64,000 bases of DNA from Candidatus Latescibacterota bacterium (GCA_965221775.1 CBDCSU010000006.1:928001-992000); one strand, 5' to 3'; positions 1 to 64,000 are shown, counted from the stretch's first letter. The notes: generated by a model not told the origin, from the letters alone. Numbers and translations are program-made.

Positions 1-2
1 CC

Positions 3-608
3 GACAAGCTCCACCAACTCGCCGAACCGGCCCGCGATGAGCTGGTAGGCATGGGCCTGCGCACCGTCCTCGACCTGCGGCGCGGCAGCGACCTGGCCGA
101 GCACCCCAGCGTCTTCGCCGGCTCGGAGGAGGTCGACTACCGCCACGTGGACTTCATCGGGGAGGGACCCGTCGAGGCCTCCGGGCCCCTCGAAAGCGCC
201 GAGTGGATCGGCGACCTCTACTGCGGGTGGCTCGAGAATCGCCGCGACAAGGTGCTCGACATCCTGCGCACCCTCGCCGCGCCGGGGGCCGTGCCCGCCC
301 TGTTCAACTGCGCCGGCGGCAAGGACCGCACCGGAGTCACCGCCGCCCTGCTCCTCGGCCTGGCGGGGGTGCCCGACGGGGTGATCGCCGAGGACTACAG
401 CCTCAGCGGGCGCTTCCTCGTCGACCGCATGGAGGAGGGCGACCCCCGGACCTGGCAGGAGTACCAGCAGGAGGTCTCCCCCACGAGGGCCATGGAGATC
501 GCCCTCGAGCACCTGAACGGCAAGTACGGCGGCATCGAGCCTTACGTGCGCTCCATCGGGCTGACCGCGGAGGAGGTGACGCGGCTGCGCGCCGGCCTGC
601 TGGACTGA
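3..608 (+). CDS. Tyrosine-protein phosphatase (PtpB/IphP-like), 5'-truncated by the window edge
   Basis: Frame open from position 3; motifs GLRTVLDLR, P-loop FNCAGGKDRTG, IAEDYSLS. Confidence 0.85.
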   Translation, partial: DKLHQLAEPARDELVGMGLRTVLDLRRGSDLAEHPSVFAGSEEVDYRHVDFIGEGPVEASGPLESAEWIGDLYCGWLENRRDKVLDILRTLAAPGAVPALFNCAGGKDRTGVTAALLLGLAGVPDGVIAEDYSLSGRFLVDRMEEGDPRTWQEYQQEVSPTRAMEIALEHLNGKYGGIEPYVRSIGLTAEEVTRLRAGLLD

Positions 609-610
609 CC

Positions 611-1945
611 GTGGCCGGCGACCGCCTCTTCCACCGCGTCCGCAAGGACCGCTGGCTGCGCGTCACCTGCGGCGAGGGCTGCTGGCTCTACGGCGACGAC
701 GGCCGCGCCTGGCTCGACGCCTGCGCCGGCGTCCACGTGGTCAGCATCGGCCACGGCGTCCCCGAGATCGCCGAGGCCATGGAGGCGCAGGCGCGCAAGG
801 TCGCCTTCACCTACTCGCGCTTCCTCACCGAGCCCCAGGTCGAGCTGGCCGACCGCATCGCGGCCCTGACCCCCGGCGGCCTGAACCGCGTGTTCTTCGT
901 CTCCGGCGGCTCGGAAGCGACCGAGTCGGCCATGAAGATCGCCCGCAAGTACCACCTCGAGACCGGCAACCCCGGCAAGCACAAGATCGTCTCGCGCTGG
1001 CAGAGCTGGCACGGCAACACCGTGGGCGCCCTCTCCATGTCTGGGCGGTCGCCGTGGCGCCGCGACTACGAGCCCTACCTCCTCGACTTCCCCCACATCC
1101 GCCCCTGCTACCCGTACCGCTGCCCGTACTGCCGCGACGAGTGCGCCCTCACCTGCGCCGAGGACCTGGAGCGCGTCATCCTGCAGGAGGGGGCCGAGAC
1201 GATCGCCGCCTTCATCGCCGAGCCGATCCTCGGCACCTCCTGTGCCGGACTGACACCGCCGCCGGACTACTTCCGCACCCTCCGCGAGATCTGCGACCGC
1301 CACGACGTGCTCCTGATCGCCGACGAGGTGGTCACCGGTTTCGGCCGCACCGGCCTCGACTTCGGTTTCGAGCACTTCGACGTGGTGCCCGACATCCTGG
1401 CCACCGGCAAGGGCCTGAGCAGCGGCTACACGCCGATCGCCGCCACCGTCGTGAGCGACGGCATTTACGACGCCATCTACGAGAGGCAGGACCACTACGT
1501 CCACGGCCACACCTACGGTGGCAACCCCCTCTCCTGCGCCGTGGCCCTGGCCGTGCAGGACTACGTCGCCGCCCACGACCTCGTCGACCGCTGCCGCCGC
1601 ATGGGCGACCTCATGCTGGAGCGCCTCGAGCCCCTGCTGGACAACCCCATCGTCGGGGCGGTGCGCGGCAAGGGCCTGCTCACCGGGGTGGAGTTCGTCG
1701 CCGACAAGCGGACCCGGGAGCCCTTCCCCGCGGAGCGCGGCGTCACCGCCGCCGTCGTCGACCGCGTCTTCGACAAGGGCGTGCTGATCATGCCCGGCGC
1801 CCCGGGGCTGGTGGACGGCGTCCGCGGCGACCACATCGCCATCAGCCCGCCCTTCACCGTCGACGAGGACGAGGTGGAGACCACGGTGCGCGCCGTCACC
1901 GAAGCGGTGGAGGAGACGGCGCGGGAGCTGGGAGCGGCGACGTGA
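611..1945 (+). CDS. Class III PLP-dependent aminotransferase
   Basis: GTG at 611; motifs SGGSEATE, WHGNT, FIAEPI, LLIADEVVTGFGRTG, PDILATGKGLSSGY (PLP lysine), HGHTYGGNP. Confidence 0.9.
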   Translation: MAGDRLFHRVRKDRWLRVTCGEGCWLYGDDGRAWLDACAGVHVVSIGHGVPEIAEAMEAQARKVAFTYSRFLTEPQVELADRIAALTPGGLNRVFFVSGGSEATESAMKIARKYHLETGNPGKHKIVSRWQSWHGNTVGALSMSGRSPWRRDYEPYLLDFPHIRPCYPYRCPYCRDECALTCAEDLERVILQEGAETIAAFIAEPILGTSCAGLTPPPDYFRTLREICDRHDVLLIADEVVTGFGRTGLDFGFEHFDVVPDILATGKGLSSGYTPIAATVVSDGIYDAIYERQDHYVHGHTYGGNPLSCAVALAVQDYVAAHDLVDRCRRMGDLMLERLEPLLDNPIVGAVRGKGLLTGVEFVADKRTREPFPAERGVTAAVVDRVFDKGVLIMPGAPGLVDGVRGDHIAISPPFTVDEDEVETTVRAVTEAVEETARELGAAT

Positions 1946-2428
1946 ATGCGGGGAATCTCGATCAAGCCATTCGAGAGCCGGGACCAGGAACCTGTCCGGA
2001 GGCTGATCCTGGCCGGACTCGCCGAGCACTGGGGAGAGATCGACCCGGGGCTGAATCCGGACCTGGACGACATCGCCGCCAGCTACGAGGATGCCACCTT
2101 CCTGGTCGCCTGGCTCGACGGTCGGATCGTCGGGTCGGGCGCGCTGGTTCCCAAGTCGGACGAGGCAGCGGAGATCGTCAGGATGTCCGTGGTCTCGGAG
2201 CTTCGAGGGCGAGGGATCGGGAAGAGCATGCTGAACAGGCTCTGCCGGGAGGCCGCCGAGGCAGGGTTCCGGCGGCTCGTGCTGGAGACAACCTCCACCT
2301 GGGATGATGTGATCGAGTTCTACAAGAGGTTCGGCTTTCGGGTGACGCACACCCGGGAGGGCCCGTTCGGCGGCGAGGTTCACCTCTCACTCGAACCGCT
2401 CCCCGGCGCGGGTGCCCCGGTCCCATGA
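1946..2428 (+). CDS. GNAT family N-acetyltransferase
   Basis: Acetyl-CoA motif RGRGIGK, LVLET, FYKRFGF. Confidence 0.85.
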   Translation: MRGISIKPFESRDQEPVRRLILAGLAEHWGEIDPGLNPDLDDIAASYEDATFLVAWLDGRIVGSGALVPKSDEAAEIVRMSVVSELRGRGIGKSMLNRLCREAAEAGFRRLVLETTSTWDDVIEFYKRFGFRVTHTREGPFGGEVHLSLEPLPGAGAPVP

Positions 2429-2438
2429 AGCGCGGGTC

Positions 2439-2476
2439 TTGACTTGGGAAGTACGGATTCTTACTTCGTAAGTAAG
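2439..2476 (+). promoter_or_regulatory. Putative promoter and palindromic operator of the TA module
   Basis: TTGACT (-35-like) at 2439-2444; perfect inverted repeat CTTACTT-cgt-AAGTAAG at 2460-2476 in an AT-rich patch upstream of the antitoxin. Confidence 0.6.
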
Positions 2477-2497
2477 TATTCCACATGGAGGGATCAC

Positions 2498-2719
2498 ATG
2501 AAGGCGACACTCTCTCAGAGAGGGCAGGTGACCATTCCCAAGTCCTGCCGCGACAAGCTCGGCCTCAAGACCGGTACCGTTCTGGACTTCGAGGCCAGGG
2601 ACGGGGTCCTCGTGGCGCGCAAGGTTCAACCTGAGGACGTCTTCCGCAAGTGGAGGGGCCGCGGCCGGCTTCCGACCGGGCTTGGAGTCGACGAGTACCT
2701 CGACGAAATACGGGGATGA
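2498..2719 (+). CDS. AbrB/MazE/SpoVT-type antitoxin
   Basis: MKATLSQRGQVTIPK..RDKLGLKTG AbrB fold; GGAGG RBS; ATGA overlap with the PIN gene. Confidence 0.88.
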   Translation: MKATLSQRGQVTIPKSCRDKLGLKTGTVLDFEARDGVLVARKVQPEDVFRKWRGRGRLPTGLGVDEYLDEIRG

Positions 2720-3129
2720 TCTCGGCCGTCGACTCATCGATCATTCTGGACGTCGTCACCGGCGACCCCCGTCACGCCGACCCGTCCGAAGAGGCTCTGC
2801 GCCGCGCCTCTCGCGAAGGGCAGGTCATCGCCTGCGAATGCGTCCTCGCCGAGATCTATCCGGTCTTCGACGGTACCGACTCCTTCGAGGAGTTCCTCAC
2901 CGACTGGCAGGTGGATTTCGTCCCGTCCTCGCGACAGAGCGCGATCCTGGCCGGGCGCCACTTCGCCGCATACCTGGCGCGCGGGGGCTCTCGCCGCCGG
3001 GTCGCGGCCGACTTCCTGATCGGCGCCCACGCGCAGACACAGGCCGACCGCCTCGTCGCCCGCGACCGTGGATTCCTGCGGGACTACTTCTCCGGCCTGC
3101 AGTTGCTCGACCCTTCCTCGGGGGCGTGA
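2716..3129 (+). CDS. vapC: PIN-domain (VapC-like) toxin
   Basis: AVDSSIILD, LAE, ADFLIGAHA, LVARDRG acidic PIN motifs; coupled to the antitoxin. Confidence 0.88.
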   Translation: MISAVDSSIILDVVTGDPRHADPSEEALRRASREGQVIACECVLAEIYPVFDGTDSFEEFLTDWQVDFVPSSRQSAILAGRHFAAYLARGGSRRRVAADFLIGAHAQTQADRLVARDRGFLRDYFSGLQLLDPSSGA

Positions 3130-3157
3130 CCCCCTCGCCCGCGCCCGCGCGGCCTTC

Positions 3158-4264
3158 ATGAAGCGCAAGATCCTCCTCGTCGTCAGCACGCGCCCCAACT
3201 TCATGAAGGTGGCGCCCATCCTCGCCCGGCTGCGCCAGCGCCCGGAGCGCTTCGACATCTGCCTGCTCCACACCGGCCAGCATTACGACGCCCTGCTCTC
3301 CGACGTGTTCTTCGACGACCTCGACCTGCCGGAACCCGACCACCACCTGGGGGCCGGCTCGGGGACCCACGGGGTGCAGACGGGGCGTATCCTGGCCGCC
3401 TTCGACCCGGTCCTGATCGAGGAGAAGCCCGATCTCGTCGTCGTCGTGGGGGACGTGACCGGCACCATGGCCTGCGCCCTCGGGGCGGTGAAGCTCCACG
3501 TCCCGGTGGCCCACGTGGAGGCCGGCCTGCGCAGCCGCGACCGCCGCATGCCGGAGGAGATCAATCGCATCGTCACCGACGCCGTCTCCGACCACCTGTT
3601 CACGCCCTCCCGCGACGCCGACGACAACCTGCGCGCCGAGGGCATCCCCGCGGAGCGGATCCACTGCGTGGGCAACGTCATGGTGGACTCGCTGCGGACG
3701 GCGCTGAAGTCCCTGCACCGGTCGACGGCGCTGGAGGACCTCGGCCTGGAGCCGCGGGGCTATGCCCTGCTCACCCTGCACCGGGACTTCAACGTCGATT
3801 CGGAGGAGCGCCTGCGGCAGGCCCTGGACGCGGTGGAGCGCGTGCAGCGGCGCCTGCCGGTGGTCTTCCCCGTGCATCCGCGCACCCGCGCCCGCATCGA
3901 GAGCTTCGGCCTGCAACAGCGGCTTGCGCAGGCGCGGGACCTGCGCCTCATCGAGCCGGTGGGCTACCTCGACGCCCTGCGACTGCAGAAGGAGGCGCGC
4001 CTCGTGCTCTCGGACTCGGCCGGCCTGCAGGAGGAGTCGACCGTCTTCGGGGTCCCGTGCCTGACCCTGCGCCCGAACACCGAGCGGCCCGTCACCGTGG
4101 AGGTGGGCACGGCCACCGTCGTCGACCTCGACGCCGACCTGATCGAGCGCGAGACCGATCGGGTGCTGGACGGGAGCTACAAGAAAGGCGCCGTCCCCGA
4201 GCTGTGGGACGGCGCCGCGGCCCGGCGCATCGTCGAGGTGTTCGCCGAGCGACTCTTCATCTAG
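3158..4264 (+). CDS. wecB: UDP-N-acetylglucosamine 2-epimerase (non-hydrolysing)
   Basis: TRPNFMK, HTGQHYD, VVGD, HVEAGLRS, PEEINR, LTLHR, DSAGLQEE, RPNTERP, WDG. Confidence 0.93.
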   Translation: MKRKILLVVSTRPNFMKVAPILARLRQRPERFDICLLHTGQHYDALLSDVFFDDLDLPEPDHHLGAGSGTHGVQTGRILAAFDPVLIEEKPDLVVVVGDVTGTMACALGAVKLHVPVAHVEAGLRSRDRRMPEEINRIVTDAVSDHLFTPSRDADDNLRAEGIPAERIHCVGNVMVDSLRTALKSLHRSTALEDLGLEPRGYALLTLHRDFNVDSEERLRQALDAVERVQRRLPVVFPVHPRTRARIESFGLQQRLAQARDLRLIEPVGYLDALRLQKEARLVLSDSAGLQEESTVFGVPCLTLRPNTERPVTVEVGTATVVDLDADLIERETDRVLDGSYKKGAVPELWDGAAARRIVEVFAERLFI

Positions 4265-5915
4265 GCGCCCAGCTGGCGCGCAGATACCTCGTCCCGAATC
4301 CGGCCGGGTCCCGTGGATTCTCCTCCACCACCCGGACCAGGCCGCTCCCATCTGCTTCCATCACATACAGCTCGGCCCAGAATCCATTCCCATCGGCGAC
4401 AAAGAGAATCCTGGAGCCATCCGGCGACCAGCTCGGGGCCCTGACGAAACTCGTCCGCACTTCGCCGAAGATGCTGTCCTCGGTAAGGACGGTCTGATCT
4501 CCGGTGGCGATGTCGATCACCACCAGATCCGTTCGTTTGGACAGGACGGGCGGATCCACCCACGTATTGATGTTCCGTTCCCTGACCACGATCAGTCGCT
4601 GGCCGTCGGGGGAGAAGGCCGGATCGTAGTAGTCCCATGCGTGGATTCCGCTGGACATGTCCTGCTCCGCTGTGATCATCCGCGCCGGCCCTCCATCCAG
4701 GCTGATCTCGTATACGCCGATCTTCTCCCGGGGATAGGGTTGATACCAATTGGCCACGCAGTAGAGGAGCTTGTCGTGGCCCGACCACTCGACGGACCAC
4801 TCCCTCAGGATGTCATCGGTCACCTGCCTCCGATGGCCGCCATCGGCGTCCATGACAAACAGCTCGAAGGGATTGACGCTGAAGCCTCCGGCTATCAGGC
4901 CGCCCACTTCTCTCCTGGGGACCTCTATCTCATTCGGACTCACTCCCACGTAGGCGATCCTCTGGCCGTCGGGCGACCAGGTCGGGTCCACCTCCCACCC
5001 CTGGGTCCGTGTGAGCCGGGTCTCCTGGCCGCTCTCCACGTCGATGGTGAACAGATCCCTCCCCCGCTCGAAGGCGATCTTGGTCCCGTCCGGGGACCAG
5101 GAGAGGGGGGACCGGCGGAACCTTCCCTCTTCCCCCTCGTCATGGGTCAGCCGCCGTAGACGTTCCGTCGAGTCCAGCACGTAGATGTCGAACCAGCCGG
5201 TGCTGTCGAGGTTGGCCACGAAAGCGATCTTCGTCTGGATGATCTTGCCGATCCCGGACGACTCGGGCTCCTCCTCATCGGGAACCTCACGCCGCAGAAA
5301 GACCTCGATGCCCCTCTCCTGGAGTCGACTCAGCAGACTCTCGTCGGGGGGCAACTGCACGTCGTCCAGCTCGACGTAGCCCAGCGTCTCGAAGGACAGC
5401 AACGGCGTCAGGTCGGCCGTGGGGTTGTGGGACAGGATGAGTGTCTGAAGTTGGGCCAGTCCACTCAGTGGCTCGACGTTTGCGACTTCATTGGAAGAGA
5501 CATCCAGGTACCGCAGGTCCTGCAACTCCTTCAGAGGTGACAGATCGCTGATCTTGTTGTTTCTAAGGTCGAGCCATGTCAACACGGTCAGGGCGGCCAG
5601 GGGGGCGATCTCCCGGATGCGGTTGTCGGCCAGGGCCAGGCGTTCGAGACCACCCAGGGCCTGGATGCCGTCGAGTCCTTCGATGCCGTGGCCGCTTGCG
5701 TTCAGCACGGTCAGGGCCGCCAGCGCGCCAGAGGTGAAAGCCCGGTCCTCGACGACCAGGGCCCTGGCGACGGCCGTCGTCAAGCCCGTGTCGGCGAAGG
5801 TCACCTCGCCAGCCACGAGGCCCGGCTGCACGGGCGCCTCCGTAGGCTTCGATCCGCAGCCGCATATCCCCAGCAGGATGGCGGCGAGGGCGGCGGGAGG
5901 CACGGCGGAGCTCAT
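4257..5915 (-). CDS. Lipoprotein with internalin-like leucine-rich repeats fused to a TolB-like beta-propeller
   Basis: Lipobox-like LLGICGC; LxxLxLxxNxIxDLxPL repeats; repeated WSPDG/FSPDG blades. Confidence 0.8.
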   Translation of the reverse strand: MSSAVPPAALAAILLGICGCGSKPTEAPVQPGLVAGEVTFADTGLTTAVARALVVEDRAFTSGALAALTVLNASGHGIEGLDGIQALGGLERLALADNRIREIAPLAALTVLTWLDLRNNKISDLSPLKELQDLRYLDVSSNEVANVEPLSGLAQLQTLILSHNPTADLTPLLSFETLGYVELDDVQLPPDESLLSRLQERGIEVFLRREVPDEEEPESSGIGKIIQTKIAFVANLDSTGWFDIYVLDSTERLRRLTHDEGEEGRFRRSPLSWSPDGTKIAFERGRDLFTIDVESGQETRLTRTQGWEVDPTWSPDGQRIAYVGVSPNEIEVPRREVGGLIAGGFSVNPFELFVMDADGGHRRQVTDDILREWSVEWSGHDKLLYCVANWYQPYPREKIGVYEISLDGGPARMITAEQDMSSGIHAWDYYDPAFSPDGQRLIVVRERNINTWVDPPVLSKRTDLVVIDIATGDQTVLTEDSIFGEVRTSFVRAPSWSPDGSRILFVADGNGFWAELYVMEADGSGLVRVVEENPRDPAGFGTRYLRASWAPR

Positions 5916-5932
5916 GGGAGATTCCTCGAGAG

Positions 5933-7408
5933 TCACACGAACCGCAGGCCGCGCTGGTTCCCCATCCCCTTGGGGGCGACCATGTCGCGTTTGGCGGTGA
6001 CGTCGAGGGCGGGATCCGGCACCCCCACCAGCTCCCCGTCCTTCACCCAGTCCTCGTCGCCGCCGTAGAGCTCGCCCATGAGCAGCTCCTGCAGGCGCCT
6101 CAGCTCGCCGGCGTGGGCGGGATCGCCGGCCAGGTCCCGCGTCTCCCGCGGGTCGGCCTCCAGGTCGAAGAGCTGCGAGCGGTTGCCGGCGGCGTAGTAG
6201 ATCAGCTTGTAGCGGCCGGCGCGGATCATGCGCGTCCCCAGGTCGCCGGCGAAGTGCTCCCCGTAGAGGTGGTCGCGCCGCTCCTCCCCGGCCAGGGAGA
6301 GCCCGTCGGCGGTGGCCGGGACCGGCAGTCCGCACAGGTCCAGCAGCGTCGGCATGAGGTCGCCGAACTCGGCGAGGCGGTCGTCCCGCGTTCCGGGGGT
6401 GAGCCGCTCCTCGCCGCGGGGCGGGATGATGATGAGGGGGATCTTGGCCGACATCTCGTAGAGGGGGGTCATGCACCAGAGGCCGTGCTCGCCGAGCATG
6501 TGGCCGTGGTCGGAGGTGAAGACGATGATCGTGTCGTCGAGGAGGCCCTGCTCGCGCAGGAGACCGACCATGAGCCGCATCTGGTTGTCGATGTGGGTGA
6601 GGGTGGCGTAGAAGGCGCGCCGCGCCAGGCGCTGCTCGTGCCAGGGGGCGCCGACCATGGCGCTCATGTTCTGGTTGCGGTAGCGCAGGGTGTAGGGCAG
6701 TTGGGCCGGGTCGGCGGACCAGTCCCCCGTCGACGACCGGTCGATCTCGACATCGCGGTAGAGGTCGAGGTATTCCTGGAGCGGCGTCATCGGCGGATGG
6801 GGCGCGGAGAACGAGAGGTACCAGAACCCCGGCTTGCGCGGGTCCCGCCGGTGGATCGCCTTCGACATCTCGCGGACCGCCCAGTTGACGGGGTGGCAGT
6901 CCTCCGGCAGGTGCCAGGGCCGCGCCAGGAAGTCGTTGTGGCACATGCCGCCGGCGTACTCCATGCCGGCGTGGCCGCGCTCGGCCAGGAAGATCTCCCA
7001 GTCGTCGGCGCGGCCGTCGAACTGGTGGCGGCCCTGCTCCTCGAGGATGACCTCGTCGAAGCCGATGCGGTCGCGCTGGGGGGAGACGTGGAGCTTGCCC
7101 ACGCAGTAGGTCTGGTAGCCGCCCTCGCGGAAGCAGCCGGCCAGGGTCGGCGCGTCGGGCAGCGGGTTCCGCTCCATGAAGGTCCGGTCGCCGTGGGAGC
7201 GGGCGTTCATCCCCGTCATCAGGGAGCGCCGCGCCGGGATGCACGAGGGACAGGCCGAGTAGGCCTGCTCGTAGGTGACGCCGTTGCGGCTCATCTGCTC
7301 CACCGTGGGGGTCATCACCACCGGGTGCCCCGCCGGCCGCGTGAGCAGCCCGCTCCAGTGGTCGGTGCAGATGAGCAGCACGTTCGGTCGGCGCCCTGCG
7401 TCGGCCAT
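5933..7408 (-). CDS. Formylglycine-dependent (S1) sulfatase
   Basis: RPNVLLICTD, CIPARRSLMTG (CxPxR), GKLH, APHPP, FTSDHG. Confidence 0.92.
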   Translation of the reverse strand: MADAGRRPNVLLICTDHWSGLLTRPAGHPVVMTPTVEQMSRNGVTYEQAYSACPSCIPARRSLMTGMNARSHGDRTFMERNPLPDAPTLAGCFREGGYQTYCVGKLHVSPQRDRIGFDEVILEEQGRHQFDGRADDWEIFLAERGHAGMEYAGGMCHNDFLARPWHLPEDCHPVNWAVREMSKAIHRRDPRKPGFWYLSFSAPHPPMTPLQEYLDLYRDVEIDRSSTGDWSADPAQLPYTLRYRNQNMSAMVGAPWHEQRLARRAFYATLTHIDNQMRLMVGLLREQGLLDDTIIVFTSDHGHMLGEHGLWCMTPLYEMSAKIPLIIIPPRGEERLTPGTRDDRLAEFGDLMPTLLDLCGLPVPATADGLSLAGEERRDHLYGEHFAGDLGTRMIRAGRYKLIYYAAGNRSQLFDLEADPRETRDLAGDPAHAGELRRLQELLMGELYGGDEDWVKDGELVGVPDPALDVTAKRDMVAPKGMGNQRGLRFV

Positions 7409-7618
7409 GGCTGACCCTCCTCGGGTGGGGTGCGTCCCCTGCGCAGCGGAAAGACAGAGGCCCGGAGGCGCCGCGCACAAGGGGAACCGGGCTTCCAGCG
7501 CCGGGCCGACTGGGAGGCCGCCGCAACCCTCTCCGGGCTTGCCGCCCGCCGGGGCGTCGAGTATCCTCGCCCCCGGGCGCCGGGCTCCCCGGGCGCCGGG
7601 ACCGCCGACCGACTCCCC

Positions 7619-9028
7619 GTGACCTCCTCCAAGACAGGCCTGTCCGCCCTGCCGCCGGTGGACCGCGTCCTCGACGACCCCAGGGTCGCTGCGCTGGGGG
7701 ATCGCTGCGACCGCCGCGTCCTGGCCGGCCTCGTGCGCGACGCCCTCGCCGGACTGCGCGAGGACCTGCTGGAGGGAGGCGCCCCCGGCCACCGGGAGGA
7801 GCTGATCGAGCTCGCCGTGGCCGGCGTCCGCGAGGGCCTCGACCGCAAGCTGGCCCCCCGCCTCGGCAAGGTGGTCAACGCCACCGGCATCGTCCTGCAC
7901 ACCAACCTCGGCCGCGCCCCGCTAACCGCCGACGCCATCCGCCGGATCGCCGAGACCGCCGGCGGCTACTGCGGCCTGGAGATCGACCTGGAGGACGGCG
8001 GACGCGGCAGCCGCCACCGCATCGTCGAGGAGCTGCTCTGCGAGCTGACCGGCGCCGAGGCGGCGGCCGTGGTCAACAACAACGCCGCCGCGGTGCTGAT
8101 CACCCTCAACAGCCTCGCCCTCGGGCGGGAGGCGGTGGTCTCCCGGGGCCAGCTCATCGAGATCGGCGGCTCCTTCCGCCTGCCCGACGTGATGGAGCGC
8201 AGCGGCGCCTTCCCGGTCGAGGTGGGCACCACCAACCGCACCCACCTGTCCGACTACGAGGCGGCGATCAGCGAGCGCACGGGGCTGCTCCTCGACGCCC
8301 ACACCAGCAACTACCGCGTCCTCGGCTTCACCGCCTCCGTGCCGCTGGAGGAGCTGGTCGCCCTCGGCCGCAGCCGTGGCCTGCCGGTGGTCCGCGACCT
8401 CGGCGGGGGCGCCCTCATCGACCTGAGCGAACTCGGCCTGCCCGCCGAGCCACTGGTGGCCGACAGCGTCGCTGCCGGCGCCGACGTGGTCACCTTCAGC
8501 GGCGACAAGGTCCTCGGGGGGCCCCAGGCCGGGCTGATCGTCGGCCGCCGGGAGAGTGTCGACCGCATCCGCACCAACCCGCTGATGCGCGCCCTGCGCT
8601 GCGGCAAGCTGACCTACGCGGCTCTCGAAGCCACCCTGCGCCTTTACCTGGACCGCTCGCGGCTGCTGGCCGAGCACCCGGTGCTGAGCCGGCTCACCGT
8701 GCCGGTGGCCACCCTCAAGCGCCGCGGCGGCCGCCTGCGCCGCCGCTTGGCCGATCTGCGCGAGGCCGGGTGGCGGATCGAGCTGATCGACTCGCGGGCC
8801 CAGGCCGGCAGCGGCTCCCTGCCCCTGGAGGAGATCCCGAGCGCCGCCCTCGCCGTGAAGCCCCCGGCTCGGCCGGTGGAGGAGCTGGCGGCGCGCCTGC
8901 GGCGGCACGACCCGCCGGTGGTCGGGTACGTGCGCGAGGACCGCCTGCACCTCGACCTGCGCACGGTCGCCGCCGGCGAGATCGCCGTCCTCGAGGCGGC
9001 CCTGCGCCGGGCCTCGGTCCCGCCGTGA
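7619..9028 (+). CDS. selA: L-seryl-tRNA(Sec) selenium transferase
   Basis: [53 protein letters not shown]; adjacent to selB and selC. Confidence 0.97.
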
Positions 9029-10968
9029 GCCCGGGCCGCCACGTCATCATCGGCACGGCGGGCCACATCGACCACGGCAAGACCGCCCTGGTGAAGGCCC
9101 TCACCGGCATCGAGACCGACACCCACCCCCAGGAGCGGGCCCGGGGGCTGACCATCGACGTGGGGTTCGCCTACTGGAAGGAGGGCGTCACCCTCCTCGA
9201 CGTGCCGGGCCACGAGCGCTTCGTCAAGAACGCGGTGGCCGGCGTCAGCTCCGTCGACCTCGCCCTCTTCGTGGTCGCCGCCGACGACGGCGTCATGCCC
9301 CAGACGCGGGAGCACCTGGCCATCCTCCGGCTCCTCGGGGTGGGCGACGGCATCGTGGCCCTCACCAAGACCGACCTCGTGGAGCCCGAGTGGGTGGAGA
9401 TGGTCGTCGAGGACCTGCGCGAGCTGCTCGCCGGCACCTTCCTCGAGGCAGCGGAGATCGTCCCTGTCTCCTCGGTCACCGGGGAGGGGATCGGCCGCCT
9501 GCGGGAGCTGCTTGAGGAGCGCATCGCCGGCGTCGGGGAACGCCCCGACCGCGGCGCCTTGCGCCTGCCCGTGGACCGCGCCTTCTCCATGAGCGGCTTC
9601 GGCACGGTGGTGACCGGCACCGTCCTGGCCGGGTCGGTGCGCCCCAGGGACGAGCTGGTCCTGCAGCCCCGGGGGCGTCCGGTGCGGGTCCGCGGGGTGC
9701 AGATCCACGGCCGCGACGTGGCCGAAGCGGGTCCCGGGGACCGCGCCGCCGTGAACCTGTCGGACGTGACCGTGGACGAAGTCGCCCGCGGCGACACCCT
9801 GGCCGAGCCCGGGTTCTTCGAGGCCACGAGCCTGATCGACGCCCACCTGCGGGTCCTCGAGGACGCGCCCGCGGTCCTGAAGCACCGGGACCGACTGCGC
9901 CTCCACCTGGGGCCGGGGGAGGTCCTGGGGCGGGTGGTCCTGCTCGACGCCGACGCCCTGGCCCCCGGCGACAGCGGCTTCGTGCAGCTCCGCCTGGAGA
10001 GGCCGGGGACGGCCGCCCACGGGGACCGCTTCGTGGCGCGCCGCTACTCGCCCGCGCGCACCATCGCCGGCGGTACCGTCCTCGATCCCCGGGCACGGCC
10101 TCAGCGGCGGCGGCGGCCGGAGGTGCTGAAGCGGCTGCGGCGCCTGCACACGGGGGACCCGGGGACGGTCCTGGAGAGCCTGCTGCGCGATGCCGGCGCC
10201 GGCAGCCGCTCGGCGGCTGACCTGGCACCCGTTCTGGGCAGAAGCGTCGCCGACGTGGAGGCGAGGCTGGGGAAGCTGCGCGACCGCGGCGTCTGCGTCG
10301 ACTTCGAGCAGGCGGGCCGGCGGCGGTTCGTGCACGCCGGGGCCTGGGACCGCCTGGGCGAGGGGATTCTGGAGGCGCTGGCCGCCTTCCACGAGGAGCA
10401 GCCCCTGCAGCCGGCCGTCTCGCGGGAGGAGCTGAGCCGGCGCACCGGCGTCGATCCCGAGGCGGCGGTGTTCCAGGCGGTGGCGGAGTCCCTGGCGGCG
10501 GGCGGGCAGGTGCGCCTGGAGGCCGGGCGGCTGTCCCTGCCCGGCCACCGGGTCGAGCTGACGCCGGAGCAGGAGGCCCTCCGGCAGGGGATCGCCGCGG
10601 CCCTGCGGGACGGCGGCGCCCAACCGCCTGACGAGGGCGAGCTGCCCGGGCGCCTGGGCCGGCCCGCGGCGGAGGTCGAGGCCGTGGTCGCCGTCATGCA
10701 GGAGCGGGGCGACCTCTTGCGGCTGCGGGACGGCCTCCTCTTCGAGGCCGGGGTGCTGGAGCGGATCGAGTCGGACCTCGTGGCCCATCTGCGCGAGCAC
10801 GGGCAGATCGAGGTCGCCGGCTTCCGCGCGCTGGTGGGCACCACCCGCCGCTTCGCCCTGCCCCTGCTCAACTACTTCGACGGCAAGGGCCTGACCCAAC
10901 GGGAAGACGCCCTCCGCCGGCTCGTTCCGGGCGCGGTTGACAGCCGCGGAAACGCCGCCGGAGATTGA
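9025..10968 (+). CDS. selB: Selenocysteine-specific translation elongation factor
   Basis: [43 protein letters not shown]-terminal winged helix [13 protein letters not shown]; GTGA overlap with selA. Confidence 0.97.
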
Positions 10969-10987
10969 CCGGACCGCTGATCGGAAG

Positions 10988-11083
10988 GGGAATGGCTGGG
11001 GCTCTGGTGGCCCTCGCGGACTTCAAATCCGTTGCGGCGCGGTCTCCGCGCCGGGTGGGTTCGATTCCCACACATTCCCGCCA
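10988..11083 (+). tRNA. selC: tRNA-Sec (anticodon UCA)
   Basis: Acceptor GGGAATG/CATTCCC + G-CCA; anticodon arm GCGGA-CTTCAAA-TCCGT; long variable arm CGGCGCGG/CCGCGCCG; T arm GTGGG-TTCGATT-CCCAC. Confidence 0.96.
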
Positions 11084-11090
11084 GAACAAG

Positions 11091-11142
11091 GAGACCCGCC
11101 CGCGGGAAACCGGTGAGCACCGGACCGCGGGCGGGTTTCTTC
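11091..11142. terminator. Stem-loop between the convergent selC and Rdx genes (probable terminator)
   Basis: GAGACCCGCCCGCGG ... CCGCGGGCGGGTTTC followed by TT. Confidence 0.6.
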
Positions 11143-11160
11143 CTGCGGATCACCCCGATC

Positions 11161-11388
11161 TCAGATCTTCTCGAGGATCTCCTTCTCCTCGGGGAAACGT
11201 CCCTCGGCGAGCTTGGAGAAGATCAGCTCACCGTCGACCGTGACCTCGAAGCGCCCGCCGTGGGACGGCAGGAGCACGAGCTGGGCGAGGTCGAGCTTCT
11301 TGTGCTTGAGGATTGCGGCCGTCAGACCGACGGCCTGGGGTTCGTAGCCTCAGGAACTGCAGTACTGGATCTCGATCTTGTCGATCAT
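11161..11388 (-). CDS. SelW/Rdx-family selenoprotein (CxxU), 75 aa, with in-frame UGA
   Basis: Manual translation MIDKIEIQYCSS-U-GYEPQAVGLTAAILKHKKLDLAQLVLLPSHGGRFEVTVDGELIFSKLAEGRFPEEKEILEKI; AAGGAG RBS; TGA at 11350-11352; Rdx motif GGxFEVxVDGxLIFSKxxxGRFP lies downstream of the TGA. Confidence 0.93.
11317..11335 (-). promoter_or_regulatory. Putative bacterial SECIS of the Rdx selenoprotein
   Basis: Hairpin GGCCGTC-GGTCT-GACGGCC beginning 14 nt after the UGA, with a G-first apical loop. Confidence 0.75.
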
Positions 11389-11408
11389 CTCGTCTCCTTC
11401 CTTTGTGA

Positions 11409-12170
11409 CTACGGTACGGGCGGGCTTTCCGGGGAGCAATCCGCCGACCCGAGCGGCTCGTGCCCCAGCACCCGGCGGGCGTGTTCGGTGTCGCGGTAGC
11501 TGAGCCGGTTGTCGGAGACCGCGTAGAACACGTCGAAGCGGACCTCCGCCGGCGCCGTGACGCAACGCTCCACGAGGACGGCCACGTTCTCCTGGCTGCA
11601 GTACACCGACTGGTCCCGCCGCTCCAGGGCCCGGTCCTCGGGGCGGACGGCGCCGATGCGCAGGCAGATCACCGAGAGCCCGGTGGAATCCGAGTAGTGG
11701 CGGGCCAGGGCCTCGCCCCAGGCCTTGGTGCAGCCGTAGAGGCCCGCCGGCCGCGGCGGGGTCTCGTGGGTGAGCATGGCCCAGGAGGCGGGGACGGCGG
11801 CGGGATCCCCCGAGACCAGGCTCTGGTACGGCTCCTCCTGCTCCCAGCCCGAGACCACCGAGCCGCTGCTGGCGTAGACCACGCGGGAGACGCCGGCCTG
11901 GCGCGAGGCTTCGAGCACGTTGTAAGTGCCCACCACGTTGTTGCGAAGCAGGGTCTCCCAGTCGCCGCGGATCGCCGCCGCCAGGTGGACGACTACGTCC
12001 ACCCCCTCGAAGGCGGGGCGGATGGCGTCGAGGTCGGCGATGTCCGCCTGGTGGCAGGGGACCCCCTCCACGGGACGGCGGTTCAGGGCCGACAGCTCGA
12101 AGCGGCCCTCCAGCCGCCGGCGCACGGCGCCGCCGATGAGACCGCTCATGCCGGTGATCAGCACCTTCAT
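11409..12170 (-). CDS. NAD-dependent epimerase/dehydratase (uronate-dehydrogenase-like extended SDR)
   Basis: KVLITGMSGLIG, VVHLAA, YASS, YGCTK (YxxxK), LRIG. Confidence 0.85.
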   Translation of the reverse strand: MKVLITGMSGLIGGAVRRRLEGRFELSALNRRPVEGVPCHQADIADLDAIRPAFEGVDVVVHLAAAIRGDWETLLRNNVVGTYNVLEASRQAGVSRVVYASSGSVVSGWEQEEPYQSLVSGDPAAVPASWAMLTHETPPRPAGLYGCTKAWGEALARHYSDSTGLSVICLRIGAVRPEDRALERRDQSVYCSQENVAVLVERCVTAPAEVRFDVFYAVSDNRLSYRDTEHARRVLGHEPLGSADCSPESPPVP

Positions 12171-12264
12171 GGCGCACAAGACTCGTCCACGCTCCCGGGC
12201 GGCGCCAGTCCCGCGGGGCCCGCCGCTGGCCGCCGCGGCTCATCCCGCCCTACCTTTGGCCGCC

Positions 12265-13236
12265 ATGGCCACCATGCTCAGAGCCGCCAAGCACGACGGC
12301 GTCGGCAACGTCGTCGTCGAGCGCGTCGAGGTGCCCCGGCCCGGCGAGGGCGAGGTCCTCGTGCGCCTGCAGGCTTCCCTGATCAGCCGCGGCTCCGAGA
12401 TCGGCGGCCGCTACCTGAGCGAGACCGCCGTCGACCCGTCGCGCATGGGCTACTCCGCCGCCGGTGTCGTCGCCGAGGCGGGACCGGGCGTCGACGATCC
12501 CGCCCCCGGGGACCGGGTCGTCGTCTCCGCGCCCCACGCCGAGTACGTCATCGGTCAGGCCGGCGCGCCCCCCACCCGTCCCTCCATCACTCCCCTGCCC
12601 GACGAGGTCGGCTTCGAGGCCGCCACCTTCCTGCCCCTGACCACGAGCAGCCTGGCCTGGGCCGACAGCGCCATGATCGGGCCCCGAGACAGCGTCGTCA
12701 TCCTCGGCCAGGGGCTGGTGGGCAGCATCCTGCTGCAGGTGGTGCACCAGCGGCAGACGGGACGGCTGGTGGCCGTGGACGGGCTGGAGCGCCGCTGCCG
12801 GCTCGCCGGACGCATCGCCGACGATGTCGTCGACTGCTCGCGCCAGGACCCGGTGGAGGCGGTGCGGCGGCTCTGCCCCGGGGGGGCGGATGTGGTCATC
12901 GACTGCGTCGGCGGCGGCGCCGGGGTGCAGTCCTTCGCCCAGGCCCAGGAGATGTGCGCCGACGGCGGCGTGATCCAGCTCGTGGGGCTCTACCACCGGC
13001 AGCCCCTGCCCCTCGACGCCAGCCGCGTAATGGGCAAGCTCGTGGTCGGCGGCATCCGCACCCCGAAGCCCCGGGGCGAGTACAGCCGGGACGCCGCGCG
13101 CTTCCTGGCGGACGGGCACCTGGCCACCGAGGACATGATCACCCACCGCTTCCCCCTCGAGGAAGCGAAGCAGGCCTTCGACCTGCTCGTCGACGACCTG
13201 GGCTCGGCCCTGGGCGTGCTCTTCGTCTACGGCTAG
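12265..13236 (+). CDS. MDR-superfamily (zinc-binding-type) dehydrogenase
   Basis: SLISRGSE, MGYSAAG, GQGLVG nucleotide-binding motif, DVVIDCVG, ITHRFPLEE. Confidence 0.8.
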   Translation: MATMLRAAKHDGVGNVVVERVEVPRPGEGEVLVRLQASLISRGSEIGGRYLSETAVDPSRMGYSAAGVVAEAGPGVDDPAPGDRVVVSAPHAEYVIGQAGAPPTRPSITPLPDEVGFEAATFLPLTTSSLAWADSAMIGPRDSVVILGQGLVGSILLQVVHQRQTGRLVAVDGLERRCRLAGRIADDVVDCSRQDPVEAVRRLCPGGADVVIDCVGGGAGVQSFAQAQEMCADGGVIQLVGLYHRQPLPLDASRVMGKLVVGGIRTPKPRGEYSRDAARFLADGHLATEDMITHRFPLEEAKQAFDLLVDDLGSALGVLFVYG

Positions 13237-13260
13237 CGGCCGCAGCCGCCGGGAGACCCC

Positions 13261-14559
13261 ATGCCCGAATCGAACCACCCGCCGGAGCCGGAGAGGCTGC
13301 GCCACCTGCTGGAGGAGAACGGGGCCCGCGGGGAGGACCTGGACCGCTTCGACCGCATGACCTCGCGGCGGGGGTTCCTGTCGTCGGTGGGCAAAGGCGC
13401 GGCGCTGGCCGGCCTCGGCGTTTTCGGCGCCGGCCCCGACGCGGCCGTGCGGGGCCTCTTCGGCCGCGGGCTCATCCCCGGGGCCTGGGCGGCCGGGGAC
13501 GGACTGCCCAAGCCGGAGATGATCGTCCACTCCGAGGAGCCCTTCAACGGCGAGTTCCCCCCCCATCTGCTCGGCGACGCGGTGACGCCCACGAGCCGCC
13601 ACTTCGTGCGCAACAACGGCGGCATCCCCGGGCGCGCCCGCAGCCGCGACCCGCAGGACTGGAAGCTGACCGTCGACGGCGAGGTCCGCTCGCCGCGCGC
13701 CTTCTCCTACGACGATCTGGGCCGCCTGCCGCAGGTCACGCGCCGGCTGGTGGTCGAGTGCGCCGGCAACGGCCGCAGCCTCTTCGCCCCCGCCGTGGGC
13801 GGCACCCAGTGGGTCCGCGGGGCCGTGGCCTGCAGCGAGTGGACGGGGGTGCGCCTGCGCGACGTGCTCCAGGCCGCGGGGCTGACCGAGAAGGCCGTGT
13901 ACCTCGGCAACCACGGCGAGGACGAGCCGCCGTTCTCGCGGGGCATCCCCGTGGACAAGGCGATGGACGAGCACACCCTCATCGCCCTCAAGATGAACGG
14001 CGAGCCCCTGCCGGCGGCCCACGGCTTCCCGGCGCGCCTGCTGGTCCCGGGCTGGGTCGGCAGCTCCATGCAGAAGTGGCTCCACCGCATCCAGGTCCGC
14101 GACACCGTCCACGACTCCCGGCACATGAGCGGCTATTCCTACCGCGTGCCGGCCTATCCCGTCGCCCCCGGCCACAAGCCGCCGGAGTCGGACATGGCCA
14201 TCGCCACCTCGTGGCGGGTCAAGTCCCTCATCACCGCTCCCGCGCCGGAGGCCGAAGTCCAGCGAGGCCTTCCGCTGCAGGTCAGGGGACACGCCTGGGC
14301 CGGCGAGGGCCAGGTGGCCAGAGTGTTGGTCTCGACCGACTTCGGGGTCCACTGGCAGGAGGCCCGGCTGACGCAACCGGCCAACCGCTACGCCTGGTAC
14401 GGCTGGTCCGCCGAGCTAACCCTCGCCGCCCGGGGTTACTACGAGATCTGGGCCCGCGCCTTCGACGCCGCGGGCAACGCCCAGCCCTTCCGCCAGCCCT
14501 GGAACCCCAAGGGCTACCTCGGCAACGTCATCCACCGGGTGCCGGTGCGGGTGGCCTGA
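13261..14559 (+). CDS. Tat-exported sulfite oxidase family molybdoenzyme (SorT/SoxC-like)
   Basis: Tat motif SRRGFL; FVRNNG, Mo-ligand ECAGNGR, WTGVRL, MNGEPLPAAHGFPARL, dimerisation domain WARAFD..GNAQP..WNPKGY. Confidence 0.92.
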   Translation: MPESNHPPEPERLRHLLEENGARGEDLDRFDRMTSRRGFLSSVGKGAALAGLGVFGAGPDAAVRGLFGRGLIPGAWAAGDGLPKPEMIVHSEEPFNGEFPPHLLGDAVTPTSRHFVRNNGGIPGRARSRDPQDWKLTVDGEVRSPRAFSYDDLGRLPQVTRRLVVECAGNGRSLFAPAVGGTQWVRGAVACSEWTGVRLRDVLQAAGLTEKAVYLGNHGEDEPPFSRGIPVDKAMDEHTLIALKMNGEPLPAAHGFPARLLVPGWVGSSMQKWLHRIQVRDTVHDSRHMSGYSYRVPAYPVAPGHKPPESDMAIATSWRVKSLITAPAPEAEVQRGLPLQVRGHAWAGEGQVARVLVSTDFGVHWQEARLTQPANRYAWYGWSAELTLAARGYYEIWARAFDAAGNAQPFRQPWNPKGYLGNVIHRVPVRVA

Positions 14560-14561
14560 AG

Positions 14562-14885
14562 ACGGCGCGCGGCCGCCCTCGCGTGCGCCGCCCTTCTCGC
14601 CGGGCCCGCGCCGCGGCTCACGGAACGATCCCTCCGTCGTCGGCGGCTCCGCGCCGGCGCCTGTTCCGCCGGCGGCGTGCGGCCGCCTTCGCCTGCACCT
14701 CTCCTCTCCCGGACCCCGTCCCACCCGGCGGCCACAGGGAGTCCCGGTACCAAGCTCGGCCGGCGGCTGCGCTCTGAGCGGCGACTTCGGAGGCGCCGAG
14801 GGGAAGTACCTGCAGGCGTCGAGCTTGACTCCACCCATGTCCGGCCCCCGACGGCCTCGGCTTTGTCTATTCCGTCAGGACCCGG
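14562..14885 (+). pseudogene. Decayed copy of the 5' end of the TPR gene at 17384
   Basis: 14562-14623 aligns ungapped to 17413-17474; 14748-14873 aligns with indels to 17513-17638, then jumps to 17742-17756. Confidence 0.85.
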
Positions 14886-14902
14886 ACGAGGCTCGCCCGC
14901 CG

Positions 14903-16867
14903 TCAGATCTGGGTGAGGAAGCTGCCCGTGGTGCCGGTGAGGTAGTCGATCACCAGGAACACTCCGGCCCCCACGATCTCGCCCAGGATGAGCCCCAGGA
15001 AGAAGGGCCGCAGGCCGCGGTAGAGGCGCACCCCGCCGTAGCGCAGGATCAGCAACTTCAGGCACCAGGCCAGCAGGGCGCTGCAGAAGATGTGGTCCGT
15101 CTTCCAGTTGGCGGCGATTGTGAAGCCGAGCGGGTTCAGCGGCCACCACACGAACTGGTGGCGCACCCACATGAGGGCCGACATCACCCCTCCCCCGATG
15201 AGCATGTAGCGCACGGCGTCCCAGCGCGGGCCTTCGGGCGCCCCGGCGATGCGCGGAGCCATGTCCCTGGGCCCGAAGTGGGTGGACTGCCATGAGAAGA
15301 ACAGGGGGTTGAGGTTGATGCCGCCGTGCTCGTAGGCCATGACCAGGGTGACGTAGGAGGAGCCTGCCAGGCTGACGAGGATGGCGATGACGATCGCCCA
15401 GAACAGCCTCCGCTTCGGACCGCGGATCATCTCGCTCATCTTGAGCCCGTTGGCCACCGAGGACATGACGAAGGAGCGGATCTCCGAGTGCCAGCCGTAG
15501 GAGAAGCCGAGGGCCACCAGGCCCTGGGCGCCGATGGCGGAGGTGCCCACGGTGGAGATCACGAAGGTCGAGGTCATCAGGGGAGGGCGCATGGCCGGGA
15601 TGCCGCCCTCGGCGACGACCCGCGTCAGCGCCATGAACAGGACCATGGCGCCGAAGACGAAGAGCAGCGCCACGGGAAAGGGAAGGCCGATCGCCGTCAG
15701 CCAGACGGCGACGATCAGCAGGCCGAGGAGAAGCCCGAAGAAGGCCTGCCGGTAGGTGAGGATCTCGCCGCTGTCGTCGACCTCCCGGGACCCGCGGAGG
15801 GCCTTGGCCGCCACCTGCCGCAGGTGCCTGCGCGCCACCCACAGACCGACGAGGACGAAGACGATCACCGCCCCGAGGCCCTGGTGGGCGAGGATGGGGT
15901 CCCTCCCGGAGTAGAAGTCGATCCGCTGCGTGCTGTGCACCCCGAGGACGTTCAGGACGCCCCGCTGCAGCCGGACGAGGAGGTAGAAGACCCAGATCGA
16001 GGCCGAGATGTCGAGGCTGACGAAGTAGAAGAACCCCGTCCACGGCGGGCTGAACCAGAAGCTGAACCAGGTGTTGCCGAAGGCGGGCAGCACGAAGATG
16101 CGCTCGAGGCGCGGGATCTCCGGAAAGTAGGAGTGCAGCCCGTTGACGCTGAGCAGCAGGAAGGAGACGGCGAAGCCCAGCCACATCGTCCGGTTGGTGA
16201 AGAACGAGCGGCCCACGGCGCCGCCCTCGGCCCGCTGGATCATCTCCATCGGCACCTGCACCAGGGCGTAGGTCAGCCGCTCGTTGTCGACCCACTGCCG
16301 GCGCAGGATCACCATGGCGCAGATCATGGCGAAGCCGAGAGCCAGGAAGAAGCCGAACCACAGGCCCAGGGGCACCACCCAGGCGCCCCACGGGATCGAG
16401 GCCCCCTCGGGCAAGCCCTCGAAGAAGTAGCGGGCCACGCCCTCGCCCCGCGGGATCATCCACTCGGGGATGTACTGATTGTAGAGCTCGTCCCAGTTGT
16501 TCTCCGGCGTGGCGTAGTACGTCGAGCCGAGGAGGCAGGGGATGATGAACTGGGTGAAGCCCATGCCGGGGATGCAGCAGGCCACCACCAGCATGACGTA
16601 GATCGTGATCAGCTCCGACCGGGTCAGCGCCAGCCACCGGTGCAGGAGGCCCACGGCGCCGCTGGCCAGGACGAGAAAGAAGAAGAAGAAGAGCGCGGCG
16701 GGGGTGCTGAAGTTGAGGGTCAGGTACGACCCCTGGATCGCGTTCGTCGCGTAGGTGTCGCAGACGTTGAGCACCAGGGACAACACGGCCCCGATGAGGA
16801 GGCCCCGCAACGGGATCCCCCGCAGATCGCGCGGGTGCTGCCGGTCCTTCTGAGGTGGTGCCGTCAT
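14903..16867 (-). CDS. Polytopic membrane protein, DUF6785/DUF6784-like putative transporter (copy 1)
   Basis: 654 aa with many TM segments; LRRQWVDNERLTY, RVVAEGG, WWPLNPLG, LRYGG..RPFFLGLILG; near-identical to 34543-36507. Family name from recollection. Confidence 0.8.
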   Translation of the reverse strand: MTAPPQKDRQHPRDLRGIPLRGLLIGAVLSLVLNVCDTYATNAIQGSYLTLNFSTPAALFFFFFLVLASGAVGLLHRWLALTRSELITIYVMLVVACCIPGMGFTQFIIPCLLGSTYYATPENNWDELYNQYIPEWMIPRGEGVARYFFEGLPEGASIPWGAWVVPLGLWFGFFLALGFAMICAMVILRRQWVDNERLTYALVQVPMEMIQRAEGGAVGRSFFTNRTMWLGFAVSFLLLSVNGLHSYFPEIPRLERIFVLPAFGNTWFSFWFSPPWTGFFYFVSLDISASIWVFYLLVRLQRGVLNVLGVHSTQRIDFYSGRDPILAHQGLGAVIVFVLVGLWVARRHLRQVAAKALRGSREVDDSGEILTYRQAFFGLLLGLLIVAVWLTAIGLPFPVALLFVFGAMVLFMALTRVVAEGGIPAMRPPLMTSTFVISTVGTSAIGAQGLVALGFSYGWHSEIRSFVMSSVANGLKMSEMIRGPKRRLFWAIVIAILVSLAGSSYVTLVMAYEHGGINLNPLFFSWQSTHFGPRDMAPRIAGAPEGPRWDAVRYMLIGGGVMSALMWVRHQFVWWPLNPLGFTIAANWKTDHIFCSALLAWCLKLLILRYGGVRLYRGLRPFFLGLILGEIVGAGVFLVIDYLTGTTGSFLTQI

Positions 16868-16921
16868 CGGGGGTTTGGCGGGTGGTGCCTCACGAGGCGG
16901 GGAGCCTCACCCGCCGGCCAG

Positions 16922-16991
16922 GCCGGGAGGAGTCCGCCCCCGGGCGTCCATCCTCCCCATCAGGGACTCGGCCTGGCTCGCGGAGACGACG
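16922..16991 (-). pseudogene. 70-nt fragment of the alpha/beta-hydrolase gene at 56251
   Basis: 62/70 ungapped identity to 56362-56431 (manual count). Confidence 0.85.
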
Positions 16992-17175
16992 CCGGTCGAG
17001 TATTCCCGCCAGGGGCGTGGGCAGGCGCCAGGAGGCCCGACCTCACCGAGGACGAGCCATGGATCGCGGGTTGCAGAGACGGTGCAAGACCAATCGAAGG
17101 CGGCTGTGCAGGCCAGGAGATGGGTTCGTAGGTTGCAGAAAGCAAAGCTGCCTACCTGCCGCGAGAGGCTTCCCT

Positions 17176-17387
17176 TCATTCTCATGCTGCTGTCCCTGAT
17201 CCGCAAGGAGACCGCCCCCCGGGCTGGCGGAGAAGGCCGTGTGCCCGGGCCACCACGGCGAGGACGAGCCGCCCTTCCGGCGGGCATCCCCGTGGACGAG
17301 ATCCTGGCCCGCGCCCTCGACGCGGCGGGCAATGTCCAGCCCTTCCGGGGGAGCATCCTCCACCGGGCGCCGGTGTGGGCGGCGTGA
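17176..17387 (+). pseudogene. Chimeric remnant: ABC-permease start fused to an internally deleted sulfite oxidase copy
   Basis: 17176-17211 matches 57873-57908 at 35/36; 17221-17387 is a mosaic of 13879-13959, 14443-14492 and 14521-14559. Confidence 0.88.
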
Positions 17388-18907
17388 ACTCCACCCCGCG
17401 GCCGTTCCCCCGGCGGCGCACCGCCGTCTACGCCTGCGCCGCCGTCCTCGCCGGGTCAGCGCTCCGCCTCGCGGCCCAGGAGGCGCCGGCGCCAAGCAGC
17501 GCCGAGGACCTCTACCAGCTCGGCCGCCGCTGCGCCCGGAGCCGCGACTACGCGTGCGCCGAGGAGAACTACCGGAAGGCCGTCGAACTGGACTCCACCC
17601 ATGTGCAGGCCCTCGACGGCCTCGGCTTCGTCTACTCCCTGCAGCGCCGCTTCCCCGAGGCCCGGAAGGCCCTGGAGCGGGCCCTGAGCCTCGATGCCGA
17701 TCACGTCCCCTCCCTCTACAAGCTGGGCAAGCTGTTCCTGATCCGTCAGGACCCGGCCCGGGCCGAGGAGGCCTTCCGGAAGGCGATCGCCGGCGATCCG
17801 GGCTACTACCTCGCCCATCACGGCCTCGGCATGATCCACGCGCGCGGCGACCCCCCGGCGGCGGCGCGCCACTTCGAGACCGCCCACCGCCTAAACCCGA
17901 ACTACCCTCCCTCCCTCTACCGCCTCGGCGGCATCTACCTGGAGGAGCAGGAGTACGGCAAGGCGATCGCCGCCCTGAAGAGGGCCGCCGAGCTGGCCCC
18001 GGAGGAACCCTCCCTCCACTATCTCCTCGGCACCGCGCTCATGGCCGTGGGCCAACTGTCGGAAGCGGTCGAAGCCCTGCAGGCGAGCCTCCGCCTGGAC
18101 CCGCGGAGAGCCGCCGTCCACCACAAGCTGGGCCGGGTCTTCGCCGAGCAGGCCCACGCCCCGCTGGGGACGGCGATGTCGGACCAGGACCTGCTCGCCG
18201 CTTCCGTGGCGGCCCATCGCAAGGCGGTGGAGCTGGCCCCGGGCCACGGCGGCTTCCAGCACAGCCTCGGCATGGCCTACGAGCGGCAGCGGGAGTACGC
18301 CCAGGCGGCGGACCAGTACGAGCGGGCCCTGGCCGCCGACCCGGACCTGGCGTACACGCGCTTTCGCCTGGGCGGCATCTACTCGCGGGAGGCGCGGCAC
18401 GAGGAAGGCATCGCCCAGCTGCGGCAGGCCGTCCGCCTCGAGCCGGAGAACTCCCTCTTCCACTATGCCCTGGGCGCGGCCCATGCCCGCGCCGACAGCA
18501 CCGGCCTGGCGATCCCGGAGTTCCGCAAGGCGATCGACCTCGACCCCTACAACACGGAGGCCCACTACGGTCTGGCCAGGGCCCTGATGCAGCAGGGCCG
18601 GCGCGAGGAGGGCCGGCAGGCGATGGCCGTCTTCCGCGAGCAGAGCCGCGAGAGTCTCGACGATCTCGAGCGCAGTGTCGCCATGTCGCCGGACAACCCG
18701 AGGTTCCACGCCGAGCTCGCCGTGCAGTACTCCCGGCGCGGCCGGCACCTGCGGGCGATCAACGAGCACAAGCTCGCCATCGCCCTGGCGCCCACGAACG
18801 CCCGCTACCACAGGGACCTGGGGGAGACCTACAGGAAGGCGGGCCGCTACGAGGACGCCCGCAGGCAGTTCGCCATCGCGAAGCGGCTGGCCGGGCGGAG
18901 TCCGTGA
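17384..18907 (+). CDS. Secreted tetratricopeptide repeat protein
   Basis: Signal-peptide-like N-terminus; more than ten TPR units (A...Y/F.KA..LDP....LG). Confidence 0.88.
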   Translation: MNSTPRPFPRRRTAVYACAAVLAGSALRLAAQEAPAPSSAEDLYQLGRRCARSRDYACAEENYRKAVELDSTHVQALDGLGFVYSLQRRFPEARKALERALSLDADHVPSLYKLGKLFLIRQDPARAEEAFRKAIAGDPGYYLAHHGLGMIHARGDPPAAARHFETAHRLNPNYPPSLYRLGGIYLEEQEYGKAIAALKRAAELAPEEPSLHYLLGTALMAVGQLSEAVEALQASLRLDPRRAAVHHKLGRVFAEQAHAPLGTAMSDQDLLAASVAAHRKAVELAPGHGGFQHSLGMAYERQREYAQAADQYERALAADPDLAYTRFRLGGIYSREARHEEGIAQLRQAVRLEPENSLFHYALGAAHARADSTGLAIPEFRKAIDLDPYNTEAHYGLARALMQQGRREEGRQAMAVFREQSRESLDDLERSVAMSPDNPRFHAELAVQYSRRGRHLRAINEHKLAIALAPTNARYHRDLGETYRKAGRYEDARRQFAIAKRLAGRSP

Positions 18908-20607
18908 CCGGCTGCGGGCTCTCCCGGCGGACCGCCCTTCTCCTGGTGCTTGTGCCGGCCCTGGGGCCCGGGGCTGCCGCGGCCGCCGCCGAGACCGCGG
19001 CGGGCGGCGTGCAGTTCACGGATGTGGCCGCCGATGTGGGCGTCACCCTCCTCAACGTCTCCGGCGAGGAGGAGCAGGAGTACCTCGTCGACACGATGAT
19101 GGGCGGCGCCGCCTTCCTCGACCACGACGGCGACGGCGACCTCGACCTCTACGTCCTCAACGGCGGGCGCATCGGCGGGTTCCCCGAAGGCGGGGACCCG
19201 CGCAACGCCCTCTACCGCAACGACGGCGACGCCTTCGCCGACGACACCGAAGCCGCCGGTCTCGGGGACACGGGCTGGGGGATGGGCGTCGCCGTCGCCG
19301 ACTACGACAACGACGGCGACCCGGACGTCTTCATCACCAACTACGGCGGCAACGTCCTCTACCAGAACGAGGGCGGGAGCTTCGCCGACGTCACGGCGCG
19401 CGCCGGCGTCGGCGACGACGGCTTCGGCACGGGCTGCGCCTTCTTCGACTCCGACCGCGACGGCGACCTCGATCTCTACGTGGCCAACTACGTCGACTTC
19501 CGCCACTTCATGGAGACCACGCCCCAGCGGCGCCACACCTGGCGCGGCCTGACCGTCCACTTCGGGCCCCGCGGGCTGCGCGGCGAGCCGGACGTCTTCT
19601 ACCGCAACGAGGGGGACGGCCGCTTCACCGACGCCACCGCGGCGGCCAACCTGGTCGACGAGGAGCGGCTCTACGGGCTCGGCGTCGTCGCCGGCGACCT
19701 CGACGACGACGGCCACGCCGACCTCTACGTGGCCAACGACACGGGCCCCAACTACCTCTACCGGAACCAGGGCGACGGCACCTTCGAGGAACTGGGCTGG
19801 ATGGCGGGTGTCGCCTACGGCGAGTCCGGCGAGGCCCAGGGGTCGATGGGCATCGCCCTGGGCGACTACGACAACGACGAGGACGCCGACATCCTGGTGA
19901 CCAACTTCTGGGAGGAGACCAACACCCTGTACCGCAACGACGGCGGCGGCGAGGTCTTCTCGGACGTCACCTTCGCGGCGCGGGTCGGCCTCGAGAGCTT
20001 CCCCTTCCTGGCGTGGGGGACCGAGTTCTTCGACTACGACAACGACGGCGACAAGGACCTCTTCGTCGCCAACGGCCACATCTTCCCCCAGGTGGACAGG
20101 GCCAACCTCGGGGTGGCCTATGCCCAGCGGAACCAGCTCTTCGAGGGCCTGGGCGACGGCACTTTCGACGAGGTCTCACTGGCCGCCGGACCCGGCCTGC
20201 AGATCGAGAAGGTGAGCCGGGGCGCCGCCTTCGGCGACTACGACGACGACGGCGACGTGGACATCCTCGTCCTCAACCTGAACGACGCCCCCACCCTGCT
20301 GCGCAACGACGGCGGCAACCGGGCCAACTGGCTGCTGGTGCGCACCGTCGGCACGGCGAGCAACCGGGACGGCGTCGGCGCCAAGGTGCGCGTCCGCTGC
20401 GGGGAGCGGACCCAGGTGCGGGAGGTGGCCAGCGGGTCCAGCTACCTGTCGAGCAGCGACCCGCGCCTGCACTTCGGCCTCGGCGAGGCCGCCCGCGTCG
20501 ACGAGGTGCGGGTCTCCTGGCCCAACGGGCTCGTCGAGGCCTGGCGCGGCCTGGAGGCGAACCAGCTCCTCGTGGTCCGCGAGGGCAGCGGCGCTCAGCC
20601 CGACTGA
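18904..20607 (+). CDS. CRTAC1-family FG-GAP repeat protein with ASPIC/UnbV C-terminal domain
   Basis: Repeated DxDxDGDxDLYV, FxDVT motifs; SNRDGVGAKV and SYLSSSDPRLHFGLG. Confidence 0.9.
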   Translation: MTGCGLSRRTALLLVLVPALGPGAAAAAAETAAGGVQFTDVAADVGVTLLNVSGEEEQEYLVDTMMGGAAFLDHDGDGDLDLYVLNGGRIGGFPEGGDPRNALYRNDGDAFADDTEAAGLGDTGWGMGVAVADYDNDGDPDVFITNYGGNVLYQNEGGSFADVTARAGVGDDGFGTGCAFFDSDRDGDLDLYVANYVDFRHFMETTPQRRHTWRGLTVHFGPRGLRGEPDVFYRNEGDGRFTDATAAANLVDEERLYGLGVVAGDLDDDGHADLYVANDTGPNYLYRNQGDGTFEELGWMAGVAYGESGEAQGSMGIALGDYDNDEDADILVTNFWEETNTLYRNDGGGEVFSDVTFAARVGLESFPFLAWGTEFFDYDNDGDKDLFVANGHIFPQVDRANLGVAYAQRNQLFEGLGDGTFDEVSLAAGPGLQIEKVSRGAAFGDYDDDGDVDILVLNLNDAPTLLRNDGGNRANWLLVRTVGTASNRDGVGAKVRVRCGERTQVREVASGSSYLSSSDPRLHFGLGEAARVDEVRVSWPNGLVEAWRGLEANQLLVVREGSGAQPD

Positions 20608-22268
20608 GGGTCCGCCGCGAAGGCGGCCTCGAGGGCGTCGTAGCGGATCTCGACCTGGGAGGCGTAGCGCTCCCGCAGTTCCTGCATGTACTCGTTGAAG
20701 GCCCGGCGGTGCCGCTGGCGCCGCAGCTTGGAGGTGGCCCGCGCCCTGGCTTCCTCCCAGCTCTCCTGGCGGCGCTCCCGCGACAGGATGCGGAACAGGG
20801 TGAAGCCCTCCTCCACCTCCACCGGTCCGGTCAACTGGCCGGCCTCGGCGTCGACAACGGCTTCCACTAGGCCGCCGAACCTCGGCGACTCGTACTGGTG
20901 CAGGTGGAACCGACCCCTGTCGTCGCGGACCTCCGGAGAGCGCAGCGAACGCGCCCCGGCGAGGGCGCCGAACTCTTCGCCCGCCTCGATCCGGCGCCGC
21001 AGCTCCGCCGCCTCGGACTCGGACTCCACCAGGATCTCCTCCACCTCGATCTGCTCCGGGTGCAGGAACTCGCCGCGGTTGGCCTCGAAGTACTCGCGCA
21101 CGTCGTCGTCGGTGACCTGCGCCCGCTGCTGCAGGATCCGCCCCCGGAGTCCGGTGATCAGCGTCTGCTGCTCCATCTCCGCCAGCCAGCGGACGATCTC
21201 GTCCTCGGCGTCGATCCCTTCGCGCAGGGCGGCCTCCACCAGGACCACGTCGGGCACGACCCAGCGCTCGACGATGGCCGCCAGGCCCTCGGCGTCGACG
21301 ACGCCGGCGAGGACGTCGCCGCGGATGCTCCTGGCCTTTTCGACCACTTGGGAGGCCTCGATCTCGCCGCCGTCGTAGCGGTAGAGAACCAGGTCGGGGG
21401 CCGGCTCGGCTCCGCTGCCCAAGGCTTCGACGAAGGCGGCCAGGCCCCCTGCATCCGGCTCCAGGCGGTACTCCTGCCGCAGGACGGCTACCAGGGAGTC
21501 CCTCGCCGCCTGCCGCTTCGTGCGCTCCAGTTCCGCCGTCACCGCCTGCCGCTGCTGCGGCGTCAGCTCGATGGAGGACTCGGCCAGAACCTTGAAGATC
21601 GAATGCCACCGGCCCACCTGAACCGGCTGCGAGATCGCGCCCACGGGCAGGGTGAAGAGCTTCTCGCCGAGAGCCGGGACCATCTGGTGCCGGGTCGCGA
21701 ACCGGCCCATGTCCCCTCCCCGGGGGGCGGTCTCCCGGTTGGCCGACCACCTGCGGGCGACATCGGCGAAGTCGGCGCCCTGCTCGATCAGCTCCAGGAC
21801 GTGCTCCGCCGTTTCCAGGTCCGGGACCATGATGTCCGCCGTCTGGATGGCGCGGTCGTAACCTTCCTGCCGGATGTAGCGGGCCACCTCGTCGGCGCCG
21901 ACGGTGACGGCGAGGGTGCGGGCCTCGAGGGTGCCCACGAGCCGGTCCCGCCGCAGGCGTCCCATGCGGCGCATGTAGAAGGGGCTGTCCTCGATGCGCT
22001 CCTTCTCCGCCTCCAGCAGCAGCAGCTCCCTGTCGACGAGGGTCTGCAGGTGCTCCTTCACCCGGTCCGGCGAAGCGGCCTCCCCCGCCTCCCCGGCCAG
22101 GCGGTCCTCGAGGTCGCGCACGTCCCGGGCGGTGATCGCCTTGTCTCCCACCACCGCCACGGCCACCGCCCCGCGCTCTTCCCGCGCACAGCCGCTCCAC
22201 AGGATGGCCGCCGCCCCCAGAACGCACAGGGGCCCCGCCACCCGGGGACGACCCCGGCCGATCTCCAT
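20595..22268 (-). CDS. Parvulin-type peptidylprolyl isomerase lipoprotein (PrsA/SurA-like, two PpiC domains)
   Basis: LWSGC lipobox; GADFADVARRWS..GGDMG; EILV...GEEFGALA; GPVEVEEGFTLF. Confidence 0.85.
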   Translation of the reverse strand: MEIGRGRPRVAGPLCVLGAAAILWSGCAREERGAVAVAVVGDKAITARDVRDLEDRLAGEAGEAASPDRVKEHLQTLVDRELLLLEAEKERIEDSPFYMRRMGRLRRDRLVGTLEARTLAVTVGADEVARYIRQEGYDRAIQTADIMVPDLETAEHVLELIEQGADFADVARRWSANRETAPRGGDMGRFATRHQMVPALGEKLFTLPVGAISQPVQVGRWHSIFKVLAESSIELTPQQRQAVTAELERTKRQAARDSLVAVLRQEYRLEPDAGGLAAFVEALGSGAEPAPDLVLYRYDGGEIEASQVVEKARSIRGDVLAGVVDAEGLAAIVERWVVPDVVLVEAALREGIDAEDEIVRWLAEMEQQTLITGLRGRILQQRAQVTDDDVREYFEANRGEFLHPEQIEVEEILVESESEAAELRRRIEAGEEFGALAGARSLRSPEVRDDRGRFHLHQYESPRFGGLVEAVVDAEAGQLTGPVEVEEGFTLFRILSRERRQESWEEARARATSKLRRQRHRRAFNEYMQELRERYASQVEIRYDALEAAFAADPQSG

Positions 22269-22290
22269 TCTTCCCTCCTTTTCTCTTTGC

Positions 22291-24996
22291 CTATCGCAGA
22301 CCGGCGTACACGGTGGCGAAGGCCACCTTGCCGGACTCCGTCTCGCCGCCGATCTCCCGCCGCGTCAGCCGCAGACCCAACTTGGTGTGCAGCTTGTACC
22401 CCTGGTAGGAGGGCGAGGTCGAGTACTGCACCGCCGCCACGACCTCGGTGAAGTCGTCGAGGAGGCCCTCCCGGACAGCGGTCTCGGACTCGCGCAACTG
22501 GTTGAAGATCGTGTACTCCACGCCCACCTCCATGGACGACGCGTCGAGGAGGGGCCAACGCGCCAGCAGGGTCAACAGGAGCGTATCCTCGCGGCGCCTG
22601 GCGCCGGACTTCAGGGGCGGGGCCTCCAGGCGCAGCTCGTTCTTCACCCGGGGCTGGAGGATCACCTGCGCCACCTGGCGCTCGTGATCGATCTTGTTGA
22701 TCAGGCCGAGGAAGTAGGAGTCCTCCCGCAGGTCCGGCTGCTCCTGCCGCTGGTGCCAGCGGTCGTACTTGGCCTTCGTCGTCAGGGTCAGATCGTCGAT
22801 ACCGGTGTAGTCGAAGCCGAAGAAGGTCGAGTTGATCCAGGTGTCCCGCGCCGCCAGGGGATCGAGGGTGGGCACGTTGCCGCGGTCGACCTCGGACCAC
22901 TGGCGCAGGTCGTCGGCGATGTCGTCCCGGGCGAGGCGGAAGTTTTCGAAGAACCGGATCTCGCCGAGGCCGGCGTAGTCCTGCTCCAGGGTGAAGAGCA
23001 GGTAGTTCGTGGTGTTGCGGCCGTCGCCGGCGATGCGGCTCTCGTCCGTGCGGCCGAGGGTGAGCCGGACCTTGGGGATCACGTCGACGCCGCCGTAGAC
23101 GTTGTATCCGCGCAGGTCGCGCCCGTAGGGGAAGTCGGGCTCGTCGTCGTTCTCGAAGCGGTCGACCCACAGGTTGTTGTTCATGTCGACGCCGAAGAGG
23201 AACTCGGGCCGGTCCGTGGTGAAGCGCAGGAAAGGCTCCTCGTAGTCGGGCACCAGGTTCGGCAGGTCGCGGGTGGAGTTCTGGTTGAAGTCGGAGACGA
23301 AATCGACGTTCTCGTCGTACCCCGGGAAGATCTCGAAGTCGGCGTTGTCGAAGATCCGCTGCCAGTCCGGGAAGCGGTCCTGGTCGTCGTTGTCCTCCAC
23401 CAGCTCGTAGTAGAACTGGCCCTTGTCGGAGTAGTCGATGCTCTGCCCGCCGCGGGCCAGGATGGCGCTCGTGTTGTAGTCGTGCTCCATGCTGTAGGCC
23501 TCGCCGAAGGCGAACCAGGGGTAGGCGATCTTCGACAGGTTCACCATCCAGGCGTCGCCCTCGCTGGCCGAGCCCAGGTGGCGGGTGTGGGCGCGGTTGG
23601 GGTACTTGCGGTGGCTGATGCTCCGGTCCCACTCGCCGTAGAGCTTGAACCCCCCCAGGTCCTGCACCTCCACGGTGAAGCCGAAGATCTCCGTCGCCGT
23701 GGGCAGCCCGTACGGGATCTGCAGGAGGCTCAGGTTGGAGCCGTCCTGGACGTTGCCGTCGGCCCGCGCCGCCAGCAGATAGAAGGGGGTCCCCTGGCGG
23801 TCGGTCTGCCGGTCCGAGGTGATCTCGATCCGGTAGTCGTTGGCCACGGCCAGCTCGAAGGTGAGCTCGCGGATCTGCGAGGGATCGGGGCCGTGGTAGG
23901 TGGCGAGGGTGAAGTCGTAGATCAGCTCGATCTGCTCGGCGCCGCTCGCCTCGAGGTAGCCCAGCCGCTGGAACCCCCCCTCGGGCGCCGGGATGAGTCC
24001 GGCCTCGCTGGCGCGCACCACCTCCCTCTCGACGATCAGCTCGCCGTCGGGGCCCACCTGCTCGACATCGGCCTTGATCACCACGTCCCAGGCGAAGAGG
24101 TTCACACCCCCCTCGTCGTCCTCCGGGGAGTCGTCCGAAAGCCGCACCAGGACCCGGGTGACGTTCTGCGCGTTCTGGCTCCCCACGATCGAGCCGCTGC
24201 GGGGGCTCCCCTCGAAGGCGTCGAGGAGCTGGGTGGAGTTGTGGGCGCTCGCGTAGGTGCCGCCCACCTTCACGAAGTCGCCCACCTGGGCGGTGGCGCG
24301 CCCCCCGGTGAGGGTCGACGACGTGGTCGTCTCCTGCACGGAGGGATTGCGGTGGCCGGCGGAGCCGGGGGAGCTGATGCGCGACAGCAGGGCGGTGACC
24401 TCGTACTTGTTGGACTGGTAGTCGATCTGGATGCCGTCGAAGGCCGGCTTGGAGAACGTCATGGGCGTCAGGGTGGTGCGGATCTCGTCGCCGATGGTGA
24501 TGGCCAGGTGGTTCTGGCCCTTGCTGTCGGCGGCGACGACGAGGTTGTTGAAGAAGCTCCCGTAGTAGGCGCTCTTCCAGACGTTGCTGCCGTCCTGCTG
24601 CGGCTGCGTCTGGCTCCAGTCGTAGATCAGCCAGCCGCGGGTGACGTAGGTGCCGTAGAGGTCGTAGAAGTAGTCGCCCTCCAGGTTGGTGCTCACGTAG
24701 CGCTGGTAGATCTCCCTGGCGTAGTTGGTGTACTCCCACGACCTCCACCTGTACTCGTGGTACAGCTCCTGCGGCACGTACCACTTCCTCACCGCCGGGT
24801 CGAGGGCCCCGAAGAGGACACCCGGCCCCCTGGGCTCGAAAGTGAGCTTGCCGGCTACACGGGTACCCGTCAGCCGGTGGTCGGCCCCCTGCGCATGGGC
24901 CTGCGAAGAAGCCAGGGTCAGCGCCAGGACCACGGCGCAGCCCATGGCCCGCGGCCTTGCTCCCCACCATCTCACCCGAACTGCGTGACCAGCCAT
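22291..24996 (-). CDS. Large secreted hypothetical protein, possible outer-membrane beta-barrel with Asp-rich loops
   Basis: Signal peptide (AHA-Q); alternating beta-strand-like C-terminal third ending FATVYAGLR; DxDxD/DxNxD motifs; start uncertain. Confidence 0.65.
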   Translation of the reverse strand: MAGHAVRVRWWGARPRAMGCAVVLALTLASSQAHAQGADHRLTGTRVAGKLTFEPRGPGVLFGALDPAVRKWYVPQELYHEYRWRSWEYTNYAREIYQRYVSTNLEGDYFYDLYGTYVTRGWLIYDWSQTQPQQDGSNVWKSAYYGSFFNNLVVAADSKGQNHLAITIGDEIRTTLTPMTFSKPAFDGIQIDYQSNKYEVTALLSRISSPGSAGHRNPSVQETTTSSTLTGGRATAQVGDFVKVGGTYASAHNSTQLLDAFEGSPRSGSIVGSQNAQNVTRVLVRLSDDSPEDDEGGVNLFAWDVVIKADVEQVGPDGELIVEREVVRASEAGLIPAPEGGFQRLGYLEASGAEQIELIYDFTLATYHGPDPSQIRELTFELAVANDYRIEITSDRQTDRQGTPFYLLAARADGNVQDGSNLSLLQIPYGLPTATEIFGFTVEVQDLGGFKLYGEWDRSISHRKYPNRAHTRHLGSASEGDAWMVNLSKIAYPWFAFGEAYSMEHDYNTSAILARGGQSIDYSDKGQFYYELVEDNDDQDRFPDWQRIFDNADFEIFPGYDENVDFVSDFNQNSTRDLPNLVPDYEEPFLRFTTDRPEFLFGVDMNNNLWVDRFENDDEPDFPYGRDLRGYNVYGGVDVIPKVRLTLGRTDESRIAGDGRNTTNYLLFTLEQDYAGLGEIRFFENFRLARDDIADDLRQWSEVDRGNVPTLDPLAARDTWINSTFFGFDYTGIDDLTLTTKAKYDRWHQRQEQPDLREDSYFLGLINKIDHERQVAQVILQPRVKNELRLEAPPLKSGARRREDTLLLTLLARWPLLDASSMEVGVEYTIFNQLRESETAVREGLLDDFTEVVAAVQYSTSPSYQGYKLHTKLGLRLTRREIGGETESGKVAFATVYAGLR

Positions 24997-25011
24997 CCTG
25001 CCATCCCCCCT

Positions 25012-26730
25012 TCAGTACACGACGGCCACCATCGCCGTCCGGCTCTCGGTCCCCGTATCCGCTTCGATCTCCACGCGCACCACGTACAGCCCCGGCGGCA
25101 GCTTTTCTCCGGCGTCGTCGGTCCCGTCCCAGGCCCTGTCGTAGCGCCCGCTGCCGTCGAGGCCGGAGTAGACCAGCTTCCGCCGCCGTCCCGCCAGATC
25201 GTAGACCGCCGCCGAGACCGGGACGCGGCTCGTCAGATTGGTGAGGTCCCAGGTGATGGTGGCCTCGTCGTTGCGGCCGTCGCCGTTGGGCGAGAACGGC
25301 GCCGGATCGACCTCGACGGCGTGGACGAGGTCGCCGGCGAAGCGGGTGGTGACCGACAGCCCGCCGCCGGCGGCGTCGGCATCGGCGCCCGTCTCTCCCG
25401 CCGCCAGCTCCTGGGGCAGCTCCCCCGGCCTGCCGCTGTCGGAGGCCCTGCCGCTGAAGACGGTCTTGTAGCGCAGGGCGATGCTCTCGAAGACGACTCG
25501 CAGCACCCGGTCGCCCGTGATCCTCGGGAAACCGATGCGGACCCCGCCGTCGATGTCGGCCTTCTCCCACGCCACGTCGCCGCCGTCGATCTGCACCGAC
25601 CGGATGACCTCCACCGGCGCCTGGGTGTCGATGTCGAGGCGGTCGAATCCGCGGCTGTTGTAGCTGCGCACCCAGTAGGTGAGCTCCGTCGGCTGGCCGA
25701 TGACGGCCTCCCGGGGCCACACCTCCGCCACCAGGGAATCCGCCAGGGCGGGAGAGACCTCGACGGCGATGGAGTCGACCAGCGCCGCCGAGAGGATCTC
25801 CGTGCTCTCTAGCTGGACGTGGAACTGCCAGTATCTCCGGGGCGCCGGGGAGGCGACGGCGGCGGACATCCCCGCCGGGTAGGGAGGCGACCAGCCGCTC
25901 CAGGCGAGGCTGTCGCCGGTCTCCGGCGTCGTGCCGCTGCGCGTCCGCAGGGTGGCCTTCACCTTGGCCGGCTCACCGATGGCCTCCTCGGACCACAGCA
26001 GGCTGCCGAAGACGGCGGCCTGTCCCTCGTCGAAGACCCGGGACAGGTAGGACGCCGCGGAAGGGAAGCCCTCGCCGAAGACCTCGAGCTCGTCGATCTC
26101 CCACGCGCCCCGCACCAGCTGCTGAACCTCGATGAAGCGCACGTACTGCAGCGGGATGGGGATGTCGATGTCGGGGTCGGTGTTGCGGTCTTCCGACTTG
26201 AATACCCTCATCTTCGGCTCGCCCGAGATCGTCGTCTGCGCCTCGCTGCCGTCGTTGAGCGACAGGCGGTAGCCCCGCAGGTACGACTCCTCGAAGCCCG
26301 GCCGCGGGTAGAACCGGACCCGGTTGACGCCGAAGCGCTCCCCCAGGTCGACGCGGAAGATGATCCCCCTCGTCTGCGCGCCCGGGATGACGAAGGCCTC
26401 GCCGCCGCCGTCCACCATCTTGCCCAGCAGGTCGTCCACGGCGCTCTGCGATGTCTCGAGGACCACCCGCGCATTCGGCGAGGTGATCCGGCCGCCCCGT
26501 TCCAGCAGCCTCAGGGCGATGTTGTCCTCCGGACCGTTGCGGGCCGGCTGGATGAAGCCGGGACGGGTGTCGAAGTCGATGACGGAGACCACCGACTGGC
26601 TCTCGCTCCATGTGCGCGAGTCCGGGCCGCTGCCGCCGATGACGACAAGCTCGGCGGCGGCGGGTTCGGCGGCGATACCGAAGGCGAGGGCCACGACGGC
26701 CGTCCGCGGCGATACCGCCCGAGCCGCCAT
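25012..26730 (-). CDS. Secreted protein with FlgD-Ig/CHU_C-like C-terminal domain (paralogue 1)
   Basis: PFSPNGDGRND, VYDLAGR, WDGTD..G..LPPGLY, ends VAVVY; start could be 26754. Confidence 0.8.
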   Translation of the reverse strand: MAARAVSPRTAVVALAFGIAAEPAAAELVVIGGSGPDSRTWSESQSVVSVIDFDTRPGFIQPARNGPEDNIALRLLERGGRITSPNARVVLETSQSAVDDLLGKMVDGGGEAFVIPGAQTRGIIFRVDLGERFGVNRVRFYPRPGFEESYLRGYRLSLNDGSEAQTTISGEPKMRVFKSEDRNTDPDIDIPIPLQYVRFIEVQQLVRGAWEIDELEVFGEGFPSAASYLSRVFDEGQAAVFGSLLWSEEAIGEPAKVKATLRTRSGTTPETGDSLAWSGWSPPYPAGMSAAVASPAPRRYWQFHVQLESTEILSAALVDSIAVEVSPALADSLVAEVWPREAVIGQPTELTYWVRSYNSRGFDRLDIDTQAPVEVIRSVQIDGGDVAWEKADIDGGVRIGFPRITGDRVLRVVFESIALRYKTVFSGRASDSGRPGELPQELAAGETGADADAAGGGLSVTTRFAGDLVHAVEVDPAPFSPNGDGRNDEATITWDLTNLTSRVPVSAAVYDLAGRRRKLVYSGLDGSGRYDRAWDGTDDAGEKLPPGLYVVRVEIEADTGTESRTAMVAVVY

Positions 26731-26740
26731 GGGGGCGCGG

Positions 26741-29422
26741 TCAGTAGGCGACATGCACGAGCCGGTAGGCCCGGGTGCTGCCGCCGGACCCGGAGTCGAG
26801 ATCGACGGCGATCCGCAACAGGTAGATCCCCGGCGGCACGGAGGCGCCGGAGGCGTCGACGCCCGACCAGGCGACGCTGTGGCCTCCCGCCGCGAGGGGC
26901 CCGTCCCACAGCCTCTTCACCAGCCGGCCGCCCAGGTCGTAGACCTCCACCGCGGCCGGCGCCGGCGCGCTGATGCGCATCAGGGTGAAACGGGCCGCCA
27001 CCTCGTCGTTGGCGCCGTCGCCGTTGGGGGTGACCACCGGACTGGAGATCTCCACCGCTCCCAGCACGTCGCCGCGCTGCAGGGCCAGGACGATCGTCGT
27101 CTCGCTGTCGGTGATGCCGTTGGCGTCGCCGTCCTCGACCCCCTGCCAGGAACCGGCGAAGCCGGAGTGCCCGACGGAACCGATGAAGTAGCTGTTGTAG
27201 GTGTAGGGGACGCACTCGAAGTGCAGCTCCACCCGCGCCTCCCCGGCCGCGGCCTCGACCGGCGCCGGCAGGCGGACCCACAGGGAGTCGGAGCCGTCCC
27301 TCAGCACCTCGAGCCGCTCGTCGGCGGCCTCCCAGGTGAGGGCGGGTTCCTCGCCGGCCTCGACGATCACCCGGTGGAGGTCCATCTCCAGCCCCGGGGG
27401 GCCCTCGAGGAGGATCTCGTCGAAGCCCCGGCTGTCGCCCTCGAAGGTCGAGCGGAGGATGTAGGAGAACGCCTGCCGGCTGCCGATCTCCTCCAGGCGG
27501 GCGGGCAGGACCTCGGCCACCAGGCTCCTGGCCACGGGGCGCGCGAAGTTCAGCGCCACCGAGCGCAGGGTGGGGGCCGCGCGGGGCTCGTCGGTGAGGA
27601 GGATGGCGCGGATGGCGACGTAGCGCCGCGGGCTCGGCGAGGTGATCCGGTCGCCGGAGCGCTCGTAGGGCTGGCTCCAGCCGCTCCAGTCGGGACCGGG
27701 GAGCTTCTCGGTGACGATGGCCCCCACGGCGTTGTCACCGAAGAACTTCTTGTCCTCCTCCCACTTCTTCTTCGCCTCCTCCAGGGTCCCCGGGTAAGGC
27801 TCGCCGCTCTTCTTCAGGTAGTGGGTCGACTCCAGGACGGTGTCGCCGGTGCGCGTCTGCAGCACGAGACCGGTCCCCGGCGGCAGGTCGGCGTCCCACT
27901 CGACGGTGGTCAGGTTCCGGGCGCGGCTGCCGAGCTCGATGAAGGGGAGATCCCCGTCGAAGACGGAGGTGATCTCCACCTCGGGCATGTAGCCCTCCCC
28001 GAAGAACTGGATCTCCGACAGGCCGAAGGAGAGCGTCCCCGAGTCCGCCGGCTTCGCGAACAGGGGGTAGGTGAAGGCGAAGTACTTCGCCTTGGTGAGG
28101 GGGAACTCGAAGCCGTTGTACGTCTGGCTCGTCGGTTCGTGGCTGTTGTCGAGATTCTCCGCCGACCCCACCGTCTTCCAGGCGAGGCTGCCGCCGGCGA
28201 CCCGCGAGCCGTCGGAGAGCTCGATCCGGTACTGGGGGAAGCCGAGGACGTGGCCGAACCCCTGGTTCCGCTGCAGGACCCGGATGTGGTCGAGAAAGAA
28301 GGCGCCCCCCAGATCGATGAGGAGCTGGCGCTCCAGGTCCTGCGACTGGAATACCGAGGCCTGGTCGGGGTTGAAGCCGCCGAGGGCGCTCCAGTGGGCC
28401 TGCTCGCCGAAGAAGTGTCCGTCCACGACGGCGGGCTCGGCGCCGGTGTCGTCGACGCTGGTCAGGGTCCCGCCCCGCTCCAGCACCCCGGTGCCGATGT
28501 TGTCGCCGATGGACCACACCTCGACCTCGGCCAGCCGGGGTCGCTCGCGGCGGTAGTGGACCACCGGTCCCTGGCGGCCGGTGCCCTGCAGGGAGTCCCA
28601 GTCCTCCTTGCCGCCCAGGAGCCGCTCCCGGCCGCGGGCGTCGAGCCGGTAGTACTCCACGTCCCCCCGCTGGCCGGGCGGCAGGCTCTCCCAGACCGCC
28701 TCGGAGACCTGGCGGGCCTTGCCGAAGTCGCTGTCGGTGGCCTGGATGCCGACGAGGTTGATCACGTCTCCCGTGAAGTCGCCGTAGACGACGGGCCACT
28801 TCGTCGGCGACTGCGCCCGCAGGTCGATCTCGAAGACCCGCTGGCCCTTCACCGGCGTGTTGGTCGTGTAGCGCGTCCGGTAGATCGGCAGGCCGAGATT
28901 GAGCTCCCCCTGCGAGGTGGTGACCTTGAAGTGGAGGAAGGGATCGCCCAGATCGGCGTCGACGAACCTGAGGACGATGCGGGTGGCCGAGACCGTCCGG
29001 CCCAGGTCGAGCTGCACCCACCAGTCGCGCACGGGGTCGTCGGGGTCCGGCTCCCACCAGGTGTCCAGGCGGCCGTCCATCAGCGCGCCGGCGCTCGCCT
29101 CGCCGGAGCCCGCGGCCCTCACACCGCCGCCGAAGGCGGCCGCGTCGAGGGAGGCGTTGACGCCGGGCACGACGACCGTCTCGCCGTCGACCTCCAGGAG
29201 GGTGCTCTTGCGGATGTAGCCGGGCCGCACGCCGGCATCGGTGACCTCCGCCGTGGCCGACTGCCACTCCTGCCAGTGGGTGGGCGTGTCGATGACCACG
29301 CGGTTCGCTTCGCGGCTGTAGCCCTGCTGTCCGCCTCCGGGCGTGGACCATGCCAGGACCAGGACCGCCGCCAGGACCGCAGACGGAGGCGCGACACGCG
29401 GCGGCACTTGGTGCGCGCTCAT
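26741..29422 (-). CDS. Secreted protein with discoidin-like domains and FlgD-Ig/CHU_C-like C-terminus (paralogue 2)
   Basis: DGRLDTWW..WVQLDLG discoidin-like motif; TPNGDGAND, YDLGGR, PPGIY, ends VHVAY. Confidence 0.8.
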   Translation of the reverse strand: MSAHQVPPRVAPPSAVLAAVLVLAWSTPGGGQQGYSREANRVVIDTPTHWQEWQSATAEVTDAGVRPGYIRKSTLLEVDGETVVVPGVNASLDAAAFGGGVRAAGSGEASAGALMDGRLDTWWEPDPDDPVRDWWVQLDLGRTVSATRIVLRFVDADLGDPFLHFKVTTSQGELNLGLPIYRTRYTTNTPVKGQRVFEIDLRAQSPTKWPVVYGDFTGDVINLVGIQATDSDFGKARQVSEAVWESLPPGQRGDVEYYRLDARGRERLLGGKEDWDSLQGTGRQGPVVHYRRERPRLAEVEVWSIGDNIGTGVLERGGTLTSVDDTGAEPAVVDGHFFGEQAHWSALGGFNPDQASVFQSQDLERQLLIDLGGAFFLDHIRVLQRNQGFGHVLGFPQYRIELSDGSRVAGGSLAWKTVGSAENLDNSHEPTSQTYNGFEFPLTKAKYFAFTYPLFAKPADSGTLSFGLSEIQFFGEGYMPEVEITSVFDGDLPFIELGSRARNLTTVEWDADLPPGTGLVLQTRTGDTVLESTHYLKKSGEPYPGTLEEAKKKWEEDKKFFGDNAVGAIVTEKLPGPDWSGWSQPYERSGDRITSPSPRRYVAIRAILLTDEPRAAPTLRSVALNFARPVARSLVAEVLPARLEEIGSRQAFSYILRSTFEGDSRGFDEILLEGPPGLEMDLHRVIVEAGEEPALTWEAADERLEVLRDGSDSLWVRLPAPVEAAAGEARVELHFECVPYTYNSYFIGSVGHSGFAGSWQGVEDGDANGITDSETTIVLALQRGDVLGAVEISSPVVTPNGDGANDEVAARFTLMRISAPAPAAVEVYDLGGRLVKRLWDGPLAAGGHSVAWSGVDASGASVPPGIYLLRIAVDLDSGSGGSTRAYRLVHVAY

Positions 29423-29423
29423 C

Positions 29424-31373
29424 TCAGTAGGCTACGGAGACGAGGCCGATGCTCGTCTCCCGCTTCGACCCCACGTCGGCCTCGATCCGGCAGAGGTACA
29501 GCCCGGGGGGAACGAGCTGGTTCGCCTCGTCCCGGCCATCCCAGGGCCGGTCGTACTCGCCCAGGGAGTCGTCTCCCGAGTAGAGCCGCTTCACGAGGCG
29601 TCCGGAGAGATCGTGGATCTCGATGGAGAGGGGGGCCGCCGCGGTCAGGCGCAGCAGCTTGTAGGAGATGTGGACGACATCGTTGACCCCGTCGCCATTG
29701 GGCGTGAACGGATTCGGCTCGATGCGGGGCGAGAACAGGAGCGAGGCGCTCAGGGGGGCCTGCACGGTGAGTTGATCGCTGTCGATTTCGGCGATGGCGT
29801 CGCCGGGACTGACCTGCTGGCGCACCTCCAGGGGCCTCTCGGTGTCGAAGATGCGGCCGGCGAAGGGCGTGCTCACCTCGCGCAGCACCGGGGCCGTGAA
29901 GACCACCTCGAGGAGGGCGCCGCTGTCCGTCGTCCCCAGCCGCCGCGGCAGAAGGACCTCGAAGCCCTCCTCGGTGCGGGTCCAGTTCAAGGGCTCGTCC
30001 ACCGCGTCGATGCGCAGCGAATCCACCGAGACGACGGTGAAGGGCGTCGAGATCTCCAGTCCGTCGAAGCCGCCGTCGCCGTCGCGGATCGTGGGCTTCA
30101 CGTAGTAGGTGAACCGCGTCACCTCGCCGACCCGGGTCGTCACCGGGAAGATCTCGGCCACCAGCTCGCGAGCCATCGGTTTCGACGCCATGGCCTCGAT
30201 GTAGTCGACGCGGCCGCCGTCTTCCACCGTGCTCGAGGAGAAGTCGACGCGGACCTGGAAGTACTGGCGGGGACCGGAAGAGACGATCTCGACCCCGGGC
30301 TCTTCGAAGGAGTAGATGCGGGACCAGAAGCTCCAGTTCTGGATGTCGGAACTCACCCGGTCCTCCTCGTCCTGGGGCTTGAAGTGGCCCGCGAGCTTGT
30401 CGTACTGCGCCTTGTACTCGGTCACGCTGAGCTCGCCCCCGCCGTCGAGGTACTCGACCCGGTCGAGCAGGTCGGGACGGTACTCCCAGTAGATCTCCGG
30501 GTGGCGGTCGCTGCCCAGGCGCGAACGGATCTGGACGCGGGCGCGGGGATCCTGGCGGCCCGACCAGCGGATCTTTCCCCAGCTGGCGATGTCCGGCAGC
30601 TCCACGACCTCCGACTCGTACGCGGCCTCGGTCACGTAGCCGCCGCCGTAGACCTCGAAGTCGGCCAGTCCGAGCTCCCTCGGCGAGGTGCGTGTGACGA
30701 GGAGCTGGATCGCCTCGGTCGTCACCGGCGGGTCGAGCACGATGCGCATGTCGTGGTCGGAGTTCTCCTTGACCGAGGCCACCTCGCGCTCGCCGCAGGG
30801 AGGCCCGCATCGCTCCCGGTTGAACCAAGGGATCCGGTAGGTGTTGAAGACCAGGTCGCTGACACCGAGGGCGAAGGTATCCAGGTAGTGGTCGGTGCGG
30901 CCCTCGATGGGCCGGAACCGCACCTCCTTGATCAGGAACCGTCCGCCGAGATCGAAGGTGACCTTGCCCCACCATCCCCTCAGGCCGAACCGGTCCGCCT
31001 CGATCTCGGCCCACACGTAGTCGGTGGTGGGGTCCTGATCGATGAGCACCTGCCCGACGAGGGTGTTCTCGCCGCCTACCCCGATGTTGTGGTCGACCCA
31101 GACCCTGCCCCCCCGTTCCAGCAGCCCGGCGGCGAGATCCTCGTCGTCGGGGAGGAACTTCGGCACCAGCATACCGGCTTGCAGGGAGTCCTGATCGATC
31201 TGGTCCTGCACGTGCGCCGACACCCAGGGGACGTGAACAACCTCGACGCCCAACCGGTCGAGGCTGTCGCGCTCGGCCGCGGTATGGGGCTGGCCGATGC
31301 GGATGAGGGTTGCACCCGAGGCGCCGTGGGCGAGCAGGCCGGCGACGATGCAGGAGAGCAGGCAGGAGCGCAT
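29424..31373 (-). CDS. Secreted protein with FlgD-Ig/CHU_C-like C-terminus (paralogue 3)
   Basis: PNPFTPNGDGVND, HDLSGR, WDGRD..PPGLY, ends VSVAY. Confidence 0.8.
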   Translation of the reverse strand: MRSCLLSCIVAGLLAHGASGATLIRIGQPHTAAERDSLDRLGVEVVHVPWVSAHVQDQIDQDSLQAGMLVPKFLPDDEDLAAGLLERGGRVWVDHNIGVGGENTLVGQVLIDQDPTTDYVWAEIEADRFGLRGWWGKVTFDLGGRFLIKEVRFRPIEGRTDHYLDTFALGVSDLVFNTYRIPWFNRERCGPPCGEREVASVKENSDHDMRIVLDPPVTTEAIQLLVTRTSPRELGLADFEVYGGGYVTEAAYESEVVELPDIASWGKIRWSGRQDPRARVQIRSRLGSDRHPEIYWEYRPDLLDRVEYLDGGGELSVTEYKAQYDKLAGHFKPQDEEDRVSSDIQNWSFWSRIYSFEEPGVEIVSSGPRQYFQVRVDFSSSTVEDGGRVDYIEAMASKPMARELVAEIFPVTTRVGEVTRFTYYVKPTIRDGDGGFDGLEISTPFTVVSVDSLRIDAVDEPLNWTRTEEGFEVLLPRRLGTTDSGALLEVVFTAPVLREVSTPFAGRIFDTERPLEVRQQVSPGDAIAEIDSDQLTVQAPLSASLLFSPRIEPNPFTPNGDGVNDVVHISYKLLRLTAAAPLSIEIHDLSGRLVKRLYSGDDSLGEYDRPWDGRDEANQLVPPGLYLCRIEADVGSKRETSIGLVSVAY

Positions 31374-31469
31374 GGATTCGCCTCCTCCACGGACGGAAAC
31401 CGCCGTTACGGTAGCTAGCCCCTTCGGGAGCCGTCAAGCGCCGCGGCGCCCCCCGGAGAGACCGCTTTC

Positions 31470-32849
31470 TCAGCCTTTCTGGCTGCAGACGCGGAAGGAG
31501 TAGAGGTTGGCATCCTCGACCCCGAGACGCAGCTGCACGGTGCGCCCCCTGAGCCCGCCCAGGTCGCTGCGCCCGCCCCAGTCGACGAGGGCGTCCGTCT
31601 CGTCGCCGCGGAAGGGGGTGCACTGCCCGGCGGCGAAGCCGGGGATGGCCCGCCCCTGTTCATCCTCGATCTGCACGGTGATCCCGCCGCTGCCGTCTCC
31701 AGGGGCCCCGGGGGTCGGACCGCTGGTGGCCGCGTTGAGCCGCAGGTGGTCCCCCTTCCAGGTGAAGGGACGGGTGAGCGCGTGTCCCGGGCTCGTGGCA
31801 TCCAGGGAGCAGAACCCGTCCAGGCGAAGGGTAGCCAGGCCGATGCGCCCGTCCTGGTCGGCAGCCGGAGCGTTGTGGGGCACCTTGAAGCCGGAGTAGA
31901 ACAGCCAGATCCGTCCGTCCTTCTCCACCGGCGCCGAGACGGGGTAGATCTGCGTGTCATCGAAGGCGCCGCCCGGGTACTCGTTGGTCGGCACCAGGTG
32001 CATGAAGAGCTTGCGGTCGGCCGTTCGGTCCCAGAGCGACCCGTCGCGGCTGGAGACGAGCTGCATGTCCAGCGTCTGCGGGTACGTGTGGTACACCCAC
32101 AGAAGGCCGAGGTACTGGCCCGCGAAGGGAAAGGCGGAGAGCCCGTAGAACTGTGTATCGGGCGGGTCGAAGGCATCGGGAGCCAGAATGCGGCGGGTTG
32201 GCCCCCATTGCACGAAGTCGTCGCTCACCATGCGCGATACCATGCGCAGCGGCCGGGCCGGCGTTCGCGTCTTGTGGTACAGCCAGTACTCGCCCGATGC
32301 CGGGTCGCGCATGACGCTGAAGGTGTCGCCCGTCGCCCGGCGGGGGATGACCGGGTTGTCCTCCCACGGTGTCCAGCGGACGCCGTCCCCCGAGAAAGCG
32401 GCATGGATTCCGTCGCCCGCCGACGGCCACCAGAGCAGCTTGTAGCGCCTGTCCGGATCCGCTTCCGCCCCGTCCTTCAGGACGCAGTGCGTCCACTCCA
32501 CGTCGCGGAGAAGGATGTTGTTCGCCGTCGATCCGCCGAACTCCACAAGACCCAGTTCCGGCTTCTCCCAGTGGACGCCGTCCGCCGAGGTGGCGTAGCA
32601 GAGGTTCTTTCCGGCCTCCGGCTTGTCCCGGCTCGGCTGGGCGTTGTACCACATCTTGAAGCACCCGCCCTCCTCGTCCCGGATGACCGTCCCCGGCTGC
32701 AGGACCAGGTACCCCTCCCAGGGCCTGTCGGGCCGGAGGACCGGGTTGTCCCGGTGCTTGACGGGGTGATGGAGCGAGCGCCAGACGTTCTCCGTATGGG
32801 CCAGCATGGCGTCGTCGCAGAAGACCCGCAGGCCGTGGCGTGGATGCAT
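31470..32849 (-). CDS. Beta-propeller glycoside-hydrolase-like protein (GH32/43/130-type fold)
   Basis: NPVL..DRPWE, YATSADGVHWEKP, SRDG..W, C-terminal LRLDGF...LYSF sandwich domain. Confidence 0.7.
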   Translation of the reverse strand: MHPRHGLRVFCDDAMLAHTENVWRSLHHPVKHRDNPVLRPDRPWEGYLVLQPGTVIRDEEGGCFKMWYNAQPSRDKPEAGKNLCYATSADGVHWEKPELGLVEFGGSTANNILLRDVEWTHCVLKDGAEADPDRRYKLLWWPSAGDGIHAAFSGDGVRWTPWEDNPVIPRRATGDTFSVMRDPASGEYWLYHKTRTPARPLRMVSRMVSDDFVQWGPTRRILAPDAFDPPDTQFYGLSAFPFAGQYLGLLWVYHTYPQTLDMQLVSSRDGSLWDRTADRKLFMHLVPTNEYPGGAFDDTQIYPVSAPVEKDGRIWLFYSGFKVPHNAPAADQDGRIGLATLRLDGFCSLDATSPGHALTRPFTWKGDHLRLNAATSGPTPGAPGDGSGGITVQIEDEQGRAIPGFAAGQCTPFRGDETDALVDWGGRSDLGGLRGRTVQLRLGVEDANLYSFRVCSQKG

Positions 32850-32857
32850 CGGATCTC

Positions 32858-34342
32858 TCAGACGGGCGGGGGCGTGAACTGCAGGCTGTACAGGTCGGCG
32901 TCACTGAGGGCGAAGCGCAGGCGCACCGGTTGGCCGGCCAGTCGGCTGACGTCGGCCAGACCGTTCCAGGTGACCTTGCGGTCCAGGTAGTCGCCGTAGA
33001 TCTCGTCGCAGTCGCCCAGGGCGTACCCCTTCAGCGTCTTGCCGTCGCCGTCCTGGATCTCGACGCGCGCCGAGCCGGCGGCGGACGTGGCCGCGTTCAG
33101 GCTCAGGGCCCCGCCGTCGAAGGTGAAGGGCCGCGTGATCAGCTCGCCCCCCCTCAGCGGCGCGTTGGCCGAGACGAAGCCGTCCAGGCGCAGCGTGAAG
33201 CGCCGCAACCGGGAGCCCTCGCCGCCGAAGAATCCCTCGCCGCTGAAGATCGACAGCTCCCTGGGCGCAGTGGGAAGGTCGCTGGCCGTCTCCAGGATAC
33301 CCCAGGCCGTCATGTTGTTGCGGCTCCCCCAACGCCTTTGCTGCGGCCCGGGCCGCACGAAGGCCTCTCCCCAGCGCTTGAAGTGCAGGCCGTCGCGGCT
33401 GGTCATGTAGAGGCCGTCCGAGACGCCGGCGGCCATGCTGCCGGGCATGCGGCGGTCCGGCACGAAGCGCTTGGGGAAGCCCATGTAGATGTGCGGCGCC
33501 CGGTAGTAGGGGGTCACGGCGTTGGTGTAGAGGTGCTCGACGGGCGCGTCTCCGTACTGGAGCAGCTGCGGCTTTGTCCAGCGGCGGAAGTCCGTGGAGG
33601 TGCAGGTCATGATCTGGCGATAGCGCACGCCCCCGGGGTAGATGGAGTCGCGGTGGTACTCGACATAGCAGCCGCGGCGCGGTTCCCAGAAGGCCAGGTT
33701 CTGCGAGTCGAAGACATTGGTGCCCGCCGTGTGATCCATCACCGGCTCTTCCGACAGCAGGCTCCAGTGCACCCCGTCCGGCGACTTGAAGGCGAGGAGG
33801 GCCTGCTCTTCATGGTTGCGCGCGCTCGGGCTGCCCAGGGCCTTGTACTCCTCTCCCTCGCGGCAGTCCGGATTGCTGTCGCGGAAGGGCGTGAAATCGA
33901 GCGCGCCGGGGCCGTCCCAGATGATGTTGTTGCGCGTCGAGCCCTTGTAGCTCACCAGGCCCAGCTCCGGCCGGTACCACTCGATGCCGTCGCGGCTCTC
34001 GGCGTAGCACACGACTGGTTTGTAGGCGCCCGACGGGCCGTAGTGGGAGCCGCGGTAGTAGGCGCGGAACAGGTTGCCGTCCTGGAAAACCGTGTGGTAG
34101 GCGCTGGTGTTTCCCTCCCACGGCGCGTCGTGGTCGATGGCCACGTTCCGCGGCACCGGTTTCTGCAGGCGCAGCTCGACGCCGGAGAGCCGCTCGATCA
34201 GGTAGTCGTCGACGAACAACTCGCGCCGGTCGCCCAACTCGATGACGCCCGCGGGGGCGGCCCCCGCCGTCGCCTTGCCGGCCGCCGGCCTCTTCTTCGG
34301 CGCCCTCTTCGCCTTCGCTTTCCCTGTCTTGCTCCTGGCCAT
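32858..34342 (-). CDS. Beta-propeller glycoside-hydrolase-like protein
   Basis: RRELFVDD, YAESRDGIEW, FDSQN, TSRDG, LRLDGF...LYSL. Confidence 0.7.
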   Translation of the reverse strand: MARSKTGKAKAKRAPKKRPAAGKATAGAAPAGVIELGDRRELFVDDYLIERLSGVELRLQKPVPRNVAIDHDAPWEGNTSAYHTVFQDGNLFRAYYRGSHYGPSGAYKPVVCYAESRDGIEWYRPELGLVSYKGSTRNNIIWDGPGALDFTPFRDSNPDCREGEEYKALGSPSARNHEEQALLAFKSPDGVHWSLLSEEPVMDHTAGTNVFDSQNLAFWEPRRGCYVEYHRDSIYPGGVRYRQIMTCTSTDFRRWTKPQLLQYGDAPVEHLYTNAVTPYYRAPHIYMGFPKRFVPDRRMPGSMAAGVSDGLYMTSRDGLHFKRWGEAFVRPGPQQRRWGSRNNMTAWGILETASDLPTAPRELSIFSGEGFFGGEGSRLRRFTLRLDGFVSANAPLRGGELITRPFTFDGGALSLNAATSAAGSARVEIQDGDGKTLKGYALGDCDEIYGDYLDRKVTWNGLADVSRLAGQPVRLRFALSDADLYSLQFTPPPV

Positions 34343-34542
34343 CCCGGGGTCCTTTCTGGTTTGGCAGCGATCCTGCCGATCAGCCTGTGGGGCTCTGGCG
34401 CCGGGCTAACGAAAGACCCGCTGTCCCCCCGGGCAACACGCCGCGGGAAGCCCCTCATCCGCCACCCTCTGCTCACCCGGCCCGCCCCGGCCGGGGGACC
34501 GTCCGGGGTGCATGAAGAGCCGGGCGCCTCCGGGCGGGGGCT

Positions 34543-36507
34543 TCAGATCTGGGTGAGGAAGCTGCCCGTGGTGCCGGTGAGGTAGTCGATCACCAGGAAC
34601 ACTCCCGCCCCCACGATCTCGCCGAGGATCAGCCCCAGGAAGAAGGGCCGCAGGCTGCGGTAGAGGCGCACCCCGCCGTAGCGCAGGATCAGGTACTTCA
34701 GGCACCAGGCCAGCAGGGCGCTGCAGAAGATGTGGCCCGTCTTCCAGTTGGCGGCGATCGTGAACCCCAGCGGGTTCAGCGGCCACCACACGAACTGGTG
34801 GCGGGCCCACATGAGGGCCGACATCACCCCTCCCCCGAGGAGCATGAACTGCACGGCGTCCCAGCGCGGGCCCTCGGGCGCTTCCGCGATGCGCGGGGTC
34901 ATGTCCATGGGACCGAAGTGCGTGGATTGCCAGGCGAAGAACAGGGGGTTGAGGTTGATGCCCCCGTGCTCGTAGGCCATGACCAGCGTGATATAGGAGG
35001 AACCCGCCAGGCTGACGAGGATGGCGACGACGATCGCCCAGAACAGCCGCCGCTTCGGGCCGCGGATCATCTCGCTCATCTTGAGCCCGTTGGCCACGGA
35101 GGACATGACGAAGGAGCGGATCTCCGAGTGCCAGCCGTAGGAGAAACCGAGGGCCACCAGGCCCTGGGCGCCGATGGCGGAGGTGCCCACGGTGGAGATC
35201 ACGAAGGTCGAGGTCATCAGGGGAGGGCGCATCGCCGGGATGCCGCCCTCGGCGACGACCCGCGTCAGCGCCAGGAACAGGACCATGGCGCCGAAGACGA
35301 AGAGCAGCGCCACGGGAAAGGGAAGGCCGATCGCCGACAGCCAGAAGGCGACGATCAGCAGGCCGGCGACGAGCCCGAAGAACGCCTGCCGGTAGGTGAG
35401 GATCTCGCCGCTGTCGTCGACCTCGCGGGACCCGCGGAAGGCCCTGGCCGCCACCTGCCGCAGGTGCCTGCGCGCCACCCACAGGCCGACGAGGACGAAG
35501 ACGATCATCGCTCCCAGGCCCTGGTGCGCGAGGAAGGGGTCCTCGGAGTAGAAGTCGATCCGCTGGGTGCTGCGCACCCCGAGGACGTTGAAGATGCCCC
35601 GCTGCAGCCGGACGAGGAGGTAGAAGACCCAGATCGAGGCCGAGATGTCGAGGCTGACGAAGTAGAAGAACCCCGTCCACGGCGGGCTGAACCAGAAGCT
35701 GAGCCAGGTCTCTCCGAACAGGGGCAGGCCCACGGTGCGCTCGAAGCGGGGAAACTCCGGGAAGTAGCTGTTCAGTCCGATGGCGCTCAGCAGCAGGAAG
35801 GAGACGGCAAAGCCCAGCCACATCGTCCTGTTGGTGAAGAACGAGCGGCCCACGGCGCCGCCCTCGGCCCGCTGGATCATCTCCATCGGCACCTGCACCA
35901 GAGCGTAGCTGAGCCGCTCGTTGTCGACCCACTGCCGGCGCAGGATCACCATGGCGCAGATCATGGCGAAGCCGAGGGCCAGGAAGAAGCCGAACCACAG
36001 GGTCAGAGGCAGGACCCAGGCGGCCCAGGGGATGGAGGCGCCCGCGGGCAGCCCCTCGAAGAAGTAGCGGGCCACGCCCTCGCCGCGCGGGATCATCCAC
36101 TCGGGGATGTACTGATTGTAGAGCTCGTCCCAGTTGTTCTCCGGCGTGGCGTAGTACGTCGAGCCGAGGAGGCAGGGGATGATGAACTGGGTGAAGCCCA
36201 TGCCGGGGATGCAGCAGGCCACCACCAGCATGACGTAGATCGTGATCAGCTCGGCCCGGGTCAGCGCCAGCCACCGGTGCAGGAGGCCGACGGCGCCGCT
36301 GGCCAGGACGAGAAAGAAGAAGAAGAAGAGCGCGGCGGGGGTGCTGAAGTTGAGGGTCAGGTACGACCCCTGGATCGCGTTCGTCGCGTAGGTGTCGCAG
36401 ACGTTGAGCACCAGGGACAACACGGCCCCGATGAGGAGGCCCCGCAACGGGATCCCCCGCGGATCCCCCGCCGGAGGTCGATCGCTCTGCGGCGGCGGCG
36501 CCGTCAT
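34543..36507 (-). CDS. Polytopic membrane protein, DUF6785/DUF6784-like putative transporter (copy 2)
   Basis: 654-aa paralogue of 14903-16867. Confidence 0.8.
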   Translation of the reverse strand: MTAPPPQSDRPPAGDPRGIPLRGLLIGAVLSLVLNVCDTYATNAIQGSYLTLNFSTPAALFFFFFLVLASGAVGLLHRWLALTRAELITIYVMLVVACCIPGMGFTQFIIPCLLGSTYYATPENNWDELYNQYIPEWMIPRGEGVARYFFEGLPAGASIPWAAWVLPLTLWFGFFLALGFAMICAMVILRRQWVDNERLSYALVQVPMEMIQRAEGGAVGRSFFTNRTMWLGFAVSFLLLSAIGLNSYFPEFPRFERTVGLPLFGETWLSFWFSPPWTGFFYFVSLDISASIWVFYLLVRLQRGIFNVLGVRSTQRIDFYSEDPFLAHQGLGAMIVFVLVGLWVARRHLRQVAARAFRGSREVDDSGEILTYRQAFFGLVAGLLIVAFWLSAIGLPFPVALLFVFGAMVLFLALTRVVAEGGIPAMRPPLMTSTFVISTVGTSAIGAQGLVALGFSYGWHSEIRSFVMSSVANGLKMSEMIRGPKRRLFWAIVVAILVSLAGSSYITLVMAYEHGGINLNPLFFAWQSTHFGPMDMTPRIAEAPEGPRWDAVQFMLLGGGVMSALMWARHQFVWWPLNPLGFTIAANWKTGHIFCSALLAWCLKYLILRYGGVRLYRSLRPFFLGLILGEIVGAGVFLVIDYLTGTTGSFLTQI

Positions 36508-37133
36508 CGCGGGCCGGACTTGCGGCGCCTCACGCGGGGATTCCGCGCCCGGCCGGCCGTACAGCCGCCCGGCCCGGGTGGGGAGGCGGTCGAACTCTTC
36601 ACCGCGGCACGATTCGGGCGCAGGAGGAAGTCCTCCGGAGTAGATCAGGACACGCGGGAGGGGGTGCTGCTGCGATCCGGGGGCGCGGGCATCCCCTACG
36701 TGCCGGGGACTCCCCCGTCCGCTCTACGGACGGAAATTAACAGGGACCGGTCGGCCTCTGGCAATGCTGTTCTCCGCCGGCCAGGGCGTGCTCCTCGGCC
36801 GGCCGAGGGCGGCCATCCGGGGATGGGAGCCGTGGTGCACCTCTCCGGACAGGCGCTCGGCGGCGTCCCCGGAGGCGCGTCACAACCATCCGGGTTTGGC
36901 GGCCACGGCTGGAGGAGGAGGCTTGCCGAAGGATCCCCGAACAGAAAACCCCGCCGCTTGCGGCCGGTTCCCGCCGACGCTGCGACGGCCTCTTTTCGCT
37001 TGCCCCGAACCTGGCCATGGAGTACCGTTTTCTGCAGAACCGTTCGCGGTTTCCTCCTCTGGTTGTTCGCGAGCGCCCGTTCGCCACCTTCATCTCACCG
37101 GGAGACCCCCGGGAGAATCAAAGGAGAAGAACG

Positions 37134-38036
37134 ATGAAGGGAGCTTTCACATCCGCACTGGCGATCGTCCTCGCTGCGGCCGTCGCCACTTCCGCCCACC
37201 AACGGCCGGACGACAACTTCGCCGCCGTGCAGGTCCCCATCAACGCCGATGGCGTCCGTTCCGTCGTGATGGACGGCGACCTGGGAGAGTGGGACAACGT
37301 GCCCTCCGTCTTCTGGACGACGCAGGACGATCTGACCGAGGCGATCCACGGTCTGGGCGATCCCGATCCCGCCAACCTCGCCACGCGCATCATCCTGGGG
37401 TGGAGCCCGGAGACCAACCTCTTCTACTTCATGGAAGAGCGCTTCGACGACCTGTTCTTCGGCTATACCGACACCAACTACGAGAACACCGAGATCGCCA
37501 TCGACTTCGATCACAGCGGCGACGAGCAGTTCAACGATGTCGCCGGCGCGGGTCTCGATCCGGAGCGGTGGGAGGGAGCCCTGACGCAGAACTACCGCTG
37601 GCAGCTGCACATCGAGGGCGAGTTGTTCCTGTGGGGCGCGGCCCCTTGGGCCGGCGAGAGGCCCTACGCCGGCGTTGAGTACAACATCGAGGGCGACACC
37701 GACGGCGGCGCCGTCAACCTCTTCGTGGAGATGTGGGTGACGCCCTTCGACGACTTGCCCACCAGCTCTTCGGGCATCGACGATTCCGATGTCGTCGTCC
37801 ACGATCTCACCGAGGGTGAGATCATCGGCGTCGGCTTCGCCGCCGTAGACGACGATGTCCCCGCTGACGGCGGTTACAACGGCTACTGGATCAACAGCGG
37901 CAACGTCAACCTCTACTTCCTGGCCAATGCCTTCGTCGACTACACCCTGCTCGGCTACGACGCGAGCATCTGGGTGGCGGAGACGGCTGTCGAGCAGGAC
38001 AGCTGGGGCCGGGTCAAGGATACCTTCGCCAACTGA
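37134..38036 (+). CDS. Acidic secreted protein with CBM9/DOMON-like fold and C-terminal TAVExxSWGxxK motif
   Basis: AAGGAG RBS; signal peptide; MDGDLGEW; ends TAVEQDSWGRVKDTFAN. Confidence 0.75.
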   Translation: MKGAFTSALAIVLAAAVATSAHQRPDDNFAAVQVPINADGVRSVVMDGDLGEWDNVPSVFWTTQDDLTEAIHGLGDPDPANLATRIILGWSPETNLFYFMEERFDDLFFGYTDTNYENTEIAIDFDHSGDEQFNDVAGAGLDPERWEGALTQNYRWQLHIEGELFLWGAAPWAGERPYAGVEYNIEGDTDGGAVNLFVEMWVTPFDDLPTSSSGIDDSDVVVHDLTEGEIIGVGFAAVDDDVPADGGYNGYWINSGNVNLYFLANAFVDYTLLGYDASIWVAETAVEQDSWGRVKDTFAN

Positions 38037-38080
38037 AGGGAACGGCGCTGCCGTCGCCGCAAGAGACGGCTGATACCATG

Positions 38081-38118
38081 GGGGGCGAGATCATCCGATT
38101 CTCGCCCCCTTTTTTTTC
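38081..38118 (+). terminator. Rho-independent terminator
   Basis: GGGGGCGAGA ... TCTCGCCCCC followed by a T8 tract. Confidence 0.88.
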
Positions 38119-38150
38119 GTCCCCCCACGGAAACAGGAGGGTTTGCTCTG

Positions 38151-39266
38151 ATGCCGCGGGTCCTGTCCAACCGCACCGTCGTCCGCGACGGCTGGCACAA
38201 CATGTGTTCCGACCTCTGCTACTGGCGGGACACGTTCTGGCTGGTCTACGATCGAACCTCGGCACACTCTGCCCCCGACGGCGTCGTCGTCCTGCTCCGG
38301 TCGGCGGACCTGCAGCGCTGGGACGAGGTCGCCGTCCTGAGGACGCCCAACGACGCCCGGGACGTGAAGCTGGCGGCCACCGACGACGAGCTCTTCGTGT
38401 TCTGCGCCGACAGCTGGTATGAACCGGTGGCCGGACGGGTACGCCAGGTCGTCGACCCCTACGTCTTCACCTCCGACGACGGCTACAGGTGGTCGGCGCC
38501 GACGAGAGCATTCAACCGGAACCACTGGCTGTGGCGCGTCCAGTTGCACGAAGGGGTGTTCTACTGCGCCGAGAAGGGGGGAGAACTCCTCTCCAGCCGG
38601 GACGGCCGCAGCTGGACATCCGTCTCCAGGATCCCCGCCGAGCCCGAGGGCGCAACCCCGCAGGAGCTGCGGGAAGCCCGCGAGCTGGACCACCGCACGA
38701 CACCGCGGTTCAACGAGGCGGACGTCATCTTCCGCCCCGATGGCGAGCTGTGGTGCGTCTCCCGGACGCGGCGGGAGAATCAGCACTCCCTCCTCTACAC
38801 TTCCAGCCCCCCGTACGAGGAGTGGTCCTGCGTGGATCTGGAGACGCTGATCCACTGCCCGGCCCTGTGCGAGTCCGCGGGCAAGGTGTACGTGGCCGGC
38901 CGCCGCGACCCCACGGCGCCGTGGGTCCCCCAGCACACGCCCGCGGGCAACACGGGGATCTTTCTGCTGGAGCGGGATGGCGTGACGCCGGTCTTCGCCC
39001 TGCCCAGCGACGGCGACGCGGCCTATCCGGGCCTGCTCTGCCTCGAGGCGGACCGGCTGATCATCAGCTACTACTCGCAGCACGCCTATCTGAGCGGCGC
39101 CATCGAGGGCGAGAAGAAGCCCCTTCACCACATCGAGCGGTGGGGCACTCTGCGGCGGGAGGCGCCCCCGGCCGGCTACGAGCTCTCGCACTTCAAGTCC
39201 GGACCTGCCGACATCTTCGTCGCCGAGATCGACCTGGAGGCCGAGGACGCGGGCTCGTCATTCTGA
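38151..39266 (+). CDS. BNR/Asp-box (sialidase-like) propeller protein
   Basis: Asp-boxes SDDGYRW and SRDGRSW; LPSDGDAAYPG, ISYYSQH; AGGAGG RBS. Confidence 0.65.
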   Translation: MPRVLSNRTVVRDGWHNMCSDLCYWRDTFWLVYDRTSAHSAPDGVVVLLRSADLQRWDEVAVLRTPNDARDVKLAATDDELFVFCADSWYEPVAGRVRQVVDPYVFTSDDGYRWSAPTRAFNRNHWLWRVQLHEGVFYCAEKGGELLSSRDGRSWTSVSRIPAEPEGATPQELREARELDHRTTPRFNEADVIFRPDGELWCVSRTRRENQHSLLYTSSPPYEEWSCVDLETLIHCPALCESAGKVYVAGRRDPTAPWVPQHTPAGNTGIFLLERDGVTPVFALPSDGDAAYPGLLCLEADRLIISYYSQHAYLSGAIEGEKKPLHHIERWGTLRREAPPAGYELSHFKSGPADIFVAEIDLEAEDAGSSF

Positions 39267-39269
39267 CGG

Positions 39270-42200
39270 ATGGACGCGCCGAGTCTTCCTGGCGCTGATC
39301 GCCTGGTCCCTGCTGCGCGGCGTGTCCGCGGCTGAGACCGTCGTCTCCCTTCGCGTCCCCGAACTGGCCGGCGCCGACCGCGAGGAGATCGTCACCTCTG
39401 GCGTGCCCCTGCGCCAGGGCGCTCTGACCGACGAGACCCGGAGCCGGCTGCTGGACGAGGCCGGCCAGGAAGTACCCTTCGCCGGAACCGTCCTGGCGCG
39501 CTGGCCGGACGGCTCCGTCAAGTGGCTGCTCCTGGACTTCCGCGCCGCCGTCGCCTCCCGCGAGACGGCCCGCTTCACCCTGGAGTGCGGGGTCCCGTCG
39601 TCGTCGCAGATCACCGGGCCGCGGGTCCTCGTCCGCGAGGGCGGCCGCTCCATCGACGTCACCACCGGGCCGCTGCGCTTCCGGGTGAGCCGCGAGCGCT
39701 ACACGTTCCTGGACGGTGTGTGGCTCGACGGTGATGCCGACGGCGTGCTCTCACCGTCCGAGTCCCTCCTGGTCCCCGGCGCAGGCGGCAGCCGTCTCGA
39801 GGTGGAGACCACGCCCCCCGGGCCTCCCCAGGAGGAGAACTGGCTCCTCGACGCGGCGGGCGGGCCCCGCCAGGGGTACGACGCCGTCGCCACCGAGGCA
39901 CGGGTCGAGTTCGCCAATCCCCTTCGCGCCGTGGTGCTGGTCCGGGGCGAGTACCGCGACGAAGCGGGCGGGAGCATCGGCCCGTTCTGGACGCGGTACA
40001 CCGCCTGGGCGGGCGACACCGCCATCGGGGTGGAGCACTTCTTCGCCTTCGACGCCGACGTGGAGACAGCGTTTCTCCGGTCACTCTCACTCGGCCTGCG
40101 GTTCGCCGGCGGCGACCGGCTGAGGACTTCCTTCGGCCTCGGGCAAGGTGAGACCGCGGCGCCGGACCCGTCCCTCGCCGAGACCGCCTTGGTCCAGGTG
40201 ATGCCCGACCGGCTCTACCACCTGGTGCCGCTGAGCCTCGACCGGCGAGTGCGGTACCAGGTGGTCGGCCAGGGCGCCGACGGCGTCGACCAGGTCCTCG
40301 AGGAAGGGGTGGAGGCCGCCGGCTGGGTCCGCATGGAAGGCGGCCGGGGGACGGCGACCATCGCCTTGCGCGACTTCCCGCGGCTGCACCCCAAGGAGAT
40401 CCGGGTCCAGCCGGACCAGGGCGCGCTGCGGTACTACCTGTGGCCCGAGCGCGGCGGCAAGGTCCTGGACCTGCGGCGCCGCTACAAGGGACAACGGGTG
40501 GAGGACCACTACGACACCGGAGAGTATGGCCCCGCCGGCCGCGGTTTCGGCAAGACCCATCAGCTGCTGATCGACTTCAGCGCCACCCCCCCGAACGACG
40601 CCGAGGCCTCGGCCCTGGCCCGGCGCGCCGACGAGCCCCTGCGCGCCTTCTGCACCCCCGGGCACTACGCCTCGTGCGATGTCTGGAACCGCTTCCACCC
40701 CGTGGACACGGAACGCTTCCCGCAGACGGAGGCGATGATCCGCCTGGGCCTGGAGTGGGCCCTGCGCCTGCCGCGGACCTTCCACTGGGACGGCCTCGTC
40801 GACTGGGGCGATACGTTCTTCCACGCCTATGAAGGGGCCCCCCACAACCAGGTCGCCGAGGTACCCGCCACGAGTTGGGTCGTGCGAGGATACGACGGCT
40901 GGTTCAACAACGACTGCAACGTGGCCCACGACATCATGCTGCTCTTCCTGCGCTCGGCCGACGACCGCATCTACCAGTACTGGGAGCGGATGGTGCAGCA
41001 CGTGATGGACGTGGACACGATCCACGCCGCCGACGACTCGACCCAGGTCGGCGGCGGCCGGCGCCACGACCAGCAGCACTGGGGCGCATCGTACACGGGC
41101 TACGGCACCGCCGCGGTCGAGGCGGGCGAGCTCTACTACCTCACCGGCAGCCTGTGGGCGAAGGAGATGCTGGTCAAGTACGCCGACTGGTACATGGTGG
41201 GCGGCGGCGCGGAATGGGAGACCCGCCTGCCCTGTCTCGTGCTGGCCTGGGAGGCTACCGGCGACGACAGGTACATGCGCTACATCGAGCGCCCCGGGAT
41301 GCGCGAGGACGTGTACGGACTCGCCATGGGCATGCACGGCAGCATCGACAACCCGCACTTCCGCACCAACGGCGTCGAGGTCGGCGTGGACTTCCTGTAC
41401 CGGGCGACCGGCGACGCGCAGTGGCTCGATCATCTCACGACGGCGGCGCGGCGGATGATCGAGGTCAACCCCGGCAACCGCTACGGCCGCTCGCTCCTGG
41501 CCAAGGCCTGGCTGGCCACCGGCGACCGGGAGGTGCTCGACTGGCTGCGGCGGCTCCTGGTCGTGGGCGACCCGTACGGGCGCGCCGGGCTGGCGGAGTT
41601 CTTCCGGCAACACGAGATCCCGGACGACCTCGGCCGGCTCTCCTTCGAAGAGTTGGCCGAGCTGTTCAAGAGGTCGCCCATGGAGGGCGTGCGGGGGTTC
41701 ATCTACACCTACCGGTACTATCCCTACGTGATGGCCGCCCTGGCCGAGGCGGGCCTGGACGAGGGCCGGATGGAGCTGGTCGACTTCGCCCTCGACCGCA
41801 GGGGCATGGGGCAGTACCACCTGCGCGGCCCGGACGTGCCCACTCCTGCTAAGGCGCACTACGAGCCGGTCTCCCTCGCCGCCGTGGCCAACACCGATCC
41901 GCTGGCCGACCCCTTCGACCGCTACGCGGACTGGCAGCGGCATCCCCTGCGGCCCGGAGAGATCGGCTTCGACTTCGGCGAGAGGCAGGCCAGCAGTGGG
42001 GGCGAGTGCGAGCCCGGCTACCTGCCCGTGCGCACGGCCACCGCCTACCCCTACCGGGCCCCGCTGCCGCGCTCCGCGGAACACGACGGCACGAACCTCA
42101 TCGGCCTTCCCTTCGGCGCGACCTGGCAGATCAACAGCATCCCCTTCGCCCTGCCCGACCCGGCGTCGGCCGCGGAGGGGCGCACCATGCTGGTGGTCGG

Positions 42201-43446
42201 CAAGGGTGAGCGAATCGCCATTCCCATCGGCAGGACGGTCCGCAGGCTCTACGTGCTCGGCCACGTGATCCGCGACCGCTCCAGCTGGAAGGAGACCGGC
42301 GCCCGCTACCACCTCGACTACGCCGACGGCACGACCCGCCGCCTCGACCTGACCAACCTGGAGGACTACGAGAACGTCTTCCAGTGGGGTTTCGCCCGGC
42401 GCGCTCTCTTCGCCCGCAACTGGAAGGTGCAGGGCCGCTGGGACGGAGGCGCGCCGATCCTGAACACCTACCCCATCGAGTGCGAGGCGAAGCCCCTCGA
42501 GGAGCTGGTCATCGAGGACGCCGGCGAGGGCATCGGCTTCATGATCCTGGCGGTCACCGCCGAGGTCGCCGGTGCGGTGACGGAAGAGCCGGTCCTCGAC
42601 GTCTCCTTCACCGCGCCGGGCGCATCGCAGGGCCTCTGGCGGGAAGGGTCGGCCTCCGGCTGGCTGGAGATCGCGGGCGAGCTCACGGAGAGGGGCGGAG
42701 TCGTCTCGGACGGCGCGGCGACCTTGCGGACGGCCCTGGATGACGGCCGCTACGAGGTCGAGCTGGAGCTGGCCGGCGTCGGCTGGAGCGGGCCGTTCAA
42801 CGTCCGGGCGGACGGGCGCATGGCCGCTCGCGGCTACGTCGCCAGCAGCGGCTCCATCCCCGGCGTCACCAGCCGGCCCGAGCGCATCCGCTTCCCGGTG
42901 AGCGTCACCGGCGGCAGGCTGGACCTCACCCTCGAGGCGGACCGAACCGTGGGCAACTGGTGGCACCCCAGCAGGCTGAGGGGAGAAGCCTGGCGCCTGA
43001 CGCGGATGCGCGTATTCCCTTCGCAGCAGCAGCCCCCCGCGCCGCGGCGGGAGATCACCTATGGCTGGCTCGATGCGGACATGACCGCCGTGCCGCTGCC
43101 GCCGGACGAGGTCGGGAGCCTGCGCGACGCCCGCCTTCACACCTGCATCCGCAGCAAGTCCCCGGGAGGCACCTTCCGCGCCGACCTCCCGGCGGGCGAC
43201 TACGAAGCGGAGCTGATCTTCGCGCTCCGCGGCGCCGGCACCCGCGAGGGCCCGGTGAAGATGGACGTGTCGGTGCAAGGCAGACCCGTCCTTACCGGCT
43301 TCGACGGCGGCTCGTTCGATCAGCCGGTGGTGCGGACCTGCCCGGTGCGCATCGAGCCCGGAGGCCACCTGGAGGTCCAGCTCGAGAGCGCGGGCGGCGA
43401 CAACGAGTGGGGGATCAGCGCCCTCGTGGTCCGCCCGGCGGAGTGA
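39270..43446 (+). CDS. YetA/PL26 (exo-rhamnogalacturonan lyase)-like protein with C-terminal carbohydrate-binding-like domains; start codon out of frame by 1 nt
   Basis: SGVPLRQG..LARWPDGSVKWLLLDF N-terminal signature; GLVDWGD, DVDTIH, RRHDQQHW; signal peptide TRRVFLALIAWSLLRGVSA; first in-frame start is GTG 39322. Confidence 0.65.
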
Positions 43447-43453
43447 GCAGCGG

Positions 43454-44788
43454 GTGGGCGCAAAGCACCTCTTCGTCGACGATGAAGTGATCGCCCGCAG
43501 GGAGGGCGTCGCACGCCGGACCCATCCCTGCCGCAAGCTGCCGCGGCCCGTCATCGCGGGCCGGGAATCCTGGCAGACGCCCTACGGCGACGAGCGCGTC
43601 TACATCTACGGCACGGTCCTGCCCGCCGGGGACGGCGACACCCTCAGAATGTGGTACATGCGTTGGCCGGACCGGGTCCTCTACGCCGAATCGGAGGACG
43701 GAGTCTCCTGGCGCCGGCCGCAGCTCGGCAGGAACAACGTCCTCCCCATCCGCCTCCACAGCCCCAGCGTCATCCACGACCCGGCGGACCCCGACCCCGA
43801 GCGCCGCTACAAGATGCTCGGCGTCTCCCTCTCGCCCGAGAGCCGCGGCTACTGCGCGGCCCATTCCGCCGACGGCCTGAGCTGGCAGCTCTACCCCACC
43901 AACCCCGTCCTGCCCGGCGGCGACACCTGCAGCCTGGCCCGGGACCCCGTTACCGGCGACTACCTCGCCTTCCACAAGCGCTACGGCATCCACCGGGGCC
44001 GCAGACGCCGCCTGGTCTACCTGTCAGCGAGCCCCGACATGCACAGCTGGTCGGAGGCCGACCTCGTCATGGCCCCGGACGAGATCGACGACGCTCGGAC
44101 ACGGGCGGAGGGCGGTCTGTTCTCGCAGTTCTACCACATGTCGGTCATTCCATACGGCGGGATGTGGCTGGGCCTCGTCACCCACTTCCGGCACACGGGC
44201 CCACCTGTGGAGAAGGGTCCGGAGCAGAGCAGGGACGACGGCCCCATCGACGTGCAACTGGTGCACAGCCGCGACGGCCGAACCTGGTCCCGGTGCCAAG
44301 ACCGGTCGCCCGTCATCGCGAACGGCCCCCACGACTACGACGCCGGCTGCATACTCGGGGTCGCCAACGGGCCCATCCTGGCGGAGAACGAGGTCCGTCT
44401 CTACTACACGGGCATCACCACGACTCACGGGGGATTCGTGCCGCGGAAGAAGATCACCATCGCCCGCGCCGCCTGGCGGCTGGACGGCTGGGTCTCCCTC
44501 GACGCCGGGGAGACGCCGGGCATCGTGGAGACCACCTCCCTGTCCGCGGAGGGTCAGCGCCTGATCGTCAACGCCGATGCCGCAAGGGGGGAGCTGAGGG
44601 CCGAGGTCCTGGGCCCGTCAGGCGCCCCGGTCCCCGGCCACGGCCTCAACGAGTGCCGCCCGGTCACCGGGGATGGAGTGCATCAGACCGTCCGTTGGAA
44701 GGCGCGCGGCGCCCTGCCCTCGTGCGGAGCGGTCCGCATCCGCTTCCAGCTCAGGAACGCCAGCCTCTACAGCTTCACCATCGAGTAA
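43454..44788 (+). CDS. Beta-propeller glycoside-hydrolase-like protein
   Basis: LFVDD, YAESEDGVSW, SRDGRTW, WRLDGWVSLDA...LYSF; paralogue of the 31470 and 32858 genes. Confidence 0.7.
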   Translation: MGAKHLFVDDEVIARREGVARRTHPCRKLPRPVIAGRESWQTPYGDERVYIYGTVLPAGDGDTLRMWYMRWPDRVLYAESEDGVSWRRPQLGRNNVLPIRLHSPSVIHDPADPDPERRYKMLGVSLSPESRGYCAAHSADGLSWQLYPTNPVLPGGDTCSLARDPVTGDYLAFHKRYGIHRGRRRRLVYLSASPDMHSWSEADLVMAPDEIDDARTRAEGGLFSQFYHMSVIPYGGMWLGLVTHFRHTGPPVEKGPEQSRDDGPIDVQLVHSRDGRTWSRCQDRSPVIANGPHDYDAGCILGVANGPILAENEVRLYYTGITTTHGGFVPRKKITIARAAWRLDGWVSLDAGETPGIVETTSLSAEGQRLIVNADAARGELRAEVLGPSGAPVPGHGLNECRPVTGDGVHQTVRWKARGALPSCGAVRIRFQLRNASLYSFTIE

Positions 44789-44828
44789 CCGCGCCGGATC
44801 GCCCGGGCTCGCGCGAGCGCGGCTCCCC

Positions 44829-45899
44829 TCACTTCACCACCACCTGGTTCACCTTGATGCGCCGGGCCTTCCCCTCCGGCCCCTCCACGTCCAGGATGAC
44901 CACGAACTCGCCGGGCTCCTCGTACTGGTGAATCGGGTGCTGCTCGGCGGAGGAGGTGCTGTCGCCGAAGTCCCACGACCACGACGTGATCTGCCCCCGC
45001 GACCGGTCGGTGAAGGCGATGAGCCGGCGGTCCATGTCGATGACCTGGAAGGAGTACTCCGCCTCCAGCGGCTTGAGGTACTCCGGCTCGAGCGGCATCA
45101 GGCGGAAGGCGCACAGGCTCGAAGCGTCGCAGTACATGCTCGTCTCGTGCGACAGGTTCCAGAACCCCTCGTACTCCTCGGTGTTCTCGTCGAAGTCGAG
45201 GACCGACCACGACAGGGCGATCAGGCCGTTCTCCTCCAGGCGGGAGACGGCGGCCCTCTCCGGGCCGTCGTACGGGGCGTAGTCGAAAGGCGTGATCCAG
45301 AACTCCAGCACGAGGTGGCCGCTCTCCCCCTCTTCGAAATCGTACGAGTACGCGTGGTTGGCCCAGGGCAGCCGGCCGATCCACGGCTGGCACCCCCAGA
45401 CGAAAGCCCAGTCCCGCCCTTCTCCGGCGGGCGTGAAGATGTGGTAGTTCTGGGCATGCACCCCCTTGAACAGGAAGTGGCTCTCCCAGGGATTGTCGAT
45501 CTGGGGATTGACGATGTTCGGCCCCCCGGACCGGTCCGCGTCGACGGCGACCTCGAACAGGTCTCCGTACTTGTAGTACATGTTCCAGTAGTCGTCGTAC
45601 GCCTCGTAGAGGAAGTAGAGGCGGTTCAGCCCCTCCACCCAACCGACGCGCACGGTGACGTCCAGGTCCTCGCGGTTGTAGTTGGTGAAGTTCCCCCTCA
45701 CCGTGTCGGAGAGCTCGTCCACACCGTACGCGTAGCTGTCGGGCACCATGTCCCAGTCGCCGGTCTCGCCGTCGATGCGGGGGATCATGTCGGGTGGAAA
45801 CTGGAAGATCTTGAACTCCCTGTCGGTGCGCTCCAGAGGCTGGGAGGGTGAAACCCCCAGCAGCACGGCGGCTGCGATGGCTGCTGCCTGCTTGATCAA
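44829..45899 (-). CDS. Secreted protein with CBM9-like N-domain and C-terminal PKD domain
   Basis: TTG start after GAAAGGGGG; IDGETGDW; PKD motif FTDRS..WSWDFGD..HPIHQY..PG. Confidence 0.78.
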   Translation of the reverse strand: MIKQAAAIAAAVLLGVSPSQPLERTDREFKIFQFPPDMIPRIDGETGDWDMVPDSYAYGVDELSDTVRGNFTNYNREDLDVTVRVGWVEGLNRLYFLYEAYDDYWNMYYKYGDLFEVAVDADRSGGPNIVNPQIDNPWESHFLFKGVHAQNYHIFTPAGEGRDWAFVWGCQPWIGRLPWANHAYSYDFEEGESGHLVLEFWITPFDYAPYDGPERAAVSRLEENGLIALSWSVLDFDENTEEYEGFWNLSHETSMYCDASSLCAFRLMPLEPEYLKPLEAEYSFQVIDMDRRLIAFTDRSRGQITSWSWDFGDSTSSAEQHPIHQYEEPGEFVVILDVEGPEGKARRIKVNQVVVK

Positions 45900-47800
45900 G
45901 TGCGGCCCCCTTTCACTTTGCCATCGAGGTTGTGCCTCTCTTCTCTCAGCTGCTTGCGGACCTGGTTGTAGCGGGCGAAGACCTGGCGATAGTCGACGAG
46001 CCGGGCGTCCGACAGGCTGAGTCTCGGGGACGCGGTCTCGTACCACTGCCGCGCCTCGGGGACGAACAAGTGCATGAGCAGGAGGTTCATGGTCCTCATG
46101 TAGCGCCCGGCCCCCATGCGCACCCCCTCGATGGGCCAGCCGGGAATCCCCAGGGTCGTCGTCAGCAACCGGTCGTACAGGTCCTTCCGGGCCTGGCGGC
46201 TGGTGGTCTCGCCCTCCAGGCCGTAGTGCGCCATGATCCGGCCCTGGTAGCGGGCGAAGTGATCGGCCCGGCAGTAGATCTGGGTCTGGAAGTTCGTGTA
46301 GATCAGGACCCAGTCGAGCTCCTTCAGAGCCAGGCGCAGGCGCACCGTGTACCGGCTGATGGGAACGAAGCAGACCTCCACATCGTACTTCTCCAGTAGC
46401 TGCTCAAAGCCCCTCCCAACCGACTCGATGGTGTGATGGTCGCGATTGACCTCGTCCAGGTAGTGCTCCATACGGCCATCGATGAACGTCTTCATCCTGG
46501 GACTGAGGCCGAAACTCAAGGCCCCCCCAAGGTGGTACGGATTGAAGACCCGGCCCTCGAGTTGGAGCTCTCTCAGGAACTGAATCGCCTCCCAGTGGTA
46601 CTTCACCTCATCGACATCCTGGTCGAGGTACCGGGCGCGCTGCTCCGCGGTATGCCAGGGATGGCGGTACCTCGCCGTTCCCGGATGCTGGAAGTGCAGC
46701 CACACCGCCAGGGCCCACACCACACTCGCCGCCACCTGGGGCCACCGCCGCCCCCGGGCCTGGCTTCTCCCGGGGAGGAGCACGATGGCGCCGAGAACGA
46801 GAGGCGCCATCCAGAAGAAGCGCACGGCGAAGAGCATCAACACCGCCGCCCCCACTCCCCAGCAGGCCCGGATCAGCTCTTCCCTGCCCGGGGCATCCAC
46901 GCCCAGGCGCCGGGCGCTGCGAATCCCCTGCCCCAGGCGGAAGAGGAGGAGGATCAGCAACAGCAGGAACCCCGCCACCAGGACCGGCGAGGAGAGGGGC
47001 AGGAAGTTGGTGACACCGAAGGGATTCCAGTGGCCCCACTCATCGAGGACCTGCGTGTAGTCGTAGACCTGGATATCCGGGTCGTGGGACTGGCTCAGCC
47101 AGTAGAAGACGTAGAGCTTCCAGCCCATGGGGTTCACCATGACGGCCCCCAGGCTGAGCGCGAGAGTGGCCGCATGTCCCGGGAGGTCGGCCTCCGCGAA
47201 CCTCCGCGGAAAGCACCAGAAGACCAGGAGTACCAACCAGAAGGGAAAGATGATCAGGGCTACGGAATGCAGGTTCGCCCACAGGATCATCGTGGCCGCG
47301 CAGACCAGGCGAGGGCCCCAGCCGATCCGGTCCCTGTGCCGCCACAAGTACCCCAGCAGGAGGAAGAAGAAGATCACAGTCACCAGGTGGGGACGCAGCT
47401 GAATCAGCCGCTGGTAGGCGAAGAGGACCAGCACGCCGGAAGCCAACCAGGGGAAGTGGGCCGTCCCGCCCATGCCCCGCGCCCAGTACCACACCGCCCC
47501 GCAGGCCAGGAGGGCCAGCAGGGCGGTCAGTCCTCTCACACCAGCCATGCCCCACTGGGAGTGGACCAGGTGGAGCCCCACCTGGAAGAGCCACTCGTGG
47601 TAGAAGGGGTAGGTGTCCTCGGGGCTGGTGAACAGGAAGGGGTCCGCGGCGGGGAACTCCTTCCCCTGCCACAGGATCTCCCCCAGCTTGAGATGCCAGA
47701 AGACGTCATCGGTGCGGACCGGCTGCAGGCAGGTGACCAGCAAGTAGAACAGGCCGATGGCCGCGGCGGCGATGAGACCGCCCATCTCCCAACGGATCAT
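45896..47800 (-). CDS. Polytopic membrane protein, GT-C-like (lipid-linked glycosyltransferase candidate)
   Basis: DDVFWHLKLG first loop, HEWLFQ, LRPH, LWANLH, VNP.G, C-terminal FIDGR; adjacent to the GT2 gene. Confidence 0.65.
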   Translation of the reverse strand: MIRWEMGGLIAAAAIGLFYLLVTCLQPVRTDDVFWHLKLGEILWQGKEFPAADPFLFTSPEDTYPFYHEWLFQVGLHLVHSQWGMAGVRGLTALLALLACGAVWYWARGMGGTAHFPWLASGVLVLFAYQRLIQLRPHLVTVIFFFLLLGYLWRHRDRIGWGPRLVCAATMILWANLHSVALIIFPFWLVLLVFWCFPRRFAEADLPGHAATLALSLGAVMVNPMGWKLYVFYWLSQSHDPDIQVYDYTQVLDEWGHWNPFGVTNFLPLSSPVLVAGFLLLLILLLFRLGQGIRSARRLGVDAPGREELIRACWGVGAAVLMLFAVRFFWMAPLVLGAIVLLPGRSQARGRRWPQVAASVVWALAVWLHFQHPGTARYRHPWHTAEQRARYLDQDVDEVKYHWEAIQFLRELQLEGRVFNPYHLGGALSFGLSPRMKTFIDGRMEHYLDEVNRDHHTIESVGRGFEQLLEKYDVEVCFVPISRYTVRLRLALKELDWVLIYTNFQTQIYCRADHFARYQGRIMAHYGLEGETTSRQARKDLYDRLLTTTLGIPGWPIEGVRMGAGRYMRTMNLLLMHLFVPEARQWYETASPRLSLSDARLVDYRQVFARYNQVRKQLREERHNLDGKVKGGRT

Positions 47801-47807
47801 GTTGTCT

Positions 47808-48512
47808 CTAGGGGCCATCCTGGCCCGCGGCATCTCGCGAGAGCCTGTCCCTGGCGATGGTGAAGAGGGCCCGGAGGCCGTCGCGGGCGCGGATCTTCTT
47901 GCCTTCCTCGAAGGACCGCGGGGTGTAGGCGATGGGGATCTCGCCGATGCGGCAACCGCGCCTGGCGAGCTTGTTCGTCAGCTCGAAGTCCAGGTCGAAC
48001 CCGTTCCCCTTCAGATCGAGGCTCCGGAAGACGTCGGTGCGAACCATCTTGGAGGCGGTGGCCACATCGGTCAGGCGGCACCCGAAGGCGGCATTGGTGA
48101 GACTGGTGAGCAGGCGGACACCCCAGTAGTAGTGCTCATACAGGGCCGGATGCCCGCCCAGGACCCTGGACCCGTACGCCGCGTCCCACCCCTGTGACTC
48201 GATCGCCTGCAGGAGGACCGGCAGGCTGGCGGGATCGTACTCGAGGTCCGCGTCCTGAATGACGGTCCAGGTTCCGCGGCAATAGGGCAGAGCCGTGCGG
48301 ATGGAGTGGCCCTTGCCCAGGTTCCGCTCCTGCAGGATCACTCGAAGGCCATCGGCCTCCATCGACTCGACGTACTCGCGGGTGCCGTCGTCGGAGCAGT
48401 TGTCCACCACGATCAGCTCTTTCGCAAGGTCGAGGGCCAGCACTCCCTCGACGGCGGCCTCGATCGTCTCCCTCTCGTTGCAGGCCGCCATGATGACGGA
48501 GAGCTTCAACAC
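47808..48512 (-). CDS. GT2 glycosyltransferase (polyprenol-phosphate/DPM-synthase-like)
   Basis: VVDNCSDDGT, NLGKG, IQDADLEYDP, GSR, LTD, PRSFEEGKKI. Confidence 0.9.
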   Translation of the reverse strand: MLKLSVIMAACNERETIEAAVEGVLALDLAKELIVVDNCSDDGTREYVESMEADGLRVILQERNLGKGHSIRTALPYCRGTWTVIQDADLEYDPASLPVLLQAIESQGWDAAYGSRVLGGHPALYEHYYWGVRLLTSLTNAAFGCRLTDVATASKMVRTDVFRSLDLKGNGFDLDFELTNKLARRGCRIGEIPIAYTPRSFEEGKKIRARDGLRALFTIARDRLSRDAAGQDGP

Positions 48513-48534
48513 CGGCGGGCCTCCGGGAGCGGTT

Positions 48535-49851
48535 TCAGAAACGCGAGCAGAACTGCTCGAGGCTGTCGATCAGGTGCGCCGTCATGGCCTCATCGATCCC
48601 CGGGTACACGCCCAGCCAGAAGGACCGCTCCATCGCCGCATCCGAGTTCGACAGCGGACCGGCCACGCGGTAAGGCAGGCCCGTGTAGGCGGGCTGACGG
48701 GTGAGGTTCCCCCCGAAGAGGGCCCGGGTGCCGATGCCGCGGTCCGTCAGGTAGGCGATGAGCGCCTTGCGCTCGAAGGGCGCCGACTCGCGAAGGGTGA
48801 GAGGAAACCCGAACCAGCTCGGCTCCGCCTTCTCCAGCCACGACGGCAGGATGAAGAGCTCCTCCAGGGACTGCAGCTCCCCATGCAGGCGGTCGAAGGT
48901 CCGCCTGCGCCTGTCGATGAAGGCGGGAAGCTTCTGCAGTTGCGCCACCCCCACGGCGGCCTGCATGTCCGTGAGCTTGAGGTTGTAGCCCACGTGCGAG
49001 TAGATGTACTTGTGATCGTAGCCCGCCGGCAGTTCGCCGAGCTGCCAGTCGAACCGGCGGCCGCAGGTGTTCTGCTCGCCGGGGTCGCACCAGCAGTCGC
49101 GGCCCCAGTCGCGGTAGGACTCGACGATCCGGTTCAGCTCGGAGGAGCCGGTGAGGACGCAGCCCCCTTCCCCCATCGTGAGGTGGTGGGCGGGGTAGAA
49201 GCTCACCGTTGCGAGGCTCCCGAAGGTGCCCACGTGCCGGCCGCCGAAGCGGGAGCCCACGGCATCGCAGCAGTCCTCGATGAGCACGAGATCGTGCCGG
49301 GCGGCGACCTCGCACACCGAGTCCAGATCGAAGGGGTTGCCGAGAGTGTGGGCGAGGAAGACGGCCCGGGTCTTCGGGCCGACGGCATCGGCCAGCGCCT
49401 CGACGGAAATGTTGTAGGTCCCGAGATCGATGTCGACGAAGACGGGTACGAGACCTGTCTGGAAGATGGGGTTCACCGTGGTCGGGAAGCCCGCGGCCAC
49501 CGTGACCACCTCGTCGCCGGGACGAAGCCGTCTGTCGCCGAGCTTCGGGGAGGTGAGGCAGGACAGGGCCAGCAGGTTCGCCGAGGAGCCGGAGTTGCAG
49601 AGGCTGGCGTGCCGCAGGCCCCAGAAACGGGAGAACTCCCGCTCGAACTGCTCCGCGAAGCGGCCCGAGGTGAGCCAGAAGTCGAGGGCCGCATCGGTCA
49701 GGTGCACCAGCTCCTCGGCGTCGAAGACGCGCCCGGAGACGGGGACCGGGCCCGAGCCCGGCTCGAAGGGCTCGGAGGGAAAGGCGGCGCCGTGATACTG
49801 GCGCACGAGATCCAGGATCTGCCGGCGAAGCTCGTCGGACTCTCGGCTCAT
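48535..49851 (-). CDS. rfbH: CDP-4-keto-6-deoxy-D-glucose 3-dehydrase (E1)
   Basis: [29 protein letters not shown] (His in place of Lys), [17 protein letters not shown]. Confidence 0.93.
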
Positions 49852-50867
49852 GCAGATCTCACGGAGTTTCGCTGGAGGTGCGTCCGGTACCACTCGATCG
49901 TGGGCGGCAGCCCCGAGTCCAGGTCGTACCGGGGGTTCCACTGAAGCAGTGACCGCGCCTTCTCGGCGGAGAGATACTGGGCGGGGATCTCGCCTTCGGC
50001 CGTGGCGCGGACTTCCGGTTCCAGATGCTCGCAGCCCATGAGGGACCGCAGCTTGTCGACGATATCGAGCACGGTGGACTGCGACTCCGTGCTGAAGTTG
50101 AACGCCTCTCCGCCGATGGAACCGTCGTGGAGCGCCTCGGCGAGTCTGATGTACGCGCTGACCACGTCCTCGACGTAGATGTAGTCCCGGATGTGGCTGC
50201 CGTCGCTGCGGACGACCGGGCGCTGGCCACGTTCGAGGGCCGCGATCGTGCCCGGAATCAACCGGCTCCAGTTGAGATCGCCGCCTCCGTAGACGTTGCC
50301 GCAACGGGCCACGGCGACCCGCAGTCCGAAGGCGTGGTGATAGCACTGCGCGAGCAGGTCGGCGCACGCCTTCGAGACCTCGTACGGCTGCCGCCCGGCC
50401 AGCGGCATCTCCTCGGTGTAAGGCAGCCTCCGGCTCTCTCCGTACGCCTTGTCGCTCGACGCGACGACGACTTCGCTGACCACGTCACCGAACCGGCGGC
50501 ACGTATCCAGGAGAGTCCACGTCCCTCGTATGTTCGTCTCGAAGGTGGCCACCGGGTTGGCCCGGGCCTCCGGGACGATCGCCTGGGCGGCGAGGTGGAA
50601 GACGGTCTGCGCTCCATGCCCGGTCACCGAGCGGGCCAGGGCGCTGGAGTCTTCGACCGAGCCGCTGACAAGCCTGAGCCGATCGAGGAGGCCGGACTCG
50701 TACAGCTGAGACCGGGGATCGGCGGCCACGTCCAGTGCCGTCACATCGGCTCCCAGCCCCAGGAGCCGCTCCACAAGCCGGCAGCCTATGAAGCCCGCGG
50801 CCCCCGTGACCAGGACACGGCGGCCTGGCCAAAGCTCGGCCTTCGTGCTCTCCACGGCCGAGGTCAC
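49848..50867 (-). CDS. rfbG: CDP-glucose 4,6-dehydratase-like NDP-sugar dehydratase
   Basis: [40 protein letters not shown]; located between rfbF and rfbH. Confidence 0.82.
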
Positions 50868-51568
50868 CAGATCTTCCAGGGCGCGTTCCCTGCGGCCCAC
50901 TGCTCCTCCAGACTCACCACGTCCCGCAGCGTGTCCATGCACTGCCAGAAGCCCTCGTGCCTGTACGCCCGCAGTTGTCCATCCTGCGCGAGCCGGGTCA
51001 TCGGCTCGCGCTCGAAGATGATCTCGTCGCCGGAGATGTAGTCGAGGACACCGGGATCGAGGACGAAGAACCCGCCGTTGATCCACCCGGCATCGAGCTG
51101 CGACTTCTCGCGGAAGTCGCGTACCAGATCGCCTTCGAGCTCCAGGCGACCGAAACGGGAGGGCGGGTGGACGGCCGTTACGGTGGCGAGACCGCCGTGG
51201 GATCCGTGGAAGGCGGCGAGGCGGGGGATGTCGACATCTCCGACCCCGTCGCCATAGGTCAGCATGAAGGTCTCTTCGCCGATCCAGTCAGCGAGCCGTC
51301 GGATCCTTCCTCCGGACTCGACATCCTGACCGGTATCGACGGGGTGGACGATCCAGTCCTCGCCGCAGTCTCTGCTGAAGAAGTCCTCGATGACTTCCCC
51401 CTTGTAGCCGAGGGCGATGACGAACTCCCGGAAGCCGTGGGCCTGGTAGATCTTCATGATATGGCAGAGAATCGGCTGGCCGCCGATCTCGACCATCGGC
51501 TTCGGCCTGACCGCGGTCTCCTCCTGGAGCCTGGTGCCCATGCCGCCCGCCAGGATCACCACCTTCAC
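50864..51568 (-). CDS. rfbF: Glucose-1-phosphate cytidylyltransferase
   Basis: ILAGGMGTRL, PKPMVEIG, LTYGDG, WINGGFF, GFWQCMDT, APWKIW. Confidence 0.93.
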   Translation of the reverse strand: MKVVILAGGMGTRLQEETAVRPKPMVEIGGQPILCHIMKIYQAHGFREFVIALGYKGEVIEDFFSRDCGEDWIVHPVDTGQDVESGGRIRRLADWIGEETFMLTYGDGVGDVDIPRLAAFHGSHGGLATVTAVHPPSRFGRLELEGDLVRDFREKSQLDAGWINGGFFVLDPGVLDYISGDEIIFEREPMTRLAQDGQLRAYRHEGFWQCMDTLRDVVSLEEQWAAGNAPWKIW

Positions 51569-53535
51569 AGCGCCGTCAGCGCCTTCAGCACCCGGACCCG
51601 CGCCTCGTCGGCCAGGGTGCGGTCCACGCTCTCGTCCAGCCATTGGGTGCGGCGTGAGAACGCGGCATCGGAGACACTCGTCGGCAGGCTCTCCAGCAAC
51701 CGGCGAGCCTCCTCCACTTCCGGACCCGTCGGCCCCCGCGCCGACGCCTCCCGGACCGCGCGGTCCAGCATGGCGAAGTACTCGTAGTCCTCCACCCCTT
51801 CCCGCTGGGCCTCCAGGTGCTTGCCGGCCGTCACCGAGTCCTCGGAGAGAAACATGGGCGCGTACGAGTTCCGCTCGGCCACGTATTCGTTCCAGGAGGA
51901 GGAACCGCCCGTATCGGTGAGCGACCAGAAGTGCATCCCCGTGGCCCCGTAGCGCCAGCACCACCACGCCGCGAGCCGGTAGTAGGCGTACGGATCGAGC
52001 AGCCGCGTCGGCCCGTCCGCATTGTAGAACTCCAGCACCGTCCCCTGGTCGCGCTTCTCCAGGAAGTAGTCCCGATACTCCCGGGCCGCGTCATCGGGCC
52101 GTATGGGGGCGGAGCTGTTCAGGAAGATCTTGATGTGCGGGCACAACACGTGGCAGGCATCGATCATCGCCTGCAGGGCCTGGCTCATGTCCCGGTGGTT
52201 CACGTCCTCCCAGATGCGGACCCCCGTATCCGCTTCCCGGATCGCCTTCGCCCACGCCAGGATGATGGGGTCCCGATCCGGATCCTCGTCAGGCTCATCC
52301 ACCAGGAGCAGGGTCAACTGTTCCGGCCTCAGCCCCTTCTTCACCGCGTGCCCGACCCAGAACGCGGCCCATGCCTTCACGGCCGTCGCGAATTCCGGCG
52401 TGTCCATGTCCCATGAGCTCTCCCCCTCACCTGCAAAGACGAAACGACGGCCTACCTTGGCGAAGACGAGGTACTGGGCCGCGTCCGGCCACATCTCGAG
52501 CCAGGCATCGAACTTGGCCGTCTCCGGGGGCACCGTCATCATCCCCTGCTCGTCATAGGCGCCCCGCACGTCCGGGTAGTACGGATTGATCAGCCGGGGC
52601 GACCCCCACGGCGAGTCCACGAGACGTTCGCGCAGGTGCCGGATGATCAGCGGCCGGTTCTGCCGGGTCACGGCCTGGTATTCGCCGAGCTCGTCCGTGT
52701 AGTCCCATCCGCCCAGGTTCAGCGACTGCCTCTCCGGGAACTCCAGGGGATACAGGTGCATGCGCAGCGGAATCCTGCCGCCGGGCCCGGACTCCACGAC
52801 GACCTCGCCCTCATGGACTCCCGCCTCCACGTCCACCGGATGGAAGGTGAGCCACACCTGACGGGTCATGCCGGAGGGCACGGTCACCGCGTACAGGCCG
52901 TCCTCGGCAGCGACCTCGGGCAGGGCCGCCGCCACCGGCACCCCGCCCCGGGTGTCCGTCCAGGCCACCTCGTGAACCGTCACATACGTCGGATTGTCGC
53001 CGCCGGGGAGGCCGCTCAGGCGGAAGGTCACCTGCGCCGGCCCGTCGCCGCTGTTGCTCACGTTGAAGGCCGCCGCCCGGTGCTCCCTGCGCATGAGGTG
53101 TACCTCGACCGCCGGTTCCCCCGTCGTGTCCGGCAGACCGATGTAGGGAAGGGGATCCCACAGGTTCGAAGACCAGAAGGCCAGCGGCTCCAGGCCGCTG
53201 GCGCGCCACAGCCGCGCCTGCGTGCGCAACACCCGCTCGTGCCACGGGTTCAGCGGCAGCACGGCCCGGAAGTCATCCCCGAAGGTTGTGCAGGCCTGCC
53301 CCAGCTCCCCTTCCACGGCTGCCAGCTCGGCCAGCACGCCGCGGCGCGTCGGCGCCGGTACCCCCTCTTCTTCCGCGGCCTTCCTGAGGGCCTCGATGTC
53401 CCGCACAAGGCGCGTCCGGATCCCTTCCTGGATGGCGGTCCTGGCCTTCTCGTCCAGTCGGTCCGCCGGGACCGCCGCCTGCGCCCACGGCAGTCCTGCC
53501 ATCAGCATCGCCGCCGCTGCCGATGTCCATCCCAT
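51565..53535 (-). CDS. Secreted DUF4091/GH123-like protein (short paralogue)
   Basis: Signal peptide; LVDEP; C-terminal LEAQREGVEDYEYF typical of DUF4091. Confidence 0.65.
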   Translation of the reverse strand: MGWTSAAAAMLMAGLPWAQAAVPADRLDEKARTAIQEGIRTRLVRDIEALRKAAEEEGVPAPTRRGVLAELAAVEGELGQACTTFGDDFRAVLPLNPWHERVLRTQARLWRASGLEPLAFWSSNLWDPLPYIGLPDTTGEPAVEVHLMRREHRAAAFNVSNSGDGPAQVTFRLSGLPGGDNPTYVTVHEVAWTDTRGGVPVAAALPEVAAEDGLYAVTVPSGMTRQVWLTFHPVDVEAGVHEGEVVVESGPGGRIPLRMHLYPLEFPERQSLNLGGWDYTDELGEYQAVTRQNRPLIIRHLRERLVDSPWGSPRLINPYYPDVRGAYDEQGMMTVPPETAKFDAWLEMWPDAAQYLVFAKVGRRFVFAGEGESSWDMDTPEFATAVKAWAAFWVGHAVKKGLRPEQLTLLLVDEPDEDPDRDPIILAWAKAIREADTGVRIWEDVNHRDMSQALQAMIDACHVLCPHIKIFLNSSAPIRPDDAAREYRDYFLEKRDQGTVLEFYNADGPTRLLDPYAYYRLAAWWCWRYGATGMHFWSLTDTGGSSSWNEYVAERNSYAPMFLSEDSVTAGKHLEAQREGVEDYEYFAMLDRAVREASARGPTGPEVEEARRLLESLPTSVSDAAFSRRTQWLDESVDRTLADEARVRVLKALTAL

Positions 53536-53538
53536 GGA

Positions 53539-56154
53539 CTACTCACCGGCCAGCGCCGTCAGCGCCGCCAGCACCTGGACCCGCGCCTTGTCCGCCAGGG
53601 TGCGGTCGACTTCCTCGTTGAACCAGTGGAACCCGTTCAGGGGCTGGCTGGCGTCGACCTCGCCCCCGTGGCCCGCCGCATCGCAGACACTCGCCGGCAG
53701 ACTCTCCAGCAGGCGGCGGGCCTCCTCCACCTCCGGACCCGTCCTCCCCCGGGCGGACGCCTTCCGGAGCGCCCGGTCCAGCATGGCGAAGTACTCGTAG
53801 TCCTGGACGCCTTCCCGCGTCGCCTCGAGGTGCTTGCCGGCGGTCACCGAGTCCTCGTCGATGAAGATCGGCGAGTACGCATCCTTGAAGGTGAGATACT
53901 CGTTCCACGATGACGCTCCGCCCGTGTCGGTGAGGGACCACATGTAGAACGCCGACGCCCCGAAGCGCCAGCTGGTCCACGCCGTGAGCCGGCTGGCGTA
54001 CGGATCCCAGATCCGGCTCGTCCACGCCGCGTAGAACTCCAGCCCGATCCCCTGGTCCCGCTTGTTCACGAAGTAGTCGCGGTACTCCTGGCCCTGGGTC
54101 AGGAAGCTGACGTAGTTCGGGCTCAGAACGTGGCACGCGTCGATCATCTCCTGGTCCGCCTCGTCCATGTCCCGGTGGGTGACATCCTCCCAGATGCGGA
54201 CTCCCGTGTCGGCCTCGCGGATGGGCCTCGCCCACGCCAGGATGCGCTCGTCCTGCCACGGCTCGTCCGGCTCATCCACCAGGAGCAGCCCGAACTGTTC
54301 CGGCCGCAATCCACTCGCCTTCATGTGCTCCGCCCAGAACGTGACCCACGCCTTCACCGCCGTGTTGAACTCCGGCGTGCCCATGGGCAACGACTCGAAG
54401 TGCCTTCCCACCTTCGCGAAGACGAGGTACTGGGCCGCGTCCGGCCACAAGTCGATCCAGGCATCGAAGTAGTCGGTGGAGGGCGGCGCCGTCATCGCCC
54501 CCCGCGCGTCGTGGGTGCCCCGTGGCAGGGCGAGCTTGAGGGCCCACGGCGAGTCGACGCGGTGCTCGCGCAGGTGGTCGATGATCCCCTGCCGGTTCTG
54601 CGCCGTCAGAAGGGGGAAGTGGCCGATCCGGTCCGTGTAGTCCCACCCCCCCATGTGCAGCGACTGCTCTTCGGGGAAGTCGAGGGGATACAGGTGCATG
54701 CGCAGCGGAAACCGCCGGCCCTCGCCGGACTCCACCACGACCTCGCCCTCGTGGGCGCCCGCCTCCACGTCCACGGGATGGAAGGTGAGCCACACCTGGC
54801 GGGTCATGCCCGAGGGCACGGAGACCGTGTACAGGCCGTCCCCGCCCGGGGCCACCTCGGGCAGGGCCGCCGCCACCGGGTCCCCTCTCCGGGTATCGGT
54901 CCAGGCGACTTCGTGAACGGTGACGTACTCGGGATTGCCGCCCCCGGGCAGACCCTCCAGGCGGAAGGCCACCTCCGCCGACTCGTCACCGCTGTTGCTC
55001 ACGTTGAACGCCGCCGCGCGGTACTCCCCGCGCATCAGGTGAACCTCGACGGCGGGCTCCGACGACGTGTCGGGGGTACCGACGAGGGGCACCGGGTCCC
55101 ACAGGTTCGGAGACCAGAACGTGAGCGGCTCCAGTCCCCGGGCGCGCCACAGCCGCGCCTGCGTGCGAAGGACCCGCTCGTGCCAGGGATTCAGGGGCAG
55201 CACCGCCCGGAAGTCGTCCCCGAAGGCCATGGCCGGCCCCAGTTCCCCTTCGACCGCCGCCAGCTCGGCCAGCACGTCACTCCGCGTCGGCGCCGGCACA
55301 CCCTCTTCCTCCGCCGCCGCTCTCAGGGCCTCGATGTCGCGCACGAGGCGCGTCCGGATCCCCTTCTGGATGGCGAGCCCGCCGGCGTAGACCTGGACAT
55401 CGGGGATGGCCGGCCCCGGCAGCGGCTCCTTCAGCCACTCCGGCTCTCCCGCCCAGACCTCGATCTCGTCGACGAAGGTGTACGGCTCGTTCCACACGAC
55501 CAGGCTGACATAGCGGCCGTGGGTCCGCAACCGGTCGGTGCGGTACCGGTACGTCCCGTACTGGGAAGCGCGCATCTCGTTGAGATCGCGGATGATCCTC
55601 TCGCGCAGCTCGGGGGTGAGCTTCTTCCCCGGGTAGCGCTCCCGGTCGCGGTCCCAGTAGTGATGTATCTCCGCGTTGGAGAACTGCATGCCCTCCCGGG
55701 CCCATATGGCGTCGCTCGCCCTCTCCGGCACGAGGGGGCCGTGTTGTTGCTCGCTCAGCTCCACCAAGTCGCCGATCTCGTGGAACACCCCGTCCTCACC
55801 CGCCACGAGGATGCGGATCATCAGCGGCCACGTCACGTCGGCGAAGCCGCCCGCCGTGCTGAAGGAGACCCCGCGTATCGGCTTCACCGCCCCCAGGTCC
55901 AGCGTGAAGACCGAGGGCGTCTTCTCCTGCCACCCCACCGTCGACAGCTCCGCCCAGAAGTAGCCGTCCGTGTACATCCCGTCGGTCAGCTGCTCGCTGT
56001 CGCCGGCCTCCGTGCAGAGCCCGTAGTTCGGCCCCGGGGACAGCGTGTAGCTCGCCCCGAGGGCGATGTTCTCGCTCGGACGGTCCGCGGGGTCCGCCGC
56101 GGACGGCTGGGCAAGGGCCGCCATCAACGCCACCGCTGTCAATGCTCGTTGCAT
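53539..56154 (-). CDS. Secreted DUF4091/GH123-like protein with extra N-terminal discoidin-like domain (long paralogue)
   Basis: NIALGASY..QLTDG..LDLG..FVDEIEV; LVDEP; REGVQDYEYF; tandem paralogue of 51565. Confidence 0.65.
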   Translation of the reverse strand: MQRALTAVALMAALAQPSAADPADRPSENIALGASYTLSPGPNYGLCTEAGDSEQLTDGMYTDGYFWAELSTVGWQEKTPSVFTLDLGAVKPIRGVSFSTAGGFADVTWPLMIRILVAGEDGVFHEIGDLVELSEQQHGPLVPERASDAIWAREGMQFSNAEIHHYWDRDRERYPGKKLTPELRERIIRDLNEMRASQYGTYRYRTDRLRTHGRYVSLVVWNEPYTFVDEIEVWAGEPEWLKEPLPGPAIPDVQVYAGGLAIQKGIRTRLVRDIEALRAAAEEEGVPAPTRSDVLAELAAVEGELGPAMAFGDDFRAVLPLNPWHERVLRTQARLWRARGLEPLTFWSPNLWDPVPLVGTPDTSSEPAVEVHLMRGEYRAAAFNVSNSGDESAEVAFRLEGLPGGGNPEYVTVHEVAWTDTRRGDPVAAALPEVAPGGDGLYTVSVPSGMTRQVWLTFHPVDVEAGAHEGEVVVESGEGRRFPLRMHLYPLDFPEEQSLHMGGWDYTDRIGHFPLLTAQNRQGIIDHLREHRVDSPWALKLALPRGTHDARGAMTAPPSTDYFDAWIDLWPDAAQYLVFAKVGRHFESLPMGTPEFNTAVKAWVTFWAEHMKASGLRPEQFGLLLVDEPDEPWQDERILAWARPIREADTGVRIWEDVTHRDMDEADQEMIDACHVLSPNYVSFLTQGQEYRDYFVNKRDQGIGLEFYAAWTSRIWDPYASRLTAWTSWRFGASAFYMWSLTDTGGASSWNEYLTFKDAYSPIFIDEDSVTAGKHLEATREGVQDYEYFAMLDRALRKASARGRTGPEVEEARRLLESLPASVCDAAGHGGEVDASQPLNGFHWFNEEVDRTLADKARVQVLAALTALAGE

Positions 56155-56250
56155 CCTGTCCCTCGCTTTCGAGTGGCCTCGGATAACCTCGAATCGACTC
56201 AATACTAAGGAATGGGGCCCCGGCTCCGGCTACCCCTCCACGGCCCGCGA

Positions 56251-57660
56251 TCAACCCCCCAGGGACGCGAGCCAGTCCCGGAGAAAGACCGCCGACCGCG
56301 GGATGAGCCCGTCGAGGGAGAAATAGGAGTGCCCGCCCCCGGGGTAGATGAAGGCCTCGAAGCCGGGCGGCGTCCGCCCCAGGGCGTCCATGGTCCCGAT
56401 GAGGGACTCGGCCTGGCTCACGGAGACGACGTCGTCGTCGGTGCCGTGGTGAAGCTGCACGGGAGGCAGGTATTCGGCGAAGAGCACGGCCGACCTGCGG
56501 GTCAGCTCCAGGCGCGCCTCCGGGAGGGGCACCTCGCCGCGGACGAAGGGCGTGATGACGGTGGAGTCGAGGTGGGCCACCGACGGCAGGTCCCGGGGGC
56601 TCCCCAGGGCGGCATCACGCGCGATCCCGCGAACCCAGCCGTCGAAGAAGTCGGTGGGGCCGAAGACGGCGACGATGCGCTCGATGCGCTGGTCGCGGAT
56701 CCCGGCCAGCAGCGCCACCCCCGCCCCCCGGCTGGCGCCGACGACGGCCATCCCGCCGGGGCGGGCCTCCGGCGTCGACTCGAGGACGGCGTTGACCAGC
56801 GCCAGGGTGTCGTCCACGTCGTGGTCCCACGGGCTCGCCGGGCCCTCGGAGACCCGGCTCTCGCCGCCGTGAATCAGCGGCTCGGCCCGGAAGGAGGGGA
56901 TCACGTAGACGAAGCGCTCCACCAGCGGGCCGAGGGCGAAGGCGACGATCTGGATGTCGTCCACCGACACGCCGCTGTCGCCGCCGTGCAGGTAGAGCAG
57001 CAGGGGCAGGCTCCCGGCGGCGGCCCCTTCGGGCACGAGGACGGCGCCGTAGTGCAGGACCCCGTCCACCCGGTGGGAGAGGATCCGCAGGGCGCACGCC
57101 CGGCCGGCCAGGGAGTACCCCTCCTGGTGTTCCACCGCCACCCCGCGGGCCGAGACGTCGCGGGCGGCCCAGTCGGAGCGGACGGCCTCCACCTCCGCCG
57201 CCGAAGCGGGCGCGAAGAGGGCGTCCAGCTCGCCGTCGAGATCGACGGCCTCGGCGGCCACCGAGACGACGGTGTCGGCCGCCGAGACCCGGAGGCTCTG
57301 CACGCCGACGCCGGCGCCGAGGGTCCAGGTGGAGGCCGCCCTCCCGTCGGCGCCGGTGGCGGCCGAGGTCGGGTCCGCCTCGCCGTGGCCGGCGGCGGGG
57401 GCGAAGGCGACGCTCACGCCGGGGACGGGCCGGCCCCGGGCGTCGACCACCTGCACGACCACCGCGGCCGCCAGGGAGCGGCCCGGCAGGGCGCGCTGGC
57501 CGAGGCCGGAGACTACCTCCATCGACGCCGGCTGCGAGCCGGGGCCCGTTGGGCCGCCGGACCCGCCGCAGCCGGTCATGGCGGCGAGCAGGAGGAGCCC
57601 AAACCGGCCGCCCAGGTATGGGAGATGTCGCGGTTGGCTGCTTATACTCGTATCTCTCAA
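56251..57660 (-). CDS. Lipoprotein with Ig-like domain and S9-type alpha/beta-hydrolase; start uncertain
   Basis: LLAAMTGC lipobox; LYLHGG, GASRG (GxSxG), HHGTDDDVV, GGGH; possible TTG at 57660 or ATG at 57579. Confidence 0.75.
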   Translation of the reverse strand: MRDTSISSQPRHLPYLGGRFGLLLLAAMTGCGGSGGPTGPGSQPASMEVVSGLGQRALPGRSLAAAVVVQVVDARGRPVPGVSVAFAPAAGHGEADPTSAATGADGRAASTWTLGAGVGVQSLRVSAADTVVSVAAEAVDLDGELDALFAPASAAEVEAVRSDWAARDVSARGVAVEHQEGYSLAGRACALRILSHRVDGVLHYGAVLVPEGAAAGSLPLLLYLHGGDSGVSVDDIQIVAFALGPLVERFVYVIPSFRAEPLIHGGESRVSEGPASPWDHDVDDTLALVNAVLESTPEARPGGMAVVGASRGAGVALLAGIRDQRIERIVAVFGPTDFFDGWVRGIARDAALGSPRDLPSVAHLDSTVITPFVRGEVPLPEARLELTRRSAVLFAEYLPPVQLHHGTDDDVVSVSQAESLIGTMDALGRTPPGFEAFIYPGGGHSYFSLDGLIPRSAVFLRDWLASLGG

Positions 57661-57672
57661 CTGGAGAGCCTC

Positions 57673-57846
57673 ATGACCACGATCACAAAGCTTGAGCCGA
57701 CGCGGTGGCCTCCCGGGTTCTGGGGCGCCTTCGCCCCGGATCCCGACTTCGGGATGCCGTCCCCGCTTCCGTCCTCGGCCGTCGATCTGGATGACCCCGA
57801 TGCCCCCGGCCCGGGTCCCGGACCGAGCGCAGAGGACTGGAGCTGA
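57673..57846 (+). pseudogene. Collapsed vapBC toxin-antitoxin remnant
   Basis: 57-aa ORF: MTTITKL followed by VapB-like tail WPPGFW..PDPDF; the 3' end resembles a VapC C-terminus (RVP..AEDWS, frameshifted); TATACT at 57643 and GGAG RBS. Confidence 0.5.
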
Positions 57847-57880
57847 TCCGGGCGGCGCGCTGCACCGCCCTCTCATTCTC

Positions 57881-59269
57881 ATGCTGCCGTCCCTGATCCG
57901 CAAGGAGATCGTCCTCGGCGTCCTCAGCCTGCGCTTCGCCGTGACCTTCGTCCTGTTCTTCGTGCTCACGCTGGTGAGCGTCTTCACCATGACCCGCGGC
58001 TACGAGCGGGCCCTGCGGCTGCACGAGGTCGGCGCCGCCCGCCACCACGAGCAGGTCCGCGGAGTCCAGGAAGCCGAGGAGCCCGACGAGGCCCTCCACG
58101 ACATCCTCTTCGGCGGCGACGGGTTCTACGGCGACCGCGCGCCCCGGCCCATGGGCGTCTTCGTCAAGGGCCTGGAGGACCGCCTGCCGACGCAGGTCAA
58201 CGTCAGCCTGTGGCATGTCCGCCCCGTCGACGACGACCGCTACCGCAACCCCCTCTTCCGGCTCTTCGCCTCACCCGACTACGCCTACATCGCCAACATC
58301 GTCATCTCGCTGCTGGCCCTGCTCTTCGTCTTCGACGCCGTCTGCGGCGAGAAGGAACGGGGCACCCTGAAGATCCTGCTGGCCAACCGCGTGCCCCGCG
58401 ACCTGGTGCTGCTGGGCAAGTGGATCGGCGGCTACCTGTCCCTCGCGGTGCCGCTGGCGGCGGCCCTCTTCGCCTCCCTCACCTACGTGGTACTCACCGG
58501 CGCCGTGCGCGTGGACGCCGACTTCCTGTCGCGGTTCCTGTGGATCGCCGGGGTCTCCCTGCTCTACGTCTCCGTGTTCTTCGGCCTGGGCATGCTCATC
58601 TCCACCCTGACCCACAAGGCGTCGACGGCGCTCCTCGTCTCCCTCTTCGTGTGGATCTGCTGGATCCTCGTCATCCCCAACCTGGCCCCGGTGGCGGCGC
58701 GCCTGGCGGTGCCGGTGCCGACGCGGCAGAAGATCGAGGCCGAGAAGGAGGCCGTGGACCGGGAGACGCAGATCGGCGTGCAGCGGGTCAACCGCAACAT
58801 GCTCGGCTACGGCCGCAAGGCCGAGGAGATGGTCGAGGAGATCGAGAAGCAGGGGGACGCGCGCAAGGACCGGATCGATCAGTACTACCATGGCCGCCTG
58901 CGCCGCCAGGTCGACCTGAGCCGCAACCTGTCGCGGGCCTCGCCCTCGGCCAGCTTCGTGCTCGCCGCCAGCGACCTGGCCGGCACCGGGGTGGATCTCT
59001 TCACCGCCTTCAACACCGCTGTCCGGCGCTACGGCGAGGAGTTCTCCGAGCACTGGTGGGAGTGGGACGAGGAGTACCACGAGAACGACGAGGAGATGCC
59101 CGACGACGCCTGGCTCGAGGTCGACGAATGGCCGGCGCTGCGGGTGGAGCAGGCGCGCCTCGACGACGTGGTCGACGCCGTCCTCCTCGACGTGCTGCTG
59201 CTGGTCGTCTTCAACGTCCTGTTCTTCCTGCTCTCCTACCTGTTCTTCCTGCGCTACGACGTGACCTGA
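57881..59269 (+). CDS. ABC-2-type transporter permease
   Basis: LIRKE..SLRF, FDAVCGEKERGTLKILLANRVPR..LLGK, LVIPNL, ends FLRYDVT. Confidence 0.85.
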   Translation: MLPSLIRKEIVLGVLSLRFAVTFVLFFVLTLVSVFTMTRGYERALRLHEVGAARHHEQVRGVQEAEEPDEALHDILFGGDGFYGDRAPRPMGVFVKGLEDRLPTQVNVSLWHVRPVDDDRYRNPLFRLFASPDYAYIANIVISLLALLFVFDAVCGEKERGTLKILLANRVPRDLVLLGKWIGGYLSLAVPLAAALFASLTYVVLTGAVRVDADFLSRFLWIAGVSLLYVSVFFGLGMLISTLTHKASTALLVSLFVWICWILVIPNLAPVAARLAVPVPTRQKIEAEKEAVDRETQIGVQRVNRNMLGYGRKAEEMVEEIEKQGDARKDRIDQYYHGRLRRQVDLSRNLSRASPSASFVLAASDLAGTGVDLFTAFNTAVRRYGEEFSEHWWEWDEEYHENDEEMPDDAWLEVDEWPALRVEQARLDDVVDAVLLDVLLLVVFNVLFFLLSYLFFLRYDVT

Positions 59270-59276
59270 GGCCGCC

Positions 59277-60659
59277 GTGCTCGCCCACCTGATCCGCAAG
59301 GAGCTGCTGGAGCAGCTGTTGAGCCTGCGCTTCGCCATGGCCTGCATCATCTGCCTGATCATCACCCTGTCCAGCGCCGTGGTGCTGACCCGCGACTACA
59401 GGGAGGCCCTGGCCGACTACCGCACCAACGTGGTCCTCCACAAGAACGAGCTGGAGGACAGCGGCGACATCTGGGACGACGGCGTCGTCATCGACAAGCC
59501 GCTGAACCCGATGCAGATCTTCGTGCGCGGCGTCGACCCGAGGCTGGTGGTCTCGGCCCGGGTCACCCACGGGCAGCAGCCGATCTTCGAGGCGGAGCAG
59601 GAGGTCAACCCGGTCTCGTACCTCTTCCCGCCCGGTGACCTGCTGTTCTTCATCGGCGTGGTCATGAGCCTGCTGGCCCTCGCCTTCGGCTACGACGCGG
59701 TCTCGGGCGAGAAGGAGTCGGGCACGCTGAAGCTGCTCATGTCGTACTCGGCGCCCCGGGACCTGGTGCTGCTGGCCAAGTGGGTCGGCGGCTACCTCGC
59801 CCTGGCGGCGCCCTTCCTGCTGGCCGTGACCGCCGCCCTGGTGGTGGTCATGGTCATGCCCGGCGTCGAGCTGGGCGAGCAGGAATGGGGGGCCCTGGTG
59901 CTCCTCATCGCCGTGGGCCTGCTCTACCTGGCCGCGGTGTACGGCATGGGGATCTTCGTCTCCGCCCGCACCCACCTGGCCTCGACGTCGATCACCGTCC
60001 TGCTCATGGTCTGGGTGCTGATGGTCCTGGTGGTCCCCAACCTGGCGCCCTACCTGGCGGCCGAGGCCGTGCCCCTGCGCAACTTCATGGAGGTGGAGGA
60101 GGAGAAGGCGGCCGCCTCCGAGACGGCGTCGGAGGCGTTCGAGCAGGAGCTGGACGAGTTCACCGCCAACAACCCGGAGGTCGAGCGCTGGGGCGACGAC
60201 GGCCGCTGGGGCGCCATGTGGAACCTGCGCTATCAGAAGCTGGCCCTGCAGCGGATCGACGACGAGGGCCGGATCGAGGGCCGCTACGCCAACGAGCTGG
60301 CCGCCCAGGTGGCCGTGGCCCGCCACCTGTCGCGGCTCTCCCCGTTCTCCTCCTTCGCCTACGCCGCCACCGAGCTGGCCGGGGCCGGACTCACCGAGGA
60401 CCGCCGCTTCCGCGGCAGCCTGCCCGAGTACCGCCGCCGCCTGACGGTGTACGTCACCGAGCTCTACAGCCGCGCCTGGGCCGAGCAGACCATCGACGAG
60501 CCCCAGGACCTCAGCGGCCGTCCCCTCTGGCTCTACGGGCGCGCCCCCGTCGGCGAACGCCTGGCCGCGGTCCTGCCCGACGTGATGCTGCTGGCCGCGT
60601 GGACCGTCCTGTTCTTCATGGCCGCCTACCTCTCCTTCCTGCGCTACGACGTCAAGTGA
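59277..60659 (+). CDS. ABC-2-type transporter permease (tandem paralogue)
   Basis: LIRKE..SLRF, YDAVSGEKESGTLKLL, ends FLRYDVK. Confidence 0.85.
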   Translation: MLAHLIRKELLEQLLSLRFAMACIICLIITLSSAVVLTRDYREALADYRTNVVLHKNELEDSGDIWDDGVVIDKPLNPMQIFVRGVDPRLVVSARVTHGQQPIFEAEQEVNPVSYLFPPGDLLFFIGVVMSLLALAFGYDAVSGEKESGTLKLLMSYSAPRDLVLLAKWVGGYLALAAPFLLAVTAALVVVMVMPGVELGEQEWGALVLLIAVGLLYLAAVYGMGIFVSARTHLASTSITVLLMVWVLMVLVVPNLAPYLAAEAVPLRNFMEVEEEKAAASETASEAFEQELDEFTANNPEVERWGDDGRWGAMWNLRYQKLALQRIDDEGRIEGRYANELAAQVAVARHLSRLSPFSSFAYAATELAGAGLTEDRRFRGSLPEYRRRLTVYVTELYSRAWAEQTIDEPQDLSGRPLWLYGRAPVGERLAAVLPDVMLLAAWTVLFFMAAYLSFLRYDVK

Positions 60660-62044
60660 GGGCTCTGCGCTCCCTGATCCTGGCCGGCGCTCTCGTCTGG
60701 CTGGCGGCCTGCGGCGACCCCGTGGAGCGCCACATCGACACCATCATCGAGGGCGAGGGCGATCTGGAGGAGGCCCGGCTGGCCCTGAACATGGCCAAGG
60801 GCTACGCCGTCGATCCGCTGATCGCCGCCTTCGAGGACCGCTCCCTGCCGGCGCGCGCCCGCGTCGACCTGGCCGAGTCCCTCTACCGGCTCTACCTGCG
60901 TGAGGCCGACCGCCGCATCTTCGCCAGCCTCGTGGCCGGCCTGGAGGACCCGGAGCCCCGGGTGCGGGCCGGCGTGGCGCGCGCCATCGGCAACCTGCGG
61001 CGGCCCGAGGCGGTGGCACCGCTGCTGGCGCGCTTCGAGGCGGAGACCGATCCGGCCATGAAGGGCGAGATCCTGTCCACCCTCGAGTTCATGTCCTCCG
61101 AGCCCGACGGCGACTGGGGCACGCGCGCGAACCCCGACCTGCTGGACGCGGCCCAGAAGGAGAGCTTCGGCGCCGGCCTGCGGGCCGTGGTCGCCGCCGG
61201 ACCGCCCGAGGAGTTGCGCACGGCGGCGACGGAGTGGCTGGAGGTGCTGGCCGAGGATCGCTCCGAAGAGGCGGAGAACCTCTTCCTGGCGGCTGACGCG
61301 GCCGGCGCCGAGGCCCTGCTGCGCTCGGCCCTGGAGCTGGCGCCGGGGAGCCTCAACATCCACCAGAAGCTCGGCAAGCTGTTCTACGCCATGGGCGACG
61401 AGGAGCGAGGCCGGGAGTACCTGGAGCGCCTCGGCATGGTGGCGCGCGCCCCCCGGCTGAAGGCGCGCCCGAAGATCGACGGCCGCCTCGACGAGCCGGC
61501 GTGGCGCCAGGTGCGTCCCCATACCGGGTTCTACCAGTGCATCTGGCGGCTCACGGCCCGGCCCGCCGAGGGCCGCTCCGAGGCCTGGGTCGGCTACCGC
61601 GCCGACACCCTCTACATCGCCGTGAAGGGCTACGAGCCGAGCACGGCCAACCTGGCCGCCTCGGAGACGGAGCGGGACGGCGATGTCCACGCCGACGACT
61701 GCATGGAACTCTTCATCGACACCAACCGCGACAGCCAGTCCTTCCATCACTTCATCATCAACACCCTCGGCGCCATCCGGGACAGCCACCATGGTCCCGG
61801 CCGGCCGGGATCGTCCTGGAACGGCGCCATCGAGGTGGGCACCGCCGTGGCCGACACCTTCTGGGTCGTGGAGGCGGCGATCCCGACGGCGCAGCTGGAG
61901 GAGGGCCCCGCCGCGCCGGGCGTGGAGTGGGGCTTCAACCTGGCGCGGGTGCGGATCGGCAACGCCTCGGAGTACGGCCAGTGGGTGCCGACCTACGGAA
62001 ACGCCCACCGCCCCGACCGCTTCGGGGTGCTGGTCTTCGATTAA
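60656..62044 (+). CDS. Lipoprotein with HEAT/TPR repeats and a C-terminal CBM9-like domain
   Basis: WLAAC lipobox; LEDPEPRVRAGVARAIG; KIDGRLDEPAW, DDCMELFID, WVVEAAIP, WGFNLAR. Confidence 0.78.
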   Translation: MRALRSLILAGALVWLAACGDPVERHIDTIIEGEGDLEEARLALNMAKGYAVDPLIAAFEDRSLPARARVDLAESLYRLYLREADRRIFASLVAGLEDPEPRVRAGVARAIGNLRRPEAVAPLLARFEAETDPAMKGEILSTLEFMSSEPDGDWGTRANPDLLDAAQKESFGAGLRAVVAAGPPEELRTAATEWLEVLAEDRSEEAENLFLAADAAGAEALLRSALELAPGSLNIHQKLGKLFYAMGDEERGREYLERLGMVARAPRLKARPKIDGRLDEPAWRQVRPHTGFYQCIWRLTARPAEGRSEAWVGYRADTLYIAVKGYEPSTANLAASETERDGDVHADDCMELFIDTNRDSQSFHHFIINTLGAIRDSHHGPGRPGSSWNGAIEVGTAVADTFWVVEAAIPTAQLEEGPAAPGVEWGFNLARVRIGNASEYGQWVPTYGNAHRPDRFGVLVFD

Positions 62045-62067
62045 CCCCAACCGAAAGGAGAACCGCC

Positions 62068-62418
62068 GTGGACAGGATCACCCTCTATCACAACCCCGGC
62101 TGAAGCAAGTCGAGGGGCGCGCTGGCAATCCTGCGCGCCCGGGGCGTCGAGTTCGACGTCGTCGAGTACCTGCACCACCCGCCGAACGAGCCGCAGTTGC
62201 GACGGTTCCTGGAGCTGCTCGACTGCGAGCCAAAGGAGATGATCCACCCGGGCTCCTTCGAGGACCTCGGCCTCGACCTGGACGACTACAACACGGCCGA
62301 CGCCTTGGTGGGCCTGCTGCTGGAGCATCCCGGGGTGATGAACCGGCCGATCTGCGTGCGCGGGGACCGGGCGGTGATCGCCCGGCCGGAGGAGCTTGTT
62401 GAGGAGATCCTCGACTGA
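62068..62418 (+). CDS. arsC: ArsC-family (arsenate reductase-like) selenoprotein, 116 aa, with in-frame UGA
   Basis: AAGGAG RBS, GTG 62068; ITLYHNPG-U-SKSR matches ArsC HNPxCSKSR with TGA at 62101-62103; downstream VEYL..P, MNRPI, IARP. Confidence 0.9.
62115..62140 (+). promoter_or_regulatory. Putative bacterial SECIS of the arsC selenoprotein
   Basis: Hairpin GGGCGCGC-TGGCAATCCT-GCGCGCCC after an 11-nt spacer from the UGA. Confidence 0.7.
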
Positions 62419-62424
62419 GGGGGC

Positions 62425-62892
62425 TCAGCCGCCTTCCTCGGGATCCTCCGTCTCGCGGGCCACGCGCAGACGCAGCTCCGTGCTGGAGAAGGTGTGGGGC
62501 CGCGTGTTGAAGTAGCAGCGGTCGAAGGACTCCGCGCGGCCGGTGAAGTCCGTGTCCCGGTACTCGTCCCCGAGGATGCGGACGTCCCAGTCGACGGAGC
62601 GCAGGATCTCGACGACGTCGTCCTCCGTGTCGTAGACGATGATCTCGTCCACGTACTTGCAGGCCGACACCTGGATCTGGCGCTCGACGATGCTCTGGAT
62701 CGGCTTGTTCTTGTCGGGCCGGTCGATGGTGGGGTCGGTCTGGATGCAGACGATCAGGTGGTCGCAGACCGTCTTGGCCTCCTGGAGCATGAGCACGTGA
62801 CCGGCGTGGAAGAGGTCGAAGGCGCCGAAGGTGATGCCCTTCTTCACCTTGGCCCGCGGCGGCTCGCCGGTCGGTTGCTGGGGCGTGATCAT
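62425..62892 (-). CDS. Cytidylyltransferase (TagD/glycerol-3-phosphate cytidylyltransferase-like)
   Basis: GAFDLFHAGH (HxGH), KYVDEI, SSTELR. Confidence 0.85.
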   Translation of the reverse strand: MITPQQPTGEPPRAKVKKGITFGAFDLFHAGHVLMLQEAKTVCDHLIVCIQTDPTIDRPDKNKPIQSIVERQIQVSACKYVDEIIVYDTEDDVVEILRSVDWDVRILGDEYRDTDFTGRAESFDRCYFNTRPHTFSSTELRLRVARETEDPEEGG

Positions 62893-63041
62893 GGGGTGAA
62901 GAATCCGGGGTGTGCCGGCTCCGGTCAAGGGAGGTGACAGGGCCGGACCCGCCCCCGGCCGGACCCGGTTTTCTTACCTTGCAGCGCCGACAGCCGGGCC
63001 GCCCCGGGGCGGCCCGGGCCGGCCTCGACCCCGCACTGGAG

Positions 63042-63902
63042 ATGAGAGTGGACCCCCGTCATCTCGCCCACACACTGACCCCGGAGGAGTCGCGGCAGTT
63101 CGAGCGCGACGGGTTCTTCGCCGTCGAAGAGGCGATCCCGGAGAGCCTCGTGCAGCGCCTGCTGCCGGTCTGCGATCGCATCGACCGCGAGGAGCGCGAA
63201 GGTCAGGGGAAGGGCCCCGAGGAGCGCATCAACCACTTCGACTTCATCGGCCGGGACGAGATCTTCCTGGAGCTGCTCGACTGGGGGAGGACCTTCCCGA
63301 AGGTGTGGGGCATCCTCGGCTGGCACATCCAGCTCTACCACACCCACATGATGATCACCCCCCCGGAGCCGGCGGGACGCACCCTCGCCGAACACGGGCT
63401 CGACCTCGGCTGGCACCAGGACACGGGCCTGCTGAACCAGGACCTCGAGACCGATCCGCGGCCCCGGGTGTCGTTGAAGGTGGGCTTCTTCCTCACCGAC
63501 ACGAGCGAGGAGGGCCGGGGCAACTTCTACGTGGTGCCCGGGTCGCACCTGCGCAACGAGTTCCCGGGACCTGATCGCAAGAGCCTGGTGGACGGCGCCG
63601 TGGCCGTCCGCGCGGCGCCGGGCACGGCCGTGTTCTTCGACCGCCGCCTGTGGCACTCGGGCAGCGCCAACTACTGGCGCGAGGCGAGGCGGGTCCTGTT
63701 CTACGGCTACTCGTACCGCTGGCTGCGGCCGCGCGACGACATGACCGTGGAGCACTACCTGGACGGTTGCGATCCCATCCGCAAGCAGCTGCTCGGGGTC
63801 TCCCACTCCGGAGGCCACGGCTACACCTCGCCGACGCCCGAGGACGTGCCGCTGCGGGCCTGGCTGGAGGAGCACGGCGCCGAGGCGCCCGTGAAGGGTT
63901 GA
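63042..63902 (+). CDS. Phytanoyl-CoA dioxygenase (PhyH) family Fe(II)/2OG enzyme
   Basis: FERDGF, WHQD, VVPGSH, FDRRLWHSG, R..LFYGY. Confidence 0.88.
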   Translation: MRVDPRHLAHTLTPEESRQFERDGFFAVEEAIPESLVQRLLPVCDRIDREEREGQGKGPEERINHFDFIGRDEIFLELLDWGRTFPKVWGILGWHIQLYHTHMMITPPEPAGRTLAEHGLDLGWHQDTGLLNQDLETDPRPRVSLKVGFFLTDTSEEGRGNFYVVPGSHLRNEFPGPDRKSLVDGAVAVRAAPGTAVFFDRRLWHSGSANYWREARRVLFYGYSYRWLRPRDDMTVEHYLDGCDPIRKQLLGVSHSGGHGYTSPTPEDVPLRAWLEEHGAEAPVKG

Positions 63903-63905
63903 GCG

Positions 63906-64000
63906 ATGAGAAGATTGAAGGTCCTGCTGCTGCAGATGGAGAGCATGTTCGAGCCCTGGGGCGCCGACGTGATCGAAGCCGTCGGCGACCGCCACGACCT
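63906..64000 (+). CDS. 5' end of a gene truncated by the window edge (function unassigned)
   Basis: ATG 3 nt after the PhyH stop; open frame MRRLKVLLLQMESMFEPWGADVIEAVGDRHD. Confidence 0.6.
   Translation, partial: MRRLKVLLLQMESMFEPWGADVIEAVGDRHD

Follow-up and report, generated by a model that had tools for sequence, protein, structure and literature searches.

Colinear gene relics point to a collapsed tandem duplication with a mosaic paralog pair in a Candidatus Latescibacterota bacterium

Bacterial tandem duplications are thought to arise often, to be costly, and to be soon lost, and their remains are therefore rarely found in natural genomes. Models of duplication and subsequent remodelling go by the names amplification-reduction and innovation-amplification-divergence. 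What they describe resembles the locus treated here: a head-to-tail duplicate forms at a short-homology junction, the unit is shortened by deletions, and the selected gene is kept and diverges. However, most such cases come from the laboratory and cover days to months, whereas here the scars outlast speciation (relic identity 83-92%), and the collapse can be traced through three genomes. According to a review (PMC13732712), duplications carry a cost and are unstable, so that extra copies which persist are likely to be adaptive.

Tandem duplication-random loss (TDRL), described for animal mitochondria, likewise alters gene order through duplication of a block and complementary losses. The outcome here would be TDRL-like, with a paralog of one type (A/X, see below) on the opposite side of a ~40-kb block, given a presumed loss of X from the right copy. 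TDRL has been described for small organelle genomes, whereas this block is part of a bacterial chromosome; the literature found on the model in a bacterial context deals with mitochondrial genomes. PMC6053082 treats the concerted evolution, through gene conversion, of paralogs in bacteria. In concerted evolution, as here, paralogs within a genome are closer than orthologs between genomes. Unlike the usual form, conversion at this locus is mosaic, since at least three lineages have a central ~290 bp that it does not reach, in copies 18-23 kb apart. Finally, the paralogs resemble the OPT/Yellow-Stripe-like transporters (barley YS1) in predicted fold, but differ in having no sequence-level match to Pfam OPT. 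The locus is a well-preserved example of a process already known in kind and does not represent a new kind of molecular system.

Colinear relics and a novel junction

The window is a stretch of 64,000 nucleotides (GCA_965221775.1, CBDCSU010000006.1:928001-992000), in which the following features concern us:

13261-14559, plus strand: intact gene for a sulfite oxidase-type molybdoenzyme (Pfam Oxidored_molyb, 2.2e-54, and Mo-co_dimer), with the left breakpoint inside it
14560-14672, plus strand: window-specific tandem repeat of ~110 bp duplicating the start of the TPR relic (14563-14607 matches 14673-14716)
14647-14885, plus strand: decayed 5' end of a TPR gene, a pseudogene relic of the left copy
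14886-14902, minus strand: remnant of a DUF6785 3' flank, as seen when A, X, and B are compared in this flank
14903-16867, minus strand: gene A, an intact DUF6785/DUF6784 gene of 654 aa (Pfam DUF6785, E 2e-131), the sole working gene of the left copy
16868-16919, minus strand: 52 bp of B-type upstream flank retained with gene A (homologous to 36508-36558)
16922-16994, minus strand: 73-bp hydrolase relic from the interior 3' part of that gene
16995-17171, no strand: 177 bp without a partner in the window
17172-17217, plus strand: relic of an ABC-2 permease start (codons 1-11 and the 13 bp preceding them)
17217-17221: novel duplication junction, permease start fused to sulfite oxidase interior, with possible microhomology of 2-3 nt
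17221-17388, plus strand: 3' relic of sulfite oxidase in three pieces, opening the right copy
17375-18907, plus strand: intact TPR gene of the right copy (Pfam TPR families)
34543-36507, minus strand: gene B, DUF6785/DUF6784, 654 aa (Pfam DUF6785, E 4e-130), heading a row of minus-strand genes, which is its ancestral position
56251-57990, minus strand: intact hydrolase-like gene of the right copy, 579 aa (weak Pfam matches to Hydrolase_4, an alpha/beta-hydrolase family, Peptidase_S9, and Big_1), source of the 73-bp relic
57881-59269, plus strand: intact ABC-2 permease gene with its ATG at 57881 (Pfam ABC2_membrane_2, 1.6e-32, for ORF 57692-59269)

The gene identities given by a sequence-only reading of the window (sulfite oxidase, TPR, DUF6785, hydrolase, and permease) agree with Pfam, the hydrolase matches being weak; matches of the sulfite oxidase gene to SorA and SoxC of NCBIfam lie below cut-off. 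A blastn self-comparison (word size 7; query, window positions 13000-17500; target, the whole window), with local alignments added, yields eight same-strand, colinear pairs of 38-2972 bits between a left and a right copy:

13879-13959 and 17221-17300: 70/81, 94 bits
14441-14492 and 17296-17347: 46/52, 68 bits
14528-14560 and 17356-17388: 38 bits, borderline taken singly
14647-14873 and 17389-17638: 185/254 including gaps (best part, 14748-14873 and 17513-17638: 82.8%, 118 bits)
14871-14885 and 17742-17756: 15/15
14903-16919 and 34543-36558: 92.7% over 2022, 2972 bits
16922-16994 and 56362-56434: 64/73 (87.7%), 92 bits
17172-17217 and 57868-57914: 43/47 (91.5%), 64 bits

By chance, the same query gives at most 37.4 bits against the reversed window, and 20 simulated sequences of 64 kb (Markov-1) yield a top score of 39.2 bits. 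The stretch at 13.9-17.2 kb is a miniature of its full-length counterpart at 17.2-57.9 kb; the sequence-only reading had described the same relation, starting it at 13.3 kb, with coordinates correct to within a few bases. The two copies are adjacent, colinear, and in the same orientation, as in tandem segmental duplication, and the relics on the left come from the interior or the ends of genes whose right-hand copies are intact. Because the relics are truncated, the same genes are whole in the right copy, and the context of gene B is ancestral (see below), the left copy is the reduced one. Growth of the right copy by insertions was considered and rejected: the pieces on the left are truncated, their genes are whole on the right, and the context of the right copy recurs at distant orthologs.

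At 17217-17221, codon 11 of the ABC-2 permease meets sulfite oxidase position 13879 (codon ~207). These are the two ends of the duplicated unit, the right breakpoint lying at ~57914 inside the permease. Sulfite oxidase is whole only on the left (13261-14559) and the permease only on the right (from 57881). Such a join, with the whole genes only at the outer sides, is exactly what a tandem duplication predicts. Together with the truncated relics, the junction supports a head-to-tail duplication whose left copy has since been reduced by deletions, as had been proposed. A reciprocal loss of sulfite oxidase, which had also been suggested, does not hold: the left breakpoint lies inside the gene at 13879, its 5' half was never duplicated, and the right-hand sulfite oxidase was therefore born as a 3' fragment. 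This fragment has since lost a further 481 bp and ~35 bp. The TPR relic carries deletions of 21 bp (common to all three A-type loci) and 103 bp. The ~110-bp tandem repeat is not present at the corresponding place in CAZEHQ010000124.1 (L004) or OZ220089.1 (L013). The 73-bp hydrolase relic also matches both hydrolase copies of locus L016. For 16995-17171 there is no match in the window, and among all loci only a 39-bp piece (17081-17119) is found, conserved at the A-type locus of OZ220089.1.

The junctions are gene-to-gene joins with 2-8 nt of microhomology: GACCCGG at the deletion between the TPR relic and the DUF6785 3' flank, and ~3-4 nt where the DUF6785 upstream flank joins the hydrolase relic. 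That no transposase is involved, as previously stated, agrees with a Pfam scan of the 49 ORFs of the window, in which no transposase or integrase family is found. By the Pfam ORF scan and Rfam, the junctions are free of transposase, integrase, and tRNA genes, and tRNA-Sec is the only family that Rfam matches in the window. Between 14500 and 17500, no σ70-like promoter and no convincing terminator were found.

The paralogs A, B, and X

Gene A scores 439.4 bits for Pfam DUF6785 (cut-off 25) and 101.5 bits for DUF6784 (cut-off 26.4), and gene B scores 435 and 101.5 bits. The predicted structure of the gene A product (mean pLDDT 57.8) matches barley YS1 (PDB 7wsr, 7wst) over its whole length (E 1.8e-5, probability 1.00, TM 0.55-0.61) at 12-13% identity, and YS1 is a member of the OPT family. 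Pfam OPT (PF03169) gives no sequence match even at E up to 10, and a family-profile search of PDB sequences finds nothing better than E 0.2; in one Atlas DUF6785 cluster, PF03169 is present on 11% of the members. NCBIfam assigns neither gene A nor gene B to a family, and "DUF6785" is not named in the literature searched. DUF6785/DUF6784 proteins are thus predicted, from a low-confidence model, to be membrane proteins with an OPT-like fold. The fold match of that model is the one basis for the name "membrane transporter" used previously.

Genes A and B differ by dS 0.144 and dN 0.042 (dN/dS 0.29), and all ORFs of both types are intact; the comparison supports both being working genes under purifying selection. 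To this extent the DUF6785 gene has survived in both copies, as had been claimed, but gene A and the 34.5-kb gene would not simply be twins. OZ252098.1 has a second copy, X. This copy follows an intact hydrolase ORF, 22 nt downstream of it, and adjoins the ABC permease, and on its other side is a second, truncated hydrolase copy with internal deletions. The order at X agrees with that of gene A, hydrolase relic, and permease relic in the window. The X locus also has junctions of its own: the truncated hydrolase copy, at 57494 in window terms, runs into the 3' flank of X, and the hydrolase stop is joined to the ~25 bp that precede X. The A/X-type copy has hydrolase as its neighbour in OZ252098 and sulfite oxidase in the window clade.

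The central ~290 bp of gene A (residues ~241-337) groups with X with support of 100/99, and X has 13 of the 16 derived A-type sites in columns 754-1003. Identity in this segment is 95.2-95.5% between A and X, compared with 86.5-91.7% between A and B types and 88.2-92.0% between X and B types. The branching order of the segment tree (X, then OZ220089, then the window plus CAZEHQ) is that of the neighbour-gene tree, and an AU test of the segment, which like the tested groups was picked post hoc with the data already seen, rejects a pairing of X with B of OZ252098 (p 0.004). In the whole-gene tree, by contrast, X groups with B of OZ252098 (99/98), and the AU test rejects an A+X clade both on the whole gene (p 3e-7) and on the flanks. 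It is thus the ~290 bp that carry the case for A and X being orthologs. In the flank segments the similarity pattern is the reverse of the central one, and the two segment trees conflict: A and B share 94.4-95.4% (window, OZ220089) and X and B 95.9/98.7% (OZ252098), while identity across genomes is 91-93%. Copies cluster by genome outside the central segment (dS 0.055-0.134 within genomes versus 0.21-0.25 between species), so paralogs within a genome are closer than orthologs between genomes, with tract boundaries. This grouping by genome points to gene conversion that would homogenise the gene ends within each genome.

In the central segment, dN/dS is 0.10 within the A/X type (0.10 for gene A versus X of OZ252098) and 0.34-0.74 between types. 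Central dS is 0.14 for A against X (nine synonymous differences), and for the B types of those two lineages it is 0.25 (14.5); on these small counts, the lower A-X value would also fit a later lateral exchange. Gene A keeps 52 bp of B-type flank upstream and X only ~25, whereas at the 3' end X keeps ~29-32 bp and A ~17-24. Since these flank lengths are not nested, neither arrangement can have given rise directly to the other; one must assume either that their common ancestor was trimmed less or that repair synthesis continued beyond the homology. In this comparison of sequences, the central ~290 bp of gene A is best read as orthologous to X.

Two other origins were considered and rejected. Copying of the A/X central segment from another paralog has no closer donor in the 66 loci compared, the next best being B types at 90-91%. 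An ancestral window arrangement with a derived X conflicts with the longer B-type 3' flank kept by X; simple deletions from one 41-kb duplicate would also predict that X be partnered with the window B, and the central segment indicates the reverse.

Related genomes and competing histories

In the comparison set of 66 loci, OZ220089.1 has the same order as the window (sulfite oxidase, TPR relic, gene A, TPR), and the left part of this architecture is present in CAZEHQ010000124.1. The sulfite oxidase/TPR region was compared without OZ252098 and JAPOZM010000040.1, and the hydrolase region without OZ220089. The OZ220089 locus has no hydrolase relic, permease relic, first sulfite oxidase piece, or distal TPR relic, but keeps ~22 bp of the sulfite oxidase relic that are gone from the window. 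The sulfite oxidase relics of the two share derived changes, and the ancestral relic was longer than either present-day one. Upstream of gene A, the 215 bp of OZ220089 and the 213 bp of the window are unrelated (z -0.15). Because two further assemblies carry the same architecture and have lost different relic pieces, the duplication appears from these comparisons to be real, older than the split of the three species, and still decaying by deletion. The downstream neighbour of gene B (window 32856-34257) is kept at 12 of 13 orthologous loci of 84-87% identity, which indicates that gene B sits in the ancestral context. An intermediate, with a larger left copy, was not found in any of the 66 loci.

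We consider the best explanation of the whole, at a probability of roughly 0.55, to be a ~41-kb head-to-tail duplication with collapse of the left copy, relocation of a paralog by complementary losses, and gene conversion. Illegitimate joining at the level of microhomology, in the common ancestor of the window organism, OZ220089.1, and CAZEHQ010000124.1, would have duplicated a unit reaching from inside the sulfite oxidase gene (13879) to permease codon 11 (57914), ~41 kb, or ~44 kb if it then held the extra copy. Deletions would have cut the left copy to ~3.3 kb, keeping its DUF6785/DUF6784 gene working and reducing the TPR, hydrolase, and permease genes to short, dead remnants. Gene A would be the ortholog of the older paralog X, which adjoined hydrolase. 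Since X lies beside hydrolase in OZ252098.1, duplication and complementary losses would then have moved the paralog by ~40 kb, away from hydrolase and to the side of sulfite oxidase. The right copy would have lost X, plausibly through recombination between the two flanking hydrolase repeats; this presumed loss left no scar. Later gene conversion would have kept the ends of A and B alike, the central ~290 bp staying type-specific under purifying selection. Of this history, the colinear relics, the junction, the architecture common to the genomes, the decay particular to each lineage, and the mosaic gene tree are observed; the order of events, the loss of X on the right, and the reason for selection are inferred.

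The history could instead have involved one ~41-kb duplication with a single DUF6785 gene per unit, such that gene A is the twin of B, while X comes from a separate, collapsed duplication (~34511-57494 in window terms). At least two large left-copy deletions (~16.8 and ~19.8 kb) would follow, and the shared central segment would stem from later exchange between lineages. The grouping of copies by lineage in the whole-gene and flank trees, the separate junctions at X, the non-nested flanks, and the lower central dS (0.14 versus 0.25) all suit it. It must, however, invoke exchange or parallel change of just ~290 bp whose tree follows the species order and for which the 66 loci offer no closer donor, as well as two independent duplications that both collapsed tightly around the same gene; we regard it as rather unlikely. 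The hydrolase and permease relics are too short to separate the two duplication histories.

More doubtful is a one-step origin by template switching (of the MMBIR/FoSTeS kind), with a path from the TPR start to DUF6785, 73 bp of hydrolase, 46 bp of permease start, and sulfite oxidase, so that a 41-kb duplicate never existed. The short, templated-looking pieces of 46 and 73 bp, the microhomology at the joins, the 177-bp filler without a partner in the window, and the lack of an intermediate with a larger left copy among the 66 loci fit such an event. Yet all pieces are colinear and in one orientation, with none inverted or out of order, which deletions guarantee and template switching does not. 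Moreover, the relics shrink by independent deletions in separate lineages from a longer ancestral sulfite oxidase relic, and the truncated hydrolase copy of OZ252098 has similar internal deletions. The window does derive from a single assembly, which would allow a chimera at 17217/17221, or else an integrated homologous segment or mobile element. Two independent assemblies with the same architecture, derived changes common to the relics, the empty search for transposase, integrase, and tRNA at the junctions, and a mean GC content of 69.8% (a figure for the window as a whole) make an artefact or foreign DNA very improbable. Integration of a homologous segment from a relative, which the sequence-only reading had allowed for, likewise has no support in the gene tree, where the A and B copies fall in the same six-row clade and gene A is nested among the local B genes.

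Meaning of the locus

Under the preferred history of duplication, collapse, relocation, and conversion, a central segment that is type-specific and under purifying selection argues that the cell needs two transporter variants. Tentatively, the locus would carry a full TDRL scar pattern: a gene moved by ~40 kb, conversion over ~20 kb that keeps most of this long-lived mosaic pair of genes alike in at least three lineages, and a central cassette of ~97 residues, shielded from conversion and held type-specific by selection, that would set substrate or partner specificity in an OPT-like transporter family.

The locus keeps both its junction and its dead gene pieces, and the three genomes show different stages of decay. 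It may thus serve as a dated natural record of a large duplicate trimmed to the single gene worth keeping, and as a concrete case of a gene relocated without a mobile element. For the DUF6785/DUF6784 family, paralogs with homogenised ends and a distinct centre would place the functional divergence in residues ~241-337.

Gene content and the colinear copies

Genes in the window, whose G+C content is 69.8%, were called from the third-position GC signal and ORF lists, together with Pfam scans of 49 candidate ORFs.

Main genes of the window (map from the Pfam scans)
13261-14559, + strand: sulfite-oxidase-type molybdoenzyme
14903-16867, - strand: gene A, DUF6785+DUF6784, 654 aa
17375-18907, + strand: TPR protein, followed by an FG-GAP/ASPIC protein that ends at 20607
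20595-34342, - strand: row of seven genes
34543-36507, - strand: gene B, DUF6785+DUF6784, 654 aa, heading the seven-gene minus-strand row
36.7-56.2 kb, mixed strands: glycan-related and unknown genes
56251-57990, - strand: hydrolase-like gene
57881-60659, + strand: two ABC-2 permeases

A row at 7430-11079 holds a selenocysteine gene set, selA (7430-9028), selB (~9030-10968) and tRNA-Sec (10988-11079), the last being the sole Rfam match within the window (75.1 bits). Adjacent tandem paralogs of unknown family (51568-55375, - strand; 656 and 887 aa) share 75% identity across 1.9 kb, and the same pair occurs in L016, a locus of the related genome sequence OZ252098.1. The two neighbouring permease genes (ABC2_membrane_2 and DUF3526) are mutual paralogs, 69-77% identical in patches, and the ~147-bp internal repeats of the FG-GAP/ASPIC gene (19100-20320; 68-89% identical) represent ordinary repeat-domain structure.

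The sequence-only reading had described 13.3-17.2 kb as a colinear miniature of 17.2-57.9 kb, and this held. When positions 13000-17500 were compared with the entire window (blastn, word size 7, and local alignments), eight same-strand matches were found, in identical order in the two copies.

Matches between the left copy (13.9-17.2 kb) and the right copy (17.2-57.9 kb)
13879-13959 = 17221-17300, 86% identity
14441-14492 = 17296-17347, 88% identity
14528-14560 = 17356-17388, 38 bits
14647-14873 = 17389-17638, 73% with gaps (best 126 bp, 83%)
14871-14885 = 17742-17756, 15/15
14903-16919 = 34543-36558, 92.7% identity
16922-16994 = 56362-56434, 87.7% identity
17172-17217 = 57868-57914, 91.5% identity

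The same query reached a maximum of 37.4 bits against the reversed window and 39.2 bits against 20 simulated 64-kb sequences. This chance maximum is clearly exceeded by seven of the eight blocks. Self-comparison of the entire window yielded no rival partners for the relic pieces. The pieces in the left copy belong to genes that the right copy retains in full (the TPR gene, represented by its 5' end; the hydrolase gene, by 73 bp from close to its 3' end; and the permease gene, by its start), and so the left copy is the one that was reduced.

The join lies at 17217-17221, where ABC permease sequence (13 bp of upstream flank plus 11 initial codons) is fused to sulfite-oxidase sequence from 13879. 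Head-to-tail duplication of a unit running from 13879 to 57914 must yield exactly this permease/sulfite-oxidase junction. The gene cut at the left breakpoint is whole at the far left only, the gene cut at the right breakpoint is whole at the far right only, and the junction holds a truncated piece of both. Thus, the sulfite-oxidase piece at 17221-17388, which later lost 481 bp and about 35 bp, was never a complete gene, and the reciprocal loss of sulfite oxidase proposed from the sequence alone has to be given up. The absence of a transposase, also proposed, was supported: the Pfam scan of the 49 ORFs revealed no transposase or integrase family. Microhomology is present at the join of the TPR relic to the gene A 3' flank (GACCCGG), at the join of the 52-bp upstream flank of gene A to the hydrolase relic (~3-4 nt), and at the duplication junction (2-3 nt). 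The 177 bp between the hydrolase and permease relics (16995-17171) have no partner elsewhere in the window by blastn. A 39-bp portion is kept at 85% upstream of gene A in OZ220089.1 (L013 9743-9781) and could be a promoter or another gene A signal.

The locus in related genomes

A species-representative genome collection was scanned with protein A, yielding 66 loci that, together with flanks of at most 10 kb, were aligned to the window by blastn. Among them, 13 have a DUF6785 gene 84-87% identical; in 12 of these the gene found downstream of gene B (window 32856-34257) is retained, and most also retain the genes of 24-29 kb. The position of gene B is, by such synteny, taken to be ancestral. 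Most genomes contain at least three DUF6785 paralogs, in groups ~85% and ~71% identical to A. Lineage naming is inconsistent, since records whose DUF6785 genes are 92-97% identical carry Gemmatimonadaceae/Gemmatimonadota in some titles and Candidatus Latescibacterota in others.

The miniature recurs in two other assemblies. In OZ220089.1 (L013 and L002) the order is sulfite oxidase, TPR relic, gene A, TPR gene and the remaining unit up to gene B, which lies 18 kb from gene A; in CAZEHQ010000124.1 it is sulfite oxidase, TPR relic and gene A (protein 97% identical to A), followed by the contig end. All three A-type loci have a 21-bp deletion in the TPR relic in common, and the sulfite-oxidase relics of OZ220089 and the window have derived substitutions in common. 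Other changes are lineage-specific. A ~110-bp tandem repeat (14560-14672) is present in the window alone among the A-type loci; OZ220089 has neither the hydrolase nor the permease relic, is also without the distal TPR relic and the first sulfite-oxidase piece, and keeps ~22 bp of sulfite-oxidase relic that are gone from the window. These lineage-specific losses indicate that the ancestral relics were longer and that deletion has been ongoing since. In JAPOZM010000040.1, gene B stands in its usual context without a second copy, on a contig that spans 65-89 kb on each side. A neighbouring-gene tree places this genome as sister to OZ220089, within the window clade, and we infer that its second copy was lost entirely.

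A different arrangement is found in OZ252098.1, which has two close DUF6785 copies 23 kb apart (L014 and L016), one of them in the B context. The other, termed X, is separated by 22 nt from the end of an upstream hydrolase ORF, which is intact (660 aa) and is followed by the ABC permeases. On the other side, X is flanked by a second hydrolase copy, truncated and carrying two internal deletions, whose identity to the whole one is 86-90%. The X locus is the scar of a tandem duplication (~34511 to 57494 in window terms) that collapsed around the DUF6785 gene. Reading from X, the hydrolase comes next and then the permease start, and in the window the relics of both stand in this same order beside gene A. 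OZ252098 is ~1.2 kb longer than the window in the interval from the hydrolase 5' part to the start of the ABC permease (L016 7141-8629).

Gene content of the duplicated unit differs among close relatives: the 1374-aa PcRGLX-like gene (39268-43466) is missing here in OZ220089 and JAPOZM and present in OZ252098, and the 459-aa gene at 31470-32849 is missing in OZ220089. Identity to OZ220089 falls from 96.6% (23058-31439) to 85.3% (43466-50726) within 20 kb. The more diverged part carries sugar-nucleotide and glycosyltransferase genes (GT2, DegT, epimerase, nucleotidyl transferase), and the sequence suggests recombinational replacement there. The 215 bp directly upstream of OZ220089 gene A (L013 9782-9996) are unrelated to the 213 bp of the window (global alignment z -0.15) and have no relative among the other loci; by this comparison the original stretch has been replaced.

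Ancestry and possible role of the DUF6785 genes

The DNA tree comprised 24 sequences, with both window genes and 22 loci from the set of 66; the remaining 44, which are more distant (mostly ~70% identical), were excluded. X groups with B of OZ252098 (99/98), and the A copies form a clade (93/99) among the window-lineage B copies. An AU test on the whole gene rejects an A+X group, which was named after the tree was seen (p 3e-7). However, the gene carries a mosaic signal. There are 28 sites that separate the three A copies from the three window-lineage B copies, and 16 of them fall in alignment columns 754-1003. At these 16 the derived state is in A; X has 13 of them, and B of OZ252098 is mostly without them. 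In a central segment, columns 720-1010, whose limits were set after the data were seen (which weakens the p-values), the A copies and X are 95.2-97.3% alike, versus 86.5-91.7% (A copies) and 88.2-92.0% (X) to the B types. Outside it the copies cluster by genome (window A-B, 94.4/94.6%; OZ220089 A-B, 95.4/95.0%; OZ252098 X-B, 95.9/98.7%). Trees of 17 rows were built for the parts separately: that of the central segment unites A and X (100/99), branching in the order X, OZ220089, window plus CAZEHQ, and rejects X+B (p 0.004, with post hoc limits); that of the flanks gives genome-wise pairs and rejects A+X.

Divergence of the DUF6785 genes
Flanks, within-genome paralogs: dS 0.055-0.134, dN/dS 0.23-0.27
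Flanks, between-genome orthologs: dS 0.21-0.25, dN/dS 0.15-0.17
Central segment, A-type vs B-type: dS 0.125-0.210, dN/dS 0.34-0.74
Central segment, window A vs X: dS 0.141, dN/dS 0.10

No closer donor of the central segment was found among the paralogs in the loci. We read the A/X type as a single paralog lineage that would have existed before OZ252098 and the window clade diverged; its ends would have been overwritten repeatedly by gene conversion with B, and its centre (residues ~241-337) may have been held distinct by selection.

A lead on the role of the retained protein comes from its predicted fold. NCBIfam has no model for the gene A protein, the term "DUF6785" was not found in the literature searched, and a PDB sequence search with the family profile gave nothing better than E 0.2. 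A structure predicted with 37 aligned sequences, out of 68 available, is nearly all helical and of low confidence (mean pLDDT 57.8, pTM 0.58). Its sole strong PDB matches are to the barley Yellow Stripe 1 transporter (7wsr and 7wst; E 1.8e-5, TM 0.55-0.61), the next fold match being at E 0.03. One ESM Atlas DUF6785 cluster has Pfam OPT on 11% of its members; the protein itself has no Pfam OPT match. "OPT-like membrane transporter" is thus a reasonable lead rather than an established membership. In the model, the type-specific segment comprises a helix end, a beta hairpin (257-271), two helices and a poorly predicted loop.

Proposed history and its alternatives

An old and real tandem duplication, the left copy of which was cut down by deletions, has a probability of roughly 0.85. 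Within this, we slightly favor a history in which a paralog was relocated. A second DUF6785 gene would first have arisen in the common ancestor, when the stretch from the B 3' flank to the hydrolase interior was duplicated in tandem, and this duplicate would have collapsed to the arrangement still present in OZ252098 (truncated hydrolase, X, hydrolase, permease). Another tandem duplication, from 13879 to 57914, would have followed in the window clade. The left copy would then have lost everything between the TPR start and X, its hydrolase decaying to 73 bp, and the right copy would have lost X, most simply via recombination between the two hydrolase repeats. The outcome would be a paralog relocated by ~40 kb, which we take to resemble the tandem-duplication-random-loss model. 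A difficulty remains: the B-type upstream flank is 52 bp at A and only ~25 at X, while the B-type 3' flank is ~29-32 bp at X and ~17-24 at A. Since these lengths are not nested, either A and X were trimmed independently from a less trimmed ancestor, or B-templated repair synthesis overran the homology.

In a simpler history, one 41-kb duplication would have made A and B twins, with X arising independently; this requires lateral exchange of the central segment alone, and we consider it unlikely. The two largest jumps could also have been made in one step by template switching; both the strict colinearity and the demonstrated stepwise decay disfavor this, leaving it improbable. An assembly chimera at the miniature is argued against by its presence in the independent assemblies OZ220089.1 and CAZEHQ010000124.1.

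Bacterial duplications are described as unstable and costly, with retained copies inferred to be adaptive, in a recent review (PMC13732712), and concerted evolution in prokaryotes is a topic of PMC6053082. Papers joining "tandem duplication random loss" with "bacterial" all concern mitochondrial genomes, judging by title and the start of the abstract. All of the processes invoked for the relocated paralog and its locus are already known; what is unusual here is the completeness of the preserved scars, with three genomes at different stages.
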